DNA of 64,000 nt from an uncultured delta proteobacterium. GTDB lineage: Bacteria > Myxococcota > Myxococcia > Myxococcales > Myxococcaceae. Shown in pieces: positions 1 through 64,000 of the stretch. A model generated the notes under the pieces. That model made no database searches, was not told where the DNA came from, and worked only from the letters and a program-made list of their open reading frames with translations. The stretch lies in contig CAVSWU010000003.1 in the NCBI GenBank assembly GCA_963731795.1, positions 1,094,216 through 1,158,215 on the forward strand. Reading direction: 5' to 3'. The position numbers were made by a program, and so were the translations under genes. Numbering within the stretch: position 1 is the first letter of the stretch; every line of letters begins with the position of its first letter.

Positions 1-3000
1 CGGTGGCGTTGGCGGTCTGGCGCGCGGTCAGCTCCGAGGCTGGCAGGCGCACCATCTCCAGGGCCTCCCAGCCCTCACCCTCGGCCAGCCGCTGCAGCAG
101 CTCGCGGTAGGCCTGGAACATCGCGTCCACCAGGCCCGCGGGGAAGATCGCCACGAGCACGTCCCAGTGGAAGCGAAGCCCGCCGCGCGCCTCGCTGGCC
201 TGGTGATCGATCCAGACGTGGGGCGTCTCCAAGCGGGTGTGGACGGGGTGTCCCAGGAGCTGGGACTCGTCATTCGCCTGCGCATCCTCATACAGCGTGC
301 TGGCGAAGACGAAGGGCATGGCCGACGCGGCGCCCGTGCCCTGGGACAGGGCCAGCTCGCGGAGGACCTGGGTGCCGCTCACCTGGGTGTGCTCCAGATC
401 GCTCCACAGCCGCGCCTGCACCCGGCGAGCGCGCTGCGCGAAGGTGTCCCTCGGCCGGCAGTCCACCTCGAGCAGGAGGGTGGTGCTGAAGTTGCCGACC
501 ACCTCTCCGAGCCGCGGATGCAGGGGTGGCCGGTTCTGGTACAGGAGGTTGAGGGTGAAGTGGGGCGTCTGGCTCCACGCAGCCAGCACCTCAGCGTACG
601 CGGCCGCCAGCACGGCGGTGGGCGTGAGCCCCGCGCGCGTGCCGCGAGCCTTGAGGCGCTGCCATGCCTCCGCATCCACCTCGGCAGCCCACCGCTGGAA
701 GCCGCGCTCTCGCAGGGCCACCGGGGCGCTCACCTGCGGAAGCAGCGGAGCGGGTGGCAGCGTCGGCAGGCGGTCTCGCCAGTACGCCAGCGCCTTCTGG
801 TACCCCTCGTCCGCCTCGCGCGCGGCCTCCAGGTAGCGGACGTAATCCCGGTACGTCACCTCCAACGCCCCGAGGTCCGCGCCCGGATCCCGGTAGAACC
901 GCTCCAGGTCGCGGTTGATGACACGGAAGCTCTGAAGATCTCCCATCAGTAGCGGGAAGGCGAGGTGCAGCCGGTACCGCCGCTGATCGAGCCGGTGCCC
1001 CCGGAGCGTGAAGAGCGGCCAGGTATCCGGCCGCGGGTTGGCGCGAGACACGGCCGCTCGCGCCTCCTCGATGCGGCGCTCCACCTCGGCCTCGGGCAGC
1101 CCGCGCAGATCGACGACCTCCAGCTCGAACGCCGGGACCTTCGCGAGCACCTGCTGCTGTCCATCCGCGCGGACGATGCTCCGCAACGTGGCATGCCGCT
1201 CGATGACCCGCTGGAACGCGGCGTTGAAGCGCGCGACATCCAGGTCGAGCGTCTCGGCCTCGATGTAGCCCACGGCCGTCGCGCTGCTGCGCTCGAAGAG
1301 GCCCGTCTGCCCCAGCCAGTACGCCTGCTGCAGCTCCGTGAGCGCGAAGGGCTCTAGGCTGCGCTCGGGCTCGGGGATGAGCTGAACCCGCGTGGAACCC
1401 GAGCCCGCCGCTCCCCGCGCATGGGGCTGCTCCCGGGCGAGGAACTCGGCCTGCCGGGCGATGGTGGAGAGCTCGAACATGCGGGAGAGCGGCAGCTCGG
1501 TGCCAAACCGCTCTCGCAGGCGGATGATGAGCTTGACGGCCAGCAGCGAGTGTCCACCCAGCTCGAAGAAGTTGTCGTGGATGCCGACGCGCTTCACGCC
1601 GAGCAGCTCGGACCAGAGGGCCACCAGCGCGGTCTCGGTGTCGTTCCGAGGAGCCGCCACGAGCGCTGGGCGTTCCGCCTGAGCGCCCGGCTTGGGGAGC
1701 GCCCGGCGATCCGCCTTCCCGTTGGCGTTGAGAGGGAGCACCTCCAGCACCACCCACGTGGAGGGCACCATGTACTCGGGCAGCCGCTGGCGGAGGTACT
1801 CGCGGACCGCCTCTTCCGAGATGGCCGGGCCGGGCCGCGGGACGATGTAGCCCACCAGGTGCACGCTGCCCGAGGCATCCGGCGCCGCTGTCACCACCGC
1901 GTCGCGCAGCGCCTCGTGCCCGCGCAGGACGGATTCGATCTCACCCAGCTCGATGCGGATGCCGCGCACCTTCACCTGGTGGTCGGCGCGGCCCAGGAAC
2001 TCGATGTCACCGCTCGGCAGGTGGCGCGCCAGATCCCCGGTGCGGTACAGGCGCCCGGCGTCGTCCCCGGAGAACCGATCGCTCACGAAGGCGCTGGCGG
2101 TGCGCTGAGCGTCGTTGAGATAGCCCCGCCCCACGCCGACGCCGCCGACATACAGCTCGCCCACCACTCCCACGGGCACCGGCTCCATCCGGGAGTCGAG
2201 GACGTAGAGGCGCGCATTGGCGACGGGACGCCCGATGGGCAGGTGTGCCAGATCCTCGCGGGGCGGCGTGGTGATGGCGTAGTGCGCCACGTCATCCGAG
2301 CACTCGGAGCTGCCATAGGCGTTCAGCAGGGGAATGGCTGGGTAGAGCGCGAGCCACCGGCGGCAGAGGTCGGGCGGGAGCGCCTCGCCCGTGGGGACCA
2401 GCCAGCGCAGCGAAGGAAGGGCGGGCCGGGCCTGCCCTCGCGCCTCGGCATCATCCAGCATCAGGCGCATCACGGAGGGGACGATCTGCAGGACGGAGAT
2501 GCCATCCTCCGCCACCCGGTCGAGCAGGCGCCTTGAATCGCGCGCCACCGCGTCCTCCACCACGTCCACCTCGGCGCCCATGAGCAACGGCGCCAGGGTC
2601 TGCCAGATGCAAATGACGAAGGAAGGCGGAGCGGTCTGCGCCACCACGTCGCGTGCGGTGATGCCCAGATCCGTCGCCTTCGCGTAGAGGTGGTTGAGCA
2701 TGCCCCGGTGCTCGATCATTGCCCCCTTGGGCACCCCCGTGGACCCGGACGTGAAGACGACAAAGGCCAGGTTGCCGGGGGCCACACGCGCACGCTGCAC
2801 CCCGGTGCGAGCACGGATCGCGAGCAACTCCTCCACGCCCCAGAGCGCGGGACGCCCCTGCGCGGGCACCAGCGCCAGGGCCTGGGCGAGCGCGGCCCTC
2901 CGAGCCTGGGACACGAGGACACCCACGGCGCCCGCCTGCTCCAGGATCTGCGCCACGCGCTGGACGGGGTGGGAGGGCTCAATGAGCACGCACGCCCCAC

Positions 3001-4669
3001 CCGCCTCATGGACAGCCAGGATGGAGGCCAGGAAGTCGACCCCGCGATCCAGCGCGACGACGACGAGCGCCTCCGGCTTCACGCCCTGCCCCGCCAGCTG
3101 CGTGGCCAGGTGATCGACCCGCTCGGAGAGCTGCCGGTACGTCAGGCGCGCGCGGCCGGAGCGCACGGCGATGGCCTCGGGGGTGCTCGCGGCCTGCCGC
3201 CGGAAGAGCTCAGGCAGGCACAGCTCGAGAGGAAAGTCCTGGCGGCGGTCATTCCACTCCACCAGCAACCGGCGCCGCTCCGACTCGGGCAGCAGCGGCA
3301 GCTCCTTCACCGAGCGCGACGGATCCGCCAGGGCCGCGTCGAGCAGCAGGGCGAAGCCCCTGGCCATGTGGGCGATGGTCTCGGGCTCGAACAGGGCCGT
3401 GTCGTACTTGAGCTCGCAGTGGAGCCGGCCGTGGATCTCGGTCATCTCCAGGGAGAGGTCCATCAACCCCTCCTGCTGGCTCACCGGGATGGGCTCGAAG
3501 ATGAGCCCTCCGAGCTCCACCTCCACCGGCCGATCGGTGTGGAGGAAGAACGCCGACAGCTCCTCGCGAGGTGTCCGCTGGAGCATGATCATGGACTGGA
3601 AGATGGGCGAGCGGCTCGCGTCGCGCGTGGGGACGAGCCGCTCCACCATCATGGGGAAAGGGCACTCCTGGTGGGCCCGTGCATGCGTGACGGTGCGCCC
3701 GGCTGCCGCGACGAACTCCCGGAAGCTGGGCTCCCCGGCGAGGCGCGAGCGCAGCGGGAGCATGTTGATGAAGGAGCCCGCGATGCGGTCCAGCCCCTCG
3801 AGGCCCCGCCGCCCAGGCACCGGAGTGCCGACGATGACATCCTCCTGGCCCGTATAGCGGTGGAGCAGCACCTGATACGCGGCCAGGAGCACCGTCAGGA
3901 AGGTGGAGCCCTCCGCCTTGGCGAGCGCGCGGATGCGCTCGACCGTCTCCGCCCCCAGCGTGAAGGGATGCGAGCCGCCCTGGTACGACTGCACCGCGGG
4001 CCGCGAGTGGTCCAACGGCAGGTTCAGGACAGGCAGCTCGCCCGACAGCGCCTCCTTCCAGTAGCTCCAGAGCCGCTCCCCTTCAGGGCCCGCGAGCAGC
4101 TCCTCCTGCCACCGCACGTAGTCCCCGTACGTGAGCCTCAGCGGCGGCAGCTCCGCTGGCCTCCCCTCTCGCACGGCGCGGTAGAGCGTGCCCAGCTCCT
4201 CGAGCAGGACGTTCATCGTCGCCAGGTCCACGGCGATGTGGTGCAGCGTCAGGACGAAGACATGCTCTCGCGCCGAGCGCGTGAAGAGCTCCAACCGCCA
4301 CACGGGCTCGCGCTCGAGATCGAAGGGACGCCTGCCGAGCTCCTTCGCCCGCGCCTCCAGCTCACGATCGCTCTCGGAGGGCACCCTCCACTGGCGGATG
4401 TGGAAGTCCATCCGCTCGTGGACGAGCTGCATGGGCACGCCCTCGTGCACGGCGGACGTGGAGCGCAGCACCGGGTGACGCTCCGCCAGCTGGAGGAACG
4501 CCTCCCTGAGCGCGAGGAAGTCCACCTCGGACCTGACGCGCGCCGCCACGACGACGTTGTAGGCCGAGCTCTGGGGGGAGAGCTGCTGAACGAACCAGAT
4601 GGCCCGCTGCCCCTGCGACAGGGCCTGACGGCTGACAGGACGGGAGGAGACAGGCAGCGCGAGAGGCAT
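1..4669 (-). CDS. Non-ribosomal peptide synthetase, N-terminal part (C - A - PCP - Cy-like domain; gene continues past window start)
   Basis: Minus-strand frame open from ATG at 4669 (RBS AAGGAG) to position 1. Hand-translated motifs: C-domain HHIAVDLAT; A3 LAFVVFTSGSTGVPKGA (~2700-2750); A7/A8 YRTGDLARHLPSGDIEFLGRADHQVKVRGIRIELGEIE (~2040-2160); [17 protein letters not shown] (~1560-1600); downstream Cy-like FALTELQQAYWLGQ and PLLMGDLQS (~900-1400). Confidence 0.9.
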   Translation of the reverse strand, partial: MPLALPVSSRPVSRQALSQGQRAIWFVQQLSPQSSAYNVVVAARVRSEVDFLALREAFLQLAERHPVLRSTSAVHEGVPMQLVHERMDFHIRQWRVPSESDRELEARAKELGRRPFDLEREPVWRLELFTRSAREHVFVLTLHHIAVDLATMNVLLEELGTLYRAVREGRPAELPPLRLTYGDYVRWQEELLAGPEGERLWSYWKEALSGELPVLNLPLDHSRPAVQSYQGGSHPFTLGAETVERIRALAKAEGSTFLTVLLAAYQVLLHRYTGQEDVIVGTPVPGRRGLEGLDRIAGSFINMLPLRSRLAGEPSFREFVAAAGRTVTHARAHQECPFPMMVERLVPTRDASRSPIFQSMIMLQRTPREELSAFFLHTDRPVEVELGGLIFEPIPVSQQEGLMDLSLEMTEIHGRLHCELKYDTALFEPETIAHMARGFALLLDAALADPSRSVKELPLLPESERRRLLVEWNDRRQDFPLELCLPELFRRQAASTPEAIAVRSGRARLTYRQLSERVDHLATQLAGQGVKPEALVVVALDRGVDFLASILAVHEAGGACVLIEPSHPVQRVAQILEQAGAVGVLVSQARRAALAQALALVPAQGRPALWGVEELLAIRARTGVQRARVAPGNLAFVVFTSGSTGVPKGAMIEHRGMLNHLYAKATDLGITARDVVAQTAPPSFVICIWQTLAPLLMGAEVDVVEDAVARDSRRLLDRVAEDGISVLQIVPSVMRLMLDDAEARGQARPALPSLRWLVPTGEALPPDLCRRWLALYPAIPLLNAYGSSECSDDVAHYAITTPPREDLAHLPIGRPVANARLYVLDSRMEPVPVGVVGELYVGGVGVGRGYLNDAQRTASAFVSDRFSGDDAGRLYRTGDLARHLPSGDIEFLGRADHQVKVRGIRIELGEIESVLRGHEALRDAVVTAAPDASGSVHLVGYIVPRPGPAISEEAVREYLRQRLPEYMVPSTWVVLEVLPLNANGKADRRALPKPGAQAERPALVAAPRNDTETALVALWSELLGVKRVGIHDNFFELGGHSLLAVKLIIRLRERFGTELPLSRMFELSTIARQAEFLAREQPHARGAAGSGSTRVQLIPEPERSLEPFALTELQQAYWLGQTGLFERSSATAVGYIEAETLDLDVARFNAAFQRVIERHATLRSIVRADGQQQVLAKVPAFELEVVDLRGLPEAEVERRIEEARAAVSRANPRPDTWPLFTLRGHRLDQRRYRLHLAFPLLMGDLQSFRVINRDLERFYRDPGADLGALEVTYRDYVRYLEAAREADEGYQKALAYWRDRLPTLPPAPLLPQVSAPVALRERGFQRWAAEVDAEAWQRLKARGTRAGLTPTAVLAAAYAEVLAAWSQTPHFTLNLLYQNRPPLHPRLGEVVGNFSTTLLLEVDCRPRDTFAQRARRVQARLWSDLEHTQVSGTQVLRELALSQGTGAASAMPFVFASTLYEDAQANDESQLLGHPVHTRLETPHVWIDHQASEARGGLRFHWDVLVAIFPAGLVDAMFQAYRELLQRLAEGEGWEALEMVRLPASELTARQTANAT

Positions 4670-4764
4670 GCCCACTCCTTAAAAGCTGCAAAAGCCTAAA
4701 TCCAAACCTTACCGTTCATAGTGGCCATTCACGCGGTTCATACCGGGACGAGGAGGGCGCCCCT

Positions 4765-5685
4765 TCAGCCAGGGGAGAGCTCCTGGGAGAGCTGCTTGAG
4801 GACTCCGCGGAGCCAGGTGTGGGCGGGCTCTTGCCGCGAGCGCTCATGCCAGTACTGGCTCATGGTGAACCCTGGCAGCTCGAGCGGCGGGCGCAGGATG
4901 CGCAGGTGGAACGGCTTCTCGAAGGCGTGGGCGATGCGTGCGGGGATGGTGAGCAGCAGATCCGAGCCAGCGATCGCGTAGGGGGCCACCAGGAAGTGCG
5001 GGACGGACAGGCTGACGCGCCGCTTCTTCCCGAGCTTCGCCAGCGCGGTGTCCACGATGCCGGTGTCCTCGAACTCCCGGGGGGAGACCAGCGCGTGGGG
5101 AAACTCGAGGAAGCGCTCCAGCGTGAGCCCGCGCCGCGCCACGGGGTGCTCCGCCCGCACGAGGCAGACGAACCGCTCGGAGAACAGCTCCTGCCGGTAC
5201 CCGTCCTCCATGTCCGAGTCAAAGAGGCCGATCGCGAGATCCGCGTCTCCCCGCTCGAGCCGTTCGAACAGCAGGCTGCGCGCGGTGCGAATCGTGATGT
5301 CGATCCCCGGTGCATGCCGCTCGAGGTAGCGCACCAGGGACGGCAGCAGGACGAACTGGGCGTAGTCGGAGGCAATGATCCGGAACTTGCGCTGAGCGGT
5401 CGCTGGATCGAAGCGGGGCTGGTCGAGGACGTGCTCGACTCCCTTCAAGATGCGCTCAATCGGGTCGGCGAGCTCTTGCGCGCGAGGCGTGGGCTGCATT
5501 CCCCGGGGCGTCGAGACGAAGAGCGGATCCTCGAAGAGGTTCCGCATCCGGCGCAGCGCATGGCTCATCGCGGACTGGCTGATGCCGAGCCGAGCCGCTG
5601 CTCGCGTGACGTTCTTCTCCCGAAGGAGCGTGTCCAGGGCGACGAGCAGGTTCAGATCAATGCTCACCAGGCGAGGAGGAGGCAT
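4765..5685 (-). CDS. LysR-family transcriptional regulator
   Basis: 306-aa ORF; N-terminal wHTH (LLVALDTLLREKNVTRAAARLGISQSAMSHALRRMR) plus LysR substrate-binding region. Directly upstream of the NRPS gene and co-oriented. Confidence 0.9.
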   Translation of the reverse strand: MPPPRLVSIDLNLLVALDTLLREKNVTRAAARLGISQSAMSHALRRMRNLFEDPLFVSTPRGMQPTPRAQELADPIERILKGVEHVLDQPRFDPATAQRKFRIIASDYAQFVLLPSLVRYLERHAPGIDITIRTARSLLFERLERGDADLAIGLFDSDMEDGYRQELFSERFVCLVRAEHPVARRGLTLERFLEFPHALVSPREFEDTGIVDTALAKLGKKRRVSLSVPHFLVAPYAIAGSDLLLTIPARIAHAFEKPFHLRILRPPLELPGFTMSQYWHERSRQEPAHTWLRGVLKQLSQELSPG

Positions 5686-5861
5686 CGGCGGAGCATAACC
5701 GCCGGTTCAAGAGATGAGGCTCCAACCTTCAGCGGAAACCCGGACTTCCTGGAGGGAGCGCCCCCAGCGAGTCATGCTGGCTGCTGACGTGGATGGGTTT
5801 TCGGGTAAAAGGGGCGCGGCATCCGCGCGACCGCGCCACCGCCCCTGTCGAGGTTCCCACC

Positions 5862-6353
5862 ATGGCTGAAGTCACCCTGGATCTGCGCGGCAAGCCGAAG
5901 GCGGAAGCGTACGCGGAGTTGAAGCAGCACGTCGAAGCGGTGCTGGAGGGCCTCGACGACGAGATCACCGCCATGGCCACCATGAGCTGCCTGCTGCACC
6001 ACGCCTTCGGGCACCTGTGGACGGGGTTCTACCGGGTGGTACAGCCGGGGAAGTTGCTGCGGGTGGGGCCGTATCAGGGGACGCTCGGGTGCCTGGAGAT
6101 CACCTTCGGCAAGGGCGTGTGTGGCGCCTCGGCGGCCACGCGCGAGACGGTGGTGGTGCAGGACGTGCACGCCTTCCCCGGGCACATCACCTGTGACGGG
6201 CGCTCGGCGTCGGAGATCGTCGTGCCGGTGTTCGGGCCCACCCGCGAGCTGATCGCGGTGCTGGACATCGACTCGGAGCACAAGGCCACCTTCGACGAGG
6301 TGGATCGGCGAGAGCTCGAGTCGCTCATGGGTTGGTTCTCGCGCGAGCGCTAG
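5862..6353 (+). CDS. GAF-domain free methionine-(R)-sulfoxide reductase (fRMsr/YebR-like)
   Basis: Strong similarity to E. coli YebR pattern (GFYRV..G..L.VGPYQG...C..I.FGKGVCG..A...T..V.DVHAFPGHI.CD..S.SEIVVP). Start MAEVTLDL chosen inside the longer ORF. Confidence 0.8.
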   Translation: MAEVTLDLRGKPKAEAYAELKQHVEAVLEGLDDEITAMATMSCLLHHAFGHLWTGFYRVVQPGKLLRVGPYQGTLGCLEITFGKGVCGASAATRETVVVQDVHAFPGHITCDGRSASEIVVPVFGPTRELIAVLDIDSEHKATFDEVDRRELESLMGWFSRER

Positions 6354-6586
6354 CCGCGCTGCCTGTTGAAGTGCCACGGCAGGGCTGGTATGGGACGGCT
6401 CCAGTAAGGGGAGTAGTTCACGTCGGGTTCAATCGACGTCGGGACGCTCGACACACTGGCTGGTGACAGCCCGGGCCCCCACCTCGCCGCGCGAGGCGAA
6501 CGAGACCTTCGGACAGGGAAACCTGGCCGAGGCTCGTGCGCGCGCAAGGCTCCCACGACACTCGGCCGAAGACAGGGAGTGTCGTG

Positions 6587-7153
6587 ATGGAAGCGGTGGT
6601 GACTTCGTTCCTCCTCGTGGCCGCCAGTGAGATGGGCGACAAGACGCAGCTGCTCGCGTTCTCGCTGGCCGCTCGGTTCCGCAAGCCGTGGGTGGTGATG
6701 GCGGGCATCCTCACGGCCACGCTCTTCAACCACACGCTGGCCTCGAGCGTGGGCAGCTGGCTGTCGGCGCACGTGCCCCATCGCGTGATGGCGGGCATCC
6801 TCGCGGCCACCTTCATCGCCTTCGGGCTGTGGACGCTCAAGCCGGACACGCTCGAGGAGTCGGAGAAGCCTCCGCGCTTCGGAGCGTTCCTGACGACGGT
6901 GGTCCTCTTCTTCCTCGCGGAGATGGGAGACAAGACGCAGCTGGCCACGGTGGCCATGGCCGCGCGCTACCAGAGCGTGCTGCAGGTCACCACGGGGACG
7001 ACGCTGGGGATGATGTTCTCGGACGGGCTGGCGGTGCTCCTCGGGGACAGGCTCGCGGGCCGGGTGCAGATGAAGTGGCTGCGGTGGACCGCCGCCTCGC
7101 TGTTCTTCATCTTCGGCGCCGTGTCTCTGTGGAGCGCGGTGCGAGGGACGTAG
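6587..7153 (+). CDS. GDT1/TMEM165 (UPF0016) family cation (Ca2+/Mn2+) transporter
   Basis: Two copies of the E-x-G-D-K-T motif (ASEMGDKTQL, LAEMGDKTQL) in a 6-TM hydrophobic protein. Confidence 0.85.
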   Translation: MEAVVTSFLLVAASEMGDKTQLLAFSLAARFRKPWVVMAGILTATLFNHTLASSVGSWLSAHVPHRVMAGILAATFIAFGLWTLKPDTLEESEKPPRFGAFLTTVVLFFLAEMGDKTQLATVAMAARYQSVLQVTTGTTLGMMFSDGLAVLLGDRLAGRVQMKWLRWTAASLFFIFGAVSLWSAVRGT

Positions 7154-7177
7154 CGGATTCCCTCGCTCTCCCTGGGC

Positions 7178-8092
7178 TCAGCCGCGAGCCAGGGCCACGG
7201 CCAGCTCACCGGCGAACCGGGCGTTGTTCGTGAGCAGCGCCAGGTTGGCCTTGAGGCTCTTGCCGCCCGTGCGCTTCGCCATGTCCGAGAGCAGGAACGG
7301 GGTGACGGCCTTGCCACGGATGCCCTGGCGCTCGGCCTCGGCCAGCGCGGAGGCGATGTGCAGCTCCACCTCCGCCCGAGGCAGGGCCACTTCCTCGGGC
7401 GGGGGCAGCGTGAACACGAGGCCCCCCTGCCCCAGCTCGCCCCGGGCGCGGACGATGCGAGCGGCCGTCGCGGCGTCATCCACACGGTGCTCCAGCGGAA
7501 GGCCCGAGCTGCGGCTGTAGAAGGACGGCAGCTCGTTGGTGCCGATGCCGATGACGGGCACACCCGCCGTCTCCAGTGCCTCCAGGGTCTTGGGCAGATC
7601 CAGGACGGACTTGGCCCCCGCGCACACCACTGCCACCGGGTACCGAGCGAGCGCGCCAATATCCTGGGAGATGTCCCAGTGCTCGCTGACGCCCCGGTGC
7701 ACGCCGCCCAGTCCGCCGGTGGCGAAGACACGGATGCCCGCGGCGGCGGCCAGCTCGCAGGTGGCGCTCACGGTGGTGCCGCCCGAGGCCTTCAACGCCA
7801 TGGCCACGGCCAGATCCCGCGAGCCGAGCTTCATCAGCCGCTCCTTGCCCTCGGCGAGCCGGCGCATGGAGGCCTCTTCGAGTCCGATCCACACCTCACC
7901 ATCCACCACTGCGATGGGAGCGGGCACGGCGCCCGCACGGCGGACGGCCTCCTCGCAGGCCCTGGCGGCGCTGAGGTTGTCCGGGTACGGCAGCCCCTGG
8001 GCCACCACGCTCGTCTCGAGCGCCACCAGCGGCGCCTTCGTGTCCAGCGCGCGCCGCACCTCATCGGAGTAACGGAAGCTCATCCGAGGCAT
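7178..8092 (-). CDS. psuG: Pseudouridine-5'-phosphate glycosidase
   Basis: Full-length similarity to PsuG/IndA family (PLVALETSVVAQGLPYP..., VFATGGLGGVHRG..., VVCAGAKSVLD...). No psuK kinase adjacent. Confidence 0.9.
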   Translation of the reverse strand: MPRMSFRYSDEVRRALDTKAPLVALETSVVAQGLPYPDNLSAARACEEAVRRAGAVPAPIAVVDGEVWIGLEEASMRRLAEGKERLMKLGSRDLAVAMALKASGGTTVSATCELAAAAGIRVFATGGLGGVHRGVSEHWDISQDIGALARYPVAVVCAGAKSVLDLPKTLEALETAGVPVIGIGTNELPSFYSRSSGLPLEHRVDDAATAARIVRARGELGQGGLVFTLPPPEEVALPRAEVELHIASALAEAERQGIRGKAVTPFLLSDMAKRTGGKSLKANLALLTNNARFAGELAVALARG

Positions 8093-8124
8093 CTACGCTG
8101 CGGGGGCGTCCAGGGACAAGCGGG

Positions 8125-9099
8125 ATGGCGCGGGAAGCGTCTCCGATGTACAGGAGCCCCGCGCCTCTGGGCGCCTGCCCGCCCACCGTGAGCACCTCCT
8201 CCCCGTCCACCCCGCCCTCCCGCTCGGCCCCCACCTTCTCCCTGTCGGATTTGGCCATCCTCTGTGTGGTGGTCATCTGGGGGACGAACTACACGGTGGT
8301 GAAGGACGCGCTGGACTCGATCCCGGCACTGGCCTTCATGTCGCTGCGCTTCGGCGTGGCCGCGCTGGCCATGGGAGCGCTGCTGCTCTGGCTAGAAGGA
8401 TGGAAGCCCCTGCCCCGCGCCACGCTGCTGCGGCTCACGGCGCTGGGTCTCATGGGCAACACGCTGTACCAGATCCTCTTCATCCTCGGGATCGCCCGCA
8501 CCACGGCGGCCAACAGCGGGATGCTCACGGCGGTGACGCCCGTGCTGGTGACGATCCTCTCCGGAGCCTTCGGACTGGATCGGATCACGCGCCCCGTGGT
8601 GATCGGGCTGGTGCTCTCGGTGCCGGGAATGCTGCTGGTGGTGGGCGCACGCGGGCCAGCCTTGAGCGCGGAGACGCGGCTGGGAGATCTGCTCATCCTC
8701 GGCGGGTGTGTCTGCTGGGCCATCTACACGGTGGGCCTGCGCTCCCTGGGAAGCGAGCTGTCCGCCATGCGCGTGACGGGGCTGACGATGCTGACGGGAG
8801 CGCCGGGCGTCGTGCTCGCGGGGCTGCCGACGGTGCTGAAGCTGGAGCCCTCGCGCATCGGGCCGGGCGCATGGGCGGCGCTCGTGTACTCGGCGCTGAT
8901 CCCGCTGGTGCTCTCGTACATCATCTGGAACCGCAGCGTGCAGCAGGTGGGCAGCAGCCGCACGGCGCTCTACAACACGGGCATCCCGGTGGTGGCCGCG
9001 CTCACGTCCTGGGCCATCCGCGGCGAGCCTCCCACGCTCCTCCAGGTGCTGGGCGCGGCGCTCATCCTGGCCGGAGTGCTGATCAGCCGCAGGCGCTGA
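8125..9099 (+). CDS. EamA/DMT-family transporter
   Basis: 10-TM hydrophobic profile with two EamA-like halves; low-complexity N-terminus, so true start may be the internal Met at 8146. Confidence 0.8.
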
Positions 9100-9285
9100 A
9101 ACCGTATCCAGGGGTTCGGTGGATGAGAGTCAGGTACCACCAGCAGAGCCCGCAGCTTGATGTAAGCAGCTGAAGACTCTACTTCCGGGATGAACGGGCC
9201 TGAAGCCCCCCAAGCTGGAGTTTCCTCTTCAGAAACCCCACCGTGTTCGCCACGCTGAACTTCGGCAGGATGCTCACTTGAAGAG

Positions 9286-9335
9286 TGGAGGCGGCGGGAT
9301 TCGAACCCGCCGCTCGGAGCTTCTGGCGAGAACGC
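9286..9335 (-). other. tRNA 3'-end-like fragment (T-arm + acceptor 3' strand), probable att-site remnant
   Basis: Minus strand reads ...GCGGG-TTCGAAT-CCCGC-CGCCTCC-A (perfect 5-bp T-stem, canonical T-loop, 7-nt acceptor strand, discriminator A). No matching 5' acceptor strand GGAGGCG within 95 nt, so not a complete tRNA. Confidence 0.35.
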
Positions 9336-9516
9336 TCCGACTTGGTCGAGCGCAGTTCCCGTAGGACTTCCAGGCACGGCACTCCCAGGGCGGGCTTGGC
9401 GAAACTCTGTGGGTACCCATCGATAGCGTGTGCCCTGGCGAGGTGTGGCTGGGGAGGGGCTGGTGGGAACGCACGGGTGGGCGTACCGGCGAAGGCAGCC
9501 GGAGGGGACGGTGCTG

Positions 9517-10216
9517 TACGAGGCGGTGAGGGACAACCTGGCCACATTGCTGGCGGAGGCCAGCGAGGTAGGGCGCGGCCTGCCCCGGTACGTGGAGCGG
9601 GACTTCGCCAAGTACCTGGAATGCGGAGTGCTGGCGCACGGCTTCGCGCGGGTGAGCTACGAGAGTTGCAAGGACGAGCTGCTCGTCGCCTTCTCGTGCA
9701 AGGGCCGAGGGGTGTGCCCGTCCTGCAACGCGAAGCGGGCGCATGTGACGGCAGTGCATCTGGTGGAGCAGGTGCTACCGCATGTGCCCTACCGGCAGTG
9801 GACGCTGTCCTTTCCGCACCGGGTCCGGTGGGTGCTGCTCAAGGATGTGGGGCTACTCTCGGACGTCCTCTCCCTCTTCCTGCGCGCGGTGTTCGCCTTG
9901 CAGCGGCGGAGGGCACGGCGGCAGGGCCTACGTGGCGGCCAGGTCGGGGCCGTGTCGTTCATCCAGTTCTTCGGCTCCGCCTTGCAGGTGACTCCTCATT
10001 TCCACTCGCTGGTGCCGGACGGCGTCTTCGTGCCGTGGGAGGGCGGCGTGCGCTTCGAGGCGTTGCCGCCGCCCACGCAAGCAGAGGTGGAGAAGTTGCT
10101 GAAGGTGGTGCGGCACCGGGTGCTGCGGCTGTTGGAGAAAAGAGGAGCCCTGCCCGCGCAAGGACCCGAGGACGCGCTGCAGGCGTACCAGGCGCATTCC
10201 CTGCAACAGCGACTGC
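9517..10216 (+). mobile_element. IS91-family (HUH/Y2 rolling-circle) transposase gene, truncated relic (copy 1)
   Basis: ORF 9430..10605 contains the N-terminal Zn-binding region and HUH motif of IS91-type transposases ([52 protein letters not shown]...PYRQWTLSFPHRVR...SFIQFFGSALQVTPHFHSLVPDGVF). Homology ends near aa 262; catalytic Tyr region and C-terminus missing. Confidence 0.75.
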
Positions 10217-10788
10217 GCTGGACGGAGGTGGATCAAAGTCCTCCACTCAGCGCTATGGCGAATTGGAGCTCGCTCCCAGCCGCGACACAGTCTTCAACTG
10301 CGTCGACCTCGCCCTCCACGCTTACGACTTCAGATAGCGGAGAACTTTTCACTCATGAGTTACTTTTGTTAGGCGCTCTTACTCTTGTCCGCACGGGAGG
10401 CGGCACCCAGCTTCCAGGAATGAGGCTTCGCGCCAAGGAGGCAGCGGACGAGGGGCACATCCATTTGCTGCTCCCGCGCATCTCGTGGCGTTGGGTAGAG
10501 GTGGACGACGTGCGCGCCCAAGTGCTTGCAGCCGGAGAGGGGCCAGTTCACCCATGCCTTGCTCGCGTTCGCGGGCTCCGGCCGAAGGAGCGGAGAAGAG
10601 TGTGAGAGAGCAGAATCAGCAGACGCGTCGGAGTTGGGTGGTGTCGAATCGTGCCTGAAAGGAATAACTCATCTGGATCCACGTCGGCGTACCGGGTTCC
10701 TCCGGGCGCTGAGCCGCCCGGAGGCGTGAGAGCCCCTGAGCCAACGAACGTCAGGGGCGCTCGCACCAGAGCGGTGGTCTCATCCCGA

Positions 10789-12360
10789 CTACTGCTGCAC
10801 CTCGAGCGGCGTATACAGCTGTGGCGTCGGGAAAGTCTCCTGAGCGCAAGAGGTCCCTTCGTCAACGATCGAGTTGCAGTTGTTGTCCTTCCCGTCGCAT
10901 ACCTCGGCGGCTCCGGGATGCACACTGGGGTCCGTATCGTCGCAGTCGTTGGACGTGGCTCCGTAACCCGGGGGCGGAGTGCAGCCCCAGGGGGCGGGGC
11001 TGATGGCCCAAATGTCGCCGTACCCGTCCCCATCAAAATCCTGAGAGAAAGCGCGAGGCAGCGTGGCGTCCGCATCGTTGCAGTCGCTGGAGTCAGACAC
11101 GTAGCCAGCCGGCGCGGAGCAGGCTTGGATGCTCTCCGCGGCATTGCCGCGCCCGTCCCCATCCGCGTCACGGTAGTAAGTGGTATCTCCCCCCACCCCC
11201 TCGTCGATGGAGCCATTGCAGTTGTCATCCACTCCATTGCACGCCTCGGCAGCCCCGGGCTTCACGCTGGCGTTGGAATCGTTGCAGTCGCTGGAATTGG
11301 ACACGTAGCCCGCTGGCGCCGAGCACGCCTGGGTGCTCACCGCCGCATTGCCGTACCCGTCCCCATCCGCGTCACGGTAGTAGGTGTTCAGGGGCCCTCC
11401 CTCACCCGACGGTCCGTCACAGTCGTTGTCGTGGCCACCGCAGCTCCCGCCGATGTCGCGGTCACTCAGCGCGTTGATGTGGCCCTCCGCGTTGCCTGTC
11501 AGTGATCGGGCATAGATTCCGCCGTCCCAACTGCCATTGCTGAAGTGGATATGAGCCTGGGGGGCCAATAACGTACCCCAGAAGCCAAAGCCGTCGGCGT
11601 TGATGCTCGTCGCCTCCGGAAAGTTGTAGAGCACGCCGTGCTGGTCGATGCCGCCGCTAAACGAGTGGCCGAAGCCCGTGAAAGTGGCTGTGCTGCCGGA
11701 GATGTTCACTACGGCCAGAGAACCCGCTGGCGCGTCGATAGACAGCAGCTTGGCGCCGGTGAAGGAGTTGGCGTTCACCTGGAAGACGTTCACGTCTGGA
11801 GCTGTGCCGCGCAGCATGACACCGCCCCAGGGCTCAACGGTCGTCATGCCGTTGACCGCCAGACCGGCCAGCCGGGAGGACAGGCCGCGCAACTCAGCAA
11901 ACCGGGCTGCAAAGTCGATAGGTGTCCCGTGCGCCGCGGTGCCTCGAGGGAAGACCACGGATGGATCGGTGGTGTAATCGCCCCCGTACCAGGCATCTCC
12001 CCAGACGCCGCCGCGAGAGAGCGTCAAGTGGCCACCCGCCACCAACACCTGGGCCGTGTTGCTGTCCGGCACACCCGCCCCCACCGCAAAGTCAGTCAGG
12101 GTGATGTTGCCGCCCGCCGCCACCTTGCCTTGTACGTCATGTCCCTGGCTGTAGTCCTCGAGCAAGAACAGGTTGTGGCCACTCAGGCGGATCTGAATGC
12201 ACGCCAGGAGTGGCGGGGAGGTGGGGGAAGTCTCAATCAGCTTCCCGGCGGCAGCGCGATCACCCGCTTCGTCTTCGTGGACAAAACCGCAGGCCCCTAC
12301 AAGCGCCCCCAGAAGCAACCAAGACAGATGAACGCGGACGACTCTCCAAGCGCCTCTCAT
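10789..12360 (-). CDS. Secreted lipoprotein with choice-of-anchor-A-like N-domain and three MopE-type Cys-rich putative metal-binding repeats
   Basis: Start ATG at 12360 (RBS GGGGGA); signal plus lipobox LLGALVGAC. Repeats YYRDADGDGYGNAA.S.QACSAPAGYVS.SSDCND...PGAAE.C.G.D.NCN match the PF11617-like consensus (CDDxD..V.PGA.E.CDG.DNDC). Confidence 0.8.
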   Translation of the reverse strand: MRGAWRVVRVHLSWLLLGALVGACGFVHEDEAGDRAAAGKLIETSPTSPPLLACIQIRLSGHNLFLLEDYSQGHDVQGKVAAGGNITLTDFAVGAGVPDSNTAQVLVAGGHLTLSRGGVWGDAWYGGDYTTDPSVVFPRGTAAHGTPIDFAARFAELRGLSSRLAGLAVNGMTTVEPWGGVMLRGTAPDVNVFQVNANSFTGAKLLSIDAPAGSLAVVNISGSTATFTGFGHSFSGGIDQHGVLYNFPEATSINADGFGFWGTLLAPQAHIHFSNGSWDGGIYARSLTGNAEGHINALSDRDIGGSCGGHDNDCDGPSGEGGPLNTYYRDADGDGYGNAAVSTQACSAPAGYVSNSSDCNDSNASVKPGAAEACNGVDDNCNGSIDEGVGGDTTYYRDADGDGRGNAAESIQACSAPAGYVSDSSDCNDADATLPRAFSQDFDGDGYGDIWAISPAPWGCTPPPGYGATSNDCDDTDPSVHPGAAEVCDGKDNNCNSIVDEGTSCAQETFPTPQLYTPLEVQQ

Positions 12361-12447
12361 ATGGATCCCCCTGCTGTGGCAGTCTATTTCAGACCTATCA
12401 CGCTTGCCTTCTTCAGATCCATCTCGACTTCGAACTGATCCAGCGGC

Positions 12448-13072
12448 TTGTACCCAACGCGCCCAGCGGGCGTGAAGATGTACGTCGTTGTGAGGCGCCC
12501 ACAGCAGTACGAGGCGGTGAGGGACAACCTCGCTACGCTGCTGGCGGAGGCCGGAGTAGGGGGTGTTGGCGCACGGGTTCGCGCGGGTGCAGTGCGAGAG
12601 TTGCAAGGACGAGCTTCTGGTGGCCTTCTCGTCTGTGACGGCAGTGCACCGGGTGGAGCAGGTGCTGCCGCAGGTGCCCTACCGGCAGTGGACGCTGTCG
12701 TTTCCTCACCGGGTGCGGTGGGTGCTGCTGAAGGAGGCGGGAGTGCTCTCGCAGGTGCTCACCCTCTTCCTGCGCGCGGTGTTCGCCCTGCTCCCCCAAG
12801 CAGGTGCGGAGGAGGCGAGCGCGGGGAAGGAGGCAGCGGCCAGAACAGAGCGGATGAAGCAGGGGACGCCACGAGTGGACTGGGCCGAGTTGCTCAGCAG
12901 GACGTTCGACTTCGACGTGTTCGCCTGCGTGAGGTGTGGAGGCAGGCGCCGGGTGTTGGCGTACGTGAAGGGAGCACGAGGGGTGCGGGCGATTCTGAAG
13001 CACCTGGGCCTGCCCACGGCAGGTGCGAGGCTGGCCCCGGCGCGAGGGCCACCCCAGGCAGCGTGGTGTTGA
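12448..13072 (+). mobile_element. IS91-family transposase gene, internally deleted/frameshifted relic (copy 2)
   Basis: Frame 1 (12448..) has [16 protein letters not shown] (N-term). Frame 2 (12563..13072) has [22 protein letters not shown]...VPYRQWTLSFPHRVRWVLLKE... then the typical IS91 C-terminus VDWAELLSRTFDFDVFACVRCGGRRRVLAYV...ILKHLGLPT; central HUH/Tyr catalytic region is deleted. Same orientation as copy 1. Confidence 0.7.
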
Positions 13073-13316
13073 AGCTCAAGCCAACAAGGCCAAGAGAGCC
13101 AAGCGCCTGCCGCGCACCTGAAGGCAGGGCGGCCAGGGCCAGCGTGTACCCCAAGAGGCTGCGCGGCTTCTCCACCCGCTTGGCTCACTGCTCGGGCGGC
13201 CCCCGTCAGCGCTCCTCCTCGGCACCTCCGCTCCAGCCCTCACCTTCCACATGGCCTCTATCCCGCCTATACGCTTCCACCTGCAGAGCAGCGTCTTGCG
13301 CACGTCGTTTCCGTCT

Positions 13317-13360
13317 CCGGTTTGGTCCTTTTTTGGTCCCCAAAAACCGGATTTGGTCCC
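13317..13360. repeat. Low-GC hairpin / triple TTTGGTCC repeat
   Basis: CCGGTTTGGTCCTTTTTTGGTCCCCAAAAACCGG (stem CCGGTTT/AAACCGG) with TTTGGTCC occurring three times; sits between the IS91 relic 3' end and the convergent activator gene. Confidence 0.4.
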
Positions 13361-13423
13361 GAGACGCAGGCGTCGCCCCAGTTCTCAGAGGGCGGCGCCT
13401 TGAAAGCGGCGGGTTCCTCGGCT

Positions 13424-13453
13424 TGGGAGCGGCGGCATTCGAACCCACAGCCC
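13424..13453 (-). other. Degenerate tRNA-3'-end-like repeat (partner of 9286-9335)
   Basis: TGGGAGCGGCGGCATTCGAACCCACAGCC shares the core GCGGCGG.ATTCGAACCC.C.GC with the 9286 fragment, in the same orientation; T-stem no longer pairs. Confidence 0.25.
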
Positions 13454-15154
13454 TCAGCCCCGCCGTGAGCGCTCCACGCGGATGGCGTACTCCTCGATCT
13501 TCTTGTCCAGCGTGGGGCGGCTGATCCCCAGCCGCTGCGCCGCGCGGATCTTCCGCCCGCCCGCCGCCTGGAGCGCCTCGACGATGGCCTCCCGCTCCAG
13601 GCGCTCCACCATCTGCTGCAGGCTGCTCGGCTTCGAGGCCACGGAGCCCTCCTGGATCTCCGGGGGCAACCGCAGCGCGTGCACCTCGCCGCCCGCATAC
13701 ACGCGCCCGAGCCGCTCGCTCACCAGCCTCAGCTCGCGGATGTTCTGCGGCCACGCGTAGTCCTCCAGCAGGCGCCGCGCCCCCGGGCTGAGCACGGGCG
13801 GAGGCTTCCGGGCTTCACCCGCGCTCCGCTGAGCGAAGTGCTCGAACAGCGCGAGCACGTCCGCTCGGCGCTCGCGCAGCGGAGGCACTTCGATCTCCAC
13901 CCCGGCCAGCGCCATCGCCAGGGCCGTGTCCAGCCCCCCCTGAGTAGCCAGAAGCTGCGCGGGCGCGCTCGCCGTGGCGATGAGGCGCAGATCCACCGGC
14001 TCCTCGCCGCCCTGCCTCGCCGGAGCCACCTTGCGCGTGAGCAGCCGCGTCAGCCGCTCGACGACCGCGCCCGAGAGCCCCTCCACATGCTGGAGCAACA
14101 ACGTGCCCCCATCCGCGCGCAGGAGCGCGGAAGAGCGCGGCGGCAACCCGGGAGCGCTGGCTTCGCCGAAGAGCTGCTCCTCCACGGTTGGCTGCCGGCA
14201 ATCCACCGCCACCAGCGGCCCGAGCCCTCGCGGGGAATGCGCGTGGATGAGCCGGGCCAGCAGGCTCTTCCCAGTCCCCGGCTCGCCGGAGATGACGACG
14301 GGCTCGGCTCTGGCGGCCGCGCGTCGGGCCTGCTCCACCATCCGGCGGAACGGGCGGGACGTGCCCACCAGCTTCAACCGGGCCTGCTCCTCCTCCGCGC
14401 GGGAGCGCATGGCGGCATACGCCTCGCCGCCCATGCGCCCGAGTGCCGCCACCACCTGGATCTCCAACGTGGTGAAGCGCGGCTCGTTGCACCCCACGTA
14501 CAACAACCCGAAGGCCATGCCCCCCGAGGCCACCAGCGGAGCGCACAACTCGGAGCCCGAGGAGGCCACCTCCTTCAGCTCCAGCGCCATGCTCGCCATG
14601 GTGCGGGGGACCTCCACGGAGGATGCGCCGGACACCACCGCGGTGAGCAGCCCCTCCGGCCCGCCCAGCAGCGCCGCGGCCCGGTCCGCGTTGAGCGCAT
14701 GGAGGGCCTCCTCCACCAACCGCCGCAGCACCATGGCCTGGCTGGTAGCCCCCAGCAGCGCCACGCCCGCCGAGAACAGCGCCGCCTCGGGCCCCACGTG
14801 CGGCAGCACCTCCGCGATGGGCACGTGGCTGGCATCGAGCGGCTCCGTCTCCGCCAGGGCCGCATGGCTGAGCGGCTCGTAGATGGCGATGGTCTCCCCT
14901 ACCTGGACGCGATCGCCCGGCAGCAGGCGCGCCTCGCCCGCCACTCGCTCGCCATTGATGAGCGTCCCGTTGCGCGAGTCGAGATCGATGAGCCACGCCT
15001 GCCCCTCGCGCACGAAGAGGCGCGCGTGCCGCCGCGACGCCTTGTCGTCGTTGATCTGGATCTCGCACGAGGGGCTGCGGCCGATCGTGACCTCCGTGAC
15101 CACCTCGCAACGGCGGCCGGCGGAGGGACCGGTGAGCAGCAACAGGGCTGGCAT
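13454..15154 (-). CDS. FHA-GAF-AAA+ NtrC-family transcriptional activator (sigma-54 EBP-like, GAFTGA motif absent)
   Basis: N-terminal FHA (TIGRSPSCEIQINDDKASRRHARLF...GTLINGERV), central GAF-like region, AAA+ core (VVISGEPGTGKSLLARLIH, GGTLLL), C-terminal Fis-type HTH (RKIRAAQRLGISRPTLDKKI). The GAFTGA loop reads EASAPGLPPRS. Confidence 0.9.
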   Translation of the reverse strand: MPALLLLTGPSAGRRCEVVTEVTIGRSPSCEIQINDDKASRRHARLFVREGQAWLIDLDSRNGTLINGERVAGEARLLPGDRVQVGETIAIYEPLSHAALAETEPLDASHVPIAEVLPHVGPEAALFSAGVALLGATSQAMVLRRLVEEALHALNADRAAALLGGPEGLLTAVVSGASSVEVPRTMASMALELKEVASSGSELCAPLVASGGMAFGLLYVGCNEPRFTTLEIQVVAALGRMGGEAYAAMRSRAEEEQARLKLVGTSRPFRRMVEQARRAAARAEPVVISGEPGTGKSLLARLIHAHSPRGLGPLVAVDCRQPTVEEQLFGEASAPGLPPRSSALLRADGGTLLLQHVEGLSGAVVERLTRLLTRKVAPARQGGEEPVDLRLIATASAPAQLLATQGGLDTALAMALAGVEIEVPPLRERRADVLALFEHFAQRSAGEARKPPPVLSPGARRLLEDYAWPQNIRELRLVSERLGRVYAGGEVHALRLPPEIQEGSVASKPSSLQQMVERLEREAIVEALQAAGGRKIRAAQRLGISRPTLDKKIEEYAIRVERSRRG

Positions 15155-15275
15155 GGGGCGCGGAGCCTAGCGTCCCTCGCGCTGCGGGCAAGCCACGTCA
15201 CGCGAGCCCCGCACGACGCACCGGTCCACCGCACCGCGCCAGCCCGCCGCGTCGCACCGCCCGACGCCCGACACC

Positions 15276-16451
15276 CTACATGGGCCGCTCGGCGATGAGC
15301 AGGGCGCGCATCTCCTCTTCGTCCAGCGTGCGCCCCTCTCGGCTGATGGCCAGCGCGTTGAGATGCTCCTCGTCCACCTCGACGTGGGCCCCCTTGCGCC
15401 ACTCCGTGGTGTGGACGGCGCCATCCACCAGCTTGCCCACCACGGTGCCCTCCTCCCAGGCCACCACCTCCAGCCAGAGGTTCTCCTCCACCGCCTGGCC
15501 CTCGGGGTGCGTCTCGAAGGGGGCTCGCGCCAGGAAGGTGAGCGGCTCCATCAGCCCCTTGCGCTGGAAGCGGGCCTTGAAGGCCGGCAGCAGGGCCTGG
15601 GACTCGAGCCGCAGCGACTCGGTGCGCTCCTCGGGCTCGGGGATGAAGCGCTCGCGGTAGGGGCGCAAGAGCTCCGCGGTGTTGTGCCGCCCCAGCGGGG
15701 ACACCACGCTGAGGAAGAGCGACTCGTGGCCCTCGAAGGTCTCCAGCGGCACGCCCAGCAGGTTCACCCGAGCCTCCTCGGAGGGCACCAGCATGAAGGA
15801 CTGGCCCTCGCTGGTGTGGACCTCCTTGCGCAGCTCCGGCCCCTGCCCGAAGGCCATGTCCGTGCACAGCTCGTGGAGGAACATCTCCGCGGCCAGCAGG
15901 TCCTCCTCGCCCAGGTGGAAGATCTCCAAGTCCCGCGTGCCGAACTTCTCCATCCCGTGCGAGTGCACCCACAGCGGCGTGTCGCCCTCGATGGCCGCCA
16001 CCGCGTGCAGGTTCACGTGATCGCGGATGTCGAAGTCCAGCTCGGTGATCTCCACCACGTCCGCCACGTCGTGCAGCTTGTAGGCGGTGAGATCCAGCAG
16101 CACCCCCTGGGTGCGCTCCATCAGCGTGCGAGCACACCACAGCGCCTCGAACACGGGCACGGTGGGCTGGGGCCCGGAGCCCGGCTCGACGGAGAGGTGG
16201 TAGAAGCCCTTGGCCGCCCGGAAGGTCTGCTGGGCCTCCTCGCTGCCCGTCAGCAGGCGCGGCGCCCAGTCCCCGGAAGGCCCCGTGCTGTCAAAGCGGA
16301 CCTCCACCCGAGTCCCCTCCGCGTGGACGGCGAACCCCTCGCCCTGCTCGAGCGGGGAGAAGCGCACGTCGTCCGTCTCGAACGTCTCGCGCAGCTCGGC
16401 CAGCGGCACCGGAGCGGAGGACTCGACAGCGAGGACGTAGACCTCATTCAC
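15276..16451 (-). CDS. Hypothetical protein (conserved, myxobacterial)
   Basis: 391-aa ORF with coding-like composition; its start overlaps the stop of the upstream dNK gene (ATGA), suggesting one operon with the activator downstream. No confident family assignment. Confidence 0.7.
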   Translation of the reverse strand: MNEVYVLAVESSAPVPLAELRETFETDDVRFSPLEQGEGFAVHAEGTRVEVRFDSTGPSGDWAPRLLTGSEEAQQTFRAAKGFYHLSVEPGSGPQPTVPVFEALWCARTLMERTQGVLLDLTAYKLHDVADVVEITELDFDIRDHVNLHAVAAIEGDTPLWVHSHGMEKFGTRDLEIFHLGEEDLLAAEMFLHELCTDMAFGQGPELRKEVHTSEGQSFMLVPSEEARVNLLGVPLETFEGHESLFLSVVSPLGRHNTAELLRPYRERFIPEPEERTESLRLESQALLPAFKARFQRKGLMEPLTFLARAPFETHPEGQAVEENLWLEVVAWEEGTVVGKLVDGAVHTTEWRKGAHVEVDEEHLNALAISREGRTLDEEEMRALLIAERPM

Positions 16452-17062
16452 AGGTGCTTCTCGATCTGGCGGAAGAGATCCACGCGATCCACCAGGTTGG
16501 TCAAGTAGTCCAACTTGTCCGTCGGGAGAACGAGCACGGGGGACATCTTGTAGTTACTGAACCATTCCTCATACAGGGCGTTGAGGCGCTTGAGGTAGAG
16601 CGTGGGGATGTCCTTCTCCATGGCTCGGCCGCGCAAGCGGATGCGCTCCTTCAGCGTCTGCACCGGGCAGCGCAGGTAGATCATCAGGTCCGGCGGGGTC
16701 AGCACCTGGGAGATCGTCTCGTACAGCTCCCGGTACATCTGCCAGTCGCGCCGGTCGATGAAGCGCTGGCGGTGGAGGTTCTTGGCGAAGATCTCCGCGT
16801 CCTCGTAGATCGTCCGGTCCTGGAGCACCGTGCCGGCATGGCGCTCCAGCTCCCGGTGCAGGCGGAACTTGTGGGTGAGGAAGAAGATCTGTGAGCGGAA
16901 GGCCCACTTCTTCATGTCCTTGTAGAAGTCGGCGAGGTACGGGTTCTGATCGTTCGGCTCGAAGTACGGCGTCAGCCCGTACTTGCGGCAGAGGAACGAA
17001 GTGAGCTCTGTCTTCCCGGCGCCAATGTTGCCCGCGACGGCGATGAACTTTTTCCTGGCCAC
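16448..17062 (-). CDS. Deoxynucleoside kinase (dCK/dGK family)
   Basis: P-loop IAVAGNIGAGKT, then YFEPNDQNPYLADFY, ERS-like region and LYLKRLNALYEEW typical of dNK. Start taken as GTG at 17062 (RBS GGGGGT); an ATG at 17125 is an alternative. Confidence 0.75.
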   Translation of the reverse strand: MARKKFIAVAGNIGAGKTELTSFLCRKYGLTPYFEPNDQNPYLADFYKDMKKWAFRSQIFFLTHKFRLHRELERHAGTVLQDRTIYEDAEIFAKNLHRQRFIDRRDWQMYRELYETISQVLTPPDLMIYLRCPVQTLKERIRLRGRAMEKDIPTLYLKRLNALYEEWFSNYKMSPVLVLPTDKLDYLTNLVDRVDLFRQIEKHL

Positions 17063-17339
17063 GCCACCCCCGCTTGTAACCCCACCGGGCGGCGCATACC
17101 AGCACCAAAGGCGGTGACCACTCATGGTAGAACCCGCCGCGCCATGCCCCCGCCCTGCTCCACCCCGCCCACACTCAGTGTGGCCTCTGGGGTAGCGCCT
17201 CCAAGCCTCGGCCGGCACGAGAACGCCGCTGCTCGCCCGGGAGCCCTCCGAGGCGCCAGGGAGGCCGCGTGGGCACAACTCGATCAACGAGCCCACGCTC
17301 ATGCTCTGGGTGTGGCAGGCTCTCACTTCAAGGTCTCAC

Positions 17340-18134
17340 ATGGGACGTAAGCTCTTCTGCATGTTCATAGCGGGGGTGTGGACCGCGGTCCTCTTCCCGC
17401 TCACCCTCGTGACTACGCTGGTGCTCGGCGGGGATTCCACGGTGTGGATCTGCCGCCACCTGTGGTCCCCCGTGCTGCTGTGGGCCGGCGGAGCCCAGAT
17501 GGTGATTCACGGCCAGGAGAACGTGGACCCCAAGCGCCCCACCATCTACGTGGCCAACCACCAGTCCACCCTGGACATCCCCGCGCTCTTCGTCGCCGTG
17601 CCGGCCAACTTCCGCTACGTGGCCAAGAGCCAGCTCAAGTGGGTGCCGTTCATCGGCTGGTACCTCTGGTTCGCCGGGCACATCTTCGTCAACCGCTCCA
17701 ACCGGCAGGCGGCCATCAGCTCGCTGCAGGCGGCGGGGCGGAAGATCCGCGGTGGCACCAGCATCTTCCTCTACCCGGAGGGCACTCGCTCGCCGGAGGG
17801 GCGCATCCTCCCCTTCAAGAAGGGGCCCTTCGCCCTGGCCCTCGAGGCCCGCGTGCCCATCTGCCCGGTCACCATCGAGGGCACTCGGAAGATCATGCCC
17901 AAGAACTCCTGGAACATCGTCCCAGGCCCCGTGCACGTAAAGATCGGCAAGCCCATCGACACCTCGGGCTTCGCCGCGGAGGACCGCGAGGGGCTCGCCC
18001 GCGCCATCCGCGAGATGATCATCCAGCAGAACGTGGAGCTCGGCGGCCTGGGCGGAGACGTCGAAGACGCCATCGCCGCCGCGGGTTACGAAGGCATCGG
18101 TCACGCGTCCCCTCCCGCCCGGAAAATCTCCTGA
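17340..18134 (+). CDS. plsC: 1-acyl-sn-glycerol-3-phosphate acyltransferase
   Basis: LPLAT motifs NHQSTLD (block I), FIFVNR, LYPEGTRS (block III), VPICPVTIEG. Confidence 0.9.
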   Translation: MGRKLFCMFIAGVWTAVLFPLTLVTTLVLGGDSTVWICRHLWSPVLLWAGGAQMVIHGQENVDPKRPTIYVANHQSTLDIPALFVAVPANFRYVAKSQLKWVPFIGWYLWFAGHIFVNRSNRQAAISSLQAAGRKIRGGTSIFLYPEGTRSPEGRILPFKKGPFALALEARVPICPVTIEGTRKIMPKNSWNIVPGPVHVKIGKPIDTSGFAAEDREGLARAIREMIIQQNVELGGLGGDVEDAIAAAGYEGIGHASPPARKIS

Positions 18135-18136
18135 CC

Positions 18137-19525
18137 TTGAACGTGAAGCTCCCTACCCTCCACTCCTCCCTGCTCCGCCGCCAGGCCTTGGCCACCGTGC
18201 TCGGCTTCAGCCTGCTCACGGGCTGCAGCCACGGCAATTCGATGGAGCGCGTGCTCAGCCCTCGCGAGCAGGCCCGCGTCTACCTGGAAGAGAACCAGCC
18301 CGCCAAAGCCCTGCCCTTGCTGGAGGAGCTGCAGGCCAAGAGCCCGGATGATCTCGACATCGCCCGGGCCCTCACCGAGGTCCAGGTGAAGGCCGGCCAC
18401 ACGGATGCCTGGATCGCGGAGCTCCAGCGCCGCAACACCCAGTCCGAGCGAGCAGTGAACCACTACATGCTCGGCCTGGCCTACTTCTCCCGGGCCTCGG
18501 ACGCCGGAGCACCCGCGGTGGCCGCCTTCGAGCGCGCCATCGCCATGGCCCCCCGCGAGGCCGAGTTCCACTACCGCCTCGGCATCGCCTACCTGGAGTC
18601 CGAGCAGTACGCCGCCGCCCTGGGCCCGCTGCGCCGCGCCGCCGAGCTGGCTCCGGATCGCGCCGCCATCCGGCTCCCGCTGGCCAAGGCGCTGCACCGC
18701 ACCGGCGACAGCGTGGGCGCCGTGGCCTCGCTGAACACCGTCGTCCGAGCCTCTCCCACTCCGGCCGAAGTGGCGACGGCGCGGGCGTTGATGGACCAGA
18801 TCGCGGACCCGTTCTCCGGCTTCCCGAAGGCGGCCCAGGGCAAGCTCGAGGAGGGCATGCGCTTCCTCCAGGAGATGGACGCTCCGCAGCAGGCCATCCT
18901 CGCCTTCGAGGAGATCCTCCACGACTACCCGGACCTGGCCGTGGTGCACGCGCTGCTGGGGCTGGCCTACGAGCGGCTGGATGACGCGGGCCGGGCCGTG
19001 GACGAGTTCAAGCAGGCCATCGAGCTGGCTCCCCGGGACGGCAAGAACCAGTTCTACCTGGGCGAGCTGTACCTCTCGCGCCAGCGCGCGGACGCGGCCC
19101 GCGAGGCCTTCACCAAGGCCGTGGCCTTCAACCCGCTGCTGGACGACGCCTGGTCCCGGCTCGGAGACTTGAGCCTGGATCGGCGGGATCTCCCGGCCGC
19201 CCGCGAGGCGTTCCGCATCTTCACCTCGCTGCAGCCGGACGTGGCGCCCCCTCGGGGCAAGCTGGCCATGGTGTACCAGCTGGAGGGCGACTTCCCGGCG
19301 GCCGAGCGTGAGCTGCGGCGTGTGGTCGAAAAAGACCCGGAGAACATGGAGTTCGCCTTGCGCCTGGGGCTGCTCTTCACCGAGGAGTCCCTGAAGGCCC
19401 GGAAGCCGGAGGAGCGCAAGGCCTCGAGCCAGGAGGCGGAGAAGTGGCTCCTCAAGGTCCTCGAGGAGCAGCCGGACAACGCCCTGGCCTCGAGGGCGCT
19501 GCAACAGATCAAGGCTCAGGAGTAG
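18137..19525 (+). CDS. TPR-repeat lipoprotein
   Basis: Signal with lipobox LLTGCS; multiple TPR units (HYMLGLAYF, FHYRLGIAYLESEQYAAA, HALLGLAYERLDDAGRA, YLGELYLSRQRADAA). Start TTG 18137 or GTG 18143; the 17378 ATG gives an out-of-frame overlap with plsC. Confidence 0.8.
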   Translation: MNVKLPTLHSSLLRRQALATVLGFSLLTGCSHGNSMERVLSPREQARVYLEENQPAKALPLLEELQAKSPDDLDIARALTEVQVKAGHTDAWIAELQRRNTQSERAVNHYMLGLAYFSRASDAGAPAVAAFERAIAMAPREAEFHYRLGIAYLESEQYAAALGPLRRAAELAPDRAAIRLPLAKALHRTGDSVGAVASLNTVVRASPTPAEVATARALMDQIADPFSGFPKAAQGKLEEGMRFLQEMDAPQQAILAFEEILHDYPDLAVVHALLGLAYERLDDAGRAVDEFKQAIELAPRDGKNQFYLGELYLSRQRADAAREAFTKAVAFNPLLDDAWSRLGDLSLDRRDLPAAREAFRIFTSLQPDVAPPRGKLAMVYQLEGDFPAAERELRRVVEKDPENMEFALRLGLLFTEESLKARKPEERKASSQEAEKWLLKVLEEQPDNALASRALQQIKAQE

Positions 19526-19561
19526 CCACCGGGCGGCCCTCGCCTCTACACTCGGGATTCG

Positions 19562-20230
19562 ATGAGCGAAGGTCGCAAGGTGCCTGAACACAACGCTCCG
19601 CCCGCGGGGGGCTCCGAGTCCCCCGGGGCTCCTCAGCGCACGGTCTCCAGCCCGGGCATGCCCCGCACGGTGACGAACCCGGGCATGCGGGCGATCAGCG
19701 CCGCGCGCACGGCCCCGGTCGAGAAGAAGCCCGATGGTAAGGTGAGCAAGCGCCTCGCCTCCGAGGCCTCCAACCAGCTCCTCAACGCCCTGGCCATCGT
19801 CAAGGAGCTGGTGCAGGACTTCCGCGGCTCGGACCGCTTCGTCAAGACCAAGGCCGGGATCGTCGGCGGCTGGGTCTTCATCTCCCTGCTGAGCATCATC
19901 ATCGCGTGCCCGGGCCGTGGCGTGAAGACAGCGGATCTCGGCGCGCGCGTCGTCGTGCTGCCGAACGCGGATCTCCCCAAGGCGGCTCCCAGCCTGACCG
20001 TCACCAACACGACCAAGGATCCCTGGGAGGACGTCATCTTCGTGGTGAACGGCAAATACCGCGCGACGGTGGAGAAGATCGACGGTAACGAAGGAAGCTT
20101 CACCCTCACGCCCAAGAACCTGCTGAGCCCCAGCGGGCCCATGCCCGCCGATCAGCGCTTCATCAGCGCGGAGATGCGCACGAAGCACGGCAACGCGGAG
20201 CTGGTGAAGAACGGCCAGCCGCTGGAGTAG
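19562..20230 (+). CDS. Hypothetical membrane-anchored protein
   Basis: 222-aa ORF with one TM segment (IVGGWVFISLLSIIIACPG) and a C-terminal extracytoplasmic region; coding-like codon usage. Confidence 0.6.
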   Translation: MSEGRKVPEHNAPPAGGSESPGAPQRTVSSPGMPRTVTNPGMRAISAARTAPVEKKPDGKVSKRLASEASNQLLNALAIVKELVQDFRGSDRFVKTKAGIVGGWVFISLLSIIIACPGRGVKTADLGARVVVLPNADLPKAAPSLTVTNTTKDPWEDVIFVVNGKYRATVEKIDGNEGSFTLTPKNLLSPSGPMPADQRFISAEMRTKHGNAELVKNGQPLE

Positions 20231-20339
20231 TCCTCCGGCCACGTGCCGGGCGGAGCCCCCTCCCCCCAAAAGCACGAGAGCGCCCCTCCCTGCCGGGAAG
20301 GACGCTCCGTGACGACTTCACTTCAGAGCAGAGCTCGAA

Positions 20340-20753
20340 CTACTCGCTCTTCTCCTCGGTCTTCTCCTCGCCACCCTCGGCGGGAGCGGCCTTCGCGGGG
20401 CGATCCACCAGCTCCAGCAGCGCCATCTCGGCGGCGTCGCCGCGGCGGAAGCCGAGCTTGACGATCCGGGTGTAGCCACCGTTGCGGCTGGCGTAGCGCT
20501 CCTTGTACTGGCTGAACACCTTCTGGAGGACGTCCTTGTCCTTCACGATGCGAGCCGCGAGCCGGACATTGGCCAGACCGCCGCGCTTGCCGAGGGTGAT
20601 GATCCGCTCCGCCATCTTCCGGGCCTCCTTGGCCTTGGGGACGGTGGTGCGGATGGCCTCGTGCTCCAGCAGCGAGGTGACCATGTTGTTGAGCATCGCG
20701 AGCCGGTGGCTCGTGGTGCGGTGGAGCTTCCTCTGTCCAATCCTATGACGCAT
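20340..20753 (-). CDS. rplQ: 50S ribosomal protein L17
   Basis: Full-length L17 similarity ([23 protein letters not shown]..). Confidence 0.95.
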
Positions 20754-20927
20754 GTCCGCGACTCCGGAGCCTTCTGGGCTCCACCACTCCGGCCGTATCA
20801 GGTACCGGGTGGGAAGAGCGGGCCTGACACGAGGTCCGCCATTGCCAATGGGCCCTTTTGAGGGGCCCCCTCTGCCCGCGCCGCGTGAGGCCGTGTCACG
20901 GCGCGGGTGGAGGCACTACGGGAAGGC

Positions 20928-21974
20928 CTAGGCCTTGGGCGCCGCGCTGGCTGCCGGAGCGGCCGGAGCCGCCACCGGAGCCTGCTTCGGAGGCCAGTTC
21001 TCCAGCTTCATGCCGAGCGACAGGCCCATCTCCGCCAGGATCTCCTTGATCTCCTTCAGAGACTTGCGGCCGAAGTTCTTCGTCTTGAGCATCTCGGCCT
21101 CGGTGCGCTGCACCAGGTCGCCGATGGTCTTGATGTTGGCCTGCTGCAGGCAGTTGGCCGAGCGCACCGAGAGCTCCAGCTCATCCACCGAGCGGAACAG
21201 GTTCTCGTTGAGCTTGGCCTCCTCCTTCGGGGCCTCGGCGACGACGGGCTCCTCGGTCTCGTCGAAGTTCACGAAGACCGTGAGCTGCTCCTTGATGATC
21301 TTCGCCGCGTACGCCACCGCGTCCTGCGGGGTGACCGAGCCGTCCGTCCAGACCTCCAGCGCCAGCTTGTCGAAGTCGGTCACCTGACCGACGCGGGCGT
21401 TGGTGACCTGGTAGTTCACCTTGCGGATGGGCGAGAACAGCGAGTCGATGGGGATGGTGCCAATGGGAGAGCCAGCCACCTTGTTGACGGTGGCGGCCAC
21501 GTAGCCACGGCCGCGGCGGCACGTCAGCTCCATGCGCACCTTGCCGCCCTCGGACACCGTGCAGATGTGGTGGCCGGGGTTGAGGATCTCCACATCCTGG
21601 TCCGCGATGATGTCGCCGGCCTTGATCTCCTTGGGGCCCTCCGCCTCGATGCGCAGGGTCTTCGTCTCGTTCGTGTGCATCCGAAGGAGGACTTCCTTCA
21701 GGTTCAGCACGATGTCCGTGACGTCCTCGGCCACCTCGGGGATGGTGGTGAACTCGTGGTCCACGCCCTCGATCTTCACCGAGGTGATGGCCGAGCCCTG
21801 CAACGAGGACAGGAGCACGCGGCGCAGCGAGTTGCCCAGCGTGGTGCCGAAGCCGCGCTCGAGCGGCTCGGCGACGAACTTGCCGTAGGTGGTGGTGAGC
21901 GAGTCCTGATCGACTTCCAGGCGGCGCGGCTTGATGAGGTCGCGCCAGTTCTTTGCGATGAACGTATCAGCCAT
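20928..21974 (-). CDS. rpoA: DNA-directed RNA polymerase subunit alpha
   Basis: Start [10 protein letters not shown] inside the longer ORF; NTD and CTD motifs ([11 protein letters not shown]). Confidence 0.95.
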
Positions 21975-22160
21975 GGTGTTGCTGCTCCTCGAGGCGTGCG
22001 CCACCACCGACTTACCCGCCAGGGTGGCAGGAGGATGGGCACGCAGGGGTACGACAAATAGCCAGGGCCGGACATGCCGGCCAGAAAGAAGCACGACGCC
22101 CCGGCGGTGGCCGCCAGGGCGCCTGAAGCAAGGAAGCAGGCCCTCGGGGGGCCTCACGCC

Positions 22161-22787
22161 TTACTTGGAGTAGAGCTCGACGATGAGCTGCTCCTGGATC
22201 GGCATGGTCAGGTCTTCACGGTTCGGAGCGGTCTTCACCGTGCCCTTGAAGCCCTTCTTGTCCAGATCGATCCACTGCGGCACGCCGCGGCGGTCCACCG
22301 TCTCCAGCGCCTCGGAGATGCGGAGCACCTTGCGGCTCTTCTCCGCCACCTCGACGGAGCTGCCCGGCTTCACCGCGAAGGACGGGATGTTCACCCGCTT
22401 GCCGTTCACCGTGAAGTGGCCGTGACGCACCAGCTGGCGCGCCTCGTTGCGCGTGTCCGCGAAGCCCATGCGGAACACCACGTTGTCCAGGCGGAGCTCG
22501 AGCTGCTGCAGCAGGTTCTCACCCGTCTTGCCCTTGGCCGCGGACGCGCGGTGGTAATACCCGCGGAACTGGCTCTCGAGCAGGCCGTACATGCGCTTGA
22601 CCTTCTGCTTCTCGCGCAGCTGCACGCCGTAGCCGGAGAACTTCACGCGGCCCTGGCCGTGCTGACCGGGGGGATACGGGCGCCGCTCGATCGCACACTT
22701 GTCCGTGTAGCAGCGGTCACCCTTCAGGTACATCTTCAGGTTCTCGCGCCGGCAAATGCGGCAGGCGCTGGCGGTGTAACGAGCCAA
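22161..22787 (-). CDS. rpsD: 30S ribosomal protein S4
   Basis: [15 protein letters not shown]...; full-length S4. Confidence 0.95.
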
Positions 22788-22847
22788 GGTACTTCTCCTT
22801 CGACAGGTGGTCTGGGGCCGCGCCTTCCGGAGCGGCCCGGATGGGAA

Positions 22848-23294
22848 TTAGACGCGGCGGCGCTTGGGCTGACGGCACCCGTTGTGCGGGATGGGCGTCA
22901 CGTCGCGGATGAGGTTGATCTTCAGGCCCGCGGCGGCCAGGGCGCGCAGCGCGGACTCACGGCCAGCGCCGGGGCCCTTCACCAGCACCGTCACGTTCTT
23001 CAGCCCGTGCTCCATGGCCTTGGCGGCGGCATCGCCCGCGGCAACCTGCGCGGCGAACGGCGTCGACTTGCGGCTGCCCTTGAAGCCACGGGCGCCAGCG
23101 GAGGACCAGGAGATCACGTTCCCGGACACGTCCGTGATCGTGATGATGGTGTTGTTGAACGTGGACTGGATGTGGACCACGCCGTTGAGGATGTTCTTCT
23201 TGCCCTTGCGCTTGGCCTTCTTCGCCGCGGCGGTCTCACCACCAGCCTCGGGGGCGGCGGGAGCGGCGGCAGGGGTGTTGACTTCTTCAGCCAT
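22848..23294 (-). CDS. rpsK: 30S ribosomal protein S11
   Basis: [22 protein letters not shown]...; Ala/Lys-rich N-terminal extension. Confidence 0.95.
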
Positions 23295-23367
23295 GAGAGT
23301 CGGTGCTCCTCAGGAGTAGATGATCGACGCCGGCACCTCGACGGGCCGGCGCAGGTAGGGGAACGGG

Positions 23368-23754
23368 TTAGCGGCCCGCCGGAGCAGCCGGCTTGGCGCG
23401 AACAATGCCACGCTTCGGGCCCTTGCGGGTGCGGGCGTTGGTGTGGGTGCGCTGGCCGCGGACGGGCAGGCCCTTGCGGTGACGCAGGCCCCGGTAGCAG
23501 CCCAGGTCCATCAGGCGCTTGATGTTCATCGTCACCTCGCGCCGCAGATCGCCTTCGACCTTGAGGTTCGCCTCGATGTACTCGCGGATCTTGCGGGCCT
23601 GCTCGTCGGTCAGGTCCTTGGTCCGCGTGGCGAGTTCGATCCCTGCGTGGGCGCAGATGTCATGGGCGGTCTTGTTACCGATCCCGTAGATGTACTGAAG
23701 CGAGATCACCGCGCGCTTGGCAGGCGGGAGATCGACACCGGCGATACGAGCCAT
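23368..23754 (-). CDS. rpsM: 30S ribosomal protein S13
   Basis: [26 protein letters not shown]... Confidence 0.95.
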
Positions 23755-23801
23755 CGTTCGTTCCTTCTAGTTGAGTTGGTCTGGAGCCAACGGTGTGGCC
23801 G

Positions 23802-23918
23802 TTAGCCCTGGCGCTGCTTGTGCCGAGGGTTGGAGGCGCAGATCACGCGCACGATGCCCTTACGGCGGATAACCTTGCACTTGTCGCAGATCTTCTTGAC
23901 GGACGCCCGAACCTTCAT
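23802..23918 (-). CDS. rpmJ: 50S ribosomal protein L36
   Basis: Hand-translated 38 aa [38 protein letters not shown]; too short for the ORF track. Confidence 0.9.
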
Positions 23919-23989
23919 GGCGCTACTTCCTTCCTTCGTGAAAAGAAAAGCCTTCAAGGGAGCCCCCGCCTGGCGCGGAGGCGACCCGA

Positions 23990-24208
23990 CTACTTCGCCC
24001 GATACGTGATCCGTCCACGGGTCAGGTCATAGGGCGACAGCTCGACCTTGACCTTGTCGCCCGGCAGGATTCGGATGAAGTGCATCCGCATCTTGCCGGA
24101 GATGTGCGCGAGCACCTTGTGGCCGTTGTCCAGCACCACACGGAACATCGCGTTGGGCAGGGGCTCCATCACGGTCCCCTCGACTTCGATCGAATCATCC
24201 TTCGGCAA
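23990..24208 (-). CDS. infA: Translation initiation factor IF-1
   Basis: 72 aa from TTG start ([72 protein letters not shown]); the listed 96-aa ORF is an upstream in-frame extension. Confidence 0.9.
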
Positions 24209-24356
24209 TCGAAAACCCTCTTCCGGACCACGGAACTCTTGGAAGCGCGGCGGGATAGCACTTTGGTCCCGAAGTGGCAAGTACCGTGTCGCGCTCGGTT
24301 CAAACTTCTACCAACCCCGTATGATAACAACGTATTTCACTCCGCGTCAGGCCCTA

Positions 24357-25115
24357 TCAGGACCTGCGCGTGAGCACCTCGGGGCCGTGGTCCGTGATCA
24401 GAACCGTATGCTCGAAGTGCGCGGAAAGCTTGTGGTCGAGCGTCACCGCCGTCCAGTCGTCCTCGAGTAGCGCTACCTCAGAGGTCCCCATGTTCACCAT
24501 GGGTTCAATGGCGATCACCATGCCGCGGCGCAGCTTCATGCCAGCACCCGGCTTGCCGACATTGGGCACCTCTGGCTCCTCGTGGAGCTTGCGGCCGATC
24601 CCGTGGCCGGTGAAGCCCTCTGCCACCGAGTAGCCGCGGGCCTCCACGTAGCTCTGCACCGCATGGCCGATGTCGCCCAGCCGGTTGCCCACCACCGAGG
24701 CGGCAATCGCCTTCTGGAGCGACTCCCGGGTCGCATCGATCAGGGCCCTGGCCTCCCGCCCCACCTTCCCCACCGGCACGGTCCGCGCCGAGTCCCCGAA
24801 GAAGCCCCGGTACACCACCCCGAAGTCGAGCTTCATCAGATCTCCCTCGGCCAGCTTCCGCTTCTTCGAGGGGATGCCGTGTACGACTTCATCATTGACG
24901 GACGCACACAGGCAGCATGGGAAGCCAAGGTAGCCCTTGAACGCCGGCTTGGCCCCCTTCTCGTAGATGAGCTTCTCGGCCAGGGCGTCCAGCTCCCAGG
25001 TCGTCACGCCGGGGGCCACGGCCTTCTCGAGCTCGTCGAGGATCTCGCACACGATCCGCCCAGCCTCTCGCATGAGGGCGATCTCGTCCGGGCTCTTGAT
25101 CTCGACAGAACTCAT
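24357..25115 (-). CDS. map: Methionine aminopeptidase type I
   Basis: Full-length MetAP-I; metal ligands D..D..H..E..E present. Confidence 0.95.
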   Translation of the reverse strand: MSSVEIKSPDEIALMREAGRIVCEILDELEKAVAPGVTTWELDALAEKLIYEKGAKPAFKGYLGFPCCLCASVNDEVVHGIPSKKRKLAEGDLMKLDFGVVYRGFFGDSARTVPVGKVGREARALIDATRESLQKAIAASVVGNRLGDIGHAVQSYVEARGYSVAEGFTGHGIGRKLHEEPEVPNVGKPGAGMKLRRGMVIAIEPMVNMGTSEVALLEDDWTAVTLDHKLSAHFEHTVLITDHGPEVLTRRS

Positions 25116-25205
25116 GGGCTTCTACGCGGGCGTGCTCAAGGGAGAACCTGGAGGCCAGGGGGCGCCACTGCGTGCGCGGCCCCCGGTGGCTCGCCCGCTC
25201 TCCAC

Positions 25206-25853
25206 TCAGGCCTTGCCGATGGCCGCCCGGATCTCGGCGTAGATGCCGTCCGGAGTGCCCACGCCGTCGATGCTCTTCAGCAGCCCCTTCTTGCCGTAGT
25301 AGTCCTTCAGGGGCGAAGTCTCGGCATCGTACTTCTTGAGCCGCTTCTCGATGACCTCGGGGTGGTCATCCTCGCGCTGGACGAGCCCCGCGCCGCACTT
25401 GTCACAGAACCCCGCCCGCTTCGGGGGGTGCTGGTAGACGTGGTAGACGCTGCCATCCACCGGGCACGAGCGCCGCCCGGAGCCGCGCTCGATGAGCTTG
25501 GCGTGCGGCACCTCGAGCGAGACGACGGCATCGATCTTCTTGCCGTTCTTCGCCAGCATCCGCTCCAGCGCATCCGCCTGGGGGATGGTGCGAGGGAAGC
25601 CATCCAGCACGAAGCCGTTGGCGCAGTCCGGCTGCTTGAGGCGCTCCTCGACGATGCCGATGACGATGTCATCCGGGACGTAGGCTCCCGAGGCCATCAG
25701 CGGCCCCGCGATCTTGCCCAGCTCGGTCCCCTCCTTCACGGCCTTGCGGAGGATGTCCCCGGTGGAGATCTGCGGGATCTGATAGTCCCGGAACAGGTTC
25801 TTCGCCTGGGTACCCTTCCCCGCGTTTGGCGGGCCCAACAGGATCAGGTTCAT
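25206..25853 (-). CDS. adk: Adenylate kinase
   Basis: P-loop LGPPNAGKGTQ and LID region with Cys pair (CPVDG...CDKCG). Confidence 0.95.
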   Translation of the reverse strand: MNLILLGPPNAGKGTQAKNLFRDYQIPQISTGDILRKAVKEGTELGKIAGPLMASGAYVPDDIVIGIVEERLKQPDCANGFVLDGFPRTIPQADALERMLAKNGKKIDAVVSLEVPHAKLIERGSGRRSCPVDGSVYHVYQHPPKRAGFCDKCGAGLVQREDDHPEVIEKRLKKYDAETSPLKDYYGKKGLLKSIDGVGTPDGIYAEIRAAIGKA

Positions 25854-26000
25854 GTGCTCCTCTCAGCTCCTCCGAAGGAACGCACGGAAGCCCAATGCGA
25901 TGACTCCGAAAGCGCCCCCCGTACACGACTGACTACCCCTGAACGACAAGGCGCCCCTCCCCGGCCATCCGGAGAGAGGCGCCCTGGAAAAACCCACCGG

Positions 26001-27349
26001 CTAGGCAGCCACCCGCACCCGGCCGCGGATGCGCGGACCGCGAGGCCCGGCGAAGCCCTCGTAGTTGCGGCTGATGAGGTGGCCCTCGATCTGCTGCACC
26101 GTGTCCAGCGCCACGCCCACGACGATCAGGAGCGCGGTGCCACCGAACTGGAAGCGCACCCCCATGATGTTGCTGACGACGGACGGGATGACGCAGATGG
26201 CGGCCAGGTAGATACCGCCGCCGAAGGTGATGCGGTTGAGCACCCGCTCGATGAAGTCGGCCGTCTGACGGCCCGGGCGAATGCCGGGAATGTAGCCGCC
26301 CTGCTTCTTGATGTTGTCGGCCACGTCATCCGGCCGGAACGTCAGCGCGGTGTAGAAGTACGTGAAGAAGACCACGAGCAGGACGAACAGCCCGTTGTAG
26401 AACCACGGGTTGCTCTCCAGTCCCTGGCGGAAGGCGGTCAGGAACGGGAACCAGGTGCCCAGCGTGGCCGGGAAGGACAGCAGCGCGCCGGCGAAGATGG
26501 GCGGGATCACGCCCGCGCTGTTCACCTTCATCGGGAAGTACGTGGCCTGGCCCGCGAACATCCGCCGCCCCGCCATGCGCTTGGCGTACTGGACGGGGAT
26601 GCGCCTCATGCCTCGCTCGACGTAGACCACCACCGCGACCACGATGAGCATGAACACGCCCAGCGCCACCAGCGTACGCGAGACTCGATGGCGCCCTGCG
26701 CCGTCATGTCGAACAGCGTCTTGGCGGAGGGCATCATGCGCGCCACGATGCCGGCGAAGATGATGAGCGAGATGCCGTTGCCGATGCCGCGCTCGGTGAT
26801 GCGCTCGCCCAGCCACATGATGAAGGCGGTGCCCGCCGTGAGGCTGATCACCGTCATGAAGGTGAACCAGGCGCCGCCATCCGGAACGACGATCTGGTTG
26901 AAGCCGCCCTGCGCCGCGTCGCTGCGGCCCAGGGACACCAGCCAGCGCGAGATGCCGATGCCCTGGACGATGGACAGGACGATGGAGCCGTAGCGGGTGT
27001 ACTGGTTGATCTTCTGCCGGCCCGCCGCGCCCTCCTTCTGCAACCGCTCGAGGCTGGGGACCACCACCGCCACCAGCTGCATGATGATGGAGCTGGACAC
27101 GTACGGCATGATGCCCAGGCCGAAGATGGACATCTGCTCGAGGGCGCCGCCGGAGAACAGGTTGAACAGCGACACCAGGCCGCCCGACTGTTTCTGGGCG
27201 TCCATGAACGCGTTCATCGCCGCCCGGTCCACCCCCGGCGTGTTGATGAAGATGCCGATGCGGTACACCACGAGCAGCATCAGCGTATACGCCAGCCGGT
27301 TTCGCAGCTCCGCGATCCGGAAGATGTTGGTGAAGGCATTCAGAGCCAC
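26001..27349 (-). CDS. secY: Preprotein translocase SecY, interrupted by a frameshift near 26680-26700 (probable indel error)
   Basis: N-terminal 2/3 in frame of ORF 26606..27403 (to ...[12 protein letters not shown]), C-terminal third in frame of ORF 26001..26816 (from [14 protein letters not shown]...). Start taken as GTG 27349 ([18 protein letters not shown]) with RBS GAAGGGGA. Confidence 0.85.
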
Positions 27350-27476
27350 GTCGGAGCCATCCCCTTCAAAAAGTCCAGACAAGACGACAGCGCCCCTATC
27401 CACGAAGGAGAGGGGCGCGTGAGCCTACACAAGGGAACCGGCGCGCACCACCCAAAGTGACGCGCGCCGGCTCGGC

Positions 27477-28004
27477 CTAGGCGGTCGGCTGCTTGGGGGC
27501 CTTGACGCCCTTGCCCGCGTGCGCCTTGGAAGCGGACTCGGGCTTGTGCGCCACCAGCGGGAGCACCTCCACCGCGCCGCCCGCCTTCTCGATGGCCTCC
27601 CGGGCCTTGCCCGACAGCTTGTGCACCCGGACGGTCAGCTTCTTGGAGAGCTCGCCCTGGCCCAGCACCTTCACGCCGTCGTAGCGGCCCTTCACCAGGC
27701 CCTTGCCCTTCAGCGCCGCCTCGTCCACCGTGGCGCCCGCGTCGAACCCGTTCAGGTCCGCCAGGTTCACCACCGCGTAGATGACGCGGTTGGGCGAGAT
27801 GAAGCCGAACTTCGGCAGCCGGCGCTGCAGGGGGCTCTGGCCGCCCTCGAAGCCCTCGAACCGCATGTTGCCGGAACGAGCCTTCTGGCCCTTGCCACCG
27901 CGGCCCGCCGTCTTGCCCAGGCCGCTACCCTGGCCACGGCCCACGCGCTTCTTGCGGTGCCACGAGTTGTGCGGCCGCTTCAGGTTGTTGAGAGTGTTCG
28001 ACAT
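27477..28004 (-). CDS. rplO: 50S ribosomal protein L15
   Basis: Full-length L15. Confidence 0.95.
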
Positions 28005-28061
28005 CTTGAAATCCTCGCGCGCGATGGCCCCGCTTCACGGAGCCCCGCGGAATGAGTCGTG

Positions 28062-28322
28062 CTAGCTCTTCGCCGCCTTGGCGCGCGCCCTGTCACGGAC
28101 GACGATCTTGCGCGGCTTGCGGCGCTTGGGCGCCGGAGCCTCCTGGGCCACCGTCTCGCTGGAGACCAGGTGCTTCACCTTGAACACCAGGCCGCGGTTG
28201 GACGGCGTGTCCTTGAGCAGCCGCTCGTCGCCGAACTTCTTCAGGCCGAGGCCGCGGATGGTGTCGAGCATGTCCTTGGAAGAGCCAGAGGAGCTCTTCA
28301 CCAGCTTCACCTTGAGCGCCAT
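28062..28322 (-). CDS. rpmD: 50S ribosomal protein L30 (C-terminal basic extension)
   Basis: [29 protein letters not shown]... inside the longer ORF. Confidence 0.9.
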
Positions 28323-28324
28323 GA

Positions 28325-28846
28325 CTAGGTCCTCGCCTCTCCGGCCAGCTTCGCCGACTCGACGTCCTTGCCGCGCAGCCGGGAGACCTGCTCGGCCGAG
28401 CGCAGCTTCTTCAGGCCCGCCACCGTGGCCTTCAGCACGTTGTGCGGGTTGCGCGAGCCCTGGCTCTTGGTCAGGATGTTGCGGATGCCCGCCGCCTCGA
28501 GGACCGCGCGCACCGCGCCACCGGCGATGACGCCGGTACCCTCGCTGGCCGGCTTCAGCAGCACCCACCCGGCGCCGAAGTGCCCGAGGATCTCGTGCGG
28601 AATCGTGTGCCCCATCAGCGGCACGCGGAACAGGTTCTTCTTCGCGTTCTCGCCGCCCTTGCGGATGGCCTCGGGGACCTCGTTGGCCTTGCCCAGGCCC
28701 ACGCCCACATGGCCGTTGCCGTCGCCCACCACCACGAGGGCGGCGAACGAGAACCGGCGGCCACCCTTCACCACCTTGGCCACGCGGTTGATGTTCACCA
28801 CGCGGTCGGTGAGGTCCAGGTCGTTCGGATTGATCGGAGTTGCCAC
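28325..28846 (-). CDS. rpsE: 30S ribosomal protein S5
   Basis: Full-length S5. Confidence 0.95.
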
Positions 28847-28869
28847 TTGGAGTGCTTCCTTTCGAATTT

Positions 28870-29223
28870 CTAGAACTTCAGCCCGGCCTCGCGCGCGGCG
28901 TCAGCCACGGCAGCGATGCGCCCGTGGTACGGGAAGCCGTTGCGGTCGAACACCACCGCCTCGACGTTGGCCGCCTTGCACTTCTCGGCGATGAGCTTGC
29001 CCACGCGCTTGGCGTCCGCCTTCTTGTCACCCTCGTCCTGGCCCTTGAGTTCCTTGGAGAGCGACGAGGCGTAGGCCAGCGTCTTGCCCGTGGAGTCATC
29101 CACCACCTGGGCGTAGATGTGCTTGAGGCTCTTGTACACCGTGAGCCGCGGCCGCTCGGTGGTGCCCGAGAGCTTCTTGCGGATGCGGTTCTTCCTCTTG
29201 ATGCGCGGATCGACAGTCGGCAT
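28870..29223 (-). CDS. rplR: 50S ribosomal protein L18
   Basis: Full-length L18 (..[22 protein letters not shown]). Confidence 0.95.
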
Positions 29224-29331
29224 GGCTGATTCCTTTTCCTTCCGGCGGCGATCAGGCCTTCCGCCGCCGGATGATCGCGAGCCCCCAGAGGCGCTCGCGG
29301 GGTTGAACGTTCAGGGCACGGAGGACCTTTA

Positions 29332-29898
29332 TCAGGTCGTACCGGTCTTGCCCTCCTTGCGACGAACCTTCTCCTCCGCGTACTTGATGCCCTTGCCCTT
29401 GTACGGCTCGGGCGGGCGCAGCGCGCGGATCTTCACGGCGGCGGCCCCCAGGGCCTCCTTGTCCGCCGAGCGCAGGGTGAGATCCACCGTGGGGAGGCTC
29501 TCCTCGGTGCGGGCCGTCTTGTCCACCTCGGCCGTCACACCCTCCGGCAGGTTGAACACCACCGGGTGCGAGTAGCCCAGCGCGAACTGGATCGTCTTGC
29601 CCTTGACCTCGGCGCGGAAACCGACGCCGCGGATGCTCAGGCGGCGCTCGAAGCCCGTGCTCACGCCCTTGGCGGCGTTGGCCAGGATGGTGCGGGCCAG
29701 GCCGTGCAGGCTCCGGGCCTCGCGCGAGTCATCCTCGCGGACCACCAGCACGTTCCCGTCCTTCACCTCCACCTTCACCTTGGCGGGGAGGTTCACGGAC
29801 AGCTTGCCCTTGGGGCCCTCGAAGTTGACCTTCTTGCCGGCGACGCTCACCTTCGACTTGTCGCCCAGCTTGATCGGCAGTTTTCCAATGCGACTCAT
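29332..29898 (-). CDS. rplF: 50S ribosomal protein L6
   Basis: Start MSRIGKLPI inside the longer ORF. Confidence 0.95.
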   Translation of the reverse strand: MSRIGKLPIKLGDKSKVSVAGKKVNFEGPKGKLSVNLPAKVKVEVKDGNVLVVREDDSREARSLHGLARTILANAAKGVSTGFERRLSIRGVGFRAEVKGKTIQFALGYSHPVVFNLPEGVTAEVDKTARTEESLPTVDLTLRSADKEALGAAAVKIRALRPPEPYKGKGIKYAEEKVRRKEGKTGTT

Positions 29899-29959
29899 GA
29901 TGGCCTCGTAAGGTCTGCCCGGCACGCGCCCCTCTCGGGTCGCGGCGCCAGGCCACTGG

Positions 29960-30370
29960 CTAGTAGACGGTGCAGAGCAGCTCGCCGCCGATGTTCTGCT
30001 TGCGCGCCTCGCCGTCCGACATGATGCCCTTGGACGTGGACAGCACGGCGATGCCCATGCCGCCGAGCACGCGGGGAATGTCACGCACCGCCACGTAGCG
30101 GCGCAGGCCCGGCTTGGACACGCGCTTGATGCCGGTGATGGCGGAGCTCCGGTCCTGCCCGTACTTCAGCTGGACGGTGATCTCGCTCTGCGGAGCGCGC
30201 TCGTGGACGGTGAACTCGCCGATGTAGCCCTCATCCTTGAGGACGCGAGCGATCTCGACCTTGAGCTTCGAGTGGGGAATGACGACCTTGTCGTGCCGCG
30301 CACGCGAGGCGTTGCGCAGGCGGGTCAGCATATCGCCGACAGGATCATTGACCGGCTTCATGGGTGACAA
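29960..30370 (-). CDS. rpsH: 30S ribosomal protein S8
   Basis: Full-length S8 ([13 protein letters not shown]...). Confidence 0.95.
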
Positions 30371-30529
30371 CCTTCCGTGCGGGAGCCTCCTGGGCTTCCC
30401 GCGCTTTCGACCGCCGCGCCTGCCGGGCCCATCCCGGGGGTTCGCCGCGTTCGCACAACTCTGGGGCTTCGGCGCTTCAGCCGCGCCAGGAGGCCCCGGG
30501 CCACTCAGGCCCCGGGCACCCTCTTCCGG

Positions 30530-30715
30530 CTACCAGGACGACTTGGTGACGCCGGTGATCTCACCGCGCAGCGCGCGCAGGCGCAGGCAGATACGGCACA
30601 TCTGGAACTTGCGAAGGAACGCGCGCGGCCGGCCGCACAGCGGGCAGCGGTTGTACTTGCGCACGGAGAACTTCGGCTTGCGCTTCGCCTGGGCGATCTT
30701 GGAGAGCTTGGCCAT
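30530..30715 (-). CDS. rpsZ: 30S ribosomal protein S14 type Z (Zn-ribbon form)
   Basis: 61 aa with CPLCGR...CRIC. Confidence 0.95.
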
Positions 30716-30736
30716 GGAGCTTGGATTCCTCGGGAG

Positions 30737-31402
30737 TTACTGGCGGAACGGCATGCCGAAGTGACGCATCAGCGCCAGCCCCTGCTCGTCGTTCTTCGCG
30801 GTGGTGACGAAGCTGATGTTGAGCCCCTTCACCTTCTCGATCTGGTCGTAGTTGATTTCCGGGAAGATGATCTGCTCGCGGATGCCGAGCGTGTAGTTGC
30901 CCTTCCCGTCGAACGCCTTGGGGGACACGCCCTTGAAGTCACGCACGCGCGGCAGCGCCACGGAGATGAGGCGGTCCAGGAACTCGTACATCCGGTCGCC
31001 GCGCAGCGTGACGGCGCAGCCGATGGCCTGGCCCTGGCGCAGCTTGAAGTTCGCGATCGACTTGCGAGCGCGCGTGACGACCGGCTTCTGGCCGGTGATG
31101 GCGCCCAGCTGGTCCACCGCCGACTCCAGGATCTTGTTGTTGGCGAGCGCCTCGCCCAGACCCATGTTGACGACGATCTTCTCGAGCCGCGGCACCTGGA
31201 AGGGGTTCTTCAGGCCCAGCTCCTTCATCAGGGCGGGCACTCCCTCCTTGCGGTAGCGCAGCTTCAGCCGCGCCGGCTTCGCCTCGAGGCCCTCCTCGAT
31301 GTTGGCCGCAAAGCCAGCCTTCTTGACGTCTTCCTTCTTGCGGCCCTTCTTTTCCTTCTTTTCCTTCTTCTCTGCCTGCTCGGGCTTCTTCTCATCAGCC
31401 AT
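30737..31402 (-). CDS. rplE: 50S ribosomal protein L5 (Lys/Glu-rich N-terminal extension)
   Basis: L5 core preceded by [28 protein letters not shown]. Confidence 0.95.
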
Positions 31403-31576
31403 TGTGTCAGTCCTCTGCTTCGGAGCGCCGTCGTGGACCCAGCGGCCCCGATCAGTACGTCTGGAATCTCAAAAACACCGAGAGGGCCCCGCTACTTCAG
31501 GCCCTCTGTATGCATGCCTGCTCGCCCCTGGCCTCGGGTGGCCAAAGGGCGCGCATACATGCCCGAACCCGCCTTC

Positions 31577-31906
31577 CTAGTCAATCAGGGCGTCGCAGTT
31601 CTTGCAGAACCGCTTCTGGGTCTCGCCCTCGGCCCGGATACCCACCCGGGTCGGCTTGTCGCACTTGCCGCACACCACTTGGACGTCCGAGAGAGCGATG
31701 GTGCCCGCCTTCTCGATGATGCCGCCCTCGGGGTTCTGCGCCGTCTTGCGGAGGTGGCGCTTGACCATCCGCAGCCCCTCCACCGTGACGCGCCCGGCCT
31801 CGCGGTCAATCTTCAGCACCTTGCCGCGCTTGCTCGCCGGCGTCTTCTCCGAGCGCTCGGCGCCTGAGATGACCTGCACGGTGTCTCCAACCTTCAGCTT
31901 CTGCAT
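31577..31906 (-). CDS. rplX: 50S ribosomal protein L24 with C-terminal C4 zinc-ribbon-like extension
   Basis: KOW region MQKLKVGDTVQVISG... then CGKCDKP...CKNC. Confidence 0.95.
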   Translation of the reverse strand: MQKLKVGDTVQVISGAERSEKTPASKRGKVLKIDREAGRVTVEGLRMVKRHLRKTAQNPEGGIIEKAGTIALSDVQVVCGKCDKPTRVGIRAEGETQKRFCKNCDALID

Positions 31907-31947
31907 GGCTTCCTCTCTGGCTGCTCGCCGGCAGGCCTGGTGTCCTC

Positions 31948-32316
31948 TTAGAGGACCTCGGGCGCGAGCGAGATGATCTTCATGAACTTGCGGGCGCGGA
32001 GCTCGCGGGCAACCGGCCCGAAGATGCGCGTGCCAATGGGCTCCATGTCCTTGTTGATGAGGACGGCGGAGTTGCCATCGAACTTGATGTAGCTGCCGTC
32101 CGCCCGGCCCACCTCGTGCCTGGTGCGGACGATGACGGCCTTGGCCACGTCGCCCTTCTTCACCTTCGAGTTGGGCAGCGCCTCGCGGATCGACACGACG
32201 ATCACGTCGCCGATGGACGCATACTTGCGCTTCGAGCCGCCGAGCACCTTGATGCAGAACACCTTCTTGGCGCCCGAGTTGTCGGCCACGTCGAGCACGC
32301 TCGTCATCTGAATCAT
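31948..32316 (-). CDS. rplN: 50S ribosomal protein L14
   Basis: Full-length L14. Confidence 0.95.
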
Positions 32317-32415
32317 CTGGAAGTCTCCTCTAAGGTCCTACGGCAGCCCCTACCCGGCGAGGGGCGGGACCGCGCGGCTCGAGCCGCCCGCGCCCAAGGG
32401 TGCGGGCCACGTGGC

Positions 32416-32733
32416 TCAGACGTTCTTGCTCTTCTCGATCACCTCGACCACCCGCCACCGCTTGTCCTTCGAGGCCGGCCGCGTCTCGGCGATGCGCACG
32501 CGGTCACCCTCGTTGATGGTGATCTTCTTCGGGTAGTCGTGGTCCTCGACGTGCGCCTTGTACTTCTCGCGCATGCTCATGATCTTGCCGTACTTGGCGT
32601 GCGGCGCGCGGCGCTGGACGGTGACGATCACCGTCTTCTGCATCTTGTTCGAGGTGACAATCCCCACGCGCGTCTTGGGACGGCCGCGGGAGGAGCTCTC
32701 GGGAGCGGAGGTGGTCTGGGTCTCTTCAGCCAT
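32416..32733 (-). CDS. rpsQ: 30S ribosomal protein S17
   Basis: Full-length S17 with N-terminal extension. Confidence 0.95.
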
Positions 32734-32809
32734 CGTGAATCTCGCCTGTCAGTCAGTGTTCCCGGGACGTCCCGGTGAGGGTGCCCCTGGTCCAGGGGCA
32801 CGCCGGAAG

Positions 32810-33013
32810 CTACTTCTTCTCCGCCCGCTTCTTCTCCGTCATCACGGTGAGGACACGGGCCAGGTCACGGCGGTGCTGGGTGCGCTGCGAGGGGCTGTCC
32901 AGATTGCCCGTCCGCATGCTCAGCTGGTCCTGGAACAGCGTGCCGCGCAGTTCATCCGCGCGCCGCTGCAGGTCCTCCACCGACAACTCCTTCAGTTCCT
33001 TCGCAGTCGCCAT
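32810..33013 (-). CDS. rpmC: 50S ribosomal protein L29
   Basis: Full-length L29. Confidence 0.95.
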   Translation of the reverse strand: MATAKELKELSVEDLQRRADELRGTLFQDQLSMRTGNLDSPSQRTQHRRDLARVLTVMTEKKRAEKK

Positions 33014-33035
33014 CTTCAGTCTCCAGGCCGGGCAG

Positions 33036-33455
33036 CTAGATCGACAGCTGGCCGCGGTTCACGATCTTGGTGAGGACAGGCAGCTTCGCCTGCGCGAGCT
33101 TGAGCGCAGCGGTGGCCACGTCGGCCGTCATGCCCTCCATCTCGTAGAGGATGCGGCCCGGCTTCACCACGGCCACGTAGTACTCCACGCCACCCTTACC
33201 GGTACCCATACGGGTCTCGGCGGGCTTCTTCGTGATGGGCTTGTCCGGGAAGATCCGGATCCAGATCTTACCGCCGCGCTTCACGTGGCGGGTCATCGCG
33301 ATACGGGCCGCCTCGATCTGGCGCGAGGTGATCCACCCCGGCTGCAGGGACATGAGGCCGTACTCACCATAGGTGAGATCGCTGCCGCGGTAGGCCTTAC
33401 CGGGGGTGCGGCCCTTGTGCATCTTGCGATACTTGGTACGAGCAGGCTGAAGCAT
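33036..33455 (-). CDS. rplP: 50S ribosomal protein L16
   Basis: Full-length L16. Confidence 0.95.
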
Positions 33456-33510
33456 CGTCGGTGTCCTTCATCCCCGCAGGGGCACCCGTGGGCGCCCCGG
33501 GGAGCTCAAG

Positions 33511-34173
<663 letters not shown>

Positions 34174-34206
34174 CGTGCTTCTCCTTAAAGTTGAAGGCCC
34201 GGAGGG

Positions 34207-34551
34207 CTACTTCTTGGCCTCGGCGAGCACCACGTGAACGTGGGCGCTCTTCTTGTTGATTCGCGTCGCGCGGCCCATGGCGCGCGGCATGTACCGGCGC
34301 TGGGTGGGGGCCTGGTCCACGGAGATGGTCTTCACGTAGAGCGTGTCCACGTCGACCTGGCCCTTGGACTTGTCGGTGGCGTTGGCCACGGCGCTCTTGA
34401 TGAGCTTGCCGAGCGGAGCCGCCGCAGCGCGGGGGGTGAACTTGAGGATGTTGAGGGCAGCCTCGACGGGCTTGCCTCGGACGAGCGCAGCCACCGTGGA
34501 CAGCTTCCGGGGCGACATGCGGACGTAGCGCAGATGTGCAGTGGACTCCAT
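34207..34551 (-). CDS. rplV: 50S ribosomal protein L22
   Basis: Start MESTAHLRYVRMSP (second Met of the listed ORF). Confidence 0.9.
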   Translation of the reverse strand: MESTAHLRYVRMSPRKLSTVAALVRGKPVEAALNILKFTPRAAAAPLGKLIKSAVANATDKSKGQVDVDTLYVKTISVDQAPTQRRYMPRAMGRATRINKKSAHVHVVLAEAKK

Positions 34552-34575
34552 CGTCATCTCCTAGAGCGGTCCGGA

Positions 34576-34863
34576 CTACTTACCGGGGGCCTTGGCGACC
34601 TTCTTCTCGGCCGAGTGCCCACCGAAGGTCCGCGTCGGCGCGAACTCGCCGAGCTTGTGACCCACCATGTTCTCCGTGACGAACACCGGGACGAACTTCT
34701 TCCCGTTGTGCACCGCGAAGGTGTGTCCGACGAACTCCGGCAGGATGGTGGAGCGCCGCGACCACGTCTTCACGACCTTCTTCTGGTTCGTCTTGATCAT
34801 GTCCTCCACCTTCTTGAGGAGATGATCGTCGACGAACGGTCCCTTCTTGATCGAACGAGCCAT
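34576..34863 (-). CDS. rpsS: 30S ribosomal protein S19
   Basis: Full-length S19. Confidence 0.95.
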
Positions 34864-34885
34864 TTCGGAATCCTTGGGCTACGAG

Positions 34886-35731
34886 CTACTGGCTGCGCGG
34901 TCCCTGCCGGCGCTTGCTCACGATGAACTTGTCGGTCCGCTTGTTGGTGCGCGTGGTGAGACCCTTGGTCTTCTGGCCCCACGGCGACACCGGGTGCGGG
35001 TTACCCTGGCCGGACTTACCCTCACCACCACCGTGCGGGTGGTCGACAGGGTTCATGGCCAGACCGCGGACGGTGGGCCGGATGCCCAGCCAGCGGCTCT
35101 TACCCGCCTTACCGATGCGGATGATCTCATGCTCGATGTTGCCGAGCTGGCCCACGGTGGCCCGGCACTCGATGAGCACCTTGCGCACCGCGCCCGAGGG
35201 CAGGCGGATCTGGGCGTAGCGGTCCTCCTTGGCCATCAGCTGACCGGAGGTGCCGGCCGAGCGGATGATCTGGGCGCCGCGGCCCGGCTTCAGCTCCACG
35301 TTGTGGATGACCGTACCCACCGGGATGTTCAGCAGCGGCAGGCAGTTGCCCGGCCGGATGTCCGAGTTCGGACCGGCGAACAGGGTGTCACCCACCGCCA
35401 GGCCCACGGGGGCCAGGATGTAGCGCTTCTCGCCGTCCGCGTAGTGCAGCAGCGCGATGTTGGCGGTGCGGTTCGGGTCGTACTCCACGGAAGCGACCTT
35501 GGCCGGCACGCCATCCTTGTCCCGGCGCTTGAAGTCGATGACGCGGTAGCGGCGCTTGTGGCCACCGCCCTGGTGACGCCGGGTGATGTGGCCGTGAACG
35601 TTGCGGCCGCCCGAGCGCTTCAGCGGAGCGGTGAGCTTCTTCTCCGGCGTGTCCTTGGTGATGTCCGCGAAGTCGGACACCGTCATCAGGCGACGGGCTG
35701 CTGAGGTCGGCTTGTACTTCTTGATGCCCAT
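34886..35731 (-). CDS. rplB: 50S ribosomal protein L2
   Basis: Full-length L2. Confidence 0.95.
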
Positions 35732-35768
35732 GGTGATTATCCTCGATCAGGCGGTCAGCGCGGTGCGC

Positions 35769-36062
35769 CTAGGCCGTCGTTCCCTCGAAGAGCTCGATCT
35801 TGTCGCCCTCCTTGAGGGTGACGACGGCCTTCTTGTAGTTGGGGCGCTGGCCGATGCTCTTGCCCACGCGCTTGACCTTGCCGCGGACGATGTTGGTGCG
35901 CACGCCCTCGACGGTGACCTTGAACAGGTTCTCCACCGCGCGAGCCACATCCACCTTGGTCGCCTTCTTGTCGACGATGAAGGAGTACTGGCGGAACTTC
36001 TCGCGGGCCTGGTCCAGCTTCTCGGTGATGAGCGGACCCTTGATGACGTCGTGGATCTTCAT
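35769..36062 (-). CDS. rplW: 50S ribosomal protein L23
   Basis: Full-length L23. Confidence 0.95.
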
Positions 36063-36682
36063 GACAGGGCCTCCTGGATGGCCTTGGCGGCCGCGGAGGT
36101 CAGCACGAGCTGCTTGTGGCGCAGCACGGACTCGAGGTTGAGCCCCTCGGGCGGCAGCACGTCGAACTGAGCCAGGTTGCGCACGCTGCGGTGCAGGTTG
36201 GTGTTGCCCTTCTCGTCGATGACGAGGGCGTTCTCCAGCTTCAGGCGCTTGGTGAGCACGTCGAAGGCCTGCTTGCTCTTCGCGGCGTCCAGCTTGAAGC
36301 CGTCGAGGATCACCAGGGCGTTCTCCTTGGCGCGCAGGGACAGCGCCGCGCGGAGCGCGCCGCGACGAACCTGGCGGGGAGGACGGTAGGTGTAGTCCCG
36401 GGCCTTGGGAGCCATGGCCTTACCACCGCCCACCCAGTGGGAGGCGCGGATGGAGCCCTGACGAGCGCGGCCAGTGCCCTTCTGCTTCCAGGGCTTCTTG
36501 CCACCACCGCTCACCAGCGAGGTGTTCTTCACACCCACGGTGCCGCGGCGCCGGTTGATCTGCTGCATCTTCGCCACCTCGTAGAGGAGGTGGGGGTTCG
36601 GCTCGGCGCCGAACACCTCGTCGGAGAGTTCGATCTCCGACACCTGCTTGCCATCCAGGTCGATTACCTTGAACTTCGCCAT
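36059..36682 (-). CDS. rplD: 50S ribosomal protein L4
   Basis: L4 signature [22 protein letters not shown]; follows rpsJ with only a ~50-nt spacer, with no rplC. Confidence 0.95.
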
Positions 36683-36732
36683 GACATTTCCTCGGGGGTC
36701 GGAGTGGAACTGCGCCAGTCCTCACCCGCGTC

Positions 36733-37041
36733 CTAGGACTTGATCTCCACGTCAACGCCAGCCGACAGATCCAGCTTCATCAGCGCATCCAGCGTCTGCT
36801 GGGTGGGCTCGAGGATGTCGAGCAAGCGCTTGTGCGTGCGGATCTCGAACTGCTCGCGGCTCTTCTTGTCCACGTGCGGCGACCGCAGAACCGTGAACTT
36901 GTTGATGCGCGTGGGCAGGGGGATCGGACCGGCCACCTTGGCGCCCGTGCGCTTGGCCGTCTCAACAATCTCCCCGGCGCTCTGGTCCAGGAGCTTCGAG
37001 TCGTACGCCTTCAGCCGGATGCGAATCTTCGTTGTCGCCAT
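36733..37041 (-). CDS. rpsJ: 30S ribosomal protein S10
   Basis: Full-length S10. Confidence 0.95.
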
Positions 37042-37224
37042 TTCGAAAAAACCTCTTAGACGGCCCCGCTGTTGGAGGCGTTACGACCGACGTCCCCTGG
37101 ATGTCACAGAGCCGTGCTTCAGACGAGGGGCGCGGCATTTACCACCCCACCCCTCTGGTTGCAACTCTATTCCGACACCACCCCGGCGAGCCACTGTCTG
37201 GCCGCCGGGGTGCAGTCAGCCAAA

Positions 37225-38415
<1,191 letters not shown>

Positions 38416-38541
38416 GACTTCTCCTGGTGGGGGCCAGCCCGGTGGCCGGCATTTTTCGGCAAAACGAAGGTGCTGCGTCCTGCTCCAATGTGACTGAAAG
38501 ATCAACAGAAATCGGCAGGGTGGGCACCCTGCGGGCAGCCG

Positions 38542-40617
<2,076 letters not shown>

Positions 40618-40755
40618 GGCCCAATACCCTTCTTCGAATCGGGAGCCTGGTTGCTCCCTCTCCCTGATTCACGACCACCCAAACGGATTGTCAGAGAACT
40701 GCAACACCCGGATACGCCAGGCGCATCCGGGTGTCAGACCGCGAGGCCGTCAGGC

Positions 40756-41226
40756 CTACCAGCGGTAGTGCGCGAAGGCCTTGTTCGCCTCCGCCATCTT
40801 GTGCGTGTCCTCGCGCTTCTTCACGGCGTTGCCGCGGTTGTTGGCGGCATCCATGATCTCGCCGGCGAGCTTCTCCTGCATGGTCTTCTCACCACGCGCC
40901 TTGGCGTAGGAGATGATCCAGCGCATGCCGAGCGCCACGCGGCGGTCCTGACGGACCTCGACGGGGACCTGGTAGGTGGCGCCACCGACGCGGCGGCTCT
41001 TCACCTCGAGGACGGGCTTGACGTTGTCCAGGGCCTTCTTGAACGTCTTCAGGGGCTCTTCCTTCGCCCGCTCCTCGATGAGGGCAAAGGCGCCGTAGCA
41101 CACGCCCTCGGCGATGGACTTGTTGCCCTTGCGCATCAGGTCGTTGACGAACTTGGTGACGAGCCGATCCTGATACTTCGGATCAGGCAGGATCTTCCGC
41201 TTCGCTACTACGCGACGACGAGGCAT
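40756..41226 (-). CDS. rpsG: 30S ribosomal protein S7
   Basis: Full-length S7. Confidence 0.95.
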
Positions 41227-41367
41227 CTCTTCTTCCCTTACGCCCCACCCCCGCTAGGCGGGAGCCAACAGGGGCTTCATGAACTGCACGGAACAACGAA
41301 ACAAGGCGCGCTCCCCAGGGTGTGGGGCGAGCGTCCTGATCCGACTTCTGGAGGTGATCGAACCGCT

Positions 41368-41739
41368 TCAGCTCGGGCGCTTGGCGCCGTACTTGGAGCG
41401 GCTCTGCTTGCGGCCCGCCACGCCCACGGAGTCCAGCGTGCCACGGATGATGTGGTAGCGGACGCCCGGGAGATCCTTCACGCGGCCTCCGCGGATCATC
41501 ACCACGGAGTGCTCCTGGAGGTTGTGACCCACGCCCGGGATGTACGAGGTGACTTCAATCCCGTTGGTGAGGCGCACGCGCGCCACCTTGCGAAGGGCCG
41601 AGTTCGGCTTCTTCGGCGTGGTGGTGTACACGCGGGTGCAGACACCACGCTTCTGAGGGCTCTCCTTCAGAGCGGGGCTCTTCCCCTTGAAAACCATCTT
41701 CTCGCGGCCCTTGCGGACCAGCTGGCTGATCGTCGGCAC
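41368..41739 (-). CDS. rpsL: 30S ribosomal protein S12
   Basis: Full-length S12 ([14 protein letters not shown]..). Confidence 0.95.
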
Positions 41740-41823
41740 TGACGCTTCCTTCTCTCATGGCCCCCAGCGCTGGACACGTGGCGGCACATATAGACCTACA
41801 ACTACGCTAGAAAAAGGGCCGCG

Positions 41824-41851
41824 AGTATAGGGAGGGACCTTCCCGTGTCAA
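41824..41851 (-). promoter_or_regulatory. Near-consensus sigma-70-type promoter of the rpsL (str) operon
   Basis: Minus strand reads TTGACA-16 nt-TATACT about 85 nt upstream of the rpsL ATG, inside a locally low-GC stretch (41790-41850). Confidence 0.5.
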
Positions 41852-41906
41852 GCACCGCTTGACCCTCGGAGGGTAGAAACCGTCCGGCGGGAGGGGATCC
41901 ATTCCT

Positions 41907-41929
41907 GAAACGCGCAGTTTGCGCGCTCC
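41907..41929 (-). terminator. Hairpin downstream of rimI (possible terminator/insulator before the rpsL promoter)
   Basis: GAAACGCGCAGTTTGCGCGCTCC: 6-bp GC stem CGCGCA/TGCGCG with loop AAC; no strong U-tract. Confidence 0.3.
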
Positions 41930-41945
41930 TCTACCCCTCGTGCGA

Positions 41946-42380
41946 CTAGAAGTCGAGCACCATGACGAGCGCGTCCTCTTTCTCGTCCACGTAGTAGTTC
42001 GGCCGCACCCCCACCGAGCGGAAGCCCAGGGACTTGTAGAGGCCAATGGCCGCCTCGTTGCTCTGGCGGACCTCCAGGGTGGCCAGGACGCAGTGGCGGT
42101 ACTGGCCCCGAGCGAGCACCTCGTCCATCAGCACCCGCCCTACCCCGCGGCGGCGGTGCTCGGGCGCCACCGCGACGTTGAGCACGTGGACCTCGTCCTG
42201 GACGATCCAGAAGATGGCCAGGCCCAGCAGGAGCCGGCCCCCTGCTGGCTGCGGCTCCTCGACCAGCAGGATCGTGGACCAGTCGTGATCCAGCTCGCGC
42301 CGCAGCAGCTCGGGCGACCAGGGGTTGCGGAAGGCCGCCTTCTCCAGCGCGATCACCGCCGGCATGTCCTCGTGGGTCAT
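41946..42380 (-). CDS. rimI: Ribosomal-protein-alanine N-acetyltransferase (GNAT)
   Basis: GNAT motifs (LAVAPEHRRRGVGRVLM, YKSLGF); start at MTHEDMPAVIALE. Confidence 0.85.
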   Translation of the reverse strand: MTHEDMPAVIALEKAAFRNPWSPELLRRELDHDWSTILLVEEPQPAGGRLLLGLAIFWIVQDEVHVLNVAVAPEHRRRGVGRVLMDEVLARGQYRHCVLATLEVRQSNEAAIGLYKSLGFRSVGVRPNYYVDEKEDALVMVLDF

Positions 42381-42436
42381 CTGCCGGATCAGGAACGGGT
42401 GCTTGCCCTGCCGCGGAGCTTCCTCGCGCATCTGCC

Positions 42437-43171
42437 TCATCGCCGCGCCTCCCTGGCGAAGGGAGCCACCCGCCTCACCTGCGCGGAGGCTCGAAGTTGG
42501 GCCAGATCCTCCGCGGTGAGCAGATCGTAGCGCTCCTTCTTCAGCTTGTTCTGGAGCTGGACCTTCACCGCCGTGTAGCCCTCCGGGTACTCGCTGGCGT
42601 GCTGCTGGTAGTAGCGCAGCGTCTCCGCCTCGCTTACCTGGACTCGCGGGCGAATGCGACTGTCCAGGATGCGCTCGGCCCGCACGCGCCGGCCCAGCAC
42701 CTCCGTGAGCAGCTTCAGATCCGCCCCCGAGCGCGCCAGGAAGGCTTGGAAGGCCTCCTCGCTGTCGAAGAGCTGGCGGAACTTCGCCAGCCGGGCCTCC
42801 ACGTCCGCCTGCTCCGTGGGGGATGCCTCCTGCCGATCCGCGCTCAGCACCTGCAGCCGCAGGTTGATGGCCAGCTCGAGCCCCACCTTGAGTGCCTCCT
42901 CATCGAGCGGCTCCACGGCCGCCTGCAAAGCTCCCTGCTGGACGAACGCCACGCGCGTCTCGAACTCCAGCTCGCTCCGGGTGAGGACCTGGCCCTCGAT
43001 GACCGCCACCACCTGGTCGATGATGCGCCCCTCGGACGCCTCGGAGGCCGCCGTGGGCACACCGCTCTCTGGCGCCTGGGCCATCGCGGCGGCAGGCACT
43101 ACCATGAGCCAGCCCGCCCACCCGAGGATGATCGCTCGACGGGGGCGCGGCGATGCCAGGGCCACCTTCAT
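42437..43171 (-). CDS. Periplasmic chaperone, SurA N-terminal-domain protein
   Basis: Signal peptide [31 protein letters not shown] then SurA_N-like region ([19 protein letters not shown]...). Confidence 0.7.
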
Positions 43172-43275
43172 CACCGGCCACTTTATACATCGCGCCCATC
43201 CGCACGCATTGTGCTGGCGCAGCCCGTCAGGCTGGTTACGTTCTTGCAGAAGGAATTTTTCAGGACAGATCGGCA

Positions 43276-44448
43276 ATGGCGGACGACTACTACCAGATTC
43301 TCGAGGTCCCTCGGACTGCGTCCGCGGAGGACATCAAGAAAGCCTTCCGGAAGCTGGCCCGCAAGCACCACCCGGACGTGAACCCGGGCAACAAGGCGGC
43401 AGAGGAGCGCTTCAAGCAGCTCAACTCCGCCTTCGAGGTGCTGTCGGATCCCAAGAAGCGCAAGCTCTACGACGAGTTCGGCGAGGACGCCGCGAAGATG
43501 GGCTTCGACGAGAAGAAGGCCGAGGCGTATCGGGCCTATCGCTCGGCTCGGGCCGGCGGCGGAGGCCCGGGTGGCATCCCCTTCTCCGGGGGCGGCGTGG
43601 ACTTCGACCTGGGCGACATCTTCGGAGACATCTTCGGACGGGCGGGCGGCGGGGGCGGCGGCTTCGACATTGGCGAGATCCTCGGGCGTCGCGGGGCTGC
43701 CGCCGCCAGGGGGCCCGAGCGCGGTGAGGATCTCACCGCCCAGGTGACGCTCTCGCTGGGTGAGGCCGTCACTGGCACCGAGCGCGCCCTCTCTGTCCAG
43801 CGTCCGGGACGCTGCCAGCGCTGCAATGGCCGAGGCGAGGCGGGCGCTTCCGGCCCCTGCCCTACCTGCAAGGGCACCGGCCGCGCACGGCGAAGCGCGG
43901 GGATGCCCTTCGGAGGCGCCTGCCCCACCTGCAACGGCACGGGCCGCGCCGCGGAGCCCTGCCCCCAGTGTGATGGGACGGGCGTCGTCGAGGAGATGAC
44001 GCGGCTGACGGTGAAGATCCCGCCCGGCGTCCAGACGGGCTCCAAGGTCCGGCTCGCCGGCCAGGGCGCGGCGGGTCCCCACGGAGGCCCTCCGGGCGAT
44101 CTCTACATCGAGACCGAGGTGGCCGAGCACCCGTTCGTACGCCGTGAGGGGGATGATCTCTACATGGACCTGCCCGTGACGGTCCCCGAGGCCCTCCTCG
44201 GCGCCGAGGTGAAGGTGCCTACCTTCCAGGGCGAGGTGACCGTCCGAGTGCCTCCTGGCTCCCAGTCTGGCCGGAAGATGCGCCTCAAGGGTCGCGGCGC
44301 GCCCTCACTCAAGGGGGGCAGTCCTGGGGACATGTACCTCGTCCTCCAGGTGAAGGTGCCCGAGGTGGCCTCCCCCGAGGTGAAGGCGGCGGCCGAGACG
44401 CTCGCCCGTGCCTATCCTGGAGACGTTCGACGGGAGCTGAAGCTCTAG
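43276..44448 (+). CDS. dnaJ: Molecular chaperone DnaJ (type I)
   Basis: J domain (DYYQILEV...HHPDVNPG), G/F-rich linker, four CxxCxGxG Zn-finger repeats, C-terminal domains. Confidence 0.9.
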
Positions 44449-44556
44449 GCCCCCACCGAACGATGGGAATGGGCTCGGCTTCTTGCCTATTGCCTTGACG
44501 GGCGCCTCGTCCTACACGGCGCATCCACATCTCGACCTTTTTTGGAGCACTCGCAT

Positions 44557-45288
44557 ATGGGCCTCTTCGACTTCTTTGGTGGCTCCGGCCCCGAGAAAGC
44601 CCTCAAGCTCAAACCCAAGGTGACCCAGAAGTATGGGGATCCCGCCTCGCGCCAGAAGGCCATCCAGCAGCTCGGGGAGATGAAGTTCCCCGAGGCCGTC
44701 AGCGTGCTGCTGTCGCGCTTCACCCTCACCGTCGAGCCGCTCACCACGGACGCCGACGAGAAGGAGCACGTCTTCGAGCTCATCAAGGGCTTCGACAAGG
44801 ACGCGATCGCCCCCATCCAGGAGTTCCTCCGCAAGAGCGACCAGGCCACCTCCTGGGCGCTGCGGCTGCTCGGCGACCTGCTGCCGGAGCCCGAGGTCAT
44901 CGGCATCTGCGTGGACACGCTCACCCACCTGAGCAGCCACTACACGCGCGATCCGGAGAAGAAGGTCGTCCTGCTGCACCACGTCACGGGCAAGGAGGAT
45001 CCCCGCATCGCCTCCCGCCGTCCTCCCCTTCCTCGAGGACATGTCGGACGACGTGAAGATCGCGGCGCTCAAGGTGCTCGGGCCGCTCAAGTACGAGGCC
45101 GGCCCGCGAGCCCATGCTCAAGCTCCTCACCGCGGAAGAGACCGCGCGCCGCGTGCAGACGGCGGCCCTGGCGGCGCTCCAGGAGAGCGGCTTCGGCGTC
45201 CAGGGCTTCAGGGAGAAGGTAGAGCCCCTGCTCGTGGAGCCCTACGCCCTCGACAAGTCGGGCTTCATCATCAAGCGTCAGGCTTGAG
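44557..45288 (+). pseudogene. HEAT-repeat protein gene with two +1 frame changes
   Basis: Three successive frames carry coherent sequence: ...LLHHVTGKEDPRIA | AVLPFLEDMSDDVKIAALKVLGPLKYE | PAREPMLKLLTAEETARRVQ...IIKRQA*. Shifts near 45015 and 45100 in GC homopolymer contexts. Confidence 0.65.
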
Positions 45289-45381
45289 ACGTACGAGGGG
45301 GCCGCGGTGTCGGACAGCCGACACCGCCACTGTCCTTTCGGCCGCATCTGCCCGCACGGGTCATTCCCCTCCCGTGGAGGC

Positions 45382-47151
45382 ATGGAGGAGGATGGGCCCG
45401 CTCGGGCGTTCCCCCTGGGAATGCCCGCAGCCCCTCTCCGAAGCTCCGAGATTCCCGTGCCCTCGTCCAAGAAGAAAGGTCCCCGCCTCGCCGAGGTCGT
45501 GGCGCTCCGCCCCCAGCTGAGGAAGCAGCCCAAGCGCACGGTGCGGCCTGCCCCCCCGGTCGAGCCCGAGGCCGCCGAGAGCGCCCTGCTGGAGATGGCG
45601 CGCCACCTCACCACCAGCGCCGGCACCACCGAGGTGCTTCGGATCTACCTGCAGATCGTCTTCAATCTGCTCAAGCCCAAGGTCTGCTACGTCGCGCGCT
45701 ACTTCGCTGAGCGCAAGCAGCTCCACGTCGAGCACGTGCGCGGCCGCTACGACGACCGCGTCACCGCCGCCGTCCCTGACGAGGGCGTGGTCGGCCGGGC
45801 CTTCTCGCAGAACACCGTGCTGCGCGAGGACGACACCGTCGTCGTCCCGCTCGAGAGCCCTCAGGGCGTCACCGGGTGCCTCGCCATCATCGCGCCGCGT
45901 CGTGAGGCCTCGGAGACGCTACTGAGGGCGCTGGCGGGCCAGCTCTCCGCCGCCTACGAGGTGGCGCGCCTGCGCGATGACTCGGCGCGGCGCAACAAGG
46001 ACCTCCAGACGGCCATCGCCGGCCTCAAGAGCCTGGAGCAGCACCGCGAGGAGCTGCTCGGCAACGTCTCGCACGACCTGAAGAACCCGCTCACCACCAT
46101 CAAGGCCTACCTGGCCATGGTGGGCCGCGAGAAGCTCGGCCCTCTCACCGATGCCCAGCGCCGCGCGCTGCAGACGTGCGATCGGAACTCGGATCGCATG
46201 CTGCGCATGGTGAATGATCTGCTGCTCATGTCCCGGCTCCAGTCCGGGAAGATGCAGCTCAACCAGCGCCCCTTCGGCCTCAAGGCCGTGGCGGAAGAGG
46301 TGCTGCGCGGGCTGGCGGCGCTCTCCGAGCACAGCAAGGTGCGCCTCCACCTCCCCCCGTGCACGGAGGTCTTCGTCCGCGGCGACCGCGAGCGCATCGC
46401 CGAGGCCATCCACAACCTCGTGGAGAACGGCATCCACCAGAGCGAGGAAGGCGGCACCGTGGAGGTGCGCGTCTCCGCCGAGGAGGGGCTCGCCGCTCTG
46501 TCCGTGAAGGACACCGGCCCGGGCCTGTCCCAGGAGGAGCTGGAGAACATCTTCGATCCGTTCTACCGCGCCCGCTCGGGCACTCCGCGCCCGCTGGGTG
46601 GCCGGCTCGGGCTGCCGCTGGTGGCCAAGATCCTCTCGCTCCACGGCGGCCGGGTGGAGGCCAACAGCACGCTGGGGGAGGGCTCCACCTTCCAGATGGT
46701 GCTCCCCATGTTCGCCGGGGCGGTGAGCGCGCCAGATCTGTCCCAGGCCGCCCCTCGCGCCGGTGGCATCCTCCTGGTCGAGGATGATGCGGACTGCCGC
46801 GAGGTCCTCCAGCAGGTGTTGGAGCAGGAGGGCTACCGCGTCATGTCCACCTCAGGAGCGGCGGAGGCCCGCTCCGTGCTCTCGCACATCCGCCCGGCCA
46901 TGGTGCTGCTGGATCTGCGGCTGAGCCAGGAGGATGGGCGCTCGGTGCTGCACTTCATCCGCGCCACCGAGTTGCTCTCGGATGTCGTCGTCTACATCAT
47001 CTCCGGAGCCAGCGAGGTGGCCTCGCTCACCTCGGGCCAGGGGCTGGATCGCATCGATGGCTTCTTCGAGAAGCCGCTCCAGCTCCCCCGGCTGCTGGAT
47101 ACCGTGGCGTCGGTGGTCCGCCCCAGCCGTCGCAGCCCAGGCATGCCCTGA
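45382..47151 (+). CDS. Hybrid sensor histidine kinase (GAF - HisKA - HATPase_c - REC)
   Basis: H-box LGNVSHDLKNPLTTI, N/G boxes (NLVENGIHQS, DTGPGL, GGRLGLPLV), C-terminal receiver (LLVEDDAD...LLDLRL). Start at MEEDGP taken inside the longer ORF. Confidence 0.85.
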   Translation: MEEDGPARAFPLGMPAAPLRSSEIPVPSSKKKGPRLAEVVALRPQLRKQPKRTVRPAPPVEPEAAESALLEMARHLTTSAGTTEVLRIYLQIVFNLLKPKVCYVARYFAERKQLHVEHVRGRYDDRVTAAVPDEGVVGRAFSQNTVLREDDTVVVPLESPQGVTGCLAIIAPRREASETLLRALAGQLSAAYEVARLRDDSARRNKDLQTAIAGLKSLEQHREELLGNVSHDLKNPLTTIKAYLAMVGREKLGPLTDAQRRALQTCDRNSDRMLRMVNDLLLMSRLQSGKMQLNQRPFGLKAVAEEVLRGLAALSEHSKVRLHLPPCTEVFVRGDRERIAEAIHNLVENGIHQSEEGGTVEVRVSAEEGLAALSVKDTGPGLSQEELENIFDPFYRARSGTPRPLGGRLGLPLVAKILSLHGGRVEANSTLGEGSTFQMVLPMFAGAVSAPDLSQAAPRAGGILLVEDDADCREVLQQVLEQEGYRVMSTSGAAEARSVLSHIRPAMVLLDLRLSQEDGRSVLHFIRATELLSDVVVYIISGASEVASLTSGQGLDRIDGFFEKPLQLPRLLDTVASVVRPSRRSPGMP

Positions 47152-47250
47152 GCAGGGGAGCCCGTCCACAGGTACGAAAGAGGCTGGAAAGCCGCTTTCC
47201 TCCGCTAGTATCCGCCTGGCTCGGAAGCACTTCCTCCGGAGGAAGCCAAC

Positions 47251-49811
47251 GTGGAGAGTGCGGTAGCTCGGACAGCGAACCAGGAAACGGCCGTGCTGAA
47301 GGAAGAGTTTGGACCGATCTCCCGGTGGCTGGGGGCTCGCTACTTCGACGGCGTGCACTTCCCTCCGGAGTCCGAGGTCGAGCTGCGCGAGCTCCACACC
47401 CAGGGCTTCGTGGTCCACGTCATGCGCTCCACGGCGTGGATCAACTTCCTCTACCTGGCCTGGGCCATGGTGCGCCGCGCCCTGCCCCCCATCCGCGCGG
47501 TGGTGAACCTGCGGCCCTGGTTCACCCGCCCGTTCCGCAACACGGCCCAGCGCGGCGACTTCGACGTGCGCTTCACCTACGCCCGGCGCCACGGCGGCAG
47601 CGGCCTCATCTTCCTGAAGAAGACGGCGCTGATGAGCCCCTCGGGCAAGGACATCGAGGAGAACCCCTTCCCGGCCCTGGTGGCCATGGCGCGCAAGGGG
47701 GATCGCAACGTCTTCCTGGTGCCGGAGCTGTTCGTCTGGGAGAAGCGCACCGCGCGGATCAAGCCCGGCCTCATGGACCGGGTGTTCGGCAGCCCCGAGG
47801 CCCCGGGCTTCGTGCACTCGATGGTGGCCTTCTTCCGCAACTACCGCCGCGCCCAGTTCCGCGTGGGCGAGCCCATCGATCTGCAGCGCTTCATCGCTGG
47901 AGAACCCGCAGGACTCGGACGAGGTGATCGCCCGCAAGGTGCGCAGCGCCCTGCACCACCACCTGGCCCGGGAGACTCGCGCCGTCTTCGGCCCGCCCAC
48001 CAAGCCGCCCGAGCGGCTCATCGACGAGACGATGCGCGACCGGCAGCTGCGCAAGGCCCTGGACGCGTACGCCGCCTCCGTGGGCCGCCGCCCGGAGAGC
48101 GTCTACCGCGAGGCCCGGCGCAACCTGCAGGCCATCGCCGCGCGCCCCAGCCCCACGACGCTCGCCTTCGCCTCGCCCGTACTGGACTGGGTCTTCCAGC
48201 GCATCTACGACGGCATCGAGGTGGATGAGGCCGGGCTCCACCGCGCGCTCAAGGCCGCTGGCACGCGCGCCCATCGTCCTGTGCCCCTCGCACAAGAGCC
48301 ACGTGGACTACCTGGTGATGAGCTGGGTGCTCTGGAACCGCGGGCTACGCGGTGCCGCTGGTGGCCGCCGGCGCCAACCTCTCGTTCTGGCCGCTCGGGC
48401 CCTTCCTGCGGCGCTGCGGCGCGTTCTTCCTGCGCCGCTCCTTCAAGGGCGACCCGATCTACTCCGAGGCCTTCCAGGCCTACGTGCACAAGCTGGTGCC
48501 ACGACGGCGTGCACCAGGAGTTCTTCCCCGAGGGCGGCCGCTCCCGCACCGGCAAGCTGCTGCCGCCCAAGCTGGGCATGTTCACCTGGCAGGTGGAGGC
48601 CGTGCTCGAGGGCGCGCGCGGCGATCTGATCTTCGTCCCCGTCTCCATCGACTACGAGAAGGTGGTGGAGTCCGGCAGCTACTCGAAGGAGCTGGCCGGT
48701 GGGGAGAAGAAGCCCGAGGACCTCAAGGCCCTGCTCAGCGCGCCCAAGGTGCTCACGGCGCGCTACGGCCGCATCCACCTCACCTTCGACGAGCCGCTGT
48801 CGCTGGTCGGAGCTCATGAGGAGCCGTGGGCTCTCCCCCGGCGAGCCGGTCACCGACGATCAGAAGAAGGGCCTGGTGCGCGCGCTGGGCAACCGGGTGA
48901 TGTACGGCATCAGCAAGGTGTCCACCGTGACGCCGCACGCCCTGGTGAGCGCGTCGCTGCTGGCCCACCGCCGCCGCGGCATCACCCAGCGCGAGCTCAC
49001 CGACCGCATCACCCTGCTGCGCCGCATCGCCGAGGAGGAGCGCACGCCCCTCTCCACGACGCTGGCCAACGCCCCGAGCGACCCCGAGACGATGGGCGCC
49101 ATCCGGGACGCCATGCAGACGTTCCGCAGCGGACGGGATGATCCGCACCCAGCAGGCGCGCGGCGAGGTCATCTACCAGCCCGAGGACGAGCGCCGCGCG
49201 GAGCTCTCCTTCTACAAGAACACCTTGATGAACCTGGTGGCGCCGCGCAGCCTGGTGGCCAACGCGCTGCTGGTGGGGGCCCCCGCTCCGTACGAGACGC
49301 GTGAAGGCCCGCGCGCTGTTCCTCTCGCGCCTCTTCAAGGTCGAGTTCATCTACCGGGTGGGCACCACCTTCGACACCATCTTCTCGGAGACGGTGGAGG
49401 CGCCTGGTGCGGCTGGGCCTGGTGCTGCGCTCGAATGACACGCTCCAGCTCGCCCCCGAGGCTCACGCCCGGCCCACACTGGAGTTCCTCGCGGACCTGC
49501 TGCGCGACTACCTCGAGGCGTACCTGCTGGCCGCGCTGACGCTCAAGGACGTGGCCGAGGACGCGGTCACGGACCGCAAGGCGTTTCGTCAAGCTCGCGC
49601 TGGAGACGGGCCGCGCCGAGTTCCACGCGGGCCGCATCGGCGCCGCCGAGGCCCTCGCCAAGACGACGCTGGAGAACGCCGTGGCGTACCTGCTCGACCA
49701 GAAGTACCTCGTCGAGGAGGACAAGAAGCTGAAGCTGGGCCCGGCCGCCGCCGAGCCCTCGGCTCGCGAGCAGCTCGCCCACGAGATCCGCCTGTACCTG
49801 CAGCGCGCGTG
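47251..49811 (+). pseudogene. plsB: Glycerol-3-phosphate acyltransferase PlsB gene, interrupted by >=8 frameshifts
   Basis: Recognisable PlsB pieces spread over ORFs 47251, 47924, 48225/48352, 48699, 49138, 49407 (PSHKSHVDYLV, FFPEGGRSRTGKLLPPKLGMF, IFVPVSIDYEKV...). The first shift at ~47905 is explained by one extra G in GCTGGAGAAC. Confidence 0.8.
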
Positions 49812-49827
49812 AGCCGCCGGCCCTGCT

Positions 49828-50266
49828 CTACGGGCCGGTGCGGAACGGGACGCGCACCTCTTCGACGAGCGCGTTGCCCTCGTAGTCGGTGAGGCTCGTG
49901 CGCAGCACCAGGATGAAGGCGGAGTTCGCGGGGAGGGTGCCCGACTCCGCGTTCACCATGACCGTGTACGGGATGTCGCCGCGCTCGACGTTCTCGTCCA
50001 CGCCCGTGTGCGCCGGGCACGGTGATGTGCAGGGGCACCTCATCGCTCCCGGAGAACACGGCGATCCCGGGGCGCAGGGTGCGCACATCCATGAACTCCG
50101 AGAAGGTGATGCTCAGCGTGTCGTCCGGATCGAAGGTGGCGTTGGCCGCCGGATCCGTGGACTGAACCGTGGGGGGCGTGGTGTCACGCACCGCGAGGAG
50201 CGGATCGCCGACCTCCAGGCAGCCGGTGAGGCTCAGGAAGGCACAGGCAGTCAGCAGGTGGCGCAT
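49828..50266 (-). CDS. Lipoprotein with Ig-like (SbsA-type) domain, one frameshift near 50040
   Basis: Signal plus lipobox MRHLLTACAFLSLTGC...; N-part in ORF 49589..50317, C-part in ORF 49828..50088. Confidence 0.6.
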
Positions 50267-50268
50267 CA

Positions 50269-51448
50269 CCGGCACCCCTTCTGCACGAGGCTGGTCTCCG
50301 TGTGGCACTTGAGGCACGGGCGATCATTGGCCGCCGCGAGCCGCTGGCAGCTGCTCGAGAAGCCGGTCGGGTGGGGGTTGACCTGCTGGCGCTGGGACAG
50401 CTCCGAGTGGCAGCTCATGCAGGTCTCCTCGCGGTGGCAGGCCGTGCAGCTGGCTGATGTCTCGCGAGGCGACGATCCCGTGGTGCTGGGGCCCGAGCTG
50501 CACTGCACCCACGTGTTGTAGTCCGGGTGCACCTTGGTGTTGTGCGGGCGCAGGGACTGGTCCGCGTCCATGCCCACGCCGACGCGCTCGTGGCAGGCGG
50601 CGCAGAAGGACTGGAGGCGGTGGCAGCTCTCGCAGCGCGGCGCGTCCGTGCGCGCCTGGATCGGGTGCAGGGTGATGTAGTCGTTCGGGTGCACGGACAG
50701 CGGCTTCTGCAGCGAGTCGTGGCACCGCTGGCAGAACGAGTCCGAGTGGCACTGGGAGCATGTCTGCCGGGACACCGAGGCGCGCGAGCCGTGGTTGAAC
50801 TCGAAGCGCGGGCCATGGTCCATGCCCAGCGGGTCGCCCTGCATGGGCCGGAGGATGCCGGAGGTGAAGTTGAGCTGGAGCCGCCCCGAGGCCTCCTTCA
50901 GGTGGCACGTCGTGCACTCGTTGGGGGCCGGCTTGCCGTCATGGCACTCGAGGCAGGTGGCCATCTTCGGCAGCTGCTGCCGCGTGGCCAGGTTCACCTT
51001 CGTCATGTCCCCGTGGCACGTGACGCAGTCCACCTTCCGGTCCAGGTGCGACCTTGTGGGTGAAGCGCATGTTGGCGGGCGGGAAGTCCAGCTTCGCCGG
51101 CTCCTTGCGCACGGTGGCGATCGAAGCTCGGGTGACACGTGCCGCAGCTTGCCGGCGGGTCCGTCTTCTTGCCCTGCTGGGCGTCCTCGATGTCGTGGCA
51201 GGTCTCGCACTGCTCGTGGCCCGGGAGGTTGCGGTCCTGGGCGCTCTCGCTCTTGGCCGACGGACTCGTGACAGGTGGTGCAGTCCGCGCCGGCATCCAG
51301 GTGCAGCGCGTGATCGAAGCGCAGGGGGATGTTCTGCGCGGGGAAGATGGCGAGGCTGCGCTCGCGGCCCGAGGCGGCCCAGGCCACTCCCGCGGTCGCG
51401 AGTGAGAGGGCAATCAGAGCCCAGTGCGTTCCGGAACTGGCGGTCCAT
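50269..51448 (-). pseudogene. Multiheme c-type cytochrome (about 12-13 CxxCH), >=4 frameshifts
   Basis: CxxCH motifs CTTCH, CETCH, CGTCH, CVTCH, CLECH, CTTCH, CSQCH, CQRCH, CESCH, CAACH, CTACH, CMSCH, CLKCH across three frames; signal peptide ALIALSLATAGVAWA out of frame with the ATG at 51448. Confidence 0.75.
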
Positions 51449-52859
51449 CTAGAGGTTCGCCTTGAGATCGAAGAGGAAGAAGACCTTGGAGTCCGAGCGG
51501 GAGAACGGGTTGACGTTCTCCTCGACCACCAAGGAAGCGCGGGTCGCGCGGCTCAGCGCCCGGCTGGCCCAGACCTGCGCCCCGAAGAAGTTGCCGCGGA
51601 GTTGTGGATTGAACTCATCACCGACGTGCGCCACCGAGAGCCGCCCGTCCAGATCGTAGAGGCCCTGGTCGAAGCTGTAGCCGCCGGTGAGATCCACCCA
51701 GAGCTGGTTGCCGCCAAAGCCAGTCCGGTACGTCACGTCCAGCGCCGAGCGCAGACTGCCCCGCCGCAGCGAGGCGCCCACGCTCCCGCCCACGTTCGTC
51801 GAGCCCGGAGCGCCCGGCTCGTCCACATGGCTCGCGAGCCCGAGGTTGCTCGTTGATGTTGGTGTGGTACAGGCTGGCCAGCGCCTGGACGTAGTAGCGG
51901 AACGGGCCCACCGGGTAGAAGTCCGCTCGCAGGCGGGCCTCATCCCGAGGAGCAAAGGCGAAGTAGTACCAGATGGAGTCCGAGGAGAAGACCGGGGTGA
52001 AGCGCATCGCCTCGCACGCTGAGGGCGTACAGCTCGCGATCCCAGCGCACCTGCGCGCGAGCCTGCGCCAGCGTCAGCTGCATCAGATCGAAGTCCACGC
52101 CCGCCAGCGCGCTCACCCCACGCCCGCGCGTGTAGCGGAACTCCAGTCCAGCGCGCTCCAGGTCCGTCTTCCCGGCCAGCATCGCCTTGCGGAAGCCGAG
52201 CGAGCCGCTGAAGCCCTTCAGGTCCCCCATCAGCAGCTTCGCGCCGAACACGGGCTCCAGTGAGCCCAGGCTGCTGTCCGCGCCGACAACGCCCTGGTCC
52301 AGGCGCCGTGAGTCGCTCTCGCGCGTGCCGTCCGGCTGGTACACCGAGGAGGACAGGAAGCCCGCGCCCTTCACCCACAGGCCACCGTAGGCCTCCACGC
52401 CCACGCCGAACCGCGACATGTACCGCAGCCGCAGGCCGTCGAAGGCCATGATGTCCATCGAGTCGATGTAGAGCTGCCGCCCCAGCTTGCCCTCGAAGCC
52501 ACCCGAGGCGTAGCGGGCGTACGCGTACATGAGGTCCGCGTCCTCGGCCCGTCAGCCCGTCCACCTTCGCGGCCTCGCCGCGCGGCAGCCCGAAGTCCGC
52601 GAAGATACGCAGGCTGGACTCGAAGCCGAGATCCTGCCCGGTGACCAGCTCGAAGGCGTTGAGGCCCAGGTACTGGACGATCCGCCGCCGAGGCAGCAGC
52701 ACCACGTCGTCTGGCGTGGTGCCCCGCCAGGCGCGAATCTGGTACGCCTGCGCCTCCGTGCGCGCTTCGATCTGGTACTGCCGCCGCCGACGCCGACCCC
52801 GCCGCCAGCACCCCCAACACCAGGCTCACGGCCCGGGTGGTGTGCGCGGCCCTCCTCAT
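51449..52859 (-). pseudogene. Outer-membrane beta-barrel protein gene, multiple frameshifts
   Basis: Signal MRRAAHTTRAVSLVLGVLAAG; alternating beta-strand pattern; C-terminal ...KVFFLFDLKANL; pieces in ORFs 52371..53813, 51940..52530, 51618..52007, 51449..52705. Confidence 0.65.
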
Positions 52860-53018
52860 GCTTCGCTGCGCTCGATCCAGGAAGAACCTCACAGTGCCGG
52901 CATTATATGGAGAGCGCCTCGGTTGATTCAGGTTTTCGCGCCCCTCCTTTCGTGAGGAGAGGAGAACACGGTGGAAGATTCCACCCTTAGCCCCCCGCCA
53001 GAGCCTCTTGCCCCAACG

Positions 53019-54124
53019 ATGAGCCCCTGGCCATGGCCGCCATCTGCGGGGGCCTCGGGCTGGTGGCTCTTCCTGACACTCGGCTTCATCACCCAGATCC
53101 TCAACGCGGCCTTCGGCATCTGGTTCACGGAGATCTTCATCTTCCTCGCCGTGCCCTGGGTGGTGCTGCGCGCGGCTCGCTATGAGCCCCTGGGGTACAC
53201 CGGCGCGCAGTTCCCAGGGCTGGCGCCCGCGGCGCTCGGCTTCGGACTGGGGGTGGCCAACTTCTTCGCGCTCGTGGTGCCCATCCAGTACGCCGCGCAG
53301 TCGGTGGCCCCCCAGTGGCTGCGGGATATGTTCGATGGGAGCCGCATCTTCGAGGGCCAGAGCCCGCTGGAGCTGACCCTCATGCTCGCCGGCGTCTCCG
53401 TGGCCGCGCCCGTCTGTGAGGAGTTCTTCTTCCGCGGCGTCTTCCAGAAGGGCCTGCTGGCATCCTCGCTCTCGCGGCCTGCCGCCGTGGTGGTCACCGC
53501 CGTGGTGTTCAGCGCGTTCCACATGGATCCGGTGGGCTTCCTGGCGCGGGTGGAGCTGGGGGTGCTGTTCGGCGCGCTGAGGCTCTACACGGGCTCGCTG
53601 TGGCCGAGCATCCTCGCGCACTCGGCCAATAACGTGGTGTCCTCGTTCCTGTTCCTCTCGTCGCGGCAGATGGGGCCCGAGAGCGCGGACGAGCGTCCCC
53701 CGCTGAAAATCGTCCTCATGCTGATCGCTCGCGGGCATGGTGGCCATGGGGATTCTGCTGGTGCTCGCGCGTATGTTCCCTGCGCTGTGGGGGCCGAGGC
53801 AGGAGCCGCCCACCTACACCCAGCCCTCCCCTTCCCTCGCGCGGCTGCTGCTGCCGTGGGTGCTGGGGGCAACACTCTCCGTGGGGGCCCTGGTGCTCGT
53901 GGATGCCCGAGGCATCCGGCTGAGCTGGATCGACCTCCAGTACCACCTGCCCAAGCTGCCCCAGGACGCTCCGGAGGGGCTCAAGACGGAGCGCGAGAGC
54001 CTACTTCGGCTGAGGCGAGGAGGCTCGCAGCGGACGGGCACCCGTGGAGGCCTACAAAGAGGAGCGCACCCGGCAGGCCCAGGAGCGCCCGTCACAGCCA
54101 GAGCCCACTCCAGAGAAGCCATGA
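53019..54124 (+). CDS. CPBP-family (CAAX/Abi) intramembrane metalloprotease, two frameshifts (~53740, ~54010)
   Basis: Motifs EEFFFRG, FSAFH, HSANN in ORF 52971..54179; C-terminal membrane or coiled part continues in ORF 53737..54495. Confidence 0.7.
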
Positions 54125-54150
54125 GGCCCCGAGCAGCTCCCAGCCCGGGG

Positions 54151-54366
54151 CTACAAGAACCGGTAGGAGGCCACGTTGAAGACGGGCCCCACCATGTGAA
54201 TCGTCACCGCGTCGTTGTCCACCTTGCCTTCGACCTCGACGCGCTGGCCGTCCTTCTTGATCTTCCGATCCCCGCCGGCGAGCTGGTAGGTGCGGCCGTC
54301 ATCGCCCTCGAGCACCCACACGCCGGTCTCGATGTCGCGGAAGACGATGCGCCCGCTCAGCTTCAT
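54151..54366 (-). CDS. Small hypothetical protein (71 aa, beta-rich)
   Basis: MKLSGRIVFRDIETGVWVLEGDDGRTYQL...; start overlaps the stop of the upstream membrane-protein gene. Confidence 0.5.
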   Translation of the reverse strand: MKLSGRIVFRDIETGVWVLEGDDGRTYQLAGGDRKIKKDGQRVEVEGKVDNDAVTIHMVGPVFNVASYRFL

Positions 54367-54761
54367 GCCGTCTCCTTCTTGAGCATCGCGCGAGCGATGA
54401 AGACGCAGATCAGCGTGTTCACCACGAGCCACGGAATCGCCAGGAAGGTGAAGGGCATGTACGCCAGCCCCGGCGCCTTGGACCAGGCCGCGTAGCCCAG
54501 GAAGCCCGCGAAGCCGAGCGCCAGGCCACCGATGGCCGGCCGCAGCCCGCGGAACTTGATGGCGATGAACGACAGCACCGCCGGGATGATCGCGCTGTAG
54601 AAGAGCGGGTTGGCCAGCTTGCCGCGGCCGAAGATGATGCGCTGCCAGTCGGGGATCGGCAGCGACACCGCGTTCACCACGTCCCCGGCCGTGCCGGAGG
54701 CCCCGCCGAAGATCGAGCGAGCGAAGAACACGCCCACCGTGGCCAGCACCAGCGGCACCAC
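54363..54761 (-). CDS. Hypothetical integral membrane protein
   Basis: 132 aa with 4 predicted TM segments. Confidence 0.55.
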   Translation of the reverse strand: MVPLVLATVGVFFARSIFGGASGTAGDVVNAVSLPIPDWQRIIFGRGKLANPLFYSAIIPAVLSFIAIKFRGLRPAIGGLALGFAGFLGYAAWSKAPGLAYMPFTFLAIPWLVVNTLICVFIARAMLKKETA

Positions 54762-54818
54762 GAAGCTCGGGTTGAAGAGGAGGTTGAGGTAGCCCGGCCG
54801 CTGCGCGACGGCCCAGCG

Positions 54819-56190
54819 TCAGCAGCACCAGCGCCAGCAGCGCCAGCGCCCACCAGAGCGAGCGGCCACTGCCCGCCCAGCGCCACCGAGCGCCTCCAGC
54901 GAGCCCTCCGCGTTGAGCAGGCCGTGACCGTACTCCTCGCTCCAGGCCTGGCCGTTCACGCGCCTGGCGCCCTCGAACAGCGCCTTCTCCACCTCGTCCG
55001 GGCCGCTGGCGCCCGCCGCGTACAGGAGCGCCGCCACCGCCGCCACGTGCGGAGTGGCCATGCTGGTGCCCTGGTACGAGGCGTAGACGGAGCGCGACGG
55101 GTCCTTCGGATCGATCGTGTTCTGGATGATGCCGTTCTGGTCGCCCTTGCGCTTGTCGCCGCCCGGCGCCGCGATGTCCAGCTCCTTGCCGTAGGACGAG
55201 TACGGAGCGCGAGTGCCCATCCGGCCCCACGGCGGCCACGGCCACCGCGCCCGGGTAGGCCGCGGGGAACTCCACGCGGCCGCGCGCCGGCGTTGCCCGC
55301 CGCCGCCACCACCGTCACGCCCTTCTTGCGCGCGTACTCCACCGCGTCGGCCATGACCTTCGAGTACCCGCCACCGCCCAGCGACATGTTGATCACCTTG
55401 GCGCCCTTGTCCGCCGCGAAGCGGATGGCGTCCGCGATGTCCGCGGAGGTGCCGCTGCCGAAGTGGTTGAGCACCTTCACCGGCATCAGCGTCGCCTCGA
55501 AGGCCACGCCCGCCACGCCCTCGCCGTTGTTCGTCGCCTGGGCGATGGTGCCCGCCACGTGCGTGCCGTGGCCGTGGTCGTCGTTGGCGTGCTCGTCGTC
55601 GTTCACGAAGTCGTAGCCCTCGACGAACTTCACGCCCTTCAGGTCCGGCACCTGCTTGAAGTCGCTCGTAGTCCTCGTAGGCGATGCCGGTGTCGAGCAC
55701 CGCCACCACCACGCCCTTGCCCCGGCTGCGCGTCCCAGGCCTTGGGCATGTCGATCATCTTCAGGTTCCACTGCTTGCCGTAGTCCGGATCGTTCGGCGT
55801 GAAGCTGGAGTGGTACTCCAGCAGCGGCTCGGCGGACTCGACGGCCGGGTTCTGGCGGATGCGCTCCAGCGCACTCTCCACGTCATCCACGCCCACCGCC
55901 ACGGTGAGGCCGTCGTCGTTGCCCTCGATCGAGTTGAACTCGAGGTCCACGCCCCACTCGGCCTCCCAGGCGTCGAACTGCTCCTTGGTGGTGCCGTCCT
56001 TGAAGTCCACCACGATGCTGCCGGGCACCACCTCCGCCTCGGAGAGATCCAACGTCGGGGCCGACTGACTCGCCTCGGGGGAGGCCGGCGAGGCCGCCTC
56101 ATTGCTCTTGGAAGAAGAGCAGGCCGCGGTTACCACCACCGCGAGGGCTACCACCGCGTTCGCCAGGATCCTTCGCATCATCTGGGGCAC
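54819..56190 (-). pseudogene. Subtilisin-like S8 serine peptidase with N-terminal lipoprotein signal and I9 propeptide, >=3 frameshifts
   Basis: ORF 55639..56190: signal VVTAACSS plus inhibitor-I9-like propeptide. Catalytic D (VAVLDTGI), H ([11 protein letters not shown]), S ([15 protein letters not shown]) in other frames (54956..55771, 54819..55712). 3' end uncertain. Confidence 0.7.
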
Positions 56191-56343
56191 TCCTCAGAAA
56201 CGAGGCATTCCTTCAACAGACCCGTACGAACGAACGGCGAAACGATTGGGTCTGTCTTGCAGTCTGTTCGACCGAACGGTCAGCCGGCAAGCGCCGGAGT
56301 ATTGAGAAACCTTAAGAAGTCTGAACGTTTGCACGCGCATCGG

Positions 56344-56979
56344 TCACTCGCCCGACAGCCGCTTCAGCCACGCGGCCACGAACCTCCCGACCTGGGGGAG
56401 ATTCCTGTGGAAATTCGGGCCCGCGTCATCCACCACCTCCAGCTCGCCCCGCGCTGCTTCCCCCACCGCCGCCGCCAGGGCTGCCCGGGGCAGGCGCTTG
56501 TCCTCCTCGCCCACCACCACGAGCAGGGAGCGCTCCAGCCGCGACAGCTCCGCCAGCGTCACGTCCGCGGGCGCCACCAGACACAGCCCGCCCACCGCCG
56601 GATGCCGGGCCTGCAGCGCCAGCGCCACCTGGGCGCTGCCATGGAGCGAGGCCACCGCGAGGCGGGGGCTCTGGGCGTTCTCCAGCAGCACGCGCATGGC
56701 GGCCTCGGCGTCCTGCACAAGCGCCTCCCCCGTCCCGCGAGCGCCCTGGCTTCCGCCGACGCCCCGGTAGTTGAACCGAAGCGTGGGAAAGCCGGCGGTG
56801 GCCGCGGCCCACGTCAACTCCGCCGCAATGACGTGGTCCATCCCCCCGCCCTCCTCGGGCCGAGGCGAGAGCACGAGCAGGGGCGGCCTCTTCACGCCCC
56901 GGTGCGCCGTGCCTTCCATCACCTCACGGCCGACAGGAATGAGCGTCGGCCGCTCGAGGAACTGCCCTTTCGTGACCAT
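56344..56979 (-). CDS. Alpha/beta hydrolase (dienelactone-hydrolase-like)
   Basis: 211 aa from MVTKGQFLERP...; nucleophile elbow ASLHGSA. Confidence 0.7.
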   Translation of the reverse strand: MVTKGQFLERPTLIPVGREVMEGTAHRGVKRPPLLVLSPRPEEGGGMDHVIAAELTWAAATAGFPTLRFNYRGVGGSQGARGTGEALVQDAEAAMRVLLENAQSPRLAVASLHGSAQVALALQARHPAVGGLCLVAPADVTLAELSRLERSLLVVVGEEDKRLPRAALAAAVGEAARGELEVVDDAGPNFHRNLPQVGRFVAAWLKRLSGE

Positions 56980-57219
56980 TCGCGGTGACCTTAATCCTCG
57001 CGAGCCCCTGCGGCCTGCCTCATCGGCGGGAACTTCCGCTCCCGTGCAACCCTTCAGACTTCGGACAGTGAGTCTCTTTGGACTCAGAGAACATCCGTTC
57101 AGAAAAACCGCCCATCCTGATCGCGAAATGATCCAAGAATGATCCGGAGGCACGGGCCAGATTCCATGTCTGCTAGGCTGCCGGGCCTCGCTTTCCCCCT
57201 CCCGGAGATCCAGCCCCCT

Positions 57220-57642
57220 ATGATCCGAGAAGAAGCGCAGCGCCTGGCGCAAGCGTTCCTGGCAGCCACCGGCAACCCCGACAGCCCCGGCCTCAACCCG
57301 CAGGGCTTTGGCGGCGTCGCCATCGAGGGCGCGCAACTCTACTTCGAGTGGCGCGACAAGGAGCAGGCGCTGGAGTGCAGCGCCCTCGTGTACAAGTTCC
57401 AAGATGCTCCCAAGCCCGGCATCATCGAGGGCTTCCAGCAAGAAGAGTGGTCCGGCGCGGACACCGGCGGCGGCACCGTGGACTACGAGCCAGAGAACAA
57501 GTCCCTCTTCCTGAGCCGCACCTATACCGAGGCGCCTCCGCAGTCGGCGTTCGTCGAGGACATGAAGCGGCTGATGGCGGCCAGCCTCGTGTGGGGCGAT
57601 GAGGTGCTGGACCGCGTGGCCTCGCGCGTCTTCAAGAGATAG
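57220..57642 (+). CDS. CesT/YbjN-like type-III-chaperone-fold protein, paralog A (candidate chaperone or immunity)
   Basis: ~140 aa acidic protein; helix-beta-beta-helix pattern (AQRLAQAFL...VAIEGAQLYFEW...ALECSALVYKF...SLFLSRTY...MKRLMAASLVW) typical of class-I T3SS chaperone/YbjN fold. About 60% identical to paralog B. Confidence 0.6.
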   Translation: MIREEAQRLAQAFLAATGNPDSPGLNPQGFGGVAIEGAQLYFEWRDKEQALECSALVYKFQDAPKPGIIEGFQQEEWSGADTGGGTVDYEPENKSLFLSRTYTEAPPQSAFVEDMKRLMAASLVWGDEVLDRVASRVFKR

Positions 57643-57744
57643 GCCACTCGACGCACCGCGTTATCCCTGGACGGCAACTTTTCCGTCTCAGGTACGACAA
57701 TTCCTCCCAAAGGCAGCACTCCCTCACGAATTCACGGAGTCCCC

Positions 57745-58708
57745 ATGAGCCTCATTGATCGCAGCCGGAACCTGGTGAACCAGGTGCGCACCGGCGTCGA
57801 GAACACCGCCCACAAGGTCGAGAACGCCGTCAGCAACACCGTCCACAAGGTGGAGGACGTAGCGGCCCAGACGGGCCAGAAGATCCACAACGTGGTGGAC
57901 GGCTTCGAGACCAAGGCCGTCAACGGCGCCAAGGCCGTGCAGGGCTTCTTCGGCGGCGGCAACCAGCCGGACAAGGTGTACGACGGGCAGTTCGTGGGCG
58001 CTGGCGGCAAGACGTACCCGCCCGGCACGCTCGCTGAGCGACGTCCCCGGCGTCACCCCGAAGAACAACCCGAACCCCTCCGAGACGATCGTCTACGTCA
58101 ACGGCATCAACACCACGAAGGACGGCCAGGCCAGCAGCCTCCAGTCGATCGCGGACACGACGGGCGCCAAGGTGGTGGGCATCCACAACGCCACCGAGGG
58201 CATGGGCGCGGACCTGGCCCAGTGCGTGAAGGACAAGCTGGACAAGGGCACCAACCCGGCCGTGGATACGCTGGCGGACACGCTCTACAAGGAGCTCAAG
58301 GCGGGCCACTCGGTGCACGTGATGGCGCACAGCCAGGGCGGCCTGATCACCAGCCGCGCGCTCGACCACGTCTACAACCGGCTGCGCATCGAAGATGGGA
58401 TGTCCAAGGCCGATGCGCAGAAGACCATGAGCAAGCTGAACGTGGAGACGTTCGGCGCGGCGGCCGCGCACTACCCGGACGGCCCCAACTACGTGCACTA
58501 CGTCAACAAGAGCGACCTGGTCCCCGACGCCTTCGGCCTGGGCCCGGCCAAGTGGAACCCCCTCACCGACGGCGGCAAGGGCGCCGTGGTGCACCGCTTC
58601 AACGAGTTCCACGCCAACCCCATCGCCTCGCACGGCTTCGAGTCCGTGTACCTGCAGCACCGCGTGCCGTTCGATCAGGCGCGGGCCGGTAACTTCGGCG
58701 ACAAGTAA
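57745..58708 (+). CDS. Candidate secreted effector/toxin with C-terminal lipase-like alpha/beta-hydrolase domain (GHSQG), one frameshift near 58030
   Basis: No signal peptide. C-terminal domain has VYVNGINTT (oxyanion region), VHVMAHSQGG (nucleophile elbow), KSDLVPD (Asp) and ASHGF (His), resembling Bacillus LipA-type lipases. N-part in ORF 57745.., C-part in ORF 58172..58708. Confidence 0.6.
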
Positions 58709-58797
58709 CAATGGCGACCGCACCTCGAAGTGGCCTGGCGGGCCTCCTGATGTCGTGGGTGGCCGGCCTGGCGCCTGCGTCCCCGGCGGGCGCGCCC

Positions 58798-59238
58798 ATG
58801 ACGCGGGAGGGCGCGCAGCGGCTGGTGCAGTCCTTCGTCCGGCCCCACGGCTCATTGCAGAGCCAGGGGCTGAACCAGGAGGGCTTCGGCGGCCTCATCA
58901 TGGGCGGGGCGCAGCTCTACTTCGAGTGGCACGAGGACACGAAGGCGCTGGAGTGCAGCGCCCTCGTGTACAAGTTCCACGATCCGCCCAAGCCCGGCGT
59001 GCTCGAGACCTTCCAGGCTGAGGAGAAGGAAGGCACGGACACCGGCGGCGGCACCGTGGCCTACGAGCCCGAGAACCGCGGGCTGTACCTCAGCCGGACC
59101 TATACGCAGGTGCCGGATGAGCGCGCCTTCGCCAAGGACATGAAGCGGCTGATGAAGGCCAGCCTCAAGTGGAGTGACGAGGTGCTGGACCGCGTGGCCT
59201 CGCGCGTGTTCCACCCCGAGGAGCTGGAGCAGCGCTGA
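58798..59238 (+). CDS. CesT/YbjN-like type-III-chaperone-fold protein, paralog B
   Basis: MTREGAQRLVQSF...LIMGGAQLYFEWHEDTKALECSALVYKFHDPPKPGVLE...GLYLSRTY...MKRLMKASLKW; paralog of 57220..57642. Confidence 0.6.
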   Translation: MTREGAQRLVQSFVRPHGSLQSQGLNQEGFGGLIMGGAQLYFEWHEDTKALECSALVYKFHDPPKPGVLETFQAEEKEGTDTGGGTVAYEPENRGLYLSRTYTQVPDERAFAKDMKRLMKASLKWSDEVLDRVASRVFHPEELEQR

Positions 59239-59295
59239 GCCTCGAGGAGCGGGTGGAGTCGACTCCCCCGCTCCACCGAGGCCGCGGGCCCAGAC

Positions 59296-60493
59296 TCACA
59301 CCGAGGCGAGCACGTAGAACTTGAGGTACTTCCCCTCGGGGAACTGCAGGCGGACCGGGTGATCCGGCGGCTGGTAGCGCTCCTCCACCAGCGCGAGATC
59401 CACGCCGGCCTTGAAGCTCGCCTCGCGCACCGCGCCCATGAAGTCATTCGGGCTGACGCGCGCCGAGCACGAGGCCGTGGCCAGCAGCCCTCCCGGCCGC
59501 AGCAGCGCGAGCGCCTGCCGGTTGAGCGAGGCATACCCGTCGATCGCCGCCTGCACCGCGCGCTGGCTCTTCGCGAAGGCGGGCGGGTCCAGGATGATCA
59601 GATCGAACGTGCGGCCCTCGTCCTTGAAGGACTGGATGATCTTGAAGACGTCCGCGGCGAGGAAGTCGTGCTTCTCCGCCGGCAGCCCGTTGCGCGTGAA
59701 GTTCTCCCGGGCCAGCGCGATGGCGTCCGGATCCAGGTCCACCGAGAAGACGCTCTTGGCCCCGCCCAGCGCCGCGTTCACCGAGAAGCCGCCGCTGAAG
59801 CAGAAGCAGTTGAGCACGTCCCGGTCCTTCGCCAGCCGGCGGATGAGGAAGCGGTTCTCGCGCTGGTCCAGGAAGAAGCCCGTCTTCTGCCCCCGCCACG
59901 CGTCCACGAGGAAGGTGGCGCCCCGCTCGCGGATGGGGATGAGCTCCGGCGCGGGAGGCCCGTGGAGCATCCGCCCGGAGCCGCGCCCGTCGTCGTCCTC
60001 CACGTCGTCGCGAGCCACCTCGTCCCGGCCGAGGATGCCCTTCAGCTCGGGAATCGCCGCCTTGAGCGCCTCGACGATGAGGTGGCGGTAGGGCGTGAGG
60101 CCCGCCGAGTACAGCTTGAGCACCACGTAGCCCGCGTAGAGATCCGCAACCACGCCCGGCAGCCCGTCGCCCTCGCCGTGGAGGAGGCGGAAGCTGTCCG
60201 TGTCGGTGAGATCGATGAGGGCCTCGCCGCTCGGCGAGCGCCTGCTTCACCCGCCGCGCGACGAAGTCCGCGTCGATGTTCTCCCGCGGATCACGCGTGA
60301 GCACGCGCACCGCGATGGCCGAGTGCGGATCGAAGTAGCCGCGCGCGACGAACTTCCCGTTCTCGGTGAGGTCCACCACGCTGCCGGCGGGGATCTTCGG
60401 CACCTGCTCCAGCGCCTTGCGGAACACCCACGGGTGGCCTGCGCGCAGGTGGCGGCCCAGTCCGCGGGCCAGCTCAAGCTTGACGACGTTCAC
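59296..60493 (-). CDS. rlmI: 23S rRNA (cytosine-C5) methyltransferase RlmI-like (PUA + class I SAM MTase), one frameshift near 60235
   Basis: N-terminal PUA-like VNVVKLELARGLGRHLRAGHPWVF (GTG start 60493, RBS GGAG). MTase motifs VLNCFCFSGGFS, DLIILDPPAF in ORF 59296..60153. Confidence 0.7.
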
Positions 60494-60497
60494 GAAG

Positions 60498-61310
60498 TCA
60501 CTCCTGAAGAGCCGGGCGGCGGCCTCGCTGGGCGAGGATGGCGCGGGCCAGCTCCTCGAAGCCCCGCCCCTCGGCGGCCCGGGTGATGAAGGCCGGCGGC
60601 GCGTCGATGCGGTCCAGCACGCCGCGCACGTTGGCCACCCCCACACTGAGGGCAAAGGCCTGGAACATCGGGGCGTCGTTGAAAGAATCCCCGGCGTAGA
60701 CGGAGCGGCCGTCCTCGGGCGTCAGCCGCTCGCCCCACGCCACCCGGGCGAAGCGCCGCGCCATGGACAGCTTGTCGAAGCGCCCGATCCAGCAGTTGAC
60801 GTGCACCGAGGAGCGCACCGCCGTCACGCCCCGCGCGCGCAGCAGCGACTCGATGCGGCTGGCCGCCGCGTCCCCGAGCCGGGCCTCCTCGTTGTAGTCG
60901 ATGGCCAGATCCACTTCGGTGTACGCGCTGTCCGAGGACAGCCGGGCGCCCGGCACCTTCTTCAGCACCCGGAGCACCTCCGAGCGCAGGCGCTTCCGGT
61001 TCGCCACTCGCTCGGCGGGCGCCTCCGCGTACACCTTGCGCAGCACGCCCTGAGCGCCTCGGACGAAGAAGAGCCCTCCGTTCTCCACGATGACGCCATC
61101 CACCGGAAGCGTGCGTGCCCAGGCCTCGCCCCACCCCGCCGGGCGGCCGCTGACGAGCACCACCTTCAGCCCCGCCGCGGACAGGCTCTCAAGCGCACGA
61201 ATCGTCTGGCTGCGCAGCTTGTGGCCCGTGGTGAGCGTGCCGTCCACGTCGGTGAAGACGCTCCTCCACCTGGGACAGCTCCGCCTCCCGGAGAGGCCGG
61301 GGGAGGGTTG
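60498..61310 (-). CDS. HAD-IIB family hydrolase (mannosyl-3-phosphoglycerate phosphatase-like), N-terminus frameshifted
   Basis: Motif I FTDVDGTLTTG (needs a frame change to reach an ATG), then VLVSGRP, GDSFNDAPMF. Stop at 60498 abuts the rlmI start. Confidence 0.65.
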   Translation of the reverse strand, partial: QPSPGLSGRRSCPRWRSVFTDVDGTLTTGHKLRSQTIRALESLSAAGLKVVLVSGRPAGWGEAWARTLPVDGVIVENGGLFFVRGAQGVLRKVYAEAPAERVANRKRLRSEVLRVLKKVPGARLSSDSAYTEVDLAIDYNEEARLGDAAASRIESLLRARGVTAVRSSVHVNCWIGRFDKLSMARRFARVAWGERLTPEDGRSVYAGDSFNDAPMFQAFALSVGVANVRGVLDRIDAPPAFITRAAEGRGFEELARAILAQRGRRPALQE

Positions 61311-61339
61311 CTAGCATGCTGACTCTCGCCGACTTGGAA

Positions 61340-62518
61340 GAAGGAGACTGCCTCACGTCACACCCAGGTTCGCCAGCAGGCTCTGGCAGGTTCTCCAGCG
61401 TGGCGCGCAGCTCCGGGCCGGTGAGGCTGGCCAGCGGCGCCTTGCGCGCCTTGCGCAGGAAGGCATCCATGTTCGCCTCGCGCCCATAGAGGGACTGACC
61501 GATGGCGGCCGCCTCGGCCAGCAGGCGCGCGGCGTTGGCCGGATCCGAGTCCAGCAGTCCCATGGCCCGCTCCAGGCGCACGCCGCAGGCGGCCCACACC
61601 TCGCGGTCGTTGATGATGAGCACCTGCCGCTGGTTCACCGCGGACAGCGAGCGCACCAGGCCATCCAGCTCCTCCAGCACGGTGAGCAGCTCGTCCTTCG
61701 GCGGGTTGGGCAGAGGAAGCCAGGGGCCCCACCTTCCCGCGGAGCTCGATGATGTGCCGCTTGTCCTGCGCGCGCAGCGCCCCGGTAGGCGGCCGTCCGG
61801 CCGAAGGCGTCCAGCTCGTTCTGGAGCTGCTGGGCGTTCGTCTGGATGTCCCCGGGCGCGGCGTCGCGCACCTTCGCCAGACGCGCCGAGAGGATGCGCC
61901 CCAGATCGGCCACGATGGCCCGCACCGTCATCGAGGCCTTCACCTCCGCCTCGTAGCCCGGCACCACTTCCTTCCGGGACACGTCCGCGAAGGCGCTGAT
62001 GGACGAGTAGACGAGGTTGCTGATCTGCTCTCGGAAGGCGGACCGGAAGCGCTGGATCTCCGCCAGCAGCGTCCACCGGTCGGACACCACGGAGGGGTTG
62101 CGCATGGCCTCGCCCAGCTGGGTGATCTGCTGGGCCATCTGGATCATCGCCTCATGCAGCAAGGCCGCCGCGTCCCTCGCCCGCCCCTCGTGCGTCGCGC
62201 GCGTCGCCGCGTCCGCGCTGGCTCCCGGCGGCTGCGCCGGGAACTCCTCGCGGATGACGTGAGCAGCGCGTTGACGTCCATCACCGTGTCGCGGATGACA
62301 GGGGCCATCTCCTCCCACAAGGACAGGTCCGCGCCCGACTCGGTGGAGTCGGTCTCGTACTTCACCAGGTCCATGTCACTGAGCCGCGCGATGGCCTGCG
62401 CGGCGGCGGCGTACACCTTCCTCAGGCGCCCGGCGAATGCCGGATCCGGGAGCGTCTGGAGGATCTGCTCGAGCCTCGAAGACAGGGGGCAGGAGTCGTT
62501 TCTGCGGACACGAGGCAC
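61340..62518 (-). pseudogene. Hypothetical protein gene with >=2 frameshifts
   Basis: Coherent segments across ORFs 62144..62518, 61635..62318 and 61189..62076; no family assigned. Confidence 0.45.
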
Positions 62519-62617
62519 ACTCTAGACCGATCTGACGCCGCTGGGCCCTCGACTTCTCACCCGGTTGGTTCTACCCATCATGAGCGCGTCGCGTTCCACC
62601 GTTGGGAGTACCGCACC

Positions 62618-63566
62618 ATGAAGATACAGGTCTGTCTCCTGGAGGGAGGTCGAACCCTCGTCGGCGGCGAGGAGCTGCTCGACAAGCCTGGCCCCAAGTG
62701 GATCGACGTGCTCGCGCCCAATGAGGAGGGGCTCAGCAGGCTCGGCGAGCGCTACTCCCTGCACCGGTTGGCCGTCGAGGACTGCCTCCACCTGGATCAG
62801 CGCCCCAAGATGGAGGAGTACCCCGGACCACCAGTTCATCGTCCTCCAGGGCTTCACCGCCGGGCAGGACATCTGCGACCTGACCCTACAAGAGCATCAC
62901 TTCTTCCTCGGGCCCGGACTGGCTGATCAGCGTCCACGAGCTCCCCTTCGACGCGCACGATGAGGTGCGCCGTCGGATAGAGGCCGATCCCGAGGGGACG
63001 CTCGGGCGGGGGGTGGACTTCATCCTCTACCTGCTGGCGGACGTGTTGATCGACCGGCAGTTCCCGATTCTGGACACCTTCAGCGACGAGCTCGAGGACC
63101 TGGAGGCGGCCATCTTCGAGCAGGCGGAGAAGCGACCACCTGCAGCGCATCTTCGAGCTGAAGCGCATGCTGATGCCGTTCCGTCGCGTGCTCTCGCCCC
63201 AGCGGGATGTGGTGGGGCTGTTTGCCCGGCGAGGCATCCCCCACGTCCAGGATCGAAACCACCCTGTACTTCCGGGATGTGTACGATCACCTCGTCCGGC
63301 TGTACGAGCAGATCGACTCCGGGCGCGACATCCTGGGCAACGTGATGGACGGCTACCTGTCCATGGTGGCCAACAAGACGAACGACATCACCAAGCAGCT
63401 CACCATCTTCGCCACGATCTTCCTGCCGCTGTCCTTCATCGTGGGGTTCTTCGGACAGAACTTCCCGCAGATCCAAGGCCCGGGCGAGTACTACGCCATG
63501 TGGGTGACGATCGCGGTGATCCCTATCGCGCTCATCTTCTGGTTCAGGCACAAGCGGTGGTTCTGA
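62618..63566 (+). pseudogene. corA: Magnesium/cobalt transporter CorA gene, >=4 frameshifts
   Basis: CorA N-domain (WIDVLAPNEEGLSRLGERYSLHRLAVEDCLHLDQRPKMEEY) and C-terminal TM region with YGMNF-like GQNF (FLPLSFIVGFFGQNFPQI) spread over ORFs 62618, 62721, 62965, 63167/63207. Confidence 0.75.
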
Positions 63567-63582
63567 GCTTCCCGGAGGCGCC

Positions 63583-64000
63583 TTGCTGACCGTGACCGTC
63601 GATGGCATCCCCCTGCACTACCGAGATGTGGGCCAGGGGATGCCCGTGCTGTTGCTCCATGCGTTCCCGCTGAATGGCTCGGCGTTCGACGCGCAGGTGA
63701 AGGCGCTCTCGGGCCGCTACCGCTTCATCATCCCGGACCACCGAGGCTTCGGGCAGAGCAAGCTGGGTGAGGGGCCCACGGAGATGAGCCGCATTGCCCG
63801 GGACGCGCTGGCGCTGCTGGATGAGCTGAAGCTCGACTCGGCGGTGGTGGGAGGCGTGTCCATGGGTGGGTACGCGACCATGGCGCTGCTGCGCGAGGAC
63901 GCGGGGCGCGTGCGCGGGCTGGTGCTGGTGGACACCCAGGCCACGCCGGACGACGAGGCGGGCCGGGCGCGGCGCGAGGCCTCGGCGAAGGAGGCGCTCG
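63583..64000 (+). CDS. Alpha/beta hydrolase fold protein, partial (runs off window end)
   Basis: TTG start after GGAGG; LLLHAFPLNGSAFDAQ...IIPDHRGFGQS...VVGGVSMGGYA (HGxP-like and GxSxG motifs). Confidence 0.7.
   Translation, partial: MLTVTVDGIPLHYRDVGQGMPVLLLHAFPLNGSAFDAQVKALSGRYRFIIPDHRGFGQSKLGEGPTEMSRIARDALALLDELKLDSAVVGGVSMGGYATMALLREDAGRVRGLVLVDTQATPDDEAGRARREASAKEAL

Follow-up and report, generated by a model that had tools for sequence, protein, structure and literature searches.

In the adenylation (A) domains of nonribosomal peptide synthetases (NRPSs), Asp235 and Lys517 hold the α-amino and carboxylate groups of the substrate, respectively, and several described systems depart from this arrangement. 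Hydroxy-acid A domains have Gly or Ala at position 235. StsA_A, from the cereulide-type depsipeptide synthetases (PDB ID: 6ULX), has Ile306 at the Asp235 position and Met415 at that of the conserved proline; the M415P substitution abolishes its activity, LgrA gains keto-acid activity when P483 is replaced by Met or Ala, and the 235/325 position pair of StsA has been linked to keto-acid selection, both residues having been shown to influence whether an α-amine is accepted or rejected. The known bacterial keto-acid modules are arranged A-KR-T. McyG has Val at 235 (Val227) and still adenylates an α-amino acid, L-Phe, in vitro. In edeine, isoserine is directly followed by 2,3-diaminopropionate (Dap), and the modules of PvdL are ordered Glu, D-Tyr, 2,4-diaminobutyrate (Dab). 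The β-alanine A domains of BlmIV-type proteins have the code V-D-x-x-V-S-x-A-D-K (references VDWVVSLADK, VDWLFSLGDK and VDATVSIADK) and presumably sit in a C-A-PCP-Cy layout followed by a Cys module; in the BlmIV-like ORF108, the β-Ala code VDATVSIADK is followed by one for Cys, and two Cy domains are present.

The A domain described here lies at the start of a 64,000-nucleotide stretch of DNA (the window, always meant at its full length) and resembles each of these systems in part. As in StsA_A, position 235 is hydrophobic instead of Asp and the A5 proline is lost, two features that it has in common with the α-keto-acid class (StsA/CesA/Vlm) in general, but the residues are Val and Ser rather than Ile and Met, and neither the hydrophobic side-chain pocket nor the embedded KR of StsA (the A-KR-T arrangement of that class) is present; StsA is moreover a precedent for keto acids, not for ω-amino acids. 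McyG shares Val235, but is a phenylpropanoid/Phe loading domain with an aromatic pocket and is not part of a C-A-T module. The β-alanine domains come close in Val235, a YGSSE motif without proline, Asp331, Lys517 and the layout of the protein; they differ in having Asp236, where the window domain has Ile, and they belong to another lineage (~40% identity), whereas the window pocket (Asp330, Asp331, Gln278) is of the Dab type.

Layout of the NRPS gene and its surroundings

An open frame on the minus strand (4678 to 2, 1559 aa) runs off the start of the window and holds the 5′ part of an NRPS gene (2..4669, minus strand; 1556 aa from the ATG at 4669) with the domain order C-A-PCP-Cy. The start codon is preceded by an AAGGAG ribosome-binding site, with an in-frame stop just upstream, and on a 3.2-kb public contig the identical NRPS start is called 95 nt after a LysR gene. 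The claim of a sequence-only reading of this DNA that the protein begins with the C domain of a C-A-PCP module is thus borne out. This Condensation domain (3263..4624, minus strand; aa 19-472; PF00668, E = 1e-137; motif HHIAVDL) is closest, among solved structures, to elongation C domains, namely those of Txo1, Txo2 and TycC (E from 1e-75 to 1e-62), compared with only 72 and 46 bits to the starter C domains CDA-C1 and RzmA. A starter (lipo-initiation) identity is disfavored by this weaker likeness in a comparison by sequence similarity. Because the domain resembles elongation and not starter C domains, the mid-assembly-line position proposed earlier is reasonable.

The A domain follows (1715..3205, minus strand; aa 492-988), comprising AMP-binding (PF00501, aa 492-854, E = 2e-78) and AMP-binding_C (PF13193, aa 913-988) regions, and then the PCP domain (1439..1630, minus strand; aa 1017-1080; PF00550, PP-binding), whose GGHS motif contains the phosphopantetheine serine (codon 1547-1549). 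Pfam identifies nothing in this module beyond the C, A, A_C and PP-binding domains, and no KR. The next module opens with a probable heterocyclization (Cy) domain (68..1384, minus strand), assigned from solved Cy relatives, of which EpoB Cy is the best (E = 2e-97), followed by those of Irp2, BmdB and PchE. Its DxxxxD site reads PLLMGD (938-955), so that the first Asp is replaced by Pro; EpoB has DLINVD there, and relatives of the window Cy domain have the canonical FD(L/Y/A)LI(G/V)DAWS. The A domains that come after those relatives are of the Cys type.

A LysR-family regulator (4765..5685, minus strand; HTH_1 and LysR_substrate in Pfam) lies directly upstream of the NRPS gene and is likely the edge of the cluster. 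Beyond it are GAF, GDT1, IndA-like and EamA genes and a ribosomal operon at 28-42 kb, none of them NRPS-related. The remainder of the assembly line, with any genes for precursor supply, lies outside the window. The LysR neighbor recurs on one short public contig only; a scan of genome contigs gave no relative above 52% identity, and a metagenome scan with the PCP-Cy part gave no match above 45%. Within the window, tblastn found no match to sbnA or sbnB, and no precursor-supply gene is evident in a Pfam scan of the ten NRPS-proximal ORFs.

Specificity code and the Dab/Dap lineage

The A domain scores 398 bits against TIGR01733 (cutoff 317), which places it among the NRPS adenylation domains of the ANL superfamily. 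A MAFFT alignment with GrsA, whose reference sequence yields DAWTIAAICK at the canonical positions, is gap-free from A3 to A4 and assigns Val to 235, Ile to 236 and Trp to 239. The register is unchanged when HMMER is used to align the solved chains of LgrA (FDISVA) and PvdL (FDISVWQ) with FVICIWQ, and the Val first noticed at 235 in place of the Asp that binds the α-amino group is therefore secure. The A4 core FVICIW spans 2603..2620 (minus strand), ~11 nt from the 2592-2609 given before, and its Val235 codon, GTC (2615-2617), is a single base away from the Asp codon GAC. In the A5 core, NAYGSSECSDD (2291..2323, minus strand), the residue after Gly324 is Ser325 (codon 2309-2311), where the conserved proline of NxYGPTE would be expected. 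The carboxylate-binding Lys517 is retained, as had been stated, in the A10 core NGKADR (1706..1723, minus strand; codon 1715-1717). The remaining cores are also intact (A3 TSGSTGVPKG, A7 YRTGD, A8 GRADHQVKVRG and the A5 Glu327), and the normal A8-A9 spacing of 50 aa leaves no room for a KR or MT insertion. Position 237 is Cys, and position 278 is Gln where PvdL has Glu.

Extraction of the full 10-residue code, which had been suggested as a check, gives VIWQVTADDK, and the nearest characterized code is DIWELTADDK, which belongs to the final PvdL A domain (module 4, L-2,4-diaminobutyrate). The two agree at eight of ten residues, with Ile236, Trp239, Thr301, Ala322, Asp330, Asp331 and Lys517 in common and the A5 extension ECSDDV identical; they differ by Asp235 to Val, Pro325 to Ser and Glu278 to Gln. 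Over A4-A5, the PvdL A domain likewise ranks first among PDB matches (PDB IDs: 9lcp/9up2; E = 1e-39), and of the NCBIfam models the PvdL-length PRK05691 matches best, at positions 3708-4226 of 4334. In the PvdL chains of the PDB, an E domain (95-525) is followed by a C domain (570-1009) and an A domain (1014-1543), which identifies the construct as the C-terminal E3-C4-A4 portion. The E domain at 95-525 and the model positions exclude a match to module 2, the γ-linked Glu (the "γ-glutamyl" reading), and point to module 4. In a Pseudomonas locus (L021), the same PvdL-type Dab code occurs ~7.9 kb after a Glu/Gln-type domain. Two other leads were set aside: the NCBIfam match SolG (solanimycin) is a Ser-type domain and uninformative, and the bolagladin and AFC-BC11 systems rely on VinN-type activation of the Asp β-carboxyl by a different enzyme family.

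The wider clade follows the code pattern DIWE[LIV]TADDK, and the window domain falls within it, carrying the clade's pocket residues (I236, W239, E/Q278, T301, A322, D330, D331), while its identity to the Asp235 relatives is only ~50-57%. The ECSDD tail, which provides the pocket Asp330/Asp331, is common to ~100 Asp235 relatives and PvdL module 4; of the non-canonical A5 core reported earlier, the sequence and the special character of the Pro325 to Ser change therefore stand, whereas the tail is typical of the lineage. SbnA/SbnB equivalogs adjoin Asp235 members in three loci (L082, L017 and L001), a link to Dap. Judged by clade membership and pocket residues, the window domain is a descendant of a Dap/Dab-activating lineage.

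Covariation of positions 235 and 325

When 487 A domains are compared, 43 of the 44 without Asp235 also lack Pro325, and 387 of the 443 with Asp235 have it. The same holds inside the Dab/Dap clade, where none of the 11 Val235 members has Pro325 and 90 of the 109 Asp235 members keep it. Within the clade the change at 235 is always to Val and always accompanied by loss of Pro325, with Ser, Ala, Cys or Met found at 325 across the Val-type lineages, and 235 and 325 are the only columns changed in all five of these. Individual Val-type domains can lie closer to Asp235 domains than to each other: one (P0002) shares 84.6% identity with an Asp235 domain but just 60% with the other Val235 domains, and for another (P0021) the figures are 73% and 60%. 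On a single contig (L082), two neighboring modules hold a Val-type and an Asp-type A domain that scarcely differ in sequence beyond D235V, P325S and a small number of further residues. From these relationships, the combined Asp235 to Val change and Pro325 loss arose independently at least four to five times within the clade, and the two changes are facets of a single feature of domains that do not recognize an α-amino group.

Val-type domains are conserved across many Bradyrhizobium species and are always preceded by a C domain, for example in the Bradyrhizobium arrangement FadD-T-C-A-T-C and in the loci L081, L083, L084, L085 and L166; because of this C domain, a nucleophile is required on the Val-type substrate. 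Val-type A4-A5 segments used as a profile query brought in 24 further Val-type sequences, short fragments only, with no characterized member among the matches. A full-text literature search for the code strings gave nothing relevant, and one PARAS supplement was also without them. The switch recurs in nature, yet no characterized example of a Val235 member of the Dab/Dap clade was found in the literature.

Candidate substrates and rival explanations

The reading that we favor, at a probability of roughly 55%, is that this is a functional A domain whose paired switch lets it load an acid with a distal amine and no α-amine. The Asp235 to Val and Pro325 to Ser changes would remove recognition of the amino group beside the activated carboxylate, while the acidic lower pocket (Gln278, Asp330 and Asp331 under Trp239), which would hold a short side-chain ammonium, is left unchanged. 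A small acid with a distal primary amine would then be adenylated and loaded onto the PCP serine, the simplest candidates being 4-aminobutyrate (GABA) and β-alanine and the next isoserine, 4-amino-2-hydroxybutyrate and its 2-oxo analogue; candidates with a C3 or a C4 chain are both included because the pocket code is the same for Dap and Dab. The sequence alone is silent on the α substituent, for which H, OH and =O are all candidates. We further infer that the elongation-type C domain would use the distal amine as acceptor for an acyl or peptidyl chain brought from upstream on another protein, giving a backbone-extended amide, and that the Cy domain would condense the loaded unit with Cys, Ser or Thr into an azoline, comparable to the β-Ala to thiazole segment that BlmIV-type proteins make in bleomycin.

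The sequence-only reading had proposed a substrate without a free α-amine, joined through an ester or unusual linkage. The first part is supported by the near-complete co-occurrence of the two changes among non-Asp235 domains, their convergent origin and the StsA pair; the aryl acids that it listed, and hydrophobic keto or hydroxy acids, are unlikely because the pocket is acidic and of the Dab/Dap type, and with a distal amine available, an amide is the more likely upstream bond than an ester.

Taken beyond this locus, the Asp235 to Val and Pro325 to Ser/Ala changes may be a natural, repeatedly evolved switch from Dap/Dab activation to the loading of ω-amino acids (GABA, β-Ala or isoserine-like) that creates β/γ-peptide links, the window encoding an uncharacterized aminoalkyl-azoline peptide and the conserved Bradyrhizobium FadD-T-C-A-T-C cluster an N-acyl-ω-amino acid conjugate; we put this broader proposal at about even odds. 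If it holds, the Asp235/Pro325 pair would be a compact natural recipe for converting an α-amino-acid domain into a des-amino domain with the side-chain pocket untouched, useful for A-domain engineering and for better specificity predictors, in which this code is at present unlabeled. Unexplored peptides containing backbone-extended residues would then also be expected from myxobacteria-like organisms, Bradyrhizobium and many lineages of soil metagenomes.

An unlikely though credible alternative, in line with the sequence-only reading, is that the substrate is specifically an α-keto or α-hydroxy acid, that is, a 2-oxo or 2-hydroxy analogue of Dab or Dap (4-amino-2-oxobutyrate, 4-amino-2-hydroxybutyrate or isoserine), joined upstream by an ester or by an amide formed at the distal amine. 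The combination of a hydrophobic residue at 235 and a non-proline at 325 is precisely what StsA has, the edeine order of isoserine and then 2,3-diaminopropionate offers a parallel, and in L082 a Val-type module precedes an Asp-type module in the company of Dap-synthesis genes. Against this, no KR is embedded in or beside any Val-type module seen, whereas the known keto-acid modules are A-KR-T; with such varied residues at 325, a specific hydrogen bond to an OH or C=O is not implied; and Val235 and Ser325 are shared by the β-Ala-type domains, for which the corresponding carbon of the substrate is a plain CH2.

It is rather improbable that the domain still loads L-Dab, L-Dap or another α-amino acid, with Val235 and Ser325 tolerated and serving to tune affinity or to favor an Nα-modified substrate. 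McyG, which activates L-Phe with Val235, indicates that Asp is not strictly required, and the rest of the pocket matches the Dab/Dap-type relatives. Such tolerance would not readily explain a paired change acquired at least four to five separate times with the same outcome at 235 and the same loss at 325, nor the retention of Val-type domains across Bradyrhizobium, and the L082 twins in consecutive modules would be redundant if they loaded the same substrate. Should Dab or Dap nevertheless be loaded, the domain would be another natural exception, beside McyG, to the requirement for Asp235.

Related assembly lines are known to include inactive A domains of the BlmIII type, and the near-invariant first code position is lost here, but a degenerate, inactive domain, with a separate enzyme loading the PCP in trans, is very improbable given that the catalytic cores A3, A5 (Glu327), A7, A8 and A10 (Lys517) are all intact, that coding constraint across the A domain is clear (GC3 0.91) and that a 76%-identical homologue retains the same code, VIWQVTADDK.

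Lineage and specificity code of the adenylation domain

The adenylation (A) domain of the NRPS gene at the window start belongs to a lineage associated with 2,4-diaminobutyrate (Dab) and 2,3-diaminopropionate (Dap), within which it carries a convergent D235V/P325S switch (GrsA numbering). The replacement of Asp235 by Val, flagged in the sequence-only reading, is real and intact: a MAFFT alignment of the domain with GrsA and 120 homologues, gap-free through the A3-A4 stretch, returns the code V-I-W-Q-V-T-A-D-D-K, and HMMER, run against the LgrA and PvdL chains of known structure, gives the same register. The GrsA sequence used is a sound reference: across positions 235-517 it reproduces the established code DAWTIAAICK, and its E-domain part matches the GrsA PDB entry (E=0). 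On the minus strand, the A4 motif FVICIW lies at 2603-2620, about 11 nt from where it had been placed initially, with the A5 motif NAYGSSECSDD at 2291-2323 and the A10 motif NGKADR at 1706-1723. The catalytic cores are all intact, and the normal A8-A9 spacing indicates that the domain contains no insertion.

The pattern FD(I/V)S(V/I)WQ ... N(A/T)YGP(T/A)ECSDDV holds in 108 of the 120 top homologues, whose codes are DIWE[LIV]TADDK or DIWQ.T.DDK. The ECSDD tail is thus the usual way in which this lineage places Asp330 and Asp331 in the pocket, so that of the A5 core once described as non-canonical, only the loss of Pro325 is unusual. Three observations support a Dab/Dap-type lineage: the top NCBIfam match of the window domain covers positions 3708-4226 of a 4334-position, PvdL-length model; in the Pseudomonas locus L021 the clade code occurs one E-containing module downstream of a Glu/Gln-type domain; and equivalogs of SbnA/SbnB, which make L-2,3-diaminopropionate, adjoin Asp235 members in three loci. 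The sole solved member of the clade, annotated as PvdL, comprises an E domain (95-525), a C domain (570-1009) and an A domain (1014-1543) with the code DIWELTADDK. The only E domain of PvdL belongs to the D-Tyr module 3, and L-Dab is loaded by the final module; the solved construct is therefore E3-C4-A4-T4. A match to the Glu module of PvdL is ruled out by this E domain together with the NCBIfam positions. The acidic floor formed by E/Q278, D330 and D331 below Trp239 would fit a short side-chain ammonium, judging from the codes established for Orn and Dab. A distinct exception to the Asp235 rule is seen in the fragments P0152 and P0119 of this clade, rare variants that have Asn235 (FNISVWQ) and keep Pro325.

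Paired change at positions 235 and 325

Val235 occurs in 11 of the 121 aligned domains, and none of these retains Pro325, the residue being Ser, Ala or Cys; Pro325 is present in 90 of the 109 Asp235 domains. When a single origin of the Val forms was examined with a neighbour-joining tree and nearest-neighbour identities, they fell into more than one clade. The homologue P0002 is 84.6% identical to its closest Asp-type (Asp235) relative and 60% to the closest other Val-type (Val235) domain, the corresponding values for P0021 being 73% and 60%, while P0054, the window domain with P0001, and a Bradyrhizobium-type group each form a separate Val-type lineage. In a scan of all alignment columns, only 235 and 325 depart from the Asp-type consensus in 5/5 Val lineages.

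The clearest case is contig L082 (139-10407), where the A domains of two consecutive modules are almost the same between cores A3 and A8, apart from D235V, P325S and a few further positions. The Val-type module is followed by the Asp-type module, a TE, and then an MFS transporter and SbnA/SbnB equivalogs; this arrangement suggests that a module was recently duplicated and then underwent the specificity switch. A further search added 24 Val-type fragments, and the proline is missing in all seven with a visible A5. Across 487 A domains from the fetched loci, Pro325 is missing in 43 of 44 non-Asp235 domains versus 56 of 443 Asp235 domains, the former including beta-Ala-type (VDW..ADK, YGSSE) and acyl/aryl-type (YGM.E) members. 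A non-Asp235 domain alone would not astonish a specialist; a minimal switch that recurs within one lineage provides a clean, testable specificity rule.

Predicted substrate of the switched domains

Asp235 and Lys517 hold the substrate in place by its alpha-amino and carboxylate groups. In StsA, the sole keto-acid A-domain structure, Ile306 occupies the Asp235 position. One other contact is essential, that with the main-chain carbonyl between Gly414 and Met415, and Met415 stands where amino-acid domains have the conserved proline. The M415P mutation abolishes StsA activity, and LgrA gains keto-acid activity upon P483M/A mutation; position 235 is Val in McyG and Gly or Ala in hydroxy-acid domains. 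From these precedents, Val235 and the absence of Pro325 are one feature, a site beside the activated carboxylate that no longer recognises ammonium. Since the side-chain pocket is unaltered by the switch, the parsimonious substrate is Dab or Dap minus its alpha-amine. Earlier assignment to substrates without a free alpha-amine therefore holds as far as the missing recognition goes, but its range, which extended to aryl and other carboxylic acids, was too broad. McyG is a warning here, in that Val235 by itself does not exclude an alpha-amino acid. No characterised Val-type member was found in the literature or by homology searches.

With CH2 at the alpha carbon, candidate substrates that would fit are GABA or beta-alanine; with an oxygenated alpha carbon, 4-amino-2-hydroxybutyrate, isoserine or 2-oxo acids would fit. 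That the substrate is a 2-oxo or 2-hydroxy analogue of Dab/Dap seems to us unlikely overall. A hydroxy acid finds a parallel in edeine, where isoserine is directly followed by Dap, as the Val-type module precedes the Asp-type module in L082; the keto route is disfavoured by the lack of a KR domain in every Val-type module seen, and by beta-Ala domains that carry the same pair of Val235 and non-Pro325.

Module architecture and genomic surroundings

The NRPS gene lies in a single minus-strand open frame of 1559 codons (window 2-4678; GC3 0.91), with a likely ATG start at 4669 (minus strand) preceded by AAGGAG and an in-frame stop; the same start is called in a short public contig, 95 nt after the LysR gene. 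Pfam places Condensation at aa 19-472, AMP-binding at 492-854, AMP-binding_C at 913-988 and PP-binding at 1017-1080 of this minus-strand-encoded protein. The last ~460 visible residues (window 68-1384, minus strand) form, by overall similarity, a heterocyclisation (Cy) domain whose closest solved relative is EpoB Cy (E=2e-97), giving the visible order C-A-PCP-Cy in a protein that extends past the window start. In this Cy domain PLLMGD (938-958, minus strand) replaces DxxxxD, with Pro for the first Asp and LQS for AWS; EpoB and all closer metagenomic relatives with a located motif (11/16) keep the canonical Asp.

All Val-type domains seen come after a C domain, so the substrate must bring a nucleophile. 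The distal amine would be the obvious acceptor once the alpha-amine is absent, which favours an amide over the ester proposed previously for the upstream bond. The window C domain is far closer to elongation C domains (Txo1, Txo2, TycC) than to starter C domains; the donor chain is therefore probably delivered by a separate protein. Three A domains lie upstream of the Val-type domain in L085, and L166 and L082 have an extra module downstream. Cys-type A domains follow relatives of the window Cy domain. The window order resembles the C-A-PCP-Cy-A(Cys) of BlmIV-type proteins, in which a Val235 beta-Ala domain precedes the thiazole-forming modules. The metagenomic locus L091 (8429-13204) has the same layout, with an unrelated Val235/Ser325 domain (VAWL.SLSNK) directly before PCP-Cy-A(Cys).

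Upstream of the NRPS gene is the LysR regulator (4765-5685), followed by GAF, GDT1, IndA-like and EamA genes unrelated to the NRPS; the window therefore holds only the cluster edge. The IndA-like protein (PF04227; 7178-8092) and a 605-aa protein with pAdhesive_15 and MopE metal-binding repeats (10789-12606), both on the minus strand, have no evident NRPS link. Dense small high-GC3 ORFs with 438-aa and 708-aa ORFs (28000-42000, minus strand) look, from ORF sizes, like a ribosomal-protein/EF-Tu/EF-G operon, which would put the cluster edge ~25 kb from core housekeeping genes.

Bradyrhizobium and related contigs share the order FadD-like A, T, C, A(Val), T, C with a PPTase and a luciferase-like monooxygenase. 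In Bradyrhizobium sp. LMG 9283 (L009:6731-15473), a FadD7-like acyl ligase is fused to T-C-A(Val235, VIWEITADDK)-T-C. This small cluster is conserved at L005-L008, L011, L015, L018, L081, L083 and L084, and includes the PPTase, in most loci the monooxygenase, a divergent SAM/guanylate-cyclase/AAA/TPR regulator and a PCMT-like methyltransferase. Locus L133 (A domains in frame +2) has a similar architecture, a FadD-like ligase preceding the A domain in one protein, but differs at 235: its code is GDQLFGL[A]DDK, with Gly235/Asp236 and Asp330/Asp331.

Follow-up and report, generated by a model that had tools for sequence, protein, structure and literature searches.

Cy (heterocyclisation) domains are annotated largely by their DxxxxD motif, the first Asp of which was long called essential and was later reassigned to a structural role. 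In HMWP2, this residue (D1620) forms a salt bridge with R1509 (PMC9547227), and changing the first Asp to Ala in PxbG Cy4 caused only a twofold loss (PMC9396620). Natural replacements are described in the Cy domain of AngR (NxxxxD; PMC6836290) and in an Alteromonas bleomycin-like Cy domain (QxxxxD; PMC3777966). Both still cluster with Cy domains, and both are isolated variants for which no co-varying partner is described.

Several systems are directly comparable with the domain studied here. The Cy domain of EpoB (epothilone, Sorangium cellulosum, PDB 5T7Z/5T81) carries DLINVD, an α1 Arg, a gating Phe, GDFT and LTSAL, and its module contains an Ox domain. PchE (pyochelin/dihydroaeruginoate, PDB 7EMY), whose N-terminal ArCP supplies an aryl (salicyl) donor, likewise keeps the α1 Arg, the gating Phe and the floor-loop Asp, together with DLLAAD. 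As a proven thiazoline-forming Cy domain, it has FASNL, with Ala at the dyad Thr position, and its authors attribute catalysis to D480 and T474/Q482 (PMC8807600). According to work on BmdB cited in both PMC8807600 and PMC9547227, cyclodehydration reportedly depends crucially on the dyad Thr. The dyad Thr corresponds to BmdB T1196 and HMWP2 T1830, the catalytic Asp to BmdB D1226, HMWP2 D1862 and PchE D480, and the Asn that positions substrates for condensation to EpoB N335 and HMWP2 N1751. Finally, TlnC (thiolactomycin) and PxbG Cy4 (photoxenobactin) are atypical Cy domains that act with a terminal Cys-loading A-PCP(-TE) and keep DxxxxD. TlnC lacks the dyad Thr and has instead an Asn-Asp "dyad," a loop extended near the catalytic Asp and a P450 partner (bioRxiv 10.1101/2024.12.18.629141); PxbG Cy4 cyclises inefficiently.

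The synthetase gene and its Cy domain

The window analysed here is the whole 64,000-nucleotide stretch of DNA, and its first part holds the following features (numbering of individual residues is that of HMWP2):

1–4669, minus strand: 5′ part of an NRPS gene with the order C-A-PCP-Cy, ~1556 codons, running off the window end at position 1
3263–4624, minus strand: N-terminal condensation domain C1 (Pfam PF00668, residues 19–472)
1715–3205, minus strand: adenylation domain A1 (Pfam), specificity code VIWQVTADDK
1439–1630, minus strand: carrier domain PCP1 (Pfam PF00550, residues 1017–1080), the donor carrier of the Cy domain
~29–1357, minus strand: Cy domain of the PxxxxD clade, essentially complete (sequence, AlphaFold model, Foldseek)
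1307–1348, minus strand: Cy1 motif FALTELQQAYWLGQ, compared with canonical FPLTxxQxAYxxGR; final Arg replaced by Gln (codon 1307–1309), rest present
929–955, minus strand: core motif PLLMGDLQS, compared with canonical DxxxxDxxS; first Asp replaced by Pro (ccg, 953–955), second Asp and Ser kept
482–559, minus strand: floor-loop region FTLNLLYQNR...GNFST (alignment to HMWP2 numbering)
296–313, minus strand: Cy6 motif FVFAST, compared with canonical VVFTS; dyad Thr replaced by Ala (codon 302–304)
200–229, minus strand: Cy7 motif ETPHVWIDHQ; catalytic Asp (codon 206–208), helper Gln and latch Thr kept, Q1858 replaced by His
4768–5706, minus strand: LysR-family regulator (Pfam HTH_1 and LysR_substrate), directly upstream of the NRPS gene on the same strand

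The minus-strand frame at 2–4678 is free of stops for 1559 codons (GC3 0.91), with ATG at 4667–4669 or GTG at 4673–4675 as candidate starts; two plus-strand ORFs over positions 1–1440 (167–952 and 965–1357) were rejected as genes and are high-GC shadow frames. Pfam reports two Condensation domains, AMP-binding, AMP-binding_C and PP-binding, its single generic Condensation model being unable by itself to tell Cy from LCL or DCL domains. C1 has the motif HHIAVDL at 4223–4243 (minus strand), and PCP1 has GGHSL at 1544–1558 (minus strand), with its Ser codon at 1547–1549. A sequence-only reading of this stretch had both domain and gene continuing beyond position 1, which holds for the gene but not for the domain: the last residues encoded in the window (...ARQTANAT) belong to the Cy-A linker, which in the orthologues leads into the next A domain as ...ANATE(A/D)..PHVLL.ELV.

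The Cy domain of this myxobacterial peptide synthetase is genuine, though unusual. In a phmmer search of PDB sequences, its best match was EpoB-Cy (E=2e-97), and the eight Cy entries in the PDB scored from 2e-97 to 5e-54, compared with 5e-10 for the best non-Cy entry. The AlphaFold2 model of the domain (pLDDT 85.7, pTM 0.86) retrieved only Cy domains at Foldseek PDB ranks 1–19 (E 7e-44 to 3e-29, TM 0.79–0.88), ordinary C domains beginning at 2e-27. In a neighbour-joining tree of 132 Cy domains and two C outgroups (capped distances), the domain fell on the Cy side of a split with 100% bootstrap. The HHxxxDG motif of LCL and DCL domains is absent from the domain, whereas C1 of the same protein has HHIAVDL. 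The assignment of the sequence-only reading to the Cy type is thus upheld by scores, fold and phylogenetic placement, and it is exceedingly improbable that an ordinary LCL or DCL condensation domain has been misread.

That reading had also proposed a Cy1 motif FPLTxxQxAYxxGR and a core motif with Pro for the first Asp. Following PCP1, the protein reads EPFALTELQQAYWLGQ at 1307–1348 (minus strand), where the proposed Cy1 motif is present except for its final residue, Gln instead of Arg; further on, the region of the core motif reads HLAFPLLMGDLQSF. Here, phmmer aligned rlvlsiDLINVDlgsl of EpoB-Cy with rlhlafPLLMGDlqsf, so that DLINVD of EpoB corresponds to PLLMGD, and in MAFFT alignments of 41 and 364 Cy domains the Pro fell in the column of the first Asp, as had been claimed. 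Judged by these alignments, the pairing of Pro with Asp is far beyond chance, given E=2e-97 to EpoB-Cy and a Pro that all eight homologues share. Structurally, the model places the Pro at the end of a strand (residues 142–150) and the invariant Asp155 before a helix (residues 156–171).

The description of an atypical Cy variant stands as far as the Pro is concerned but is too narrow, because this is not a single change: the clade deviates at seven or more positions discussed as functional, and these include the Arg partner of the lost Asp, the gating Phe and the dyad Thr. The floor-loop region (residue roles in PMC9547227 and PMC8807600) retains N1751 and R1757 and has Leu for T1753, Gln for the gating F1755 and Asn in place of D1770 of GDFT. 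The residues of the second Asp-Arg salt bridge, D1625 and R1757, are both present, the latter within ...QNRPPLHP, and, counted on the alignments, the dyad position and the catalytic Asp lie the canonical 32 residues apart.

EpoB is the best match both in sequence (~38–39% identity) and in structure (TM 0.84). The two domains share the fold, the second Asp, the Asn, the catalytic Asp/Gln, the latch Thr and a Cys acceptor, and they differ in PLLMGD, Gln for the α1 Arg, Gln for the gating Phe, GNFST and FAST. The best mechanistic analogue is PchE, which has in common with the domain the Ala of FAS and the Asp/Gln/latch-Thr set (PMC8807600) but not the changes at the first Asp, α1 Arg, gating Phe and floor-loop Asp. 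TlnC resembles the domain in lacking the dyad Thr, and the domain departs from the TlnC-type set of features in its PxxxxD, its Ala, its 32-residue spacing and a conserved cassette with no P450; neither TlnC nor PxbG Cy4 has the Pro/Gln/Gln/Asn/His signature. By sequence, the combination of residues found here matches no characterised Cy domain.

The PxxxxD clade and its lost salt bridge

The replacement of Asp by Pro is a trait of a whole clade. The PxxxxD clade (98% bootstrap) comprises eight sequences, which come from metagenomes and from three myxobacterial lineages, and the Pro is invariant across these homologues at 50–88% identity. All eight carry the signature YQPDNLQRNAS.T[HY]DQ; none varies at the positions of D1862, Q1864, T1856 and Y1505, and seven of the eight retain N1751. 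On this sampling, the clade is small and mainly myxobacterial. Its deeper branching among Cy domains received neighbour-joining bootstraps of ≤45%. The orthologues came from a genome scan and a representative search (one, P0135, is known as a protein without contig placement); a protein homologue search gave 17 matches, all at ≤53% identity and with no orthologue among them. Our literature search found no account of a PxxxxD Cy motif.

Among 364 sampled Cy domains, the first position of the motif was Asp in 329 and Pro in nine. A basic residue at 1509 and an acidic residue at 1620 occurred together in 327 of these domains, both were lost in 22, and 15 were mismatched (Fisher 2e-23, or 2e-16 with the PxxxxD clade collapsed); in one sequence (L012), the charges were swapped, with E at 1509 and R at 1620. 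Because positions 1509 and 1620 co-vary, the two are salt-bridged in HMWP2 and the PxbG Cy4 mutant is mild, the first Asp appears to have a structural role, and Pro for Asp would be a structural rather than a catalytic substitution in which both partners of the salt bridge are replaced (Pro/Gln).

The domain is under purifying selection, with dN/dS values of 0.16 and 0.26 against close orthologues that are the lowest or near-lowest in the gene: A1 has the higher value in each comparison, as does C1 in so far as it was covered. The highest value of the four domains was that of C1 (0.48 against L004). Unlike the AngR and Alteromonas variants, the PxxxxD clade shows the loss of the Asp and its Arg partner together; it also evolves under purifying selection, whereas the AngR domain is regarded as inactive. 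It represents a natural experiment, in which the joint loss of Asp and Arg has left strong purifying selection in force, and it supports the structural reading of the DxxxxD motif. Annotation based on that motif will miss or mislabel such domains.

The upstream unit and the orthologous Cys module

Specificity codes of A1 and of the following adenylation domain, A2, were extracted against a GrsA segment, which itself gives DAWTIAAICK. In A1, the Asp235 that binds the α-amino group is Val (SFVICIWQ, 2600–2623), and the substrate is probably an acid without an α-amino group, such as β-alanine or another ω-amino acid. The nearest neighbour of A1 in the PDB was not informative about the substrate. 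The literature yielded nothing on the A1-like code DIWELTADDK, which may be a code for Dab.

Bleomycin-type C-A(β-Ala)-PCP-Cy-A(Cys)-PCP proteins have the same module order: the first A domain lacks Asp235, and a Cy domain and a Cys module come next. The bleomycin-type homologues (P0069, P0093, P0080) have A codes of the form VD.V.[SA]LAD and a canonical R/D/T Cy domain, compared with VIWQVTADD and a Pro/Gln Cy domain here. Adaptation to a β-alanyl donor was considered as the cause of the Pro/Gln and donor-gate changes and was rejected as a sufficient one, because β-Ala-type A codes in the sampled bleomycin-like proteins (VDWVWALAD, VDAVVSLAD, VDNVISLAD) precede Cy domains with canonical R/D/T.

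The gene's own A2 lies outside the window, and A2-PCP-TE and the tailoring genes are known from orthologues. The orthologous gene ends Cy-A-PCP-TE, and the A2 code DLYNMS[ML]IWK, the classic Cys code, is found in the orthologues at 88% (L001) and 82% identity (L004) and also in L002, L003, P0135, P0147 and P0165. Of the two domains that the sequence-only reading had named as ones to look for next in line, a Cys/Ser-specific A domain is present in the orthologues, with a Cys code, but the Ox domain is not: none follows the Cy domain in the orthologous gene, in contrast to EpoB. The Cy domain is the sole condensation-type domain between PCP1 and the Cys module.

Downstream (3′) of the NRPS gene in orthologues lie a flavin monooxygenase, a luciferase-like monooxygenase and a PanP-like decarboxylase, and a LysR gene adjoins the NRPS gene in L004, L002 and L022. 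The two oxygenases are ArsO/MSMEG_0569-like (flavin) and SsuD/SfnG-like (luciferase-type), by NCBIfam matches that are weak and below curated cut-offs. No P450 partner and no sulfur-carrier gene were seen in the conserved cassette. LysR, C-A-PCP-Cy-A(Cys)-PCP-TE, the two monooxygenases and the decarboxylase may constitute an uncharacterised five-gene cassette that is widely conserved in myxobacteria.

Candidate products of the domain

Because its dN/dS is the lowest or near-lowest in the gene, we regard the domain as functional. Our preferred reading, which we hold with about even confidence and which draws on analogy with PchE, is that this atypical Cy domain, in a terminal Cy-A(Cys)-PCP-TE arrangement, would most likely condense and cyclise Cys to a thiazoline. 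PCP1 would carry the A1-loaded unit to the domain, which would couple it to the amino group of Cys-S-PCP2 by means of the kept Asn and the second Asp-Arg scaffold, and would then most likely cyclodehydrate the product to a 2-substituted thiazoline with the kept Asp/Gln/latch-Thr/Tyr, as PchE does. The TE would free the thiazoline-4-carboxylate, for which terminal Cy-A(Cys)-PCP-TE modules offer a precedent (PMC10127204), and the adjacent flavin and luciferase-like monooxygenases, judging from the orthologues, would tailor it. Because PchE is functional with Ala at the dyad position, the dyad Thr is not strictly defining for Cy domains; loss of cyclisation as a firm conclusion from loss of this Thr was rejected on the same ground. 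If the domain simply makes a thiazoline, the result is a modest refinement of the sequence rules for Cy domains.

Several observations run counter to a thiazoline product. The clade alters residues to which PMC9547227 gives roles in gating or sensing the donor and in closing the active site for dehydration (Gln for F1755, Leu for T1753, Asn for D1770 and His for Q1858), a combination without a match among characterised Cy domains. The dyad Thr replaced here is also the residue reported as crucial for cyclodehydration in BmdB, and the atypical Cy+Cys systems TlnC and PxbG Cy4 do not end in thiazoline.

A less probable possibility is that the domain has been neofunctionalised, so that a thioester or cyclic intermediate undergoes C-S cleavage and its sulfur passes to the upstream acyl group as a thiocarboxylate, or so that the reaction stops at an S- or N-acyl-cysteine, a variant in which the sulfur is left for the adjacent S-type oxygenases. 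There is precedent in TlnC, whose Cy domain without the dyad Thr (N-D) gives a thiocarboxylate, stays active as N352A and requires the catalytic Asp (bioRxiv 10.1101/2024.12.18.629141), and in PxbG Cy4, which gives thioester or thiocarboxylate termini (PMC9396620). The PxxxxD clade, too, combines loss of the dyad Thr with a retained catalytic Asp in a terminal Cy-A(Cys)-PCP-TE module; changes at seven gating or positioning residues occur together, and the conserved neighbours resemble sulfur- or heteroatom-oxygenating enzymes. Nevertheless, the normally cyclising PchE shares the Ala of the dyad position, TlnC differs in its intact DxxxxD, its Asn and an extended loop where the spacing here is canonical, and neither a P450 nor a sulfur-carrier gene was seen in the cassette, whose oxygenases are assigned by weak NCBIfam matches. 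Loss of cyclodehydration alone, leaving condensation to a linear X-Cys dipeptide, is unlikely. In its favour, other residues stand in place of the dyad Thr, the gating Phe and the floor-loop Asp, and mutations of the dyad in BmdB and PchE shift the product to the linear form, as related in PMC8807600 (citing Bloudoff 2017); however, PchE cyclises with Ala at the Thr position, and neither the Asp and Gln specific to cyclodehydration (WIDHQ) nor the latch Thr varies across 50% sequence divergence, which would be unexpected if condensation alone were selected.

An inactive relic, with the module bypassed or served in trans, is very improbable. The AngR domain, with Asn for the first Asp, is described as non-functional (PMC6836290), and five of the eight classical Cy motifs deviate in the domain studied here. 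Against this stand its low dN/dS (0.16–0.26), the invariance of the variant residues throughout the clade, whose eight members span three myxobacterial lineages and metagenomes, and the lack of any other condensation-type domain between PCP1 and the Cys module to take its place. Returning to the neofunctionalised alternatives, we consider it doubtful, although worth entertaining, that the Pro/Gln/Gln/Asn/Ala/His clade is a new functional Cy subtype that does not end in thiazoline and resides in a conserved five-gene cassette. If so, the terminal Cys would be processed by sulfur transfer, or as a stable S- or N-acyl-cysteine passed to the flavin and SsuD-like monooxygenases. Because atypical terminal Cy+Cys modules can carry out sulfur transfer, the compact orphan myxobacterial cassette that the PxxxxD clade marks is a reasonable target for discovery.

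The last NRPS domain in the window

The minus-strand frame 2..4678 of the window (G+C 68%) comprises 1559 open codons with a GC3 of 0.91, and plus-strand ORFs overlapping it were rejected as shadow frames. The NRPS gene starts at ~4669, and its 3' part lies beyond position 1.

Features of the NRPS gene (domains from Pfam) and its upstream neighbor
Residues 19-472; window 3263-4624, minus strand: Condensation (C1)
Residues 492-988, minus strand: AMP-binding and AMP-binding_C (A1)
Residues 1017-1080, minus strand: PP-binding (PCP1)
To the end of the translation, minus strand: second Condensation-type domain (Cy*)
4768-5706, minus strand: LysR regulator, upstream of the NRPS gene on the same strand

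C1 reads HHIAVDL, with Leu in place of the Gly of HHxxxDG. Because the neighbor is the LysR gene, there is no upstream NRPS or PKS gene to feed C1, which may be a starter (acylating) C domain or may be dispensable. Farther upstream of the LysR gene, and unrelated to the NRPS, are a GAF protein, a GDT1 transporter, an Indigoidine_A-like protein and an EamA transporter. A regulator with the FHA-GAF-sigma54-activator-HTH_8 domain combination, which is typical of myxobacterial enhancer-binding proteins, is encoded at 13457-15166 (minus strand) and likewise has no relation to the NRPS.

The sequence-only reading had described Cy* as a heterocyclization-type domain with PxxxxD for DxxxxD. The strings it quoted are present, FALTELQQAYWLGQ at nt 1307-1348 and PLLMGDLQS at nt 929-955 inside HLAFPLLMGDLQSF, the Pro codon being ccg (nt 953-955). 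When the 467-residue C-terminal stretch was compared with all PDB sequences by phmmer, the best match was EpoB-Cy (E=2e-97), followed by HMWP2-Cy2, BmdB-Cy2, FmoA3, PchE and HMWP2-Cy1, down to 5e-54, and the top non-Cy condensation domain reached only 5e-10; PLLMGD aligned under DLINVD of EpoB, confirming Pro at the first Asp. All 19 best Foldseek PDB matches of an AlphaFold2 model (pLDDT 85.7, pTM 0.86) were Cy domains (TM 0.79-0.88), with ordinary C domains next. From the phmmer scores and the Foldseek ranking, therefore, the domain does not group with LCL or DCL domains. In a neighbor-joining tree, Cy domains and C-domain outgroups split at 100%, and Cy* fell in a clade of eight with 98% bootstrap. 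By sequence, fold and tree, Cy* is a Cy domain. In the model, Pro closes strand 142-150 and helix 156-171 begins directly after residue 155, the invariant second Asp, which is the geometry usually seen in the C3 loop. Contrary to the earlier reading, the domain does not run past position 1: Cy* is essentially complete, and the window ends in the Cy-A linker.

Substitutions in Cy* and the first Asp

Cy* was mapped to HMWP2-Cy2 numbering via the 7JTJ alignment, with residue roles taken from PMC9547227 and PMC8807600. The map is valid because D1620, N1621, D1625, N1751, R1757, T1830, T1856, Q1858, D1862 and Q1864 meet the expected types. Retained in Cy* are Y1505, D1625, S1628, N1751, R1757, S1831, T1856, D1862 and Q1864. 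A single substitution had been reported; Pro for Asp is real, but on this map seven positions differ.

Positions at which Cy* differs from HMWP2-Cy2
R1509 to Gln: final position of the Cy1 motif
D1620 to Pro: first Asp of DxxxxD
T1753 to Leu
F1755 to Gln: "gating" Phe
D1770 to Asn: floor-loop Asp of GDFT
T1830 to Ala: Thr of the proposed Asp-Thr dyad
Q1858 to His

Judged by the classical motifs, Cy* lacks three residues counted as "defining": the first Asp, the Arg of Cy1 and the dyad Thr. Evidence from the literature and from this analysis shows that, for each of the three, some working Cy domain can do without it.

In HMWP2, R1509 and D1620 form a salt bridge, and both motif Asp residues are structural (PMC9547227); in Cy*, both partners are missing (Pro/Gln). 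We examined this pair in 364 Cy-type domains, drawn from the best 150 representative proteins of a 1.84-billion-protein search, word-index matches, genomic loci and three PDB references. At residue 1620, 329 domains have Asp, 9 Glu, 9 Pro, 8 Ser and 4 Asn. In 327 domains a basic 1509 accompanies an acidic 1620; both are lost in 22, and 15 are mismatched (Fisher's test, 2e-23; 2e-16 when the clade is taken as a single entry; neither value is corrected for phylogeny). The charges are swapped in one sequence, the genomic locus L012 (Glu1509/Arg1620), a textbook compensatory pair that supports a structural role of the first Asp, and a first-Asp-to-Ala mutant of PxbG Cy4 lowered product only twofold (PMC9396620). 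From the pairing counts, the swap and the mutant, we conclude that Pro is a tolerated, partner-compensated structural change rather than a lost catalytic residue. As a natural case, the clade is informative about what DxxxxD does.

In L012 (10001-11299, Proteobacteria bacterium UBA6915 MAG), the dyad Thr is also Ala. PxxxxD occurs independently in P0044 (3596 aa, three Cy modules), where residues 1488-1954 form an otherwise fully canonical Cy domain with the signature YRPDNTFRDTSATQDQ and the alpha1 Arg kept; position 1620 has therefore changed to Pro on at least two occasions. A looser set without acidic 1620 and/or basic 1509 (P0031, P0053, P0079, P0118, P0128, P0137, P0146, P0151, P0159, P0001 and P0002) has Ser, Asn, Cys or Gly at 1620 and Gln or Glu at 1509, usually together with D1770 to Asn/Pro and T1753 to Leu/Met. 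These are mostly the last Cy of the protein, in Cy-A-PCP-TE or Cy-PCP(-TE). Single first-Asp variants were already noted: AngR, considered inactive, has NxxxxD (PMC6836290), and QxxxxD occurs in a bleomycin-like cluster of Alteromonas (PMC3777966). A description of a PxxxxD clade was not found in the literature searched, coverage of which was incomplete.

The clade, its modules and a conserved cassette

Clade relatives of Cy*
L001: Hyalangium MAG, 88% identity, genome scan
L004: Archangium MAG, 82% identity, genome scan
L002: Sorangium sp. So ce1078, 59% identity, genome scan
L003: Haliangiales MAG, 50% identity, genome scan
P0135, P0147, P0165: ~50% identity, representative search

All eight members share the signature Y-Q-P-D-[NT]-L-Q-R-N-A-S-x-T-[HY]-D-Q, and the next closest sequences (<=46.5% identity) are mostly canonical Cy domains. 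Nei-Gojobori dN/dS of Cy* was 0.16 versus L001 and 0.26 versus L004, below A1 (0.26 and 0.29) and C1 (0.48 versus L004, the highest in the gene), which argues that Cy* is maintained by selection and not a relic.

The whole protein is C-A-PCP-Cy*-A-PCP-TE (~2420-2520 residues) in L004, L002, L003, P0147 and P0165, and the C-terminal half of L001, whose 5' end is cut, is arranged likewise. Specificity codes were extracted against the GrsA segment, the control reproducing DAWTIAAICK. The A domain after Cy* in the orthologues has DLYNMS[ML]IWK or DLYS[ML]SLIWK, the classic Cys code (Stachelhaus/Challis). The expected Cys module thus holds by orthology via this code; of the Ox domain also expected, none was detected in the orthologues, which have no room for one. 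P0135 (3531 aa) begins with AT, a class-III aminotransferase, a luciferase-like monooxygenase domain and C-PCP without A, resembling mycosubtilin/puwainaphycin-type beta-amino fatty acid initiation, and continues as Cy*-A(Cys)-PCP-TE. Membership of the clade thus goes with the terminal Cys module, while the module upstream can vary.

The code of A1, VIWQVTADDK, is shared by L001-L004 and P0147; the alpha-amino-binding Asp235 is absent from A1 (SFVICIWQ, 2600-2623, minus strand), and its A5 region is unusual (NAYGSSECSDD, 2291-2323, minus strand). This code suggests as substrate an acid without an alpha-amino group and with a distal cationic group (beta-Ala, GABA or Dab-like). Asp235 is present in P0165 (DIWEITADD).

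Cassette context was taken from orthologues only.

Cassette downstream of the NRPS gene
L004: 13999-17746
L002: 14002-17707
L003: 7541-11167
L022 (= P0147): 7693-11468

The cassette encodes a class-B flavin monooxygenase (best NCBIfam matches the MSMEG_0569 and ArsO families, 201-257 bits, below cut-offs), a luciferase-like monooxygenase with weak SsuD/SfnG-like matches, a PLP decarboxylase (best match PanP aspartate 1-decarboxylase, TIGR03799, 555 bits versus a cut-off of 606) and one or two LysR genes; a SnoaL-like protein is additionally encoded in L004, and an ankyrin protein in L022. It was not seen downstream of P0165. Given A1 without Asp235 and a PanP-like enzyme in the neighborhood, one may reasonably guess that the first building block is beta-alanine or a different omega-amino acid. 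A beta-alanyl donor as sole cause of the Cy* signature was ruled out, since, in bleomycin-like homologues whose A codes are truly of the beta-Ala type, the Cy that follows is canonical. We found no characterized cluster with this make-up; the clade draws attention to a conserved myxobacterial cassette that is an orphan, and any unusual chemistry is only a possibility.

Predicted activity of Cy*

Canonical condensation and cyclodehydration by Cy* is, in our judgment, an evenly balanced proposition. Counted in its favor are the catalytic Asp, neighboring Gln, latch Thr and alpha1 Tyr, invariant in the clade, with Asn in seven of eight, and the canonical 32 residues from dyad position to Asp. Ala in place of the dyad Thr, which at first sight speaks against activity, is shared by PchE ("FASNL"), a proven thiazoline-forming Cy with the proton-relay role given to T474/Q482 with D480 (PMC8807600), and by about a dozen PchE-like N-terminal Cy domains of the sample. 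Terminal Cy-A(Cys)-PCP-TE modules are known to release thiazoline-4-carboxylates (PMC10127204); these, too, count for cyclization.

An altered use of cysteine seems unlikely but deserves weight, because T1753, F1755, D1770 and Q1858, to which roles in sensing the donor, closing the tunnel and contacting Ppant have been ascribed (PMC9547227), are replaced together, a combination in no characterized Cy domain. Precedents are TlnC-Cy, a sulfur-transferring domain that yields a thiocarboxylate and whose N-D dyad tolerates N352A with Asp essential (bioRxiv 10.1101/2024.12.18.629141), and PxbG Cy4, which stops at the thioester (PMC9396620). Cy* has the position and missing Thr in common with TlnC-Cy, but not its other features. 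Set against the features counted for cyclization, condensation alone appears improbable, and an inactive Cy* is very improbable, the dN/dS values pointing to upkeep by selection. Among known domains, EpoB-Cy is closest to Cy* in sequence and PchE-Cy in active-site logic.

Follow-up and report, generated by a model that had tools for sequence, protein, structure and literature searches.

The locus and its empty counterpart

In the 64-kb window, which is the whole stretch of DNA analysed here, two native genes face each other: an EamA/DMT transporter gene (8125–9099, plus strand; Pfam EamA, 3e-46) and an intact gene for a 566-aa FHA-GAF-sigma-54 activator (13454–15154, minus strand; identified with Pfam), whose product is 62–85% identical to its relatives at the amino acid level over its full length. 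Between them lies an islet that contains two transposase relics, an intact lipoprotein gene and a set of short repeats. In L155, a relative whose gene order is fully conserved from PsuG up to and including the genes for ribosomal proteins, the stop codons of the EamA and activator genes are separated by just 10 nt (GCCCGCCTCT), and homology to this relative stops exactly at 9099 and restarts at 13470. Likewise, the nearest relative of the EamA protein (94% amino acid identity) is followed by a convergent gene 36 nt past the stop. The IS relics and the lipoprotein gene are absent from all six of the relatives L001–L006, and the lipoprotein gene was met at this locus in no related genome. We therefore have high confidence that positions 9100–13453 represent a lineage-specific foreign insertion of 4,354 bp in a Hyalangium-like myxobacterium, placed in a 10–36-bp spacer between two convergent housekeeping-type genes.

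An initial annotation of this DNA had already taken the region for integrated foreign DNA, which the empty site in relatives bears out, and had set its bounds at 9286–13453. The left edge, however, lies at 9100, straight after the EamA stop codon; the junctions with native DNA fall at 9099/9100 and at about 13449–13453. The outermost 186 nt on the left (9100–9285, GC 0.57) are missing from the L155 empty site and have no significant similarity to any fetched locus, nor to the ‘arm’ sequences described below. The low-GC junction segments noted in the initial annotation are present by composition. Homology to all other IS copies ends at 10232, and a non-homologous filler of 556 nt (10233–10788, GC 0.62) follows, which includes a low-GC stretch and supplies the tail of a chimeric ORF (9430–10605). 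Each relative examined (L001, L002, L004 and L005) has different DNA beyond the activator gene on its downstream side, so that the site appears to be a hotspot.

Relics of an IS91/ISCR-like family

As the initial annotation had stated, two same-strand IS91-family relics flank the lipoprotein gene, with coordinates that need slight adjustment. Copy 1 (9286–10232, plus strand) comprises a left end, a 5' UTR and roughly the first 257 codons, with the Zn finger and the HUH motif (PHFHSLV), and is cut off after ...RWTEVD, so that the catalytic Tyr region is absent. Within ORF 9430–10605, Pfam identifies Zn_Tnp_IS91 (1e-14), while Y2_Tnp is matched only at positions 1–68 of 183. In a tblastn search with a reconstructed 462-aa transposase, copy 1 covers amino acids 1–261 with 93% identity, and its homology to other family copies at the DNA level spans 9285–10232. 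Copy 2 (12504–13274, plus strand; repeat families D1, D3 and D5) is truncated at its 5' end, but still has its C-terminus as well as the conserved right end, with DNA homology to L146 and L147 extending to 13263–13274. It has suffered deletions of 56 and 45 nt and a large internal one (about amino acids 164–368) that removes the catalytic Tyr region; accordingly, it matches the reconstructed transposase in three parts, amino acids 19–39, 53–163 (with the 45-nt deletion inside) and 369–462. The two copies share three blocks of 84–90% identity, spaced by 2991, 2935 and 2890 nt, and with 10–16% divergence they are not recent duplicates. Since both lack the catalytic Tyr region, the islet is immobile on its own.

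These relics belong to a family that, according to the homologues found, is very probably spread widely across Myxococcaceae and Archangiaceae, mostly in decayed form. Its 1021 homologues, from Archangium, Vitiosangium, Corallococcus, Myxococcus, Stigmatella and Hyalangium, are mostly truncated (130–407 aa, against about 462 aa in the reconstruction), and no intact member was recovered among them, so that activity of the family can only be inferred. Elsewhere, family relics are fused to varied host genes or nested in each other (P0044, P0093, P0098), stand in tandem (L148) or are accompanied by an IS21 insertion (L146). At the nucleotide level, copy 1 is 86–87% identical to the copies at L147 and L149 and 92.5% identical to one from Archangium violaceum, whereas for the native activator gene the identity to Archangium is no higher than about 71%; this difference points to horizontal spread.

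With the IS91, IS801 and IS1294 elements, the family shares the Pfam domains Zn_Tnp_IS91 and Y2_Tnp with its HUH motif. Over 97% of its length, the reconstructed transposase shares 37.6–37.8% identity with those of the ISVsa3/ISCR2 type, likewise HUH-type transposases with an N-terminal Zn-binding domain. As in these, there is just one region with a Tyr motif (CRYGARG in relatives), where IS91, IS801 and IS1294 have two tyrosines. In contrast to ISCR2 in its genomic island GIsul2, the copies in the islet are decayed and reside in a host of the phylum Myxococcota.

The lipoprotein gene

The gene between the two relics (10789–12360, minus strand) is intact and encodes 523 aa, with a signal peptide, a lipobox (LVGAC, from the translation), a choice-of-anchor-A domain (pAdhesive_15, 7e-53) and C-terminal MopE repeats (Cu-binding_MopE, 2e-25). 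The gene contains 204-nt tandem repeat modules (family D2). Its composition is atypical, with a GC3 of 0.77, compared to 0.90–0.92 in neighbouring genes. The pAdhesive_15 domain is 55–67% identical to choice-of-anchor A proteins of Stigmatella and Hyalangium, and the MopE repeats are 66–71% identical to RCC1/MopE proteins of Hyalangium and Archangium. The combination of both parts sets the lipoprotein apart from these myxobacterial surface proteins: the search yielded no full-length orthologue or match, its best hits covering just 38–55% of the query. The word ‘metal-binding’ in the initial annotation reflects only how Pfam names the MopE repeat.

A left-end hairpin that resembles the tmRNA 3' end

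Copy 1 begins with a short sequence (9286–9313, minus strand) that consists of a T-arm and an acceptor 3' strand and ends in ...CCTCCA, as recognized in the initial annotation, which ascribed it to a tRNA. Among the 136 occurrences of its exact 25-mer in the fetched loci, 91 are the 3' ends of tmRNA genes called by ARAGORN and only three lie in tRNA-type calls; the Rfam tmRNA model, too, matches it with E = 6e-4, albeit at 17 bits and thus below the gathering score of 47 bits. It folds into an 8-bp stem with a 7-nt loop (z = -2.4), and the hairpins at L151 and L152 are perfect, with 13–15 bp (z = -4.3). The few copies available show no compensatory changes that would indicate selection on the hairpin.

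A second core lies at the right edge, in the same orientation (9286–9320 vs 13424–13458, 77% identity over 35 nt). Its 25-mer at 13424 is identical to the left core in 21 of 25 positions; nowhere else in the window does a further site have six or fewer mismatches. Could these two cores have separate origins and resemble each other by chance? Strings of the GCGGCGG type are frequent at 68–70% GC, and the right core does not fold as a T-arm. Yet, in 100 Markov-1 simulations of 64 kb, no site had four or fewer mismatches and a mean of 0.02 had five or fewer (chance expectation <0.01), and the flank of the right core matches L151 and L153 over 42–119 nt. Both observations rule out chance, which we regard as extremely improbable, and the bracketing repeats are homologous, as initially proposed.

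The same hairpin stands upstream of independent IS copies at unrelated myxobacterial loci (window 9286, L147 2080, L149 3776, L151 2843, L152 2797, L153 2547). In six of eight informative copies, it is found about 10–245 nt upstream of the alignment start, in several of them mutual similarity ends exactly at its outer edge, and the outer flanks of the six cores listed are unrelated. The core therefore travels with the element as part of its left (ter-side) end, and we are confident that the bracketing repeats are the family's own left-end module, with a hairpin identical to the T-arm and acceptor 3' strand of tmRNA. The initial annotation had instead interpreted them as the target-site duplication left by an integrase at a local tRNA 3' end. 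Besides the recurrence of the hairpin with other copies, the 64-kb window contains neither a tRNA nor a tmRNA gene, and we rejected a duplication at this site because the right repeat matches the module of other copies and the L155 empty site has no tmRNA-like sequence. The islet thus resembles genomic islands and prophages at ssrA or tRNA genes in that gene 3'-end direct repeats bracket compositionally atypical foreign DNA and relatives have an empty site, but it lacks an ssrA or tRNA gene at the site as well as an integrase, its repeats are not identical and belong to a dispersed IS family, and the left one lies 186 nt inside the islet.

The right end and a third copy

The right ends of the family align up to ...CCTATACGC and then diverge. 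In the window, this conserved ori-side terminus (...TCTATCCCGCCTATACGC, 13257–13274, plus strand, from the right-end alignment) is shared with L146 and L149, with variants in L152 and L148, and has no notable hairpin in the fold test. No CTTG/GTTC target tetranucleotide abuts it in the window, L146 or L152, in contrast to the IS91 group; L149 alone has CAAG.

The right core begins 150 nt past this terminus. Together with an 88-nt arm, it forms a module (13336–13448, plus strand; arm 13336–13423, degenerate core 13424–13448) that abuts the stop codon of the activator gene and is 75% identical to L151 2756–2871 over 119 nt and 93% identical to L153 2528–2569 over 42 nt. As these modules precede IS copies at both loci, we consider the one in the window to be the left end of a third, body-less copy. 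GTTC, CTCG and CTTG stand immediately left of the core in this module, in L151 and in L153. Three direct TTGGTCC repeats surround an inverted repeat, CCGGTTT...AAACCGG (13322–13359, plus strand); the homologous arm in L151 has one related copy, GGGTCCC. Overall, it is very likely that the insertion was built from the debris of three copies of a single IS91/ISCR-like family and one intact lipoprotein gene. The islet is ordinary IS debris, plus one moderately novel family feature.

Possible origins of the islet

Judged by where it lies, the hairpin may be the counterpart of the terIS, which in IS91-family elements is one subterminal palindrome beside the cleavage site, and the oriIS may be represented by the conserved ...CCTATACGC end; 9286–13274 would then have the ter...ori structure of an IS91-type composite. 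IS91 is known for a terIS palindrome, a cleavage tetranucleotide, one-ended transposition in 1–14% and the absence of a target duplication (PMC13181058). The family described here resembles IS91, IS801 and IS1294 in that its two ends differ, a subterminal palindrome lies at the end upstream of tnpA, a target duplication is not obvious and variable extra DNA occurs past the ter side, as from one-ended transposition (PMC13181058), but its ter-side palindrome, of 8–15 bp, is a copy of the tmRNA T-arm and acceptor. With a transposase supplied in trans, one-ended rolling-circle transposition could have started at the ori end of copy 2, run past its missing ter and stopped at the hairpin of copy 1, bringing in the lipoprotein gene; the arm left of the core in some copies could be DNA co-mobilised by ter read-through. 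Since 9286–13274 has one ter-type and one ori-type end, it might still be moved in trans. We propose such rolling-circle delivery of the lipoprotein gene only tentatively, whereas the account as a whole, an insertion of three-copy debris with its own left-end module and a ter...ori composite that brought the gene, seems to us somewhat probable. This composite with the lipoprotein gene was found nowhere else in the homologue search. Moreover, the native junctions do not coincide with the ter-type (9286) and ori-type (13274) ends, so that a single clean IS91-type insertion is insufficient and at least two events, or acquisition as a block, would be needed. The right ends, with no notable hairpin and a tetranucleotide (CAAG) in L149 alone, also count against the composite, as does the lack of compensatory changes in the left-end hairpin.

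These displaced junctions also speak for a different history, in which the ends play no role and the lipoprotein gene is a bystander rather than cargo. Either, following DNA uptake, a pre-assembled junkyard fragment of IS debris and the lipoprotein gene was recombined into the site, illegitimately or with the help of homology, or several insertions and deletions accumulated where the spacer between the convergent genes tolerated them. The two untraced segments (9100–9285 and 10233–10788), the hotspot, the divergence of copies 1 and 2 and the host-gene-fused or nested relics elsewhere would all fit. However, the outermost features are a left-end hairpin and a right end in correct orientation, followed by another left-end module, an order more regular than expected of random debris, and an intact gene amid degraded surroundings would be explained by selection only. 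We therefore consider this history distinctly unlikely.

A composite of the IS91 type must also be weighed against mobilisation by an integrase, given that the 3' end of tmRNA is among the classic target sites of integrases. The cores would then be att sites for a tyrosine integrase that targets ssrA and is encoded elsewhere, and a unit of core, IS91-like gene, cargo, arm and second core would circularise and integrate site-specifically at the cores, with the IS91-like gene as a passenger or marker rather than the engine. This is live because ISCR2, the closest characterised relative (38% amino acid identity), has an att site 112–130 bp upstream of rcr2 that overlaps its putative terIS, and because the GIsul2 integrase excises and integrates the CR2-sul2 unit (PMC9376610). 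There, too, the left boundary derives from the 3' end of an integrase-targeted housekeeping gene (guaA in CR2, tmRNA here), about 110–150 bp upstream of the transposase gene (PMC9376610), and the cargo is enclosed by the element on one side and another copy of the boundary sequence on the other. In the window, the core equals the tmRNA 3' end exactly, to the gene's 3' terminus, and precedes the tnpA start by about 150 nt. In L151 and L153, the arm, the core, the left-end region and tnpA follow one another without a break, as in an attP; core plus left-end region on one side and arm plus core on the other, as seen in the window, are the permutation expected from integration of a circle through the core. 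The 12-7-12 palindrome of L151 and L152 matches tyrosine-recombinase core sites in geometry, and the TTGGTCC repeats could serve as arm-type binding sites.

On the other hand, a (weak) probe detected no tyrosine-recombinase-like or integrase sequence in the window, and none adjoins any fetched copy; the sole ‘Phage_integrase’ match, in P0077, comes from the C-terminus of a chromosomal XerC/D joined to a relic. Most myxobacterial copies have only one core and a distinct conserved right end, which sets them apart from ISCR2 in GIsul2, as do the tmRNA-like rather than guaA-derived core, the lack of a parent island and a lipoprotein gene in place of a resistance gene; at L147, L149 and L152, the ...CCTATACGC end lies opposite a single core. 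The left native junction is removed from the core, the empty site offers no tmRNA-like pseudo-att, and the arm and core have no phage match. Finally, the degenerate positions of the right core also occur in L153, so that they were inherited and do not reflect hybrid formation with a site at this locus. Taken together, we find an integrase-driven origin doubtful and prefer the IS91-type composite.

As a separate observation on the third copy, its break falls inside the inner arm of the hairpin, a place where ter cleavage would not fall, which speaks against the composite.

Extent and setting of the islet

The window consists of high-GC myxobacterial DNA, and the islet lies in it between the gene of an EamA transporter (8125–9099, plus strand), which follows PsuG (7178–8092, minus), and the gene of an FHA-GAF-sigma-54 activator (13454–15154, minus), whose top matches come from Hyalangium genomes (83–85% amino acid identity). 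Its limits can be read from L155, a metagenome contig with an 89% identical EamA gene and the same gene order, which runs from PsuG through the activator and a 391-aa ORF to the L17/RpoA/S4/S11/S13 genes. There the site is empty: the two convergent stop codons stand 10 nt apart, separated by the spacer GCCCGCCTCT. Blastn homology between window and L155 breaks exactly at 9099 and restarts at 13470, and both the IS relics and the lipoprotein gene are absent from all of six further comparison loci (L001–L006). Therefore, the whole of 9100–13453, all 4,354 bp, is foreign DNA. The initial annotation was right about the insertion itself, but let the islet begin at 9286 rather than at 9100.

The 186 nt between this edge and the first repeat (9100–9285) match nothing that they were compared with. 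They are not native DNA, being absent from L155, nor a decayed version of the arm described below, as their alignment scores fall inside the shuffled null.

The surroundings of the insertion site vary among relatives. The nearest EamA relative (94% amino acid identity) is followed by a convergent gene 36 nt past its stop, and the activator directly adjoins PsuG in a Hyalangium (L003) and an Archangium locus (L006), the latter with an 84-nt EamA remnant left. The DNA 3' of the activator stop differs in each of L001, L002 and L004 (from ~11700 onward in these three) and L005 (from 6217 onward); L004 carries a 2.8-kb insert ahead of PsuG, and L001, L002 and L005 carry unrelated genes. The 3'–3' junction at the activator is a recurrent rearrangement hotspot.

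Two transposase relics and a lipoprotein gene

Two relics of IS91-family elements flank the lipoprotein gene, as had been proposed. The ORF of the first copy (9430–10605; relic 9286–10232) contains a Zn_Tnp_IS91 domain (Pfam, 1e-14; 54.7 bits against a cut-off of 26.3 bits) and the HUH motif PHFHSLV, while Y2_Tnp is matched at positions 1–68 of 183 only. In the ORF of the second copy (12563–13072; relic 12504–13274), Zn_Tnp_IS91 is found at a sub-threshold 0.008. The copies have three DNA blocks in common, with 84–90% identity, and the block spacings reveal deletions of 56 and 45 nt in the second. Against a full-length transposase of 462 aa, reconstructed from the proteins P0002 and P0014, the first copy covers residues 1–261 and the second residues 19–39, 53–163 and 369–462. 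Neither copy retains the region of the single Tyr motif, which reads CRYGARG in P0014 and P0019, so the window copies are relics of IS91/ISCR family members, not functional members. The catalytic center had been noted as lost from the second copy, which is correct, and the first copy does keep the Zn-finger/HUH half ascribed to it; the Tyr region, however, is gone from this copy as well.

The reconstructed transposase is nearest to ISVsa3/ISCR2: 97% of it can be aligned, at 38% identity. For the protein of the first copy, we obtained 1021 homologs; nearly all are truncated, and Myxococcaceae and Archangiaceae account for almost the entire set. In the public gene calls of four of these (P0077, P0044, P0093 and P0098), relic pieces are joined to unrelated host gene fragments, the partners in this set being a XerC/D C-terminus, an NYN/YihY-like region, YceI and a class-IV aminotransferase; the 364-aa protein called in the window (P0001) is likewise a chimera. 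These fusions reveal the wide decay of this IS family and the chimeric annotated 'proteins' that it creates. Nested or tandem relics of the family also occur at other loci: in L148 (3351–3946), a right end lies ~165 nt ahead of the next copy, together with an inverted fragment, and in L153 (4302–4411), an inverted left-end fragment lies downstream of the copy. In L146, a copy is split by an IS21-type element (rve and AAA).

The gene between the relics (10789–12360, minus) encodes a 523-aa protein with pAdhesive_15 (7e-53) and Cu-binding_MopE (2e-25) Pfam domains and, as read from the translation, the lipobox L-V-G-A-C at residues 19–23. It is a lipoprotein of the ordinary myxobacterial choice-of-anchor-A/MopE type. 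Its GC3 is 0.77, compared with 0.90–0.92 in the neighboring genes. No full-length homolog with this domain combination was found besides the window's own record, and the composite was not found elsewhere. A 526-aa ORF beside the arm in L151, considered as a shared cargo gene, is without similarity to the window. The gene between the relics is a lineage-specific one for a surface lipoprotein, and it probably arrived together with the IS debris.

The bracketing repeats resemble the 3' end of tmRNA

The two repeats reported to bracket the relics (repeat family D9) are present and homologous. The right 25-mer (13424–13448) differs from the left one at four positions and is the sole other site in the 64 kb with at most six mismatches; 100 Markov-1 simulations yielded no site with at most four, which excludes a chance likeness.

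The left repeat (9286–9313, minus), henceforth the core, had been interpreted as a tRNA 3' end. Its minus-strand 25-mer, 9286–9310, reads GCGGGTTCGAATCCCGCCGCCTCCA and can be divided into T-arm, 3' strand of the acceptor stem and discriminator base, an A; like tmRNA and tRNA-Ala, it has U at position 70. An exact scan of metagenome and viral contigs for this 25-mer returned 136 occurrences at 135 loci, 91 of them at the 3' end of tmRNAs called by ARAGORN and three in tRNA-type calls, with the remaining 42 outside any called gene (12 of these cut by the locus end). We consequently reject a tRNA origin in favor of tmRNA. A parent tRNA within the window can also be rejected: ARAGORN calls no tRNA or tmRNA gene there, nor does Rfam find one at gathering threshold.

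Compared with a complete tmRNA, the core holds the T-arm and the acceptor 3' strand only, with a possible 5' acceptor strand ~90 nt away, and is without the full tRNA-like domain, the pseudoknots and the tag reading frame; it scores 17 bits (E = 6e-4) against the Rfam tmRNA model, whose gathering score is 47 bits. Longer homology past the T-arm was not found when 9100–9460 was compared by blastn with the 135 loci, a set without myxobacterial ssrA, as the matches stop at 29–36 nt. Within the element, ~90–100 nt from the core, lies a GGGAGTG motif (9372–9378 in the window, 3870–3876 in L149), which Rfam pairs with the acceptor 3' strand (18.9 bits, E = 8e-4 in L149). It hints that the left end may be an internally deleted tmRNA pseudogene, more than a 3' fragment.

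A related structure is seen in Archangium violaceum CP069338 (L146, 1934–1997), a 64-nt 'mini-tmRNA' with an Rfam score of 33.7 bits (E = 2e-10). It consists of a 5' acceptor-like GGGCGCG, the T-arm and the 3' acceptor strand, the 328-nt interior being cut to 24 nt. A terminator-like hairpin comes next, and right-end-like IS sequence (1822–1866) lies ~70 nt away from the 'mini-tmRNA', which could be an ssrA att (integrase attachment site) remnant or a miniature IS derivative.

End structure of the IS family

The core belongs to the IS family, as it also marks the left boundary of other copies. Among nine further loci fetched with copies of the element, five have the core hairpin upstream of the start of the copy alignment (at 2080 in L147, 3776 in L149, 2843 in L151, 2797 in L152 and, as a variant, 2547 in L153), at distances of about 10–245 nt, and it stands at the left boundary in six of eight informative copies. 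Its outer flanks are unrelated among L147, L149, L152 and the window, and some copies share 20–90 nt past the hairpin. Perfect palindromes of 13–15 bp (z = -4.3) form the hairpins of L151 and L152, and the motifs GTTC, CTCG and CTTG are found directly outside the hairpin in several copies. At the other end, the copies have a common terminus, ...TCTATCCCGCCTATACGC, also written ...CCTATACGC, directly after which they diverge; in the window, it ends at 13274. The last 66 nt of this right end contain no hairpin, and the flanking tetranucleotides (TTCC, AGGA, CAAG and AGGC) show no consensus. The search for IS91-type ends near the second relic, proposed in the initial annotation, has yielded a conserved right terminus, but no CTTG/GTTC consensus beside it.

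The right repeat lies 150 nt outside the second copy and, together with the adjacent arm (13336–13423), matches L151 (2756–2871) with 75% identity across 119 nt and L153 (2528–2569) with 93% identity across 42 nt. Because this arm-plus-core module stands directly ahead of an IS copy in both loci, right repeat and arm are what is left of a third copy, namely its left-end module, which abuts the stop codon of the activator; the body of this copy has been lost. The low-GC spacer between the right end of the second copy and this module contains three direct TTGGTCC repeats around an inverted repeat, CCGGTTT...AAACCGG (13322–13359). They could be sites of the arm type, to which a protein binds; in the homologous arm of L151, there is one related copy only.

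Possible routes of mobilization

IS91 has two unlike ends. At terIS, which precedes tnpA, a single subterminal palindrome adjoins the tetranucleotide that is cleaved (CTCG or GTTC), and oriIS lies beside a CTTG/GTTC target; insertion produces no target duplication, and termination fails in 1–14% of events, so that adjacent DNA is carried along (PMC13181058). In such an element, the tmRNA-like hairpin would occupy the position of terIS, and the variable shared arms beyond it look like products of read-through. On this reading, the most likely of those considered, the stretch 9286–13274 would form a ter...ori composite, with the hairpin of the first copy on its left and the right end of the second copy, whose own ter is missing, on its right. 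A transposase acting in trans could have mobilized this composite, lipoprotein gene included, and we infer that the gene may have been delivered in this form. Against a simple delivery of this kind, the native junctions at 9100 and ~13450 are not element ends, the right end has no recognizable target tetranucleotide beside it, and the composite was found nowhere else. A simple junkyard, or acquisition of the islet as a block, seems improbable to us.

A different route is suggested by ISCR2, in which an att site derived from the 3' end of guaA lies 112–130 bp upstream of rcr2 and overlaps the putative terIS, and in which excision and integration of the CR2-sul2 unit are reported to be the work of the GIsul2 integrase (Zhang et al., PMC9376610). 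It is still debated whether rolling-circle transposition moves ISCR elements or integrases shuttle them via att sites overlapping 'terIS' (PMC9376610). By analogy, the islet might be an integrase-mobilized ISCR unit with the cores as att sites. Its transposase is nearest to that of ISVsa3/ISCR2, and the layout of the CR2-sul2 unit, with an att core ~100–150 bp upstream of rcr/tnpA and a second one beyond the cargo, recurs here: the core, a housekeeping-RNA 3' end, lies ~150 nt ahead of the tnpA start (~9463), and its degenerate counterpart (13424–13448) beyond the lipoprotein gene. Moreover, arm, core and left end are contiguous in L151 and L153, while in the window they are divided between the left and the right end of the islet, the layout expected if a circle had integrated by way of its core. 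However, no integrase was found near any of the copies, those in L147, L149 and L152 have one core and a distinct right end, the left core lies 186 nt inside the islet, and the empty site in L155 is a spacer without a pseudo-att or anything tmRNA-like. On balance, we consider this route rather unlikely.

Within the window, the ORF space of the islet is all accounted for, with no integrase gene among the ORFs, and a tblastn search for tyrosine integrases with Xer-type probes, a weak test, gave a best E of 0.06. The Phage_integrase domain in P0077, which might suggest an element-borne integrase, is the C-terminus of host XerC/D fused to a relic. The ends of the islet have no phage matches (a 20-mer from the 5'-UTR has none in viral contigs), and their plasmid matches are distant coding-sequence matches only.

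Since it has no target gene and no integrase, and its empty site no att, the islet is not a tRNA/tmRNA-integrated island, and the earlier reading of the repeats as an integrase target-site duplication is not supported. It is ordinary IS debris with a passenger gene in a permissive spacer and, for the source genome, a routine finding. What is noteworthy is that an entire ISCR-like family has, across genera, a near-perfect copy of a tmRNA 3' end as its left boundary. We tentatively consider it possible that this Myxococcota ISCR/IS91-like family has captured a tmRNA T-arm/acceptor minihelix and employs it at the left boundary, either as a surrogate terIS for the HUH transposase or as an att core for ssrA-specific integrases that carry the element and any adjacent cargo. 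In the latter case, it would be an independent example of ISCR 'ends' being integrase att sites. We found no literature that links IS91-family ends with tmRNA, or this IS family with myxobacteria. Another lineage, unrelated to ISCR2, in which the 3' end of a housekeeping gene occupies the terIS position would offer a natural test case for the ISCR debate. The finding also calls for caution in annotation: tRNA/tmRNA-like fragments beside an islet are not necessarily att scars made there.

Other observations in the window

Over its last ~5 codons, the activator gene of the window (...VERSRRG*, 13454–13470) departs from that of L155 (...VKRGERSS*, 10920–10938), and the C-terminal end in L001–L003 agrees with that of the window. 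The 3' end of the activator gene, including the stop codon (13454–13456), is similar to the inner arm of the degenerate hairpin, which could reflect microhomology at the islet junction. Further downstream, the GC content is lower (63–67%) at ~20–42 kb because of the ribosomal protein cluster. The sole Rfam match in the window at gathering score is an L17 ribosomal-protein leader (20784–20840, minus; 40.3 bits), consistent with the rpoA-rplQ and ribosomal protein cluster of the syntenic L155.

Follow-up and report, generated by a model that had tools for sequence, protein, structure and literature searches.

The S10 operon of a myxobacterial genome and its relatives passes from rpsJ directly to rplD, with no rplC between them

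In Escherichia coli, the S10 operon runs rpsJ-rplC-rplD-rplW-rplB-rpsS-rplV-rpsC-rplP-rpmC-rpsQ and is autoregulated by L4 at the S10 leader. The S10-L3-L4 succession at its head is among the most conserved gene neighborhoods of bacteria; hence, a gap at this point looks like an error or a deletion. An S10 operon lacking rplC is already known in substance, having been visible for years in the public annotation of Myxococcus xanthus DK1622, where tuf (MXAN_3298), the S10 gene (MXAN_3299, 3854626-3854934) and the L4 gene (MXAN_3300, 3854988-3855611) follow one another with a spacer of 53 nt between the latter two. In the literature, we found no paper describing or commenting on a relocation of rplC in myxobacteria, and, as far as the searchable literature shows, this gene order has apparently not been described before as a phylum-wide marker.

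Against this background, we analyzed a stretch of 64 kb, hereafter the window, in which the S10 operon has the spc and alpha clusters, ending with rplQ, on its downstream side and tuf and the genes of the str operon on its upstream side (Table 1). The S10, L4, L23, L2, EF-Tu, S7, S12 and L17 proteins each score above the curated cut-off of their NCBIfam equivalog models, and the order rplD-rplW-rplB-rpsS-rplV-rpsC-rplP-rpmC is kept, in agreement with the Pfam labels in relatives. The rpsJ-rplD junction is intact: rplD begins 50 nt past the rpsJ stop and has a ribosome-binding site of its own, with the Shine-Dalgarno sequence GAGGA lying inside the spacer, 7 nt ahead of the ATG. The positions that the initial annotation had given for rpsJ, rplD and the spacer with its ribosome-binding site are exact, and the L4 signature that it cited is present in the rplD product. 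What the window lacks of the canonical operon is rplC directly after rpsJ.

Table 1. Features of the window around the rpsJ-rplD junction and at its low-coordinate end, in order of decreasing coordinate.
Feature	Position	Strand	Remarks
rpsL (S12)	41368-41739	minus	str operon, upstream; NCBIfam-confirmed
rpsG (S7)	40756-41226	minus	str operon, upstream; NCBIfam-confirmed
fusA	38542-40617	minus	str operon, upstream
Terminator-like hairpin, fusA-tuf intergenic	38515-38532	minus	GC-rich, with T-rich tail
tuf (EF-Tu)	37225-38415	minus	396 aa; upstream of rpsJ; NCBIfam TIGR00485, 758.9 bits
tuf-rpsJ intergenic region	37042-37224	minus	183 nt
TTGCAA	37164-37159	minus	conserved in the tuf-rpsJ gap of Myxococcaceae
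TGGTAAAT	37144-37137	minus	14 nt after TTGCAA; conserved in the tuf-rpsJ gap of Myxococcaceae
Possible leader hairpin	within ~37136-37077	minus	GCCGCGCCCCT...GGCTCTGTGACATCCAGGGGACGTCGGTCGTAACGCC able to pair
rpsJ (30S ribosomal protein S10)	36733-37041	minus	102 aa; NCBIfam NF001861, 170.6 bits (cut-off 85); TIGR01049, 158.7 bits
rpsJ-rplD spacer	36683-36732	minus	50 nt; GACGCGGGTGAGGACTGGCGCAGTTCCACTCCGACCCCCGAGGAAATGTC; the rplC slot of most bacteria
rplD (50S ribosomal protein L4)	36059-36682	minus	207 aa; NCBIfam TIGR03953, 225.9 bits (cut-off 130.1)
rplW (L23)	35769-36062	minus	NCBIfam-confirmed
rplB (L2)	34886-35731	minus	NCBIfam-confirmed
rpsS	34576-34863	minus	
rplV	34207-34557	minus	
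rpsC	33511-34173	minus	
rplP	33036-33455	minus	
rpmC	32810-33013	minus	
rplQ (L17)	20340-20753	minus	end of the spc and alpha clusters; NCBIfam-confirmed
NRPS open reading frame	2-4678	minus	>1559 aa, running off the window start; Condensation, AMP-binding and PP-binding domains (NRPS module)

No L3 could be recovered from the window. A tblastn search of the whole 64 kb with the E. coli protein gave a best E value of 1.4, and a profile HMM of 57 L3 proteins out of the fetched loci found no match in the six-frame translation of the same 64 kb. With the HMMER filters off, the L3 bit scores over the region 36650-37260 were all negative, revealing no remnant or fragment of L3 there; no L3-like coding was detected by this means in the spacer or in the tuf-rpsJ gap. 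With these null searches, and with only 50 and 183 nt to accommodate a gene, the claim of the initial annotation that rplC is missing from its slot and has no room there holds.

To place this junction among bacteria, the S10 protein of the window was searched against one genome per species, yielding 80 loci, to which three closed Myxococcus/Archangium loci were added; 81 of these 83 were informative. The order rpsJ-rplC-rplD occurs in 59 of the 81 and rpsJ followed directly by rplD in the other 22. All 59 informative loci of other phyla keep rplC, including every surveyed locus of Desulfobacterota, Acidobacteriota, Bdellovibrionota, Nitrospirota and further phyla. Likewise, metagenome contigs scanned with the L3 profile gave 80 L3 loci, with S10 upstream in 63 of the 64 that have at least 450 nt of upstream flank and L4 downstream in 64 of the 65 that have at least 500 nt of downstream flank. 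These counts bear out the expectation that bacteria nearly always encode L3 at this place, and the rplC-less order is unusual against bacteria at large. The only atypical contexts among these 80 random L3 loci are on two low-GC metagenome contigs, L153 (L3 at 317-916), with no L4 within 4 kb downstream, and L156 (L3 at 1790-2398), with no S10 within 1.8 kb upstream. Several metagenomic matches, among them P0121 (307 aa) and P0241 (334 aa, with two separate stretches matching the profile), are far longer than the usual 205-220 aa; they could be fusions, duplications or gene-calling errors.

Among the myxobacteria, the picture is different in kind from a local defect. The closest named relatives belong to Hyalangium, whose L4 proteins are 95-98% identical to that of the window, which bears out the affiliation to Myxococcales presumed in the initial annotation; in Hyalangium minutum (GCA_000737315.1, JMCB01000003), rpsJ and rplD are likewise separated by 50 nt with no rplC. 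The same holds, with spacers of 53 nt, for the closed genomes of Myxococcus (CP071091 and CP102770) and Archangium violaceum (CP069396), which measure 10-13 Mb, and the spacer sequence is partly conserved across Hyalangium, Myxococcus and Archangium. The initial annotation had cast the locus as an anomaly; this does not survive the comparison with its Myxococcales relatives, since these too are without rplC at the slot, and the arrangement is thus what is normal for the lineage, not a peculiarity of one locus. The 1.23-Mb H. minutum contig (JMCB01000003.1) starts inside tuf, which is consistent with two near-identical tuf copies having broken the draft assembly upstream of rpsJ.

In total, we gathered 26 loci without L3; in the 22 in which it was measured, the spacer is 2-251 nt long, and hence none has room for a gene of 630 nt. 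Every myxobacterial locus fetched passes from rpsJ to rplD. The specific taxon labels among the 22 L3-less loci are Myxococcaceae, Myxococcales, Kofleriaceae, Sandaracinaceae and Myxococcota, with no others; the remaining loci have MAG labels that are imprecise or evidently mistaken ('Deltaproteobacteria', 'Enterobacteriaceae' and the like). In a crude neighbor-joining tree of seven concatenated ribosomal proteins, from which one locus (L012) was left out for lack of data, the window and 18 of the 22 L3-less loci form a single clade with no L3-bearing locus inside it. Four L3-less loci (L053, L058, L060 and L076) fall outside this main myxobacterial clade in the same tree, and their similarity to Desulfuromonadales is about as high as that to myxobacteria. 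They may be deep branches of the myxobacteria or lineages whose operon lost rplC independently; two of the four bear the MAG labels 'Rickettsiales' and 'Pseudomonadota'. A profile search with non-Myxococcaceae L4 returned named matches exclusively from Myxococcota, Myxococcales, Polyangia, Polyangiaceae or 'Deltaproteobacteria' MAGs. Three more Myxococcota contigs, one of them 938 kb long, have S10 followed by L4 and no Ribosomal_L3 domain within 10 kb on either side.

Some of these contigs also depart from the usual order further upstream. Two Myxococcota metagenome contigs (L171 and L172, 6259-10624) have the order rpsL-rpsG-fusA-rpsJ-rplD, in which tuf as well as rplC is absent and fusA adjoins rpsJ. 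On the 938-kb contig (1-9619), the str-S10 linkage is broken: fusA is set apart from tuf-rpsJ by about 8 kb of genes unrelated to them, one of which encodes a Y1_Tnp transposase.

The tuf-rpsJ gap itself has a block, within 37077-37164 on the minus strand, that is kept across Hyalangium, Myxococcus, Archangium and two Myxococcaceae MAGs. Its TTGCAA and TGGTAAAT elements, 14 nt apart, are promoter-like; judging from the sequence, the block may comprise the promoter and 5' leader of the S10 operon. The possible leader hairpin within it has no covariation support, and a search of Rfam over 30000-43000 (E <= 1) matched no family, ribosomal-protein leaders included; conservation of the E. coli leader is not expected at this distance.

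If rplC is not in the operon, where is it? A direct answer comes from a single species, M. xanthus, for which the location of L3 is documented. In the supplement of a developmental transcriptome published in eLife in 2019 (PMC6791715), '50S ribosomal protein L3' is MXAN_3370 (MXAN_RS16315) at 3913660-3914304. By these coordinates, its start lies 58,725 nt past the rpsJ stop of strain DK1622 and 43.6 kb beyond rpoA, and its product is a normal L3 of 214 aa. The same source places the hypothetical gene MXAN_3368 (forward, 3912713-3913483) before it and, 324 nt after it, nfsA, the first gene of the forward-oriented nfsA-H sporulation operon. These neighbors and the wording of the nfs paper (PMC2875238) suggest that MXAN_3370 is on the same strand as rpsJ. 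That paper names Mxan_3370 merely as 'the upstream gene' of nfs, and its authors deduce a separate nfsA promoter from differing transcription patterns.

The seven-point expression series in the transcriptome supplement (PMC6791715) further illuminates the status of this gene. The L3 transcript follows those of L4 (Pearson r 0.95, mean ratio of L3 to the gene compared 0.94) and L2 (r 0.93, ratio 1.08) at roughly 1:1, and does not track its physical neighbors, nfsA (r 0.35, ratio 16.7) and MXAN_3368 (r 0.09, ratio 8.4). The ribosomal genes compared (L3, L4 and L2) were all placed by the authors in their developmental group 6. Thus, in these data the relocated L3 gene behaves as an expression unit of its own that is co-regulated with its former operon. 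Going by transcript levels, it probably has its own promoter and is part of the growth-linked regulon that includes the ribosomal operons.

Beyond M. xanthus, two Myxococcales phylogenies employ RplC as a universal marker, and it is present in all the genomes used there, which means that an L3 gene exists in those genomes. Given the essentiality of L3 and the state of the relatives, the L3 gene of the source genome most probably lies outside the window. Were the synteny of M. xanthus kept, it would be found ~22 kb beyond the low-coordinate end. However, that end of the window is occupied by an NRPS open reading frame, about 16 kb downstream of rplQ, and so the local gene order of M. xanthus is not kept; we know of no NRPS at the corresponding place downstream of rplQ in M. 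xanthus. Two other stretches of the window, ~9100-13400 and 18100-19500, show no convincing open reading frame under a crude third-position GC filter, unlike the rest; they may differ in composition or contain genes that this filter missed.

Attempts to retrieve a myxobacterial L3 from sequence collections yielded none. No L3 emerged from a profile scan of viral contigs, none of the 80 metagenomic L3 loci from the profile scan was of myxobacterial type, a tblastn search of plasmid records with L3 gave no myxobacterial record, and the best 120 matches of a protein search with the L3 profile included no Myxococcota names. From the best 150 of 3361 L3 cluster representatives (E <= 1e-30), candidates were picked by composition, length, low identity to S10-linked L3s and correlation of identity profiles. 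The four whose genomic context was examined all proved to be linked to S10 and were rejected, and the names in the candidate clusters were all from Verrucomicrobia, Gemmatimonadota and Acidobacteriota and hence not myxobacterial. The PDB had no myxobacterial ribosome, the best L4 match there being of the Staphylococcus type.

Taken together, we consider that rplC was truly relocated, that the resulting order is inherited and that L3 is encoded at another site, and assign this a probability of about 0.9, as opposed to a deletion or an assembly error. The initial annotation had left the choice between relocation, clean deletion and assembly collapse; of these, the first alone stands, as the junctions of the relatives exclude assembly collapse, and MXAN_3370 and the use of RplC as a marker exclude a loss of L3 for the clade. 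We envisage that rplC left the S10 operon in a myxobacterial ancestor no younger than the one shared by Myxococcia and Polyangia, and that it would now be transcribed as a unit of its own at another place on the chromosome, leaving rpsJ-rplD-rplW-rplB-rpsS-rplV-rpsC-rplP-rpmC as the order inherited in the lineage. We hold at even odds that rplC was excised just once, long ago, at the base of Myxococcota or below it, possibly in common with a few deep-branching 'delta-like' lineages. The four L3-less loci outside the main clade leave a single origin unproven.

The chief alternative is that the native gene never moved: a second L3 gene, which had arisen at another locus through horizontal transfer or a duplication, took over, and the copy in the operon was then deleted. 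Apparent relocation of ribosomal protein genes can indeed come about in this manner, through a second copy and the subsequent loss of the native one, and the leftover spacers, short, variable in length and free of any rplC remnant, fit a clean deletion. The lack of a myxobacterial L3 among the best 120 general-profile matches could further mean that the protein is atypical; however, with 3361 cluster representatives at E <= 1e-30, absence from the best 120 is weak evidence. We regard a replacement as unlikely. A collapse or misassembly that took rplC out of the contig is far less credible still. Duplicated tuf genes can break assemblies nearby, as the H. minutum contig that starts inside tuf would suggest, but the same junction recurs in independent closed genomes of relatives, which excludes an assembly collapse, as well as in many independent MAGs and metagenome contigs, and its spacer is conserved among the closest genera. 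Finally, the absence of any L3 signal in 64 kb might be taken to mean that L3 was truly lost, or is present in the window but too diverged or broken up to be recognized; this is scarcely credible for a universal and essential protein that is found in all Myxococcales genomes of the marker phylogenies, is encoded in M. xanthus by a normal gene for 214 aa expressed at the level of L4 according to the transcriptome supplement, and left no fragment at the junction detectable with the profile HMM at unfiltered settings.

By this analysis, an S10 operon without rplC is the normal state of a whole phylum. Annotators and quality-control pipelines that look for rplC behind rpsJ should therefore let myxobacterial assemblies pass on this account. 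The rpsJ-rplD junction could, in turn, offer a simple gene-order marker for uncultured 'deltaproteobacterial' genomes. If the excision was indeed a single event, it would be a clean gene-order marker for Myxococcota and would have freed the synthesis of L3 from whatever feedback governs the S10 operon. The system also presents a natural case for asking how a ribosomal protein gene that was moved 59 kb away is still expressed 1:1 with the genes of the operon it left. Nothing here is new in kind; a modest interest remains in the marker and in this instance of co-expression at a distance.

In terms of described systems, the window is closest to the S10 region of M. xanthus DK1622, with which it shares the order tuf-rpsJ-rplD-rplW-rplB, the absence of rplC, the conserved block in the tuf-rpsJ gap and, save for a difference of 3 nt (50 as against 53), the length of the spacer. 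The two are nonetheless of different genera, their L4 proteins being 84-85% identical, and they differ downstream of rplQ, where the window has other genes and the NRPS; no L3 occurs in the 36.7 kb downstream of rpsJ that the window covers. As a member of the myxobacterial rplC-less type, the window has the start of rplD within a few hundred nt of the rpsJ stop, at 50 nt, and its junction recurs in close relatives, including those with closed genomes. Like the canonical operon of E. coli, it opens with rpsJ, preceded by tuf and the str genes, and has the same succession from rplD to rpmC, with the spc and alpha clusters coming next. In the canonical operon, however, rplC is second, whereas in the window it is absent, and the synthesis of L3 cannot be coupled to the transcription or translation of the operon. 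A comparable lineage-wide break between S10 and L3 at the head of the cluster is seen in cyanobacteria and plastids, where rps10 is the last gene of the str operon (rps12-rps7-fusA-tufA-rps10) and rpl3 the first of the large cluster. There, S10 was parted from L3-L4; in the myxobacteria, by contrast, L3 alone was excised and S10 stays joined to L4.

Follow-up and report, generated by a model that had tools for sequence, protein, structure and literature searches.

Genes and features of the locus

The window, the whole 64,000-nt stretch of DNA analysed here, is myxobacterial (Hyalangium-like) and contains in its last 19 kb a zone in which 13 genes are split by extra bases totalling approximately 45. 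In the first 45 kb, secY is the single broken gene. The window was aligned with three relatives by MAFFT (four-way), namely L001 (92.4% nucleotide identity) and L021 and L002 (both approximately 87%). The features are given below with their coordinates, strand, and the single-base insertions (+1), two-base insertions (+2) and single-base deletions (-1) that they carry.

26001..27350, minus strand: secY, outside the zone; +1 (A) at 26,676 and 26,681; 5' end approximate.
44557..45287, plus strand: gene for a HEAT-repeat protein; +1 (G in both cases) at 45,010 and 45,101; corrected product 242 aa, as in L001.
45307..47151, plus strand: gene for a hybrid histidine kinase/response regulator; intact inside the zone.
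47251..49812, plus strand: plsB (glycerol-3-phosphate acyltransferase); nine +1, at 47,898 (T), 48,265 (G), 48,341 (C), 48,498 (G), 48,808 (C), 49,127 (C), 49,298 (C), 49,403 (C) and 49,588 (G); corrected ORF 850 aa, as in L001.
49828..50317, minus strand: gene for a Big_5 lipoprotein; +1 at 50,010 (G).
50266..51448, minus strand: gene for a multihaem c-type cytochrome; +1 at ~50,452, 51,050, 51,118, 51,259 and 51,418, and +2 (TG) at 50,504-50,505; corrected product 391 aa, as in L001.
51449..53079, minus strand: outer-membrane beta-barrel-like gene with no Pfam hit; +1 at 51,851, 52,014, 52,552 and 52,776; 5' end approximate.
53033..54124, plus strand: gene for a CPBP (Rce1-like) intramembrane protease; +1 at 53,064, 53,726 and 54,017; start approximate.
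54363..56208, minus strand: gene for an S8 subtilase with a DUF5942 membrane region; +1 at 54,802, 54,863, ~54,880 (inferred), 55,215, 55,287, 55,665 and 55,729.
57745..58708, plus strand: gene for a lipase-like 'effector' with an HSQGG motif and without a Pfam match; +1 (G) at 58,029; corrected product 320 aa, as in L001.
59296..60493, minus strand: rlmI-like SAM methyltransferase gene (PUA_3 and Methyltrans_SAM); +1 at 60,219 (G).
60498..61310, minus strand: gene for a HAD-family hydrolase; +1 (C) at 61,263, close to the 5' end; start approximate.
61353..62520, minus strand: conserved hypothetical gene; +1 at 61,387, 61,712 and 61,778, and -1 at 62,259; corrected product 387 aa, against 388 aa in L001.
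62580..63566, plus strand: corA (Mg2+ transporter); +1 at 62,828, 62,916, 63,135 and 63,253; corrected frame open over its full length.

In the cytochrome gene, the +1 at ~50,452 and the +2 at 50,504-50,505 together re-establish the reading frame after 17 wrong codons. The variable 5' leader of the histidine kinase gene carries two events that may be natural, a +1 (T) at 45,370 and a -1 at 45,431. A further +1 is found in the 5' leader of the S8 subtilase gene, at 56,183; removal of the extra bases from this gene leaves a 607-codon ORF, the C-terminus of which is identical to that of the 613-aa L001 protein. The effector gene is flanked by two intact small paralogous genes (57,139-57,642 and 58,711-59,238). 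The secY events were placed by four-way alignment with L043, L045 and L047. They consist of two extra A's, 5 nt apart and of the same non-homopolymer type as the events of the zone, and SecY is continuous (~448 aa) once both are deleted in silico.

Density and extent of the extra bases

Direct same-strand frame switches, counted with a codon-usage Viterbi segmentation over six frames, number 7 in positions 1-44,500 and 33 in positions 44,501-64,000, equivalent to 1.6 versus 16.9 per 10 kb. Six of the 7 are ordinary gene junctions and the remaining one is secY, at ~26,682. At syntenic loci, relatives with short-read or finished sequences show 1.0-2.5 frame switches per 10 kb. In the MAFFT alignment, the interval from 45,010 to 63,253 contains 43 +1 insertions and a single +2 (TG, 50,504-50,505) that are specific to the window and absent from all three relatives, the ORFs of which are intact; 41 of the insertions are single-column, window-only events, with two further +1 and the +2 placed by inspection. 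The sole clear coding deletion of the zone is the -1 at 62,259 (TT to T). These results, including the comparison with close relatives that the initial annotation had proposed, confirm its description of a frameshift hotspot in the last 19 kb, with only secY affected in the first 44 kb. Each of its per-gene interruption counts is equalled or surpassed (HEAT gene 2, plsB 9, lipoprotein 1, cytochrome 6, beta-barrel 4, CPBP protease 3, S8 protease 7, effector 1, rlmI 1, HAD 1, hypothetical 3 insertions and 1 deletion, corA 4). Its overall estimate of ~30 single-base indels holds for the type of event but not for the number, which is ~45, nearly all of them insertions.

The events are strongly clustered, with 42 sites in 18.3 kb versus 1 site in 45 kb (binomial P = 7e-22), and the zone itself includes event-free stretches at 45,371-47,897, 56,184-58,028 and 58,030-60,218. 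A chimeric join at ~45 kb is ruled out: the DnaJ-HEAT adjacency across this boundary is kept in three related contigs (L043, L044 and L045), and there is no step in the identity to L001. Because the gene order is the same in these contigs, the boundary is not a misjoin. A 4.7-kb NRPS ORF in the clean part of the window is error-free, and this sharp within-contig contrast counts against an artefact.

The sharply regional zone and its clean sub-blocks would also be expected if the segment had been patched or gap-filled with a single unpolished read or a small number of them, had been missed by short-read polishing in a hybrid assembly, or had been derived from PacBio CLR or another platform; error in raw PacBio CLR reads is typically insertion-dominated. 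However, a raw-read patch should raise substitutions and deletions as well, neither of which is in excess, and the nearest empirical match for the events is a documented Nanopore-only metagenome-assembled genome (MAG; L017, see below). A technical origin of these other kinds appears unlikely, if still worth consideration.

Sequence context of the insertions

Most of the inserted bases are C or G, flanked by unlike neighbours. Just 7 of the 41 repeat a neighbouring base and so lengthen a homopolymer, compared with 20.2 expected and with none of 5000 simulations giving a value as low; the other 34 events lie outside homopolymers. This depletion rules out an origin in homopolymers or G/C runs. 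It also contradicts the initial placement of the sites in G/C runs, the example for which, an extra G at ~47905, is in fact an extra T at 47,898 (ATCGC[T]GGAGAAC). Insertions exceed deletions by a ratio of ~40:1, with ~45 insertions against one clear coding deletion. An apparent minimum spacing of ~61 nt between insertions proved to be an artefact of an incomplete event list: the distance is 52 nt between sites 50,452 and 50,504, ~17 nt between 54,863 and ~54,880, and 5 nt within the secY pair. Inspection by eye, with no formal test, detected no pattern in positions modulo 500 (a polisher window) or in intervals relative to 60-nt FASTA lines.

Tolerance of the extra bases through programmed +1 frameshifting, transcriptional slippage or RNA editing would account for the protein similarity kept in each shifted frame, and for nothing more. 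The sites have no slippery motif or homopolymer in common, and they are absent from the relatives, which encode the same proteins in one frame. To our knowledge, there is no precedent for ~45 tolerated frameshift sites in 13 unrelated genes of one 19-kb tract. This lack of conservation effectively refutes such mechanisms, the probability of which would be negligible.

Preserved homology and selection

In silico deletion of the extra bases, together with re-addition of one T, brings every checked ORF back to the length found in relatives, including those for CorA, HAD and RlmI, with the S8 protein at ~607 aa. Frame-joined translations match Pfam models end-to-end across the shifts, covering positions 1-343 of 344 in GPAT_C and 4-291 of 292 in CorA, and Peptidase_S8, Rce1-like, cytochrome c7, PUA_3 and Methyltrans_SAM models are likewise matched across shift points. 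Intact homologues of ~850 aa align with the joined PlsB along its full length (100%), with identities of up to 92%. In the databases searched, no independent assembly of the same species was found: the top PlsB homologue stood at 92%, an S19 query matched relatives only, and exact-protein queries with DnaJ, a 175-aa protein and EF-G had no match. Metagenomes scanned for a pattern that covers the 47,898 site gave 34 chance matches and no relative.

Window-unique substitutions number 282, versus 489 unique to L001, and their distribution over codon positions is 59:38:122 in the window and 103:58:228 in L001. No excess of mismatches is seen 1-20 nt around the insertions. With no substitution excess and a normal codon-position bias, the earlier observation that the shifted genes show no substitutional decay is borne out. 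The substitutions in the window are those of normal purifying selection.

A genuine and very recent inactivation would require a local burst of +1 mutations, for example through error-prone repair synthesis over 19 kb, that left real pseudogenes of plsB, corA, rlmI and the cytochrome/porin cluster. The physical clustering of the events in one tract is compatible with such a burst, and, secY apart, the genes hit need not be essential. However, essential secY has the same lesion outside the tract, there are ~45 insertions to a single coding deletion, mostly outside homopolymers, and neither substitution excess nor change in codon-position bias accompanies them. The identical signature also occurs in two other public contigs, in which ribosomal genes are fragmented. 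Known spontaneous frameshift spectra and the deletional bias of bacterial pseudogenes are the opposite of the spectrum in the window; a natural spectrum would show deletions no rarer than insertions, and slippage at repeats. True bacterial pseudogenes, arising through reductive evolution or recent niche change, share with the window frameshifted genes of still recognizable homology; yet their relaxed constraint, their mixture of deletions, stops and substitutions, and their sparing of essential genes do not apply here. Real inactivation of these genes is very improbable. It is just as improbable that the ~45 non-templated +1 insertions, in one 19-kb tract and secY, would be real in a living genome and too recent for other decay.

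The same signature in other contigs

Two further public contigs, both of long-read style, show comparable events. L017 is a contig of a Nanopore-only MAG from Microflora Danica, a long-read catalogue assembled from Nanopore data only with Flye (--meta --nano-hq) and one Medaka round (PMC12313526). Its unique events comprise 54 +1 and 5 -1, compared with 1-4 and 1-6 in its relatives; 5 of the 54 insertions extend a homopolymer, the inserted bases are C (26), G (15), A (8) and T (5), and 52 of the 54 fall inside 4.8 kb. L044 is a 624-kb fragmented metagenome contig ('contig_12001') from a related Hyalangium, and its contig name follows the same style as that of L017. Its genes for EF-G, L4, L2, S8 and SecY are fragmented, and it carries 53 +1 versus 20 -1, with enrichment of G[C]G and C[G]C as in the window. 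The errors of these Nanopore-only MAG contigs resemble those of the window in the large surplus of +1 over deletions, the insertion of C or G in G[C]G and C[G]C contexts, the rarity of homopolymer extension, the fragmentation of conserved genes and, for L017, regional clustering. The window differs from L044 in that its 19-kb error zone lies beside at least 45 kb of clean sequence, whereas in L044 errors are dense across all 20 kb.

Strain polymorphism offers a further technical explanation, in which the consensus would write both alleles of a SNP in tandem, giving a +1, and the zone would represent two collapsed strains. For 27 of the 40 coding events in the window, exchanging the neighbouring third-position base for the inserted one would be synonymous, compared with 18.0 expected (P=0.004), and scarcity of homopolymer extension is expected under such stacking of alleles. 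Collapsed haplotypes are known to give apparent frameshifts in long-read assemblies (PMC8445201). In the case described, Trypanosoma brucei Lister 427, the false frameshifts likewise result from consensus indels, are correctable and vary in density along the sequence (PMC8445201). However, that organism is a diploid eukaryote assembled from PacBio data, while a link to polymorphic sites is weakly suggested in the window and absent from the comparators: no enrichment is detected in L044 (17/44 versus 19.3 expected) or L017 (26/54 versus 25.4), even though the remaining signature is shared. The mild excess at the 2|3 codon junction in the window, L044 and L017 is accounted for equally well by a sequence-context preference. 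An origin in stacked alleles is considered improbable.

Consensus error as the probable origin of the frameshifts

The frameshifts of the window are very probably long-read consensus errors in the assembly rather than mutations in the organism. They are regarded as a data-quality artefact because their pattern matches the consensus errors of Nanopore-only metagenome genomes. The initial preference for consensus indel errors over old pseudogenes is supported by every test run, with evidence from the window-unique bases, the repairable ORFs, the normal selection, the involvement of secY and the signature common to L017 and L044. According to the proposed mechanism, consensus building from noisy long reads would add spurious single bases, mostly C or G between unlike neighbours, as in Nanopore-only MAGs produced by Flye and one Medaka round. 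Each extra base would shift the frame, and gene callers would therefore report fragments. We infer that the platform and pipeline behind the window would be of this Nanopore-only MAG type. The clustering at 45.0-63.3 kb likely stems from locally poorer consensus support, with reduced read depth, a graph edge specific to one strain or an effect of the contig end as candidate causes.

The events are distinct from classical homopolymer indel errors of long-read, 454 and Ion Torrent data. Like the classical errors (PMC8812927; PMC9262707), they are single-base, gene-fragmenting, biologically meaningless and polishable. However, 34 of 41 window events are non-homopolymer, and instead of a mix or a majority of deletions nearly all are insertions. 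A literature search retrieved no account of this exact signature of clustered non-homopolymer C/G +1 errors. Published accounts of Nanopore consensus errors stress errors in homopolymer length (PMC8812927; PMC9262707); the window does not show this pattern, a point that was counted against an artefact.

Significance for gene content and genome catalogues

On the present evidence, the organism has intact copies of plsB, corA, rlmI and secY and an intact cytochrome/porin cluster. The sequence of the window gives no ground for claims of gene loss and is of low biological interest in itself. Over 45-63 kb, any gene call, count of pseudogenes, estimate of coding density or metabolic reconstruction drawn from the contig will be wrong. 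Since the signature is present in two further public contigs, it may be widespread among catalogues of Nanopore-only MAGs. The presence of clustered non-homopolymer C/G +1 errors in public MAGs of this kind, some of which may be GTDB species representatives, is better supported than the view that such insertions are real. Clustered C/G +1 insertions between unlike neighbours are not the homopolymer errors for which users of long reads usually check; if the former interpretation is true, standard quality checks centred on homopolymers would not expect them.

Frame-switch hotspot

The nearest public genomes to the window, whose G+C content is 64-72%, belong to Hyalangium: a Hyalangium sp. MAG (L001) shares 92.4% nucleotide identity across 43,055-63,758, and H. 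versicolor (L021, L043) shares 87-93%. The gene content is as follows.

First part: NRPS module, regulators, S10-spc ribosomal-protein cluster with secY-adk-map, fusA-tuf, rpsL-rpsG, dnaJ
After dnaJ: HEAT-repeat gene, hybrid histidine kinase, plsB, lipoprotein/multihaem-cytochrome/beta-barrel cluster, CPBP protease
After the CPBP protease: S8 protease, lipase-like gene between two paralogous small genes, rlmI-like gene, HAD, hypothetical, corA

Reading frames were followed with a seven-state Viterbi codon model trained on the clean genes of the window. Direct same-strand frame switches numbered seven in 1-44,500 (six at ordinary gene junctions, one within secY) and 33 in 44,501-64,000, or 1.6 versus 16.9 per 10 kb; in syntenic loci of short-read or finished relatives, the same model gave 1.0-2.5 per 10 kb. 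The hot zone (45,010-63,253) differs from the first 45 kb with a binomial P=7e-22. Frame-joined translations span whole Pfam models (GPAT_C 1-343/344 and CorA 4-291/292, among others), and the joined PlsB can be aligned over its full length with intact ~850-aa proteins, the highest identity being 92%. This contrast in density, combined with end-to-end homology, shows that the frameshift hotspot reported in the initial annotation is real in the sequence.

When 24,594-44,858 was aligned as a control with three relatives (L043, L045 and L047), a single coding lesion was found, in secY on the minus strand, where extra A's stand at 26,676 and 26,681, 5 nt apart (AGCGT[A]CGCG[A]GACTC); deleting both yields one continuous SecY. 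Every gene in 1-24.5 kb is open with full-length domain matches, which, together with the control alignment, confirms secY as the sole broken gene of the first part, as initially annotated. The NRPS module (1-4,678, minus strand; C-A-T-C domains) forms an uninterrupted 1,559-codon ORF running off the window start, and since this long accessory ORF contains no frame break, the cleanness of 1-45 kb is not merely a property of conserved genes. The secY insertions are of the non-homopolymer type seen in the hot zone, yet lie within an otherwise clean part.

Anatomy of the indels

A MAFFT alignment of 43,040-63,760 with three relatives (L001, L021 and L002) contains 41 window-only single columns, one window-only dinucleotide (TG, 50,504-50,505) and ~10 window-only single-base gaps, all except one of them in intergenic or 5' regions; coding sequence has just one clear deletion, at 62,259 (TT -> T). 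Two further single-base insertions, at ~50,452 and near 54,880, are masked by gap placement, the second being inferred because the S8 protease ORF reaches the C-terminus of its L001 counterpart only once this base is removed. The total is thus ~45 events, more than the ~30 first counted in the hotspot. In the cytochrome gene, the insertion at 50,452 and the dinucleotide 52 nt away jointly restore the frame, garbling just 17 codons, and frame-based detection overlooks the pair. A minimum spacing between insertions, apparent early, vanished with the complete event list.

The inserted bases (n=41) comprise C16, G14, T8 and A3, most frequently in the contexts G[C]G and C[G]C. An inserted base equals its neighbour in seven cases, against 20.2 expected under random insertion (0/5000 simulations as low). 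The insertions therefore lie mostly outside homopolymers, not in G/C runs as had been proposed, and the example offered near 47,905, an extra G in a run, proves to be a T inserted at 47,898 (ATCGC[T]GGAGAAC).

Integrity of the interrupted genes

The broken genes are not truly dead, because their substitutions are normal, local mismatches are absent, the indel spectrum is unnatural and the essential secY is hit as well. Window-unique substitutions (282) are fewer than those unique to L001 (489) and are split among codon positions in similar proportions (59:38:122 versus 103:58:228); neither measure gives a sign of relaxed selection, which upholds the initial statement that substitutional decay is absent. 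No mismatch excess occurs within 1-20 nt of the insertions. The spectrum comprises ~45 insertions versus one coding deletion, mainly outside repeats; natural frameshift spectra, shaped by slippage and by the deletional bias of bacterial pseudogenes, are the opposite. The lesion in secY is of the hot-zone kind.

Repair in silico, by deleting the extra bases and putting back the T at 62,259, restored each ORF checked. The HEAT protein (242 aa), PlsB (850 aa), cytochrome (391 aa) and lipase-like effector (320 aa) regain L001 lengths, the hypothetical protein reaches 387 aa (388 in L001) and the S8 protease ~607 aa (613 in L001); CorA, HAD and RlmI are full-length. True pseudogenes and programmed frameshifting each failed every test that could be applied.

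Origin of the extra bases

Two public contigs carry a similar insertion signature.

ena:ERZ25039597 contig_12001 (L044), 624 kb: related Hyalangium, 90% nucleotide identity
CAVYSY010000022.1 (L017): contig_30814 of Microflora Danica MAG MFD05674.bin.2.184

In L044, EF-G, L4, L2, S17, S8, L6, SecY and Adk are split into fragments across 20 kb, although the window has this same operon in clean form. Comparison with L043, L045 and the window gives 53 single-base insertions and 20 single-base deletions unique to L044, and its insertions show the C/G bias of the window and its enrichment for the G[C]G and C[G]C contexts, with homopolymer extension depleted (16 versus 25.6 expected). L017 comes from a Nanopore-only catalogue assembled with Flye (--meta --nano-hq) and one Medaka round (PMC12313526). 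Compared with two other relatives and an Illumina MAG that is 92.7% identical, it has 54 unique single-base insertions and five unique single-base deletions (its relatives, 1-4 and 1-6); the inserted bases are C26, G15, A8 and T5, 5/54 extend homopolymers, and 52/54 cluster in 4.8 kb (1,096-5,892), followed by two in the next 6.4 kb. Frame switches per 10 kb are alike in order of magnitude (window zone 16.9, L044 13.3, L017 9.7), and the window zone matches this documented Nanopore-only MAG in direction, base bias, context and patchiness of errors.

The frameshifts are thus very probably an assembly artefact, produced by long-read consensus errors. Spurious insertion columns would have been retained during consensus or polishing at poorly supported places; at 45-63 kb, such poor support could stem from the local depth, from a graph edge specific to one strain or from a nearby contig end. 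The initial preference for consensus errors over pseudogenes is supported by repair, selection and both contigs, but not its placing of the sites in G/C runs or its count. A misjoin at the zone boundary is unlikely, because DnaJ-HEAT adjacency is kept in three related contigs and there is no step in the identity to L001. Allele stacking, in which the consensus would place the two variants of a strain SNP side by side, is a minor possibility: the inserted base is a synonymous alternative of the adjacent third position in 27/40 cases in the window (18.0 expected; P=0.004), but this enrichment is not shown by L044 and L017. The junction of codon positions 2 and 3 takes 64/138 insertions (46%, versus 33% expected), a mild excess present in all three sequences, which a sequence-context preference explains equally well; the excess is probably such a context effect of the error process.

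It is well established that indel errors fragment genes in long-read assemblies (PMC12007338, PMC8812927, PMC9262707, PMC8445201), and the usual account (PMC8812927, PMC9262707) emphasizes homopolymer-length errors, a defining feature that the window insertions fail. No description of this exact signature was found in the literature searched. A PlsB homologue search found no same-species assembly, identity topping out at 92%, and a metagenome scan with a pattern across one insertion site found no relative. The biological interest of the hot zone is low; in practical terms it serves to warn of an under-described error signature, non-homopolymer insertions.

Other features of the window

Genes at 57,139-57,642 and 58,711-59,238 encode small paralogues (167 and 175 aa) without Pfam hits, ~75-79% identical in nucleotides to each other's counterparts in relatives, and the 320-aa protein between them carries an HSQGG serine-hydrolase-like motif; in its layout, the arrangement resembles a toxin/effector gene accompanied by duplicated immunity genes. 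The minus-strand cluster at 49,828-53,079 (Big_5 lipoprotein, multihaem c7-type cytochrome, beta-barrel-like protein) may be a porin-cytochrome type module, and BLAST matches across 47.3-53.7 kb place the cytochrome cluster in synteny in many Hyalangium, Archangium and Myxococcus loci. The stretch at 9,085-12,600 has lower G+C (~64%), is scored non-coding by the codon model and yet contains a 605-aa ORF, whose product has MopE metal-binding motifs as well as an ice-binding-like adhesin domain; given its atypical codon usage, this gene may have been acquired.
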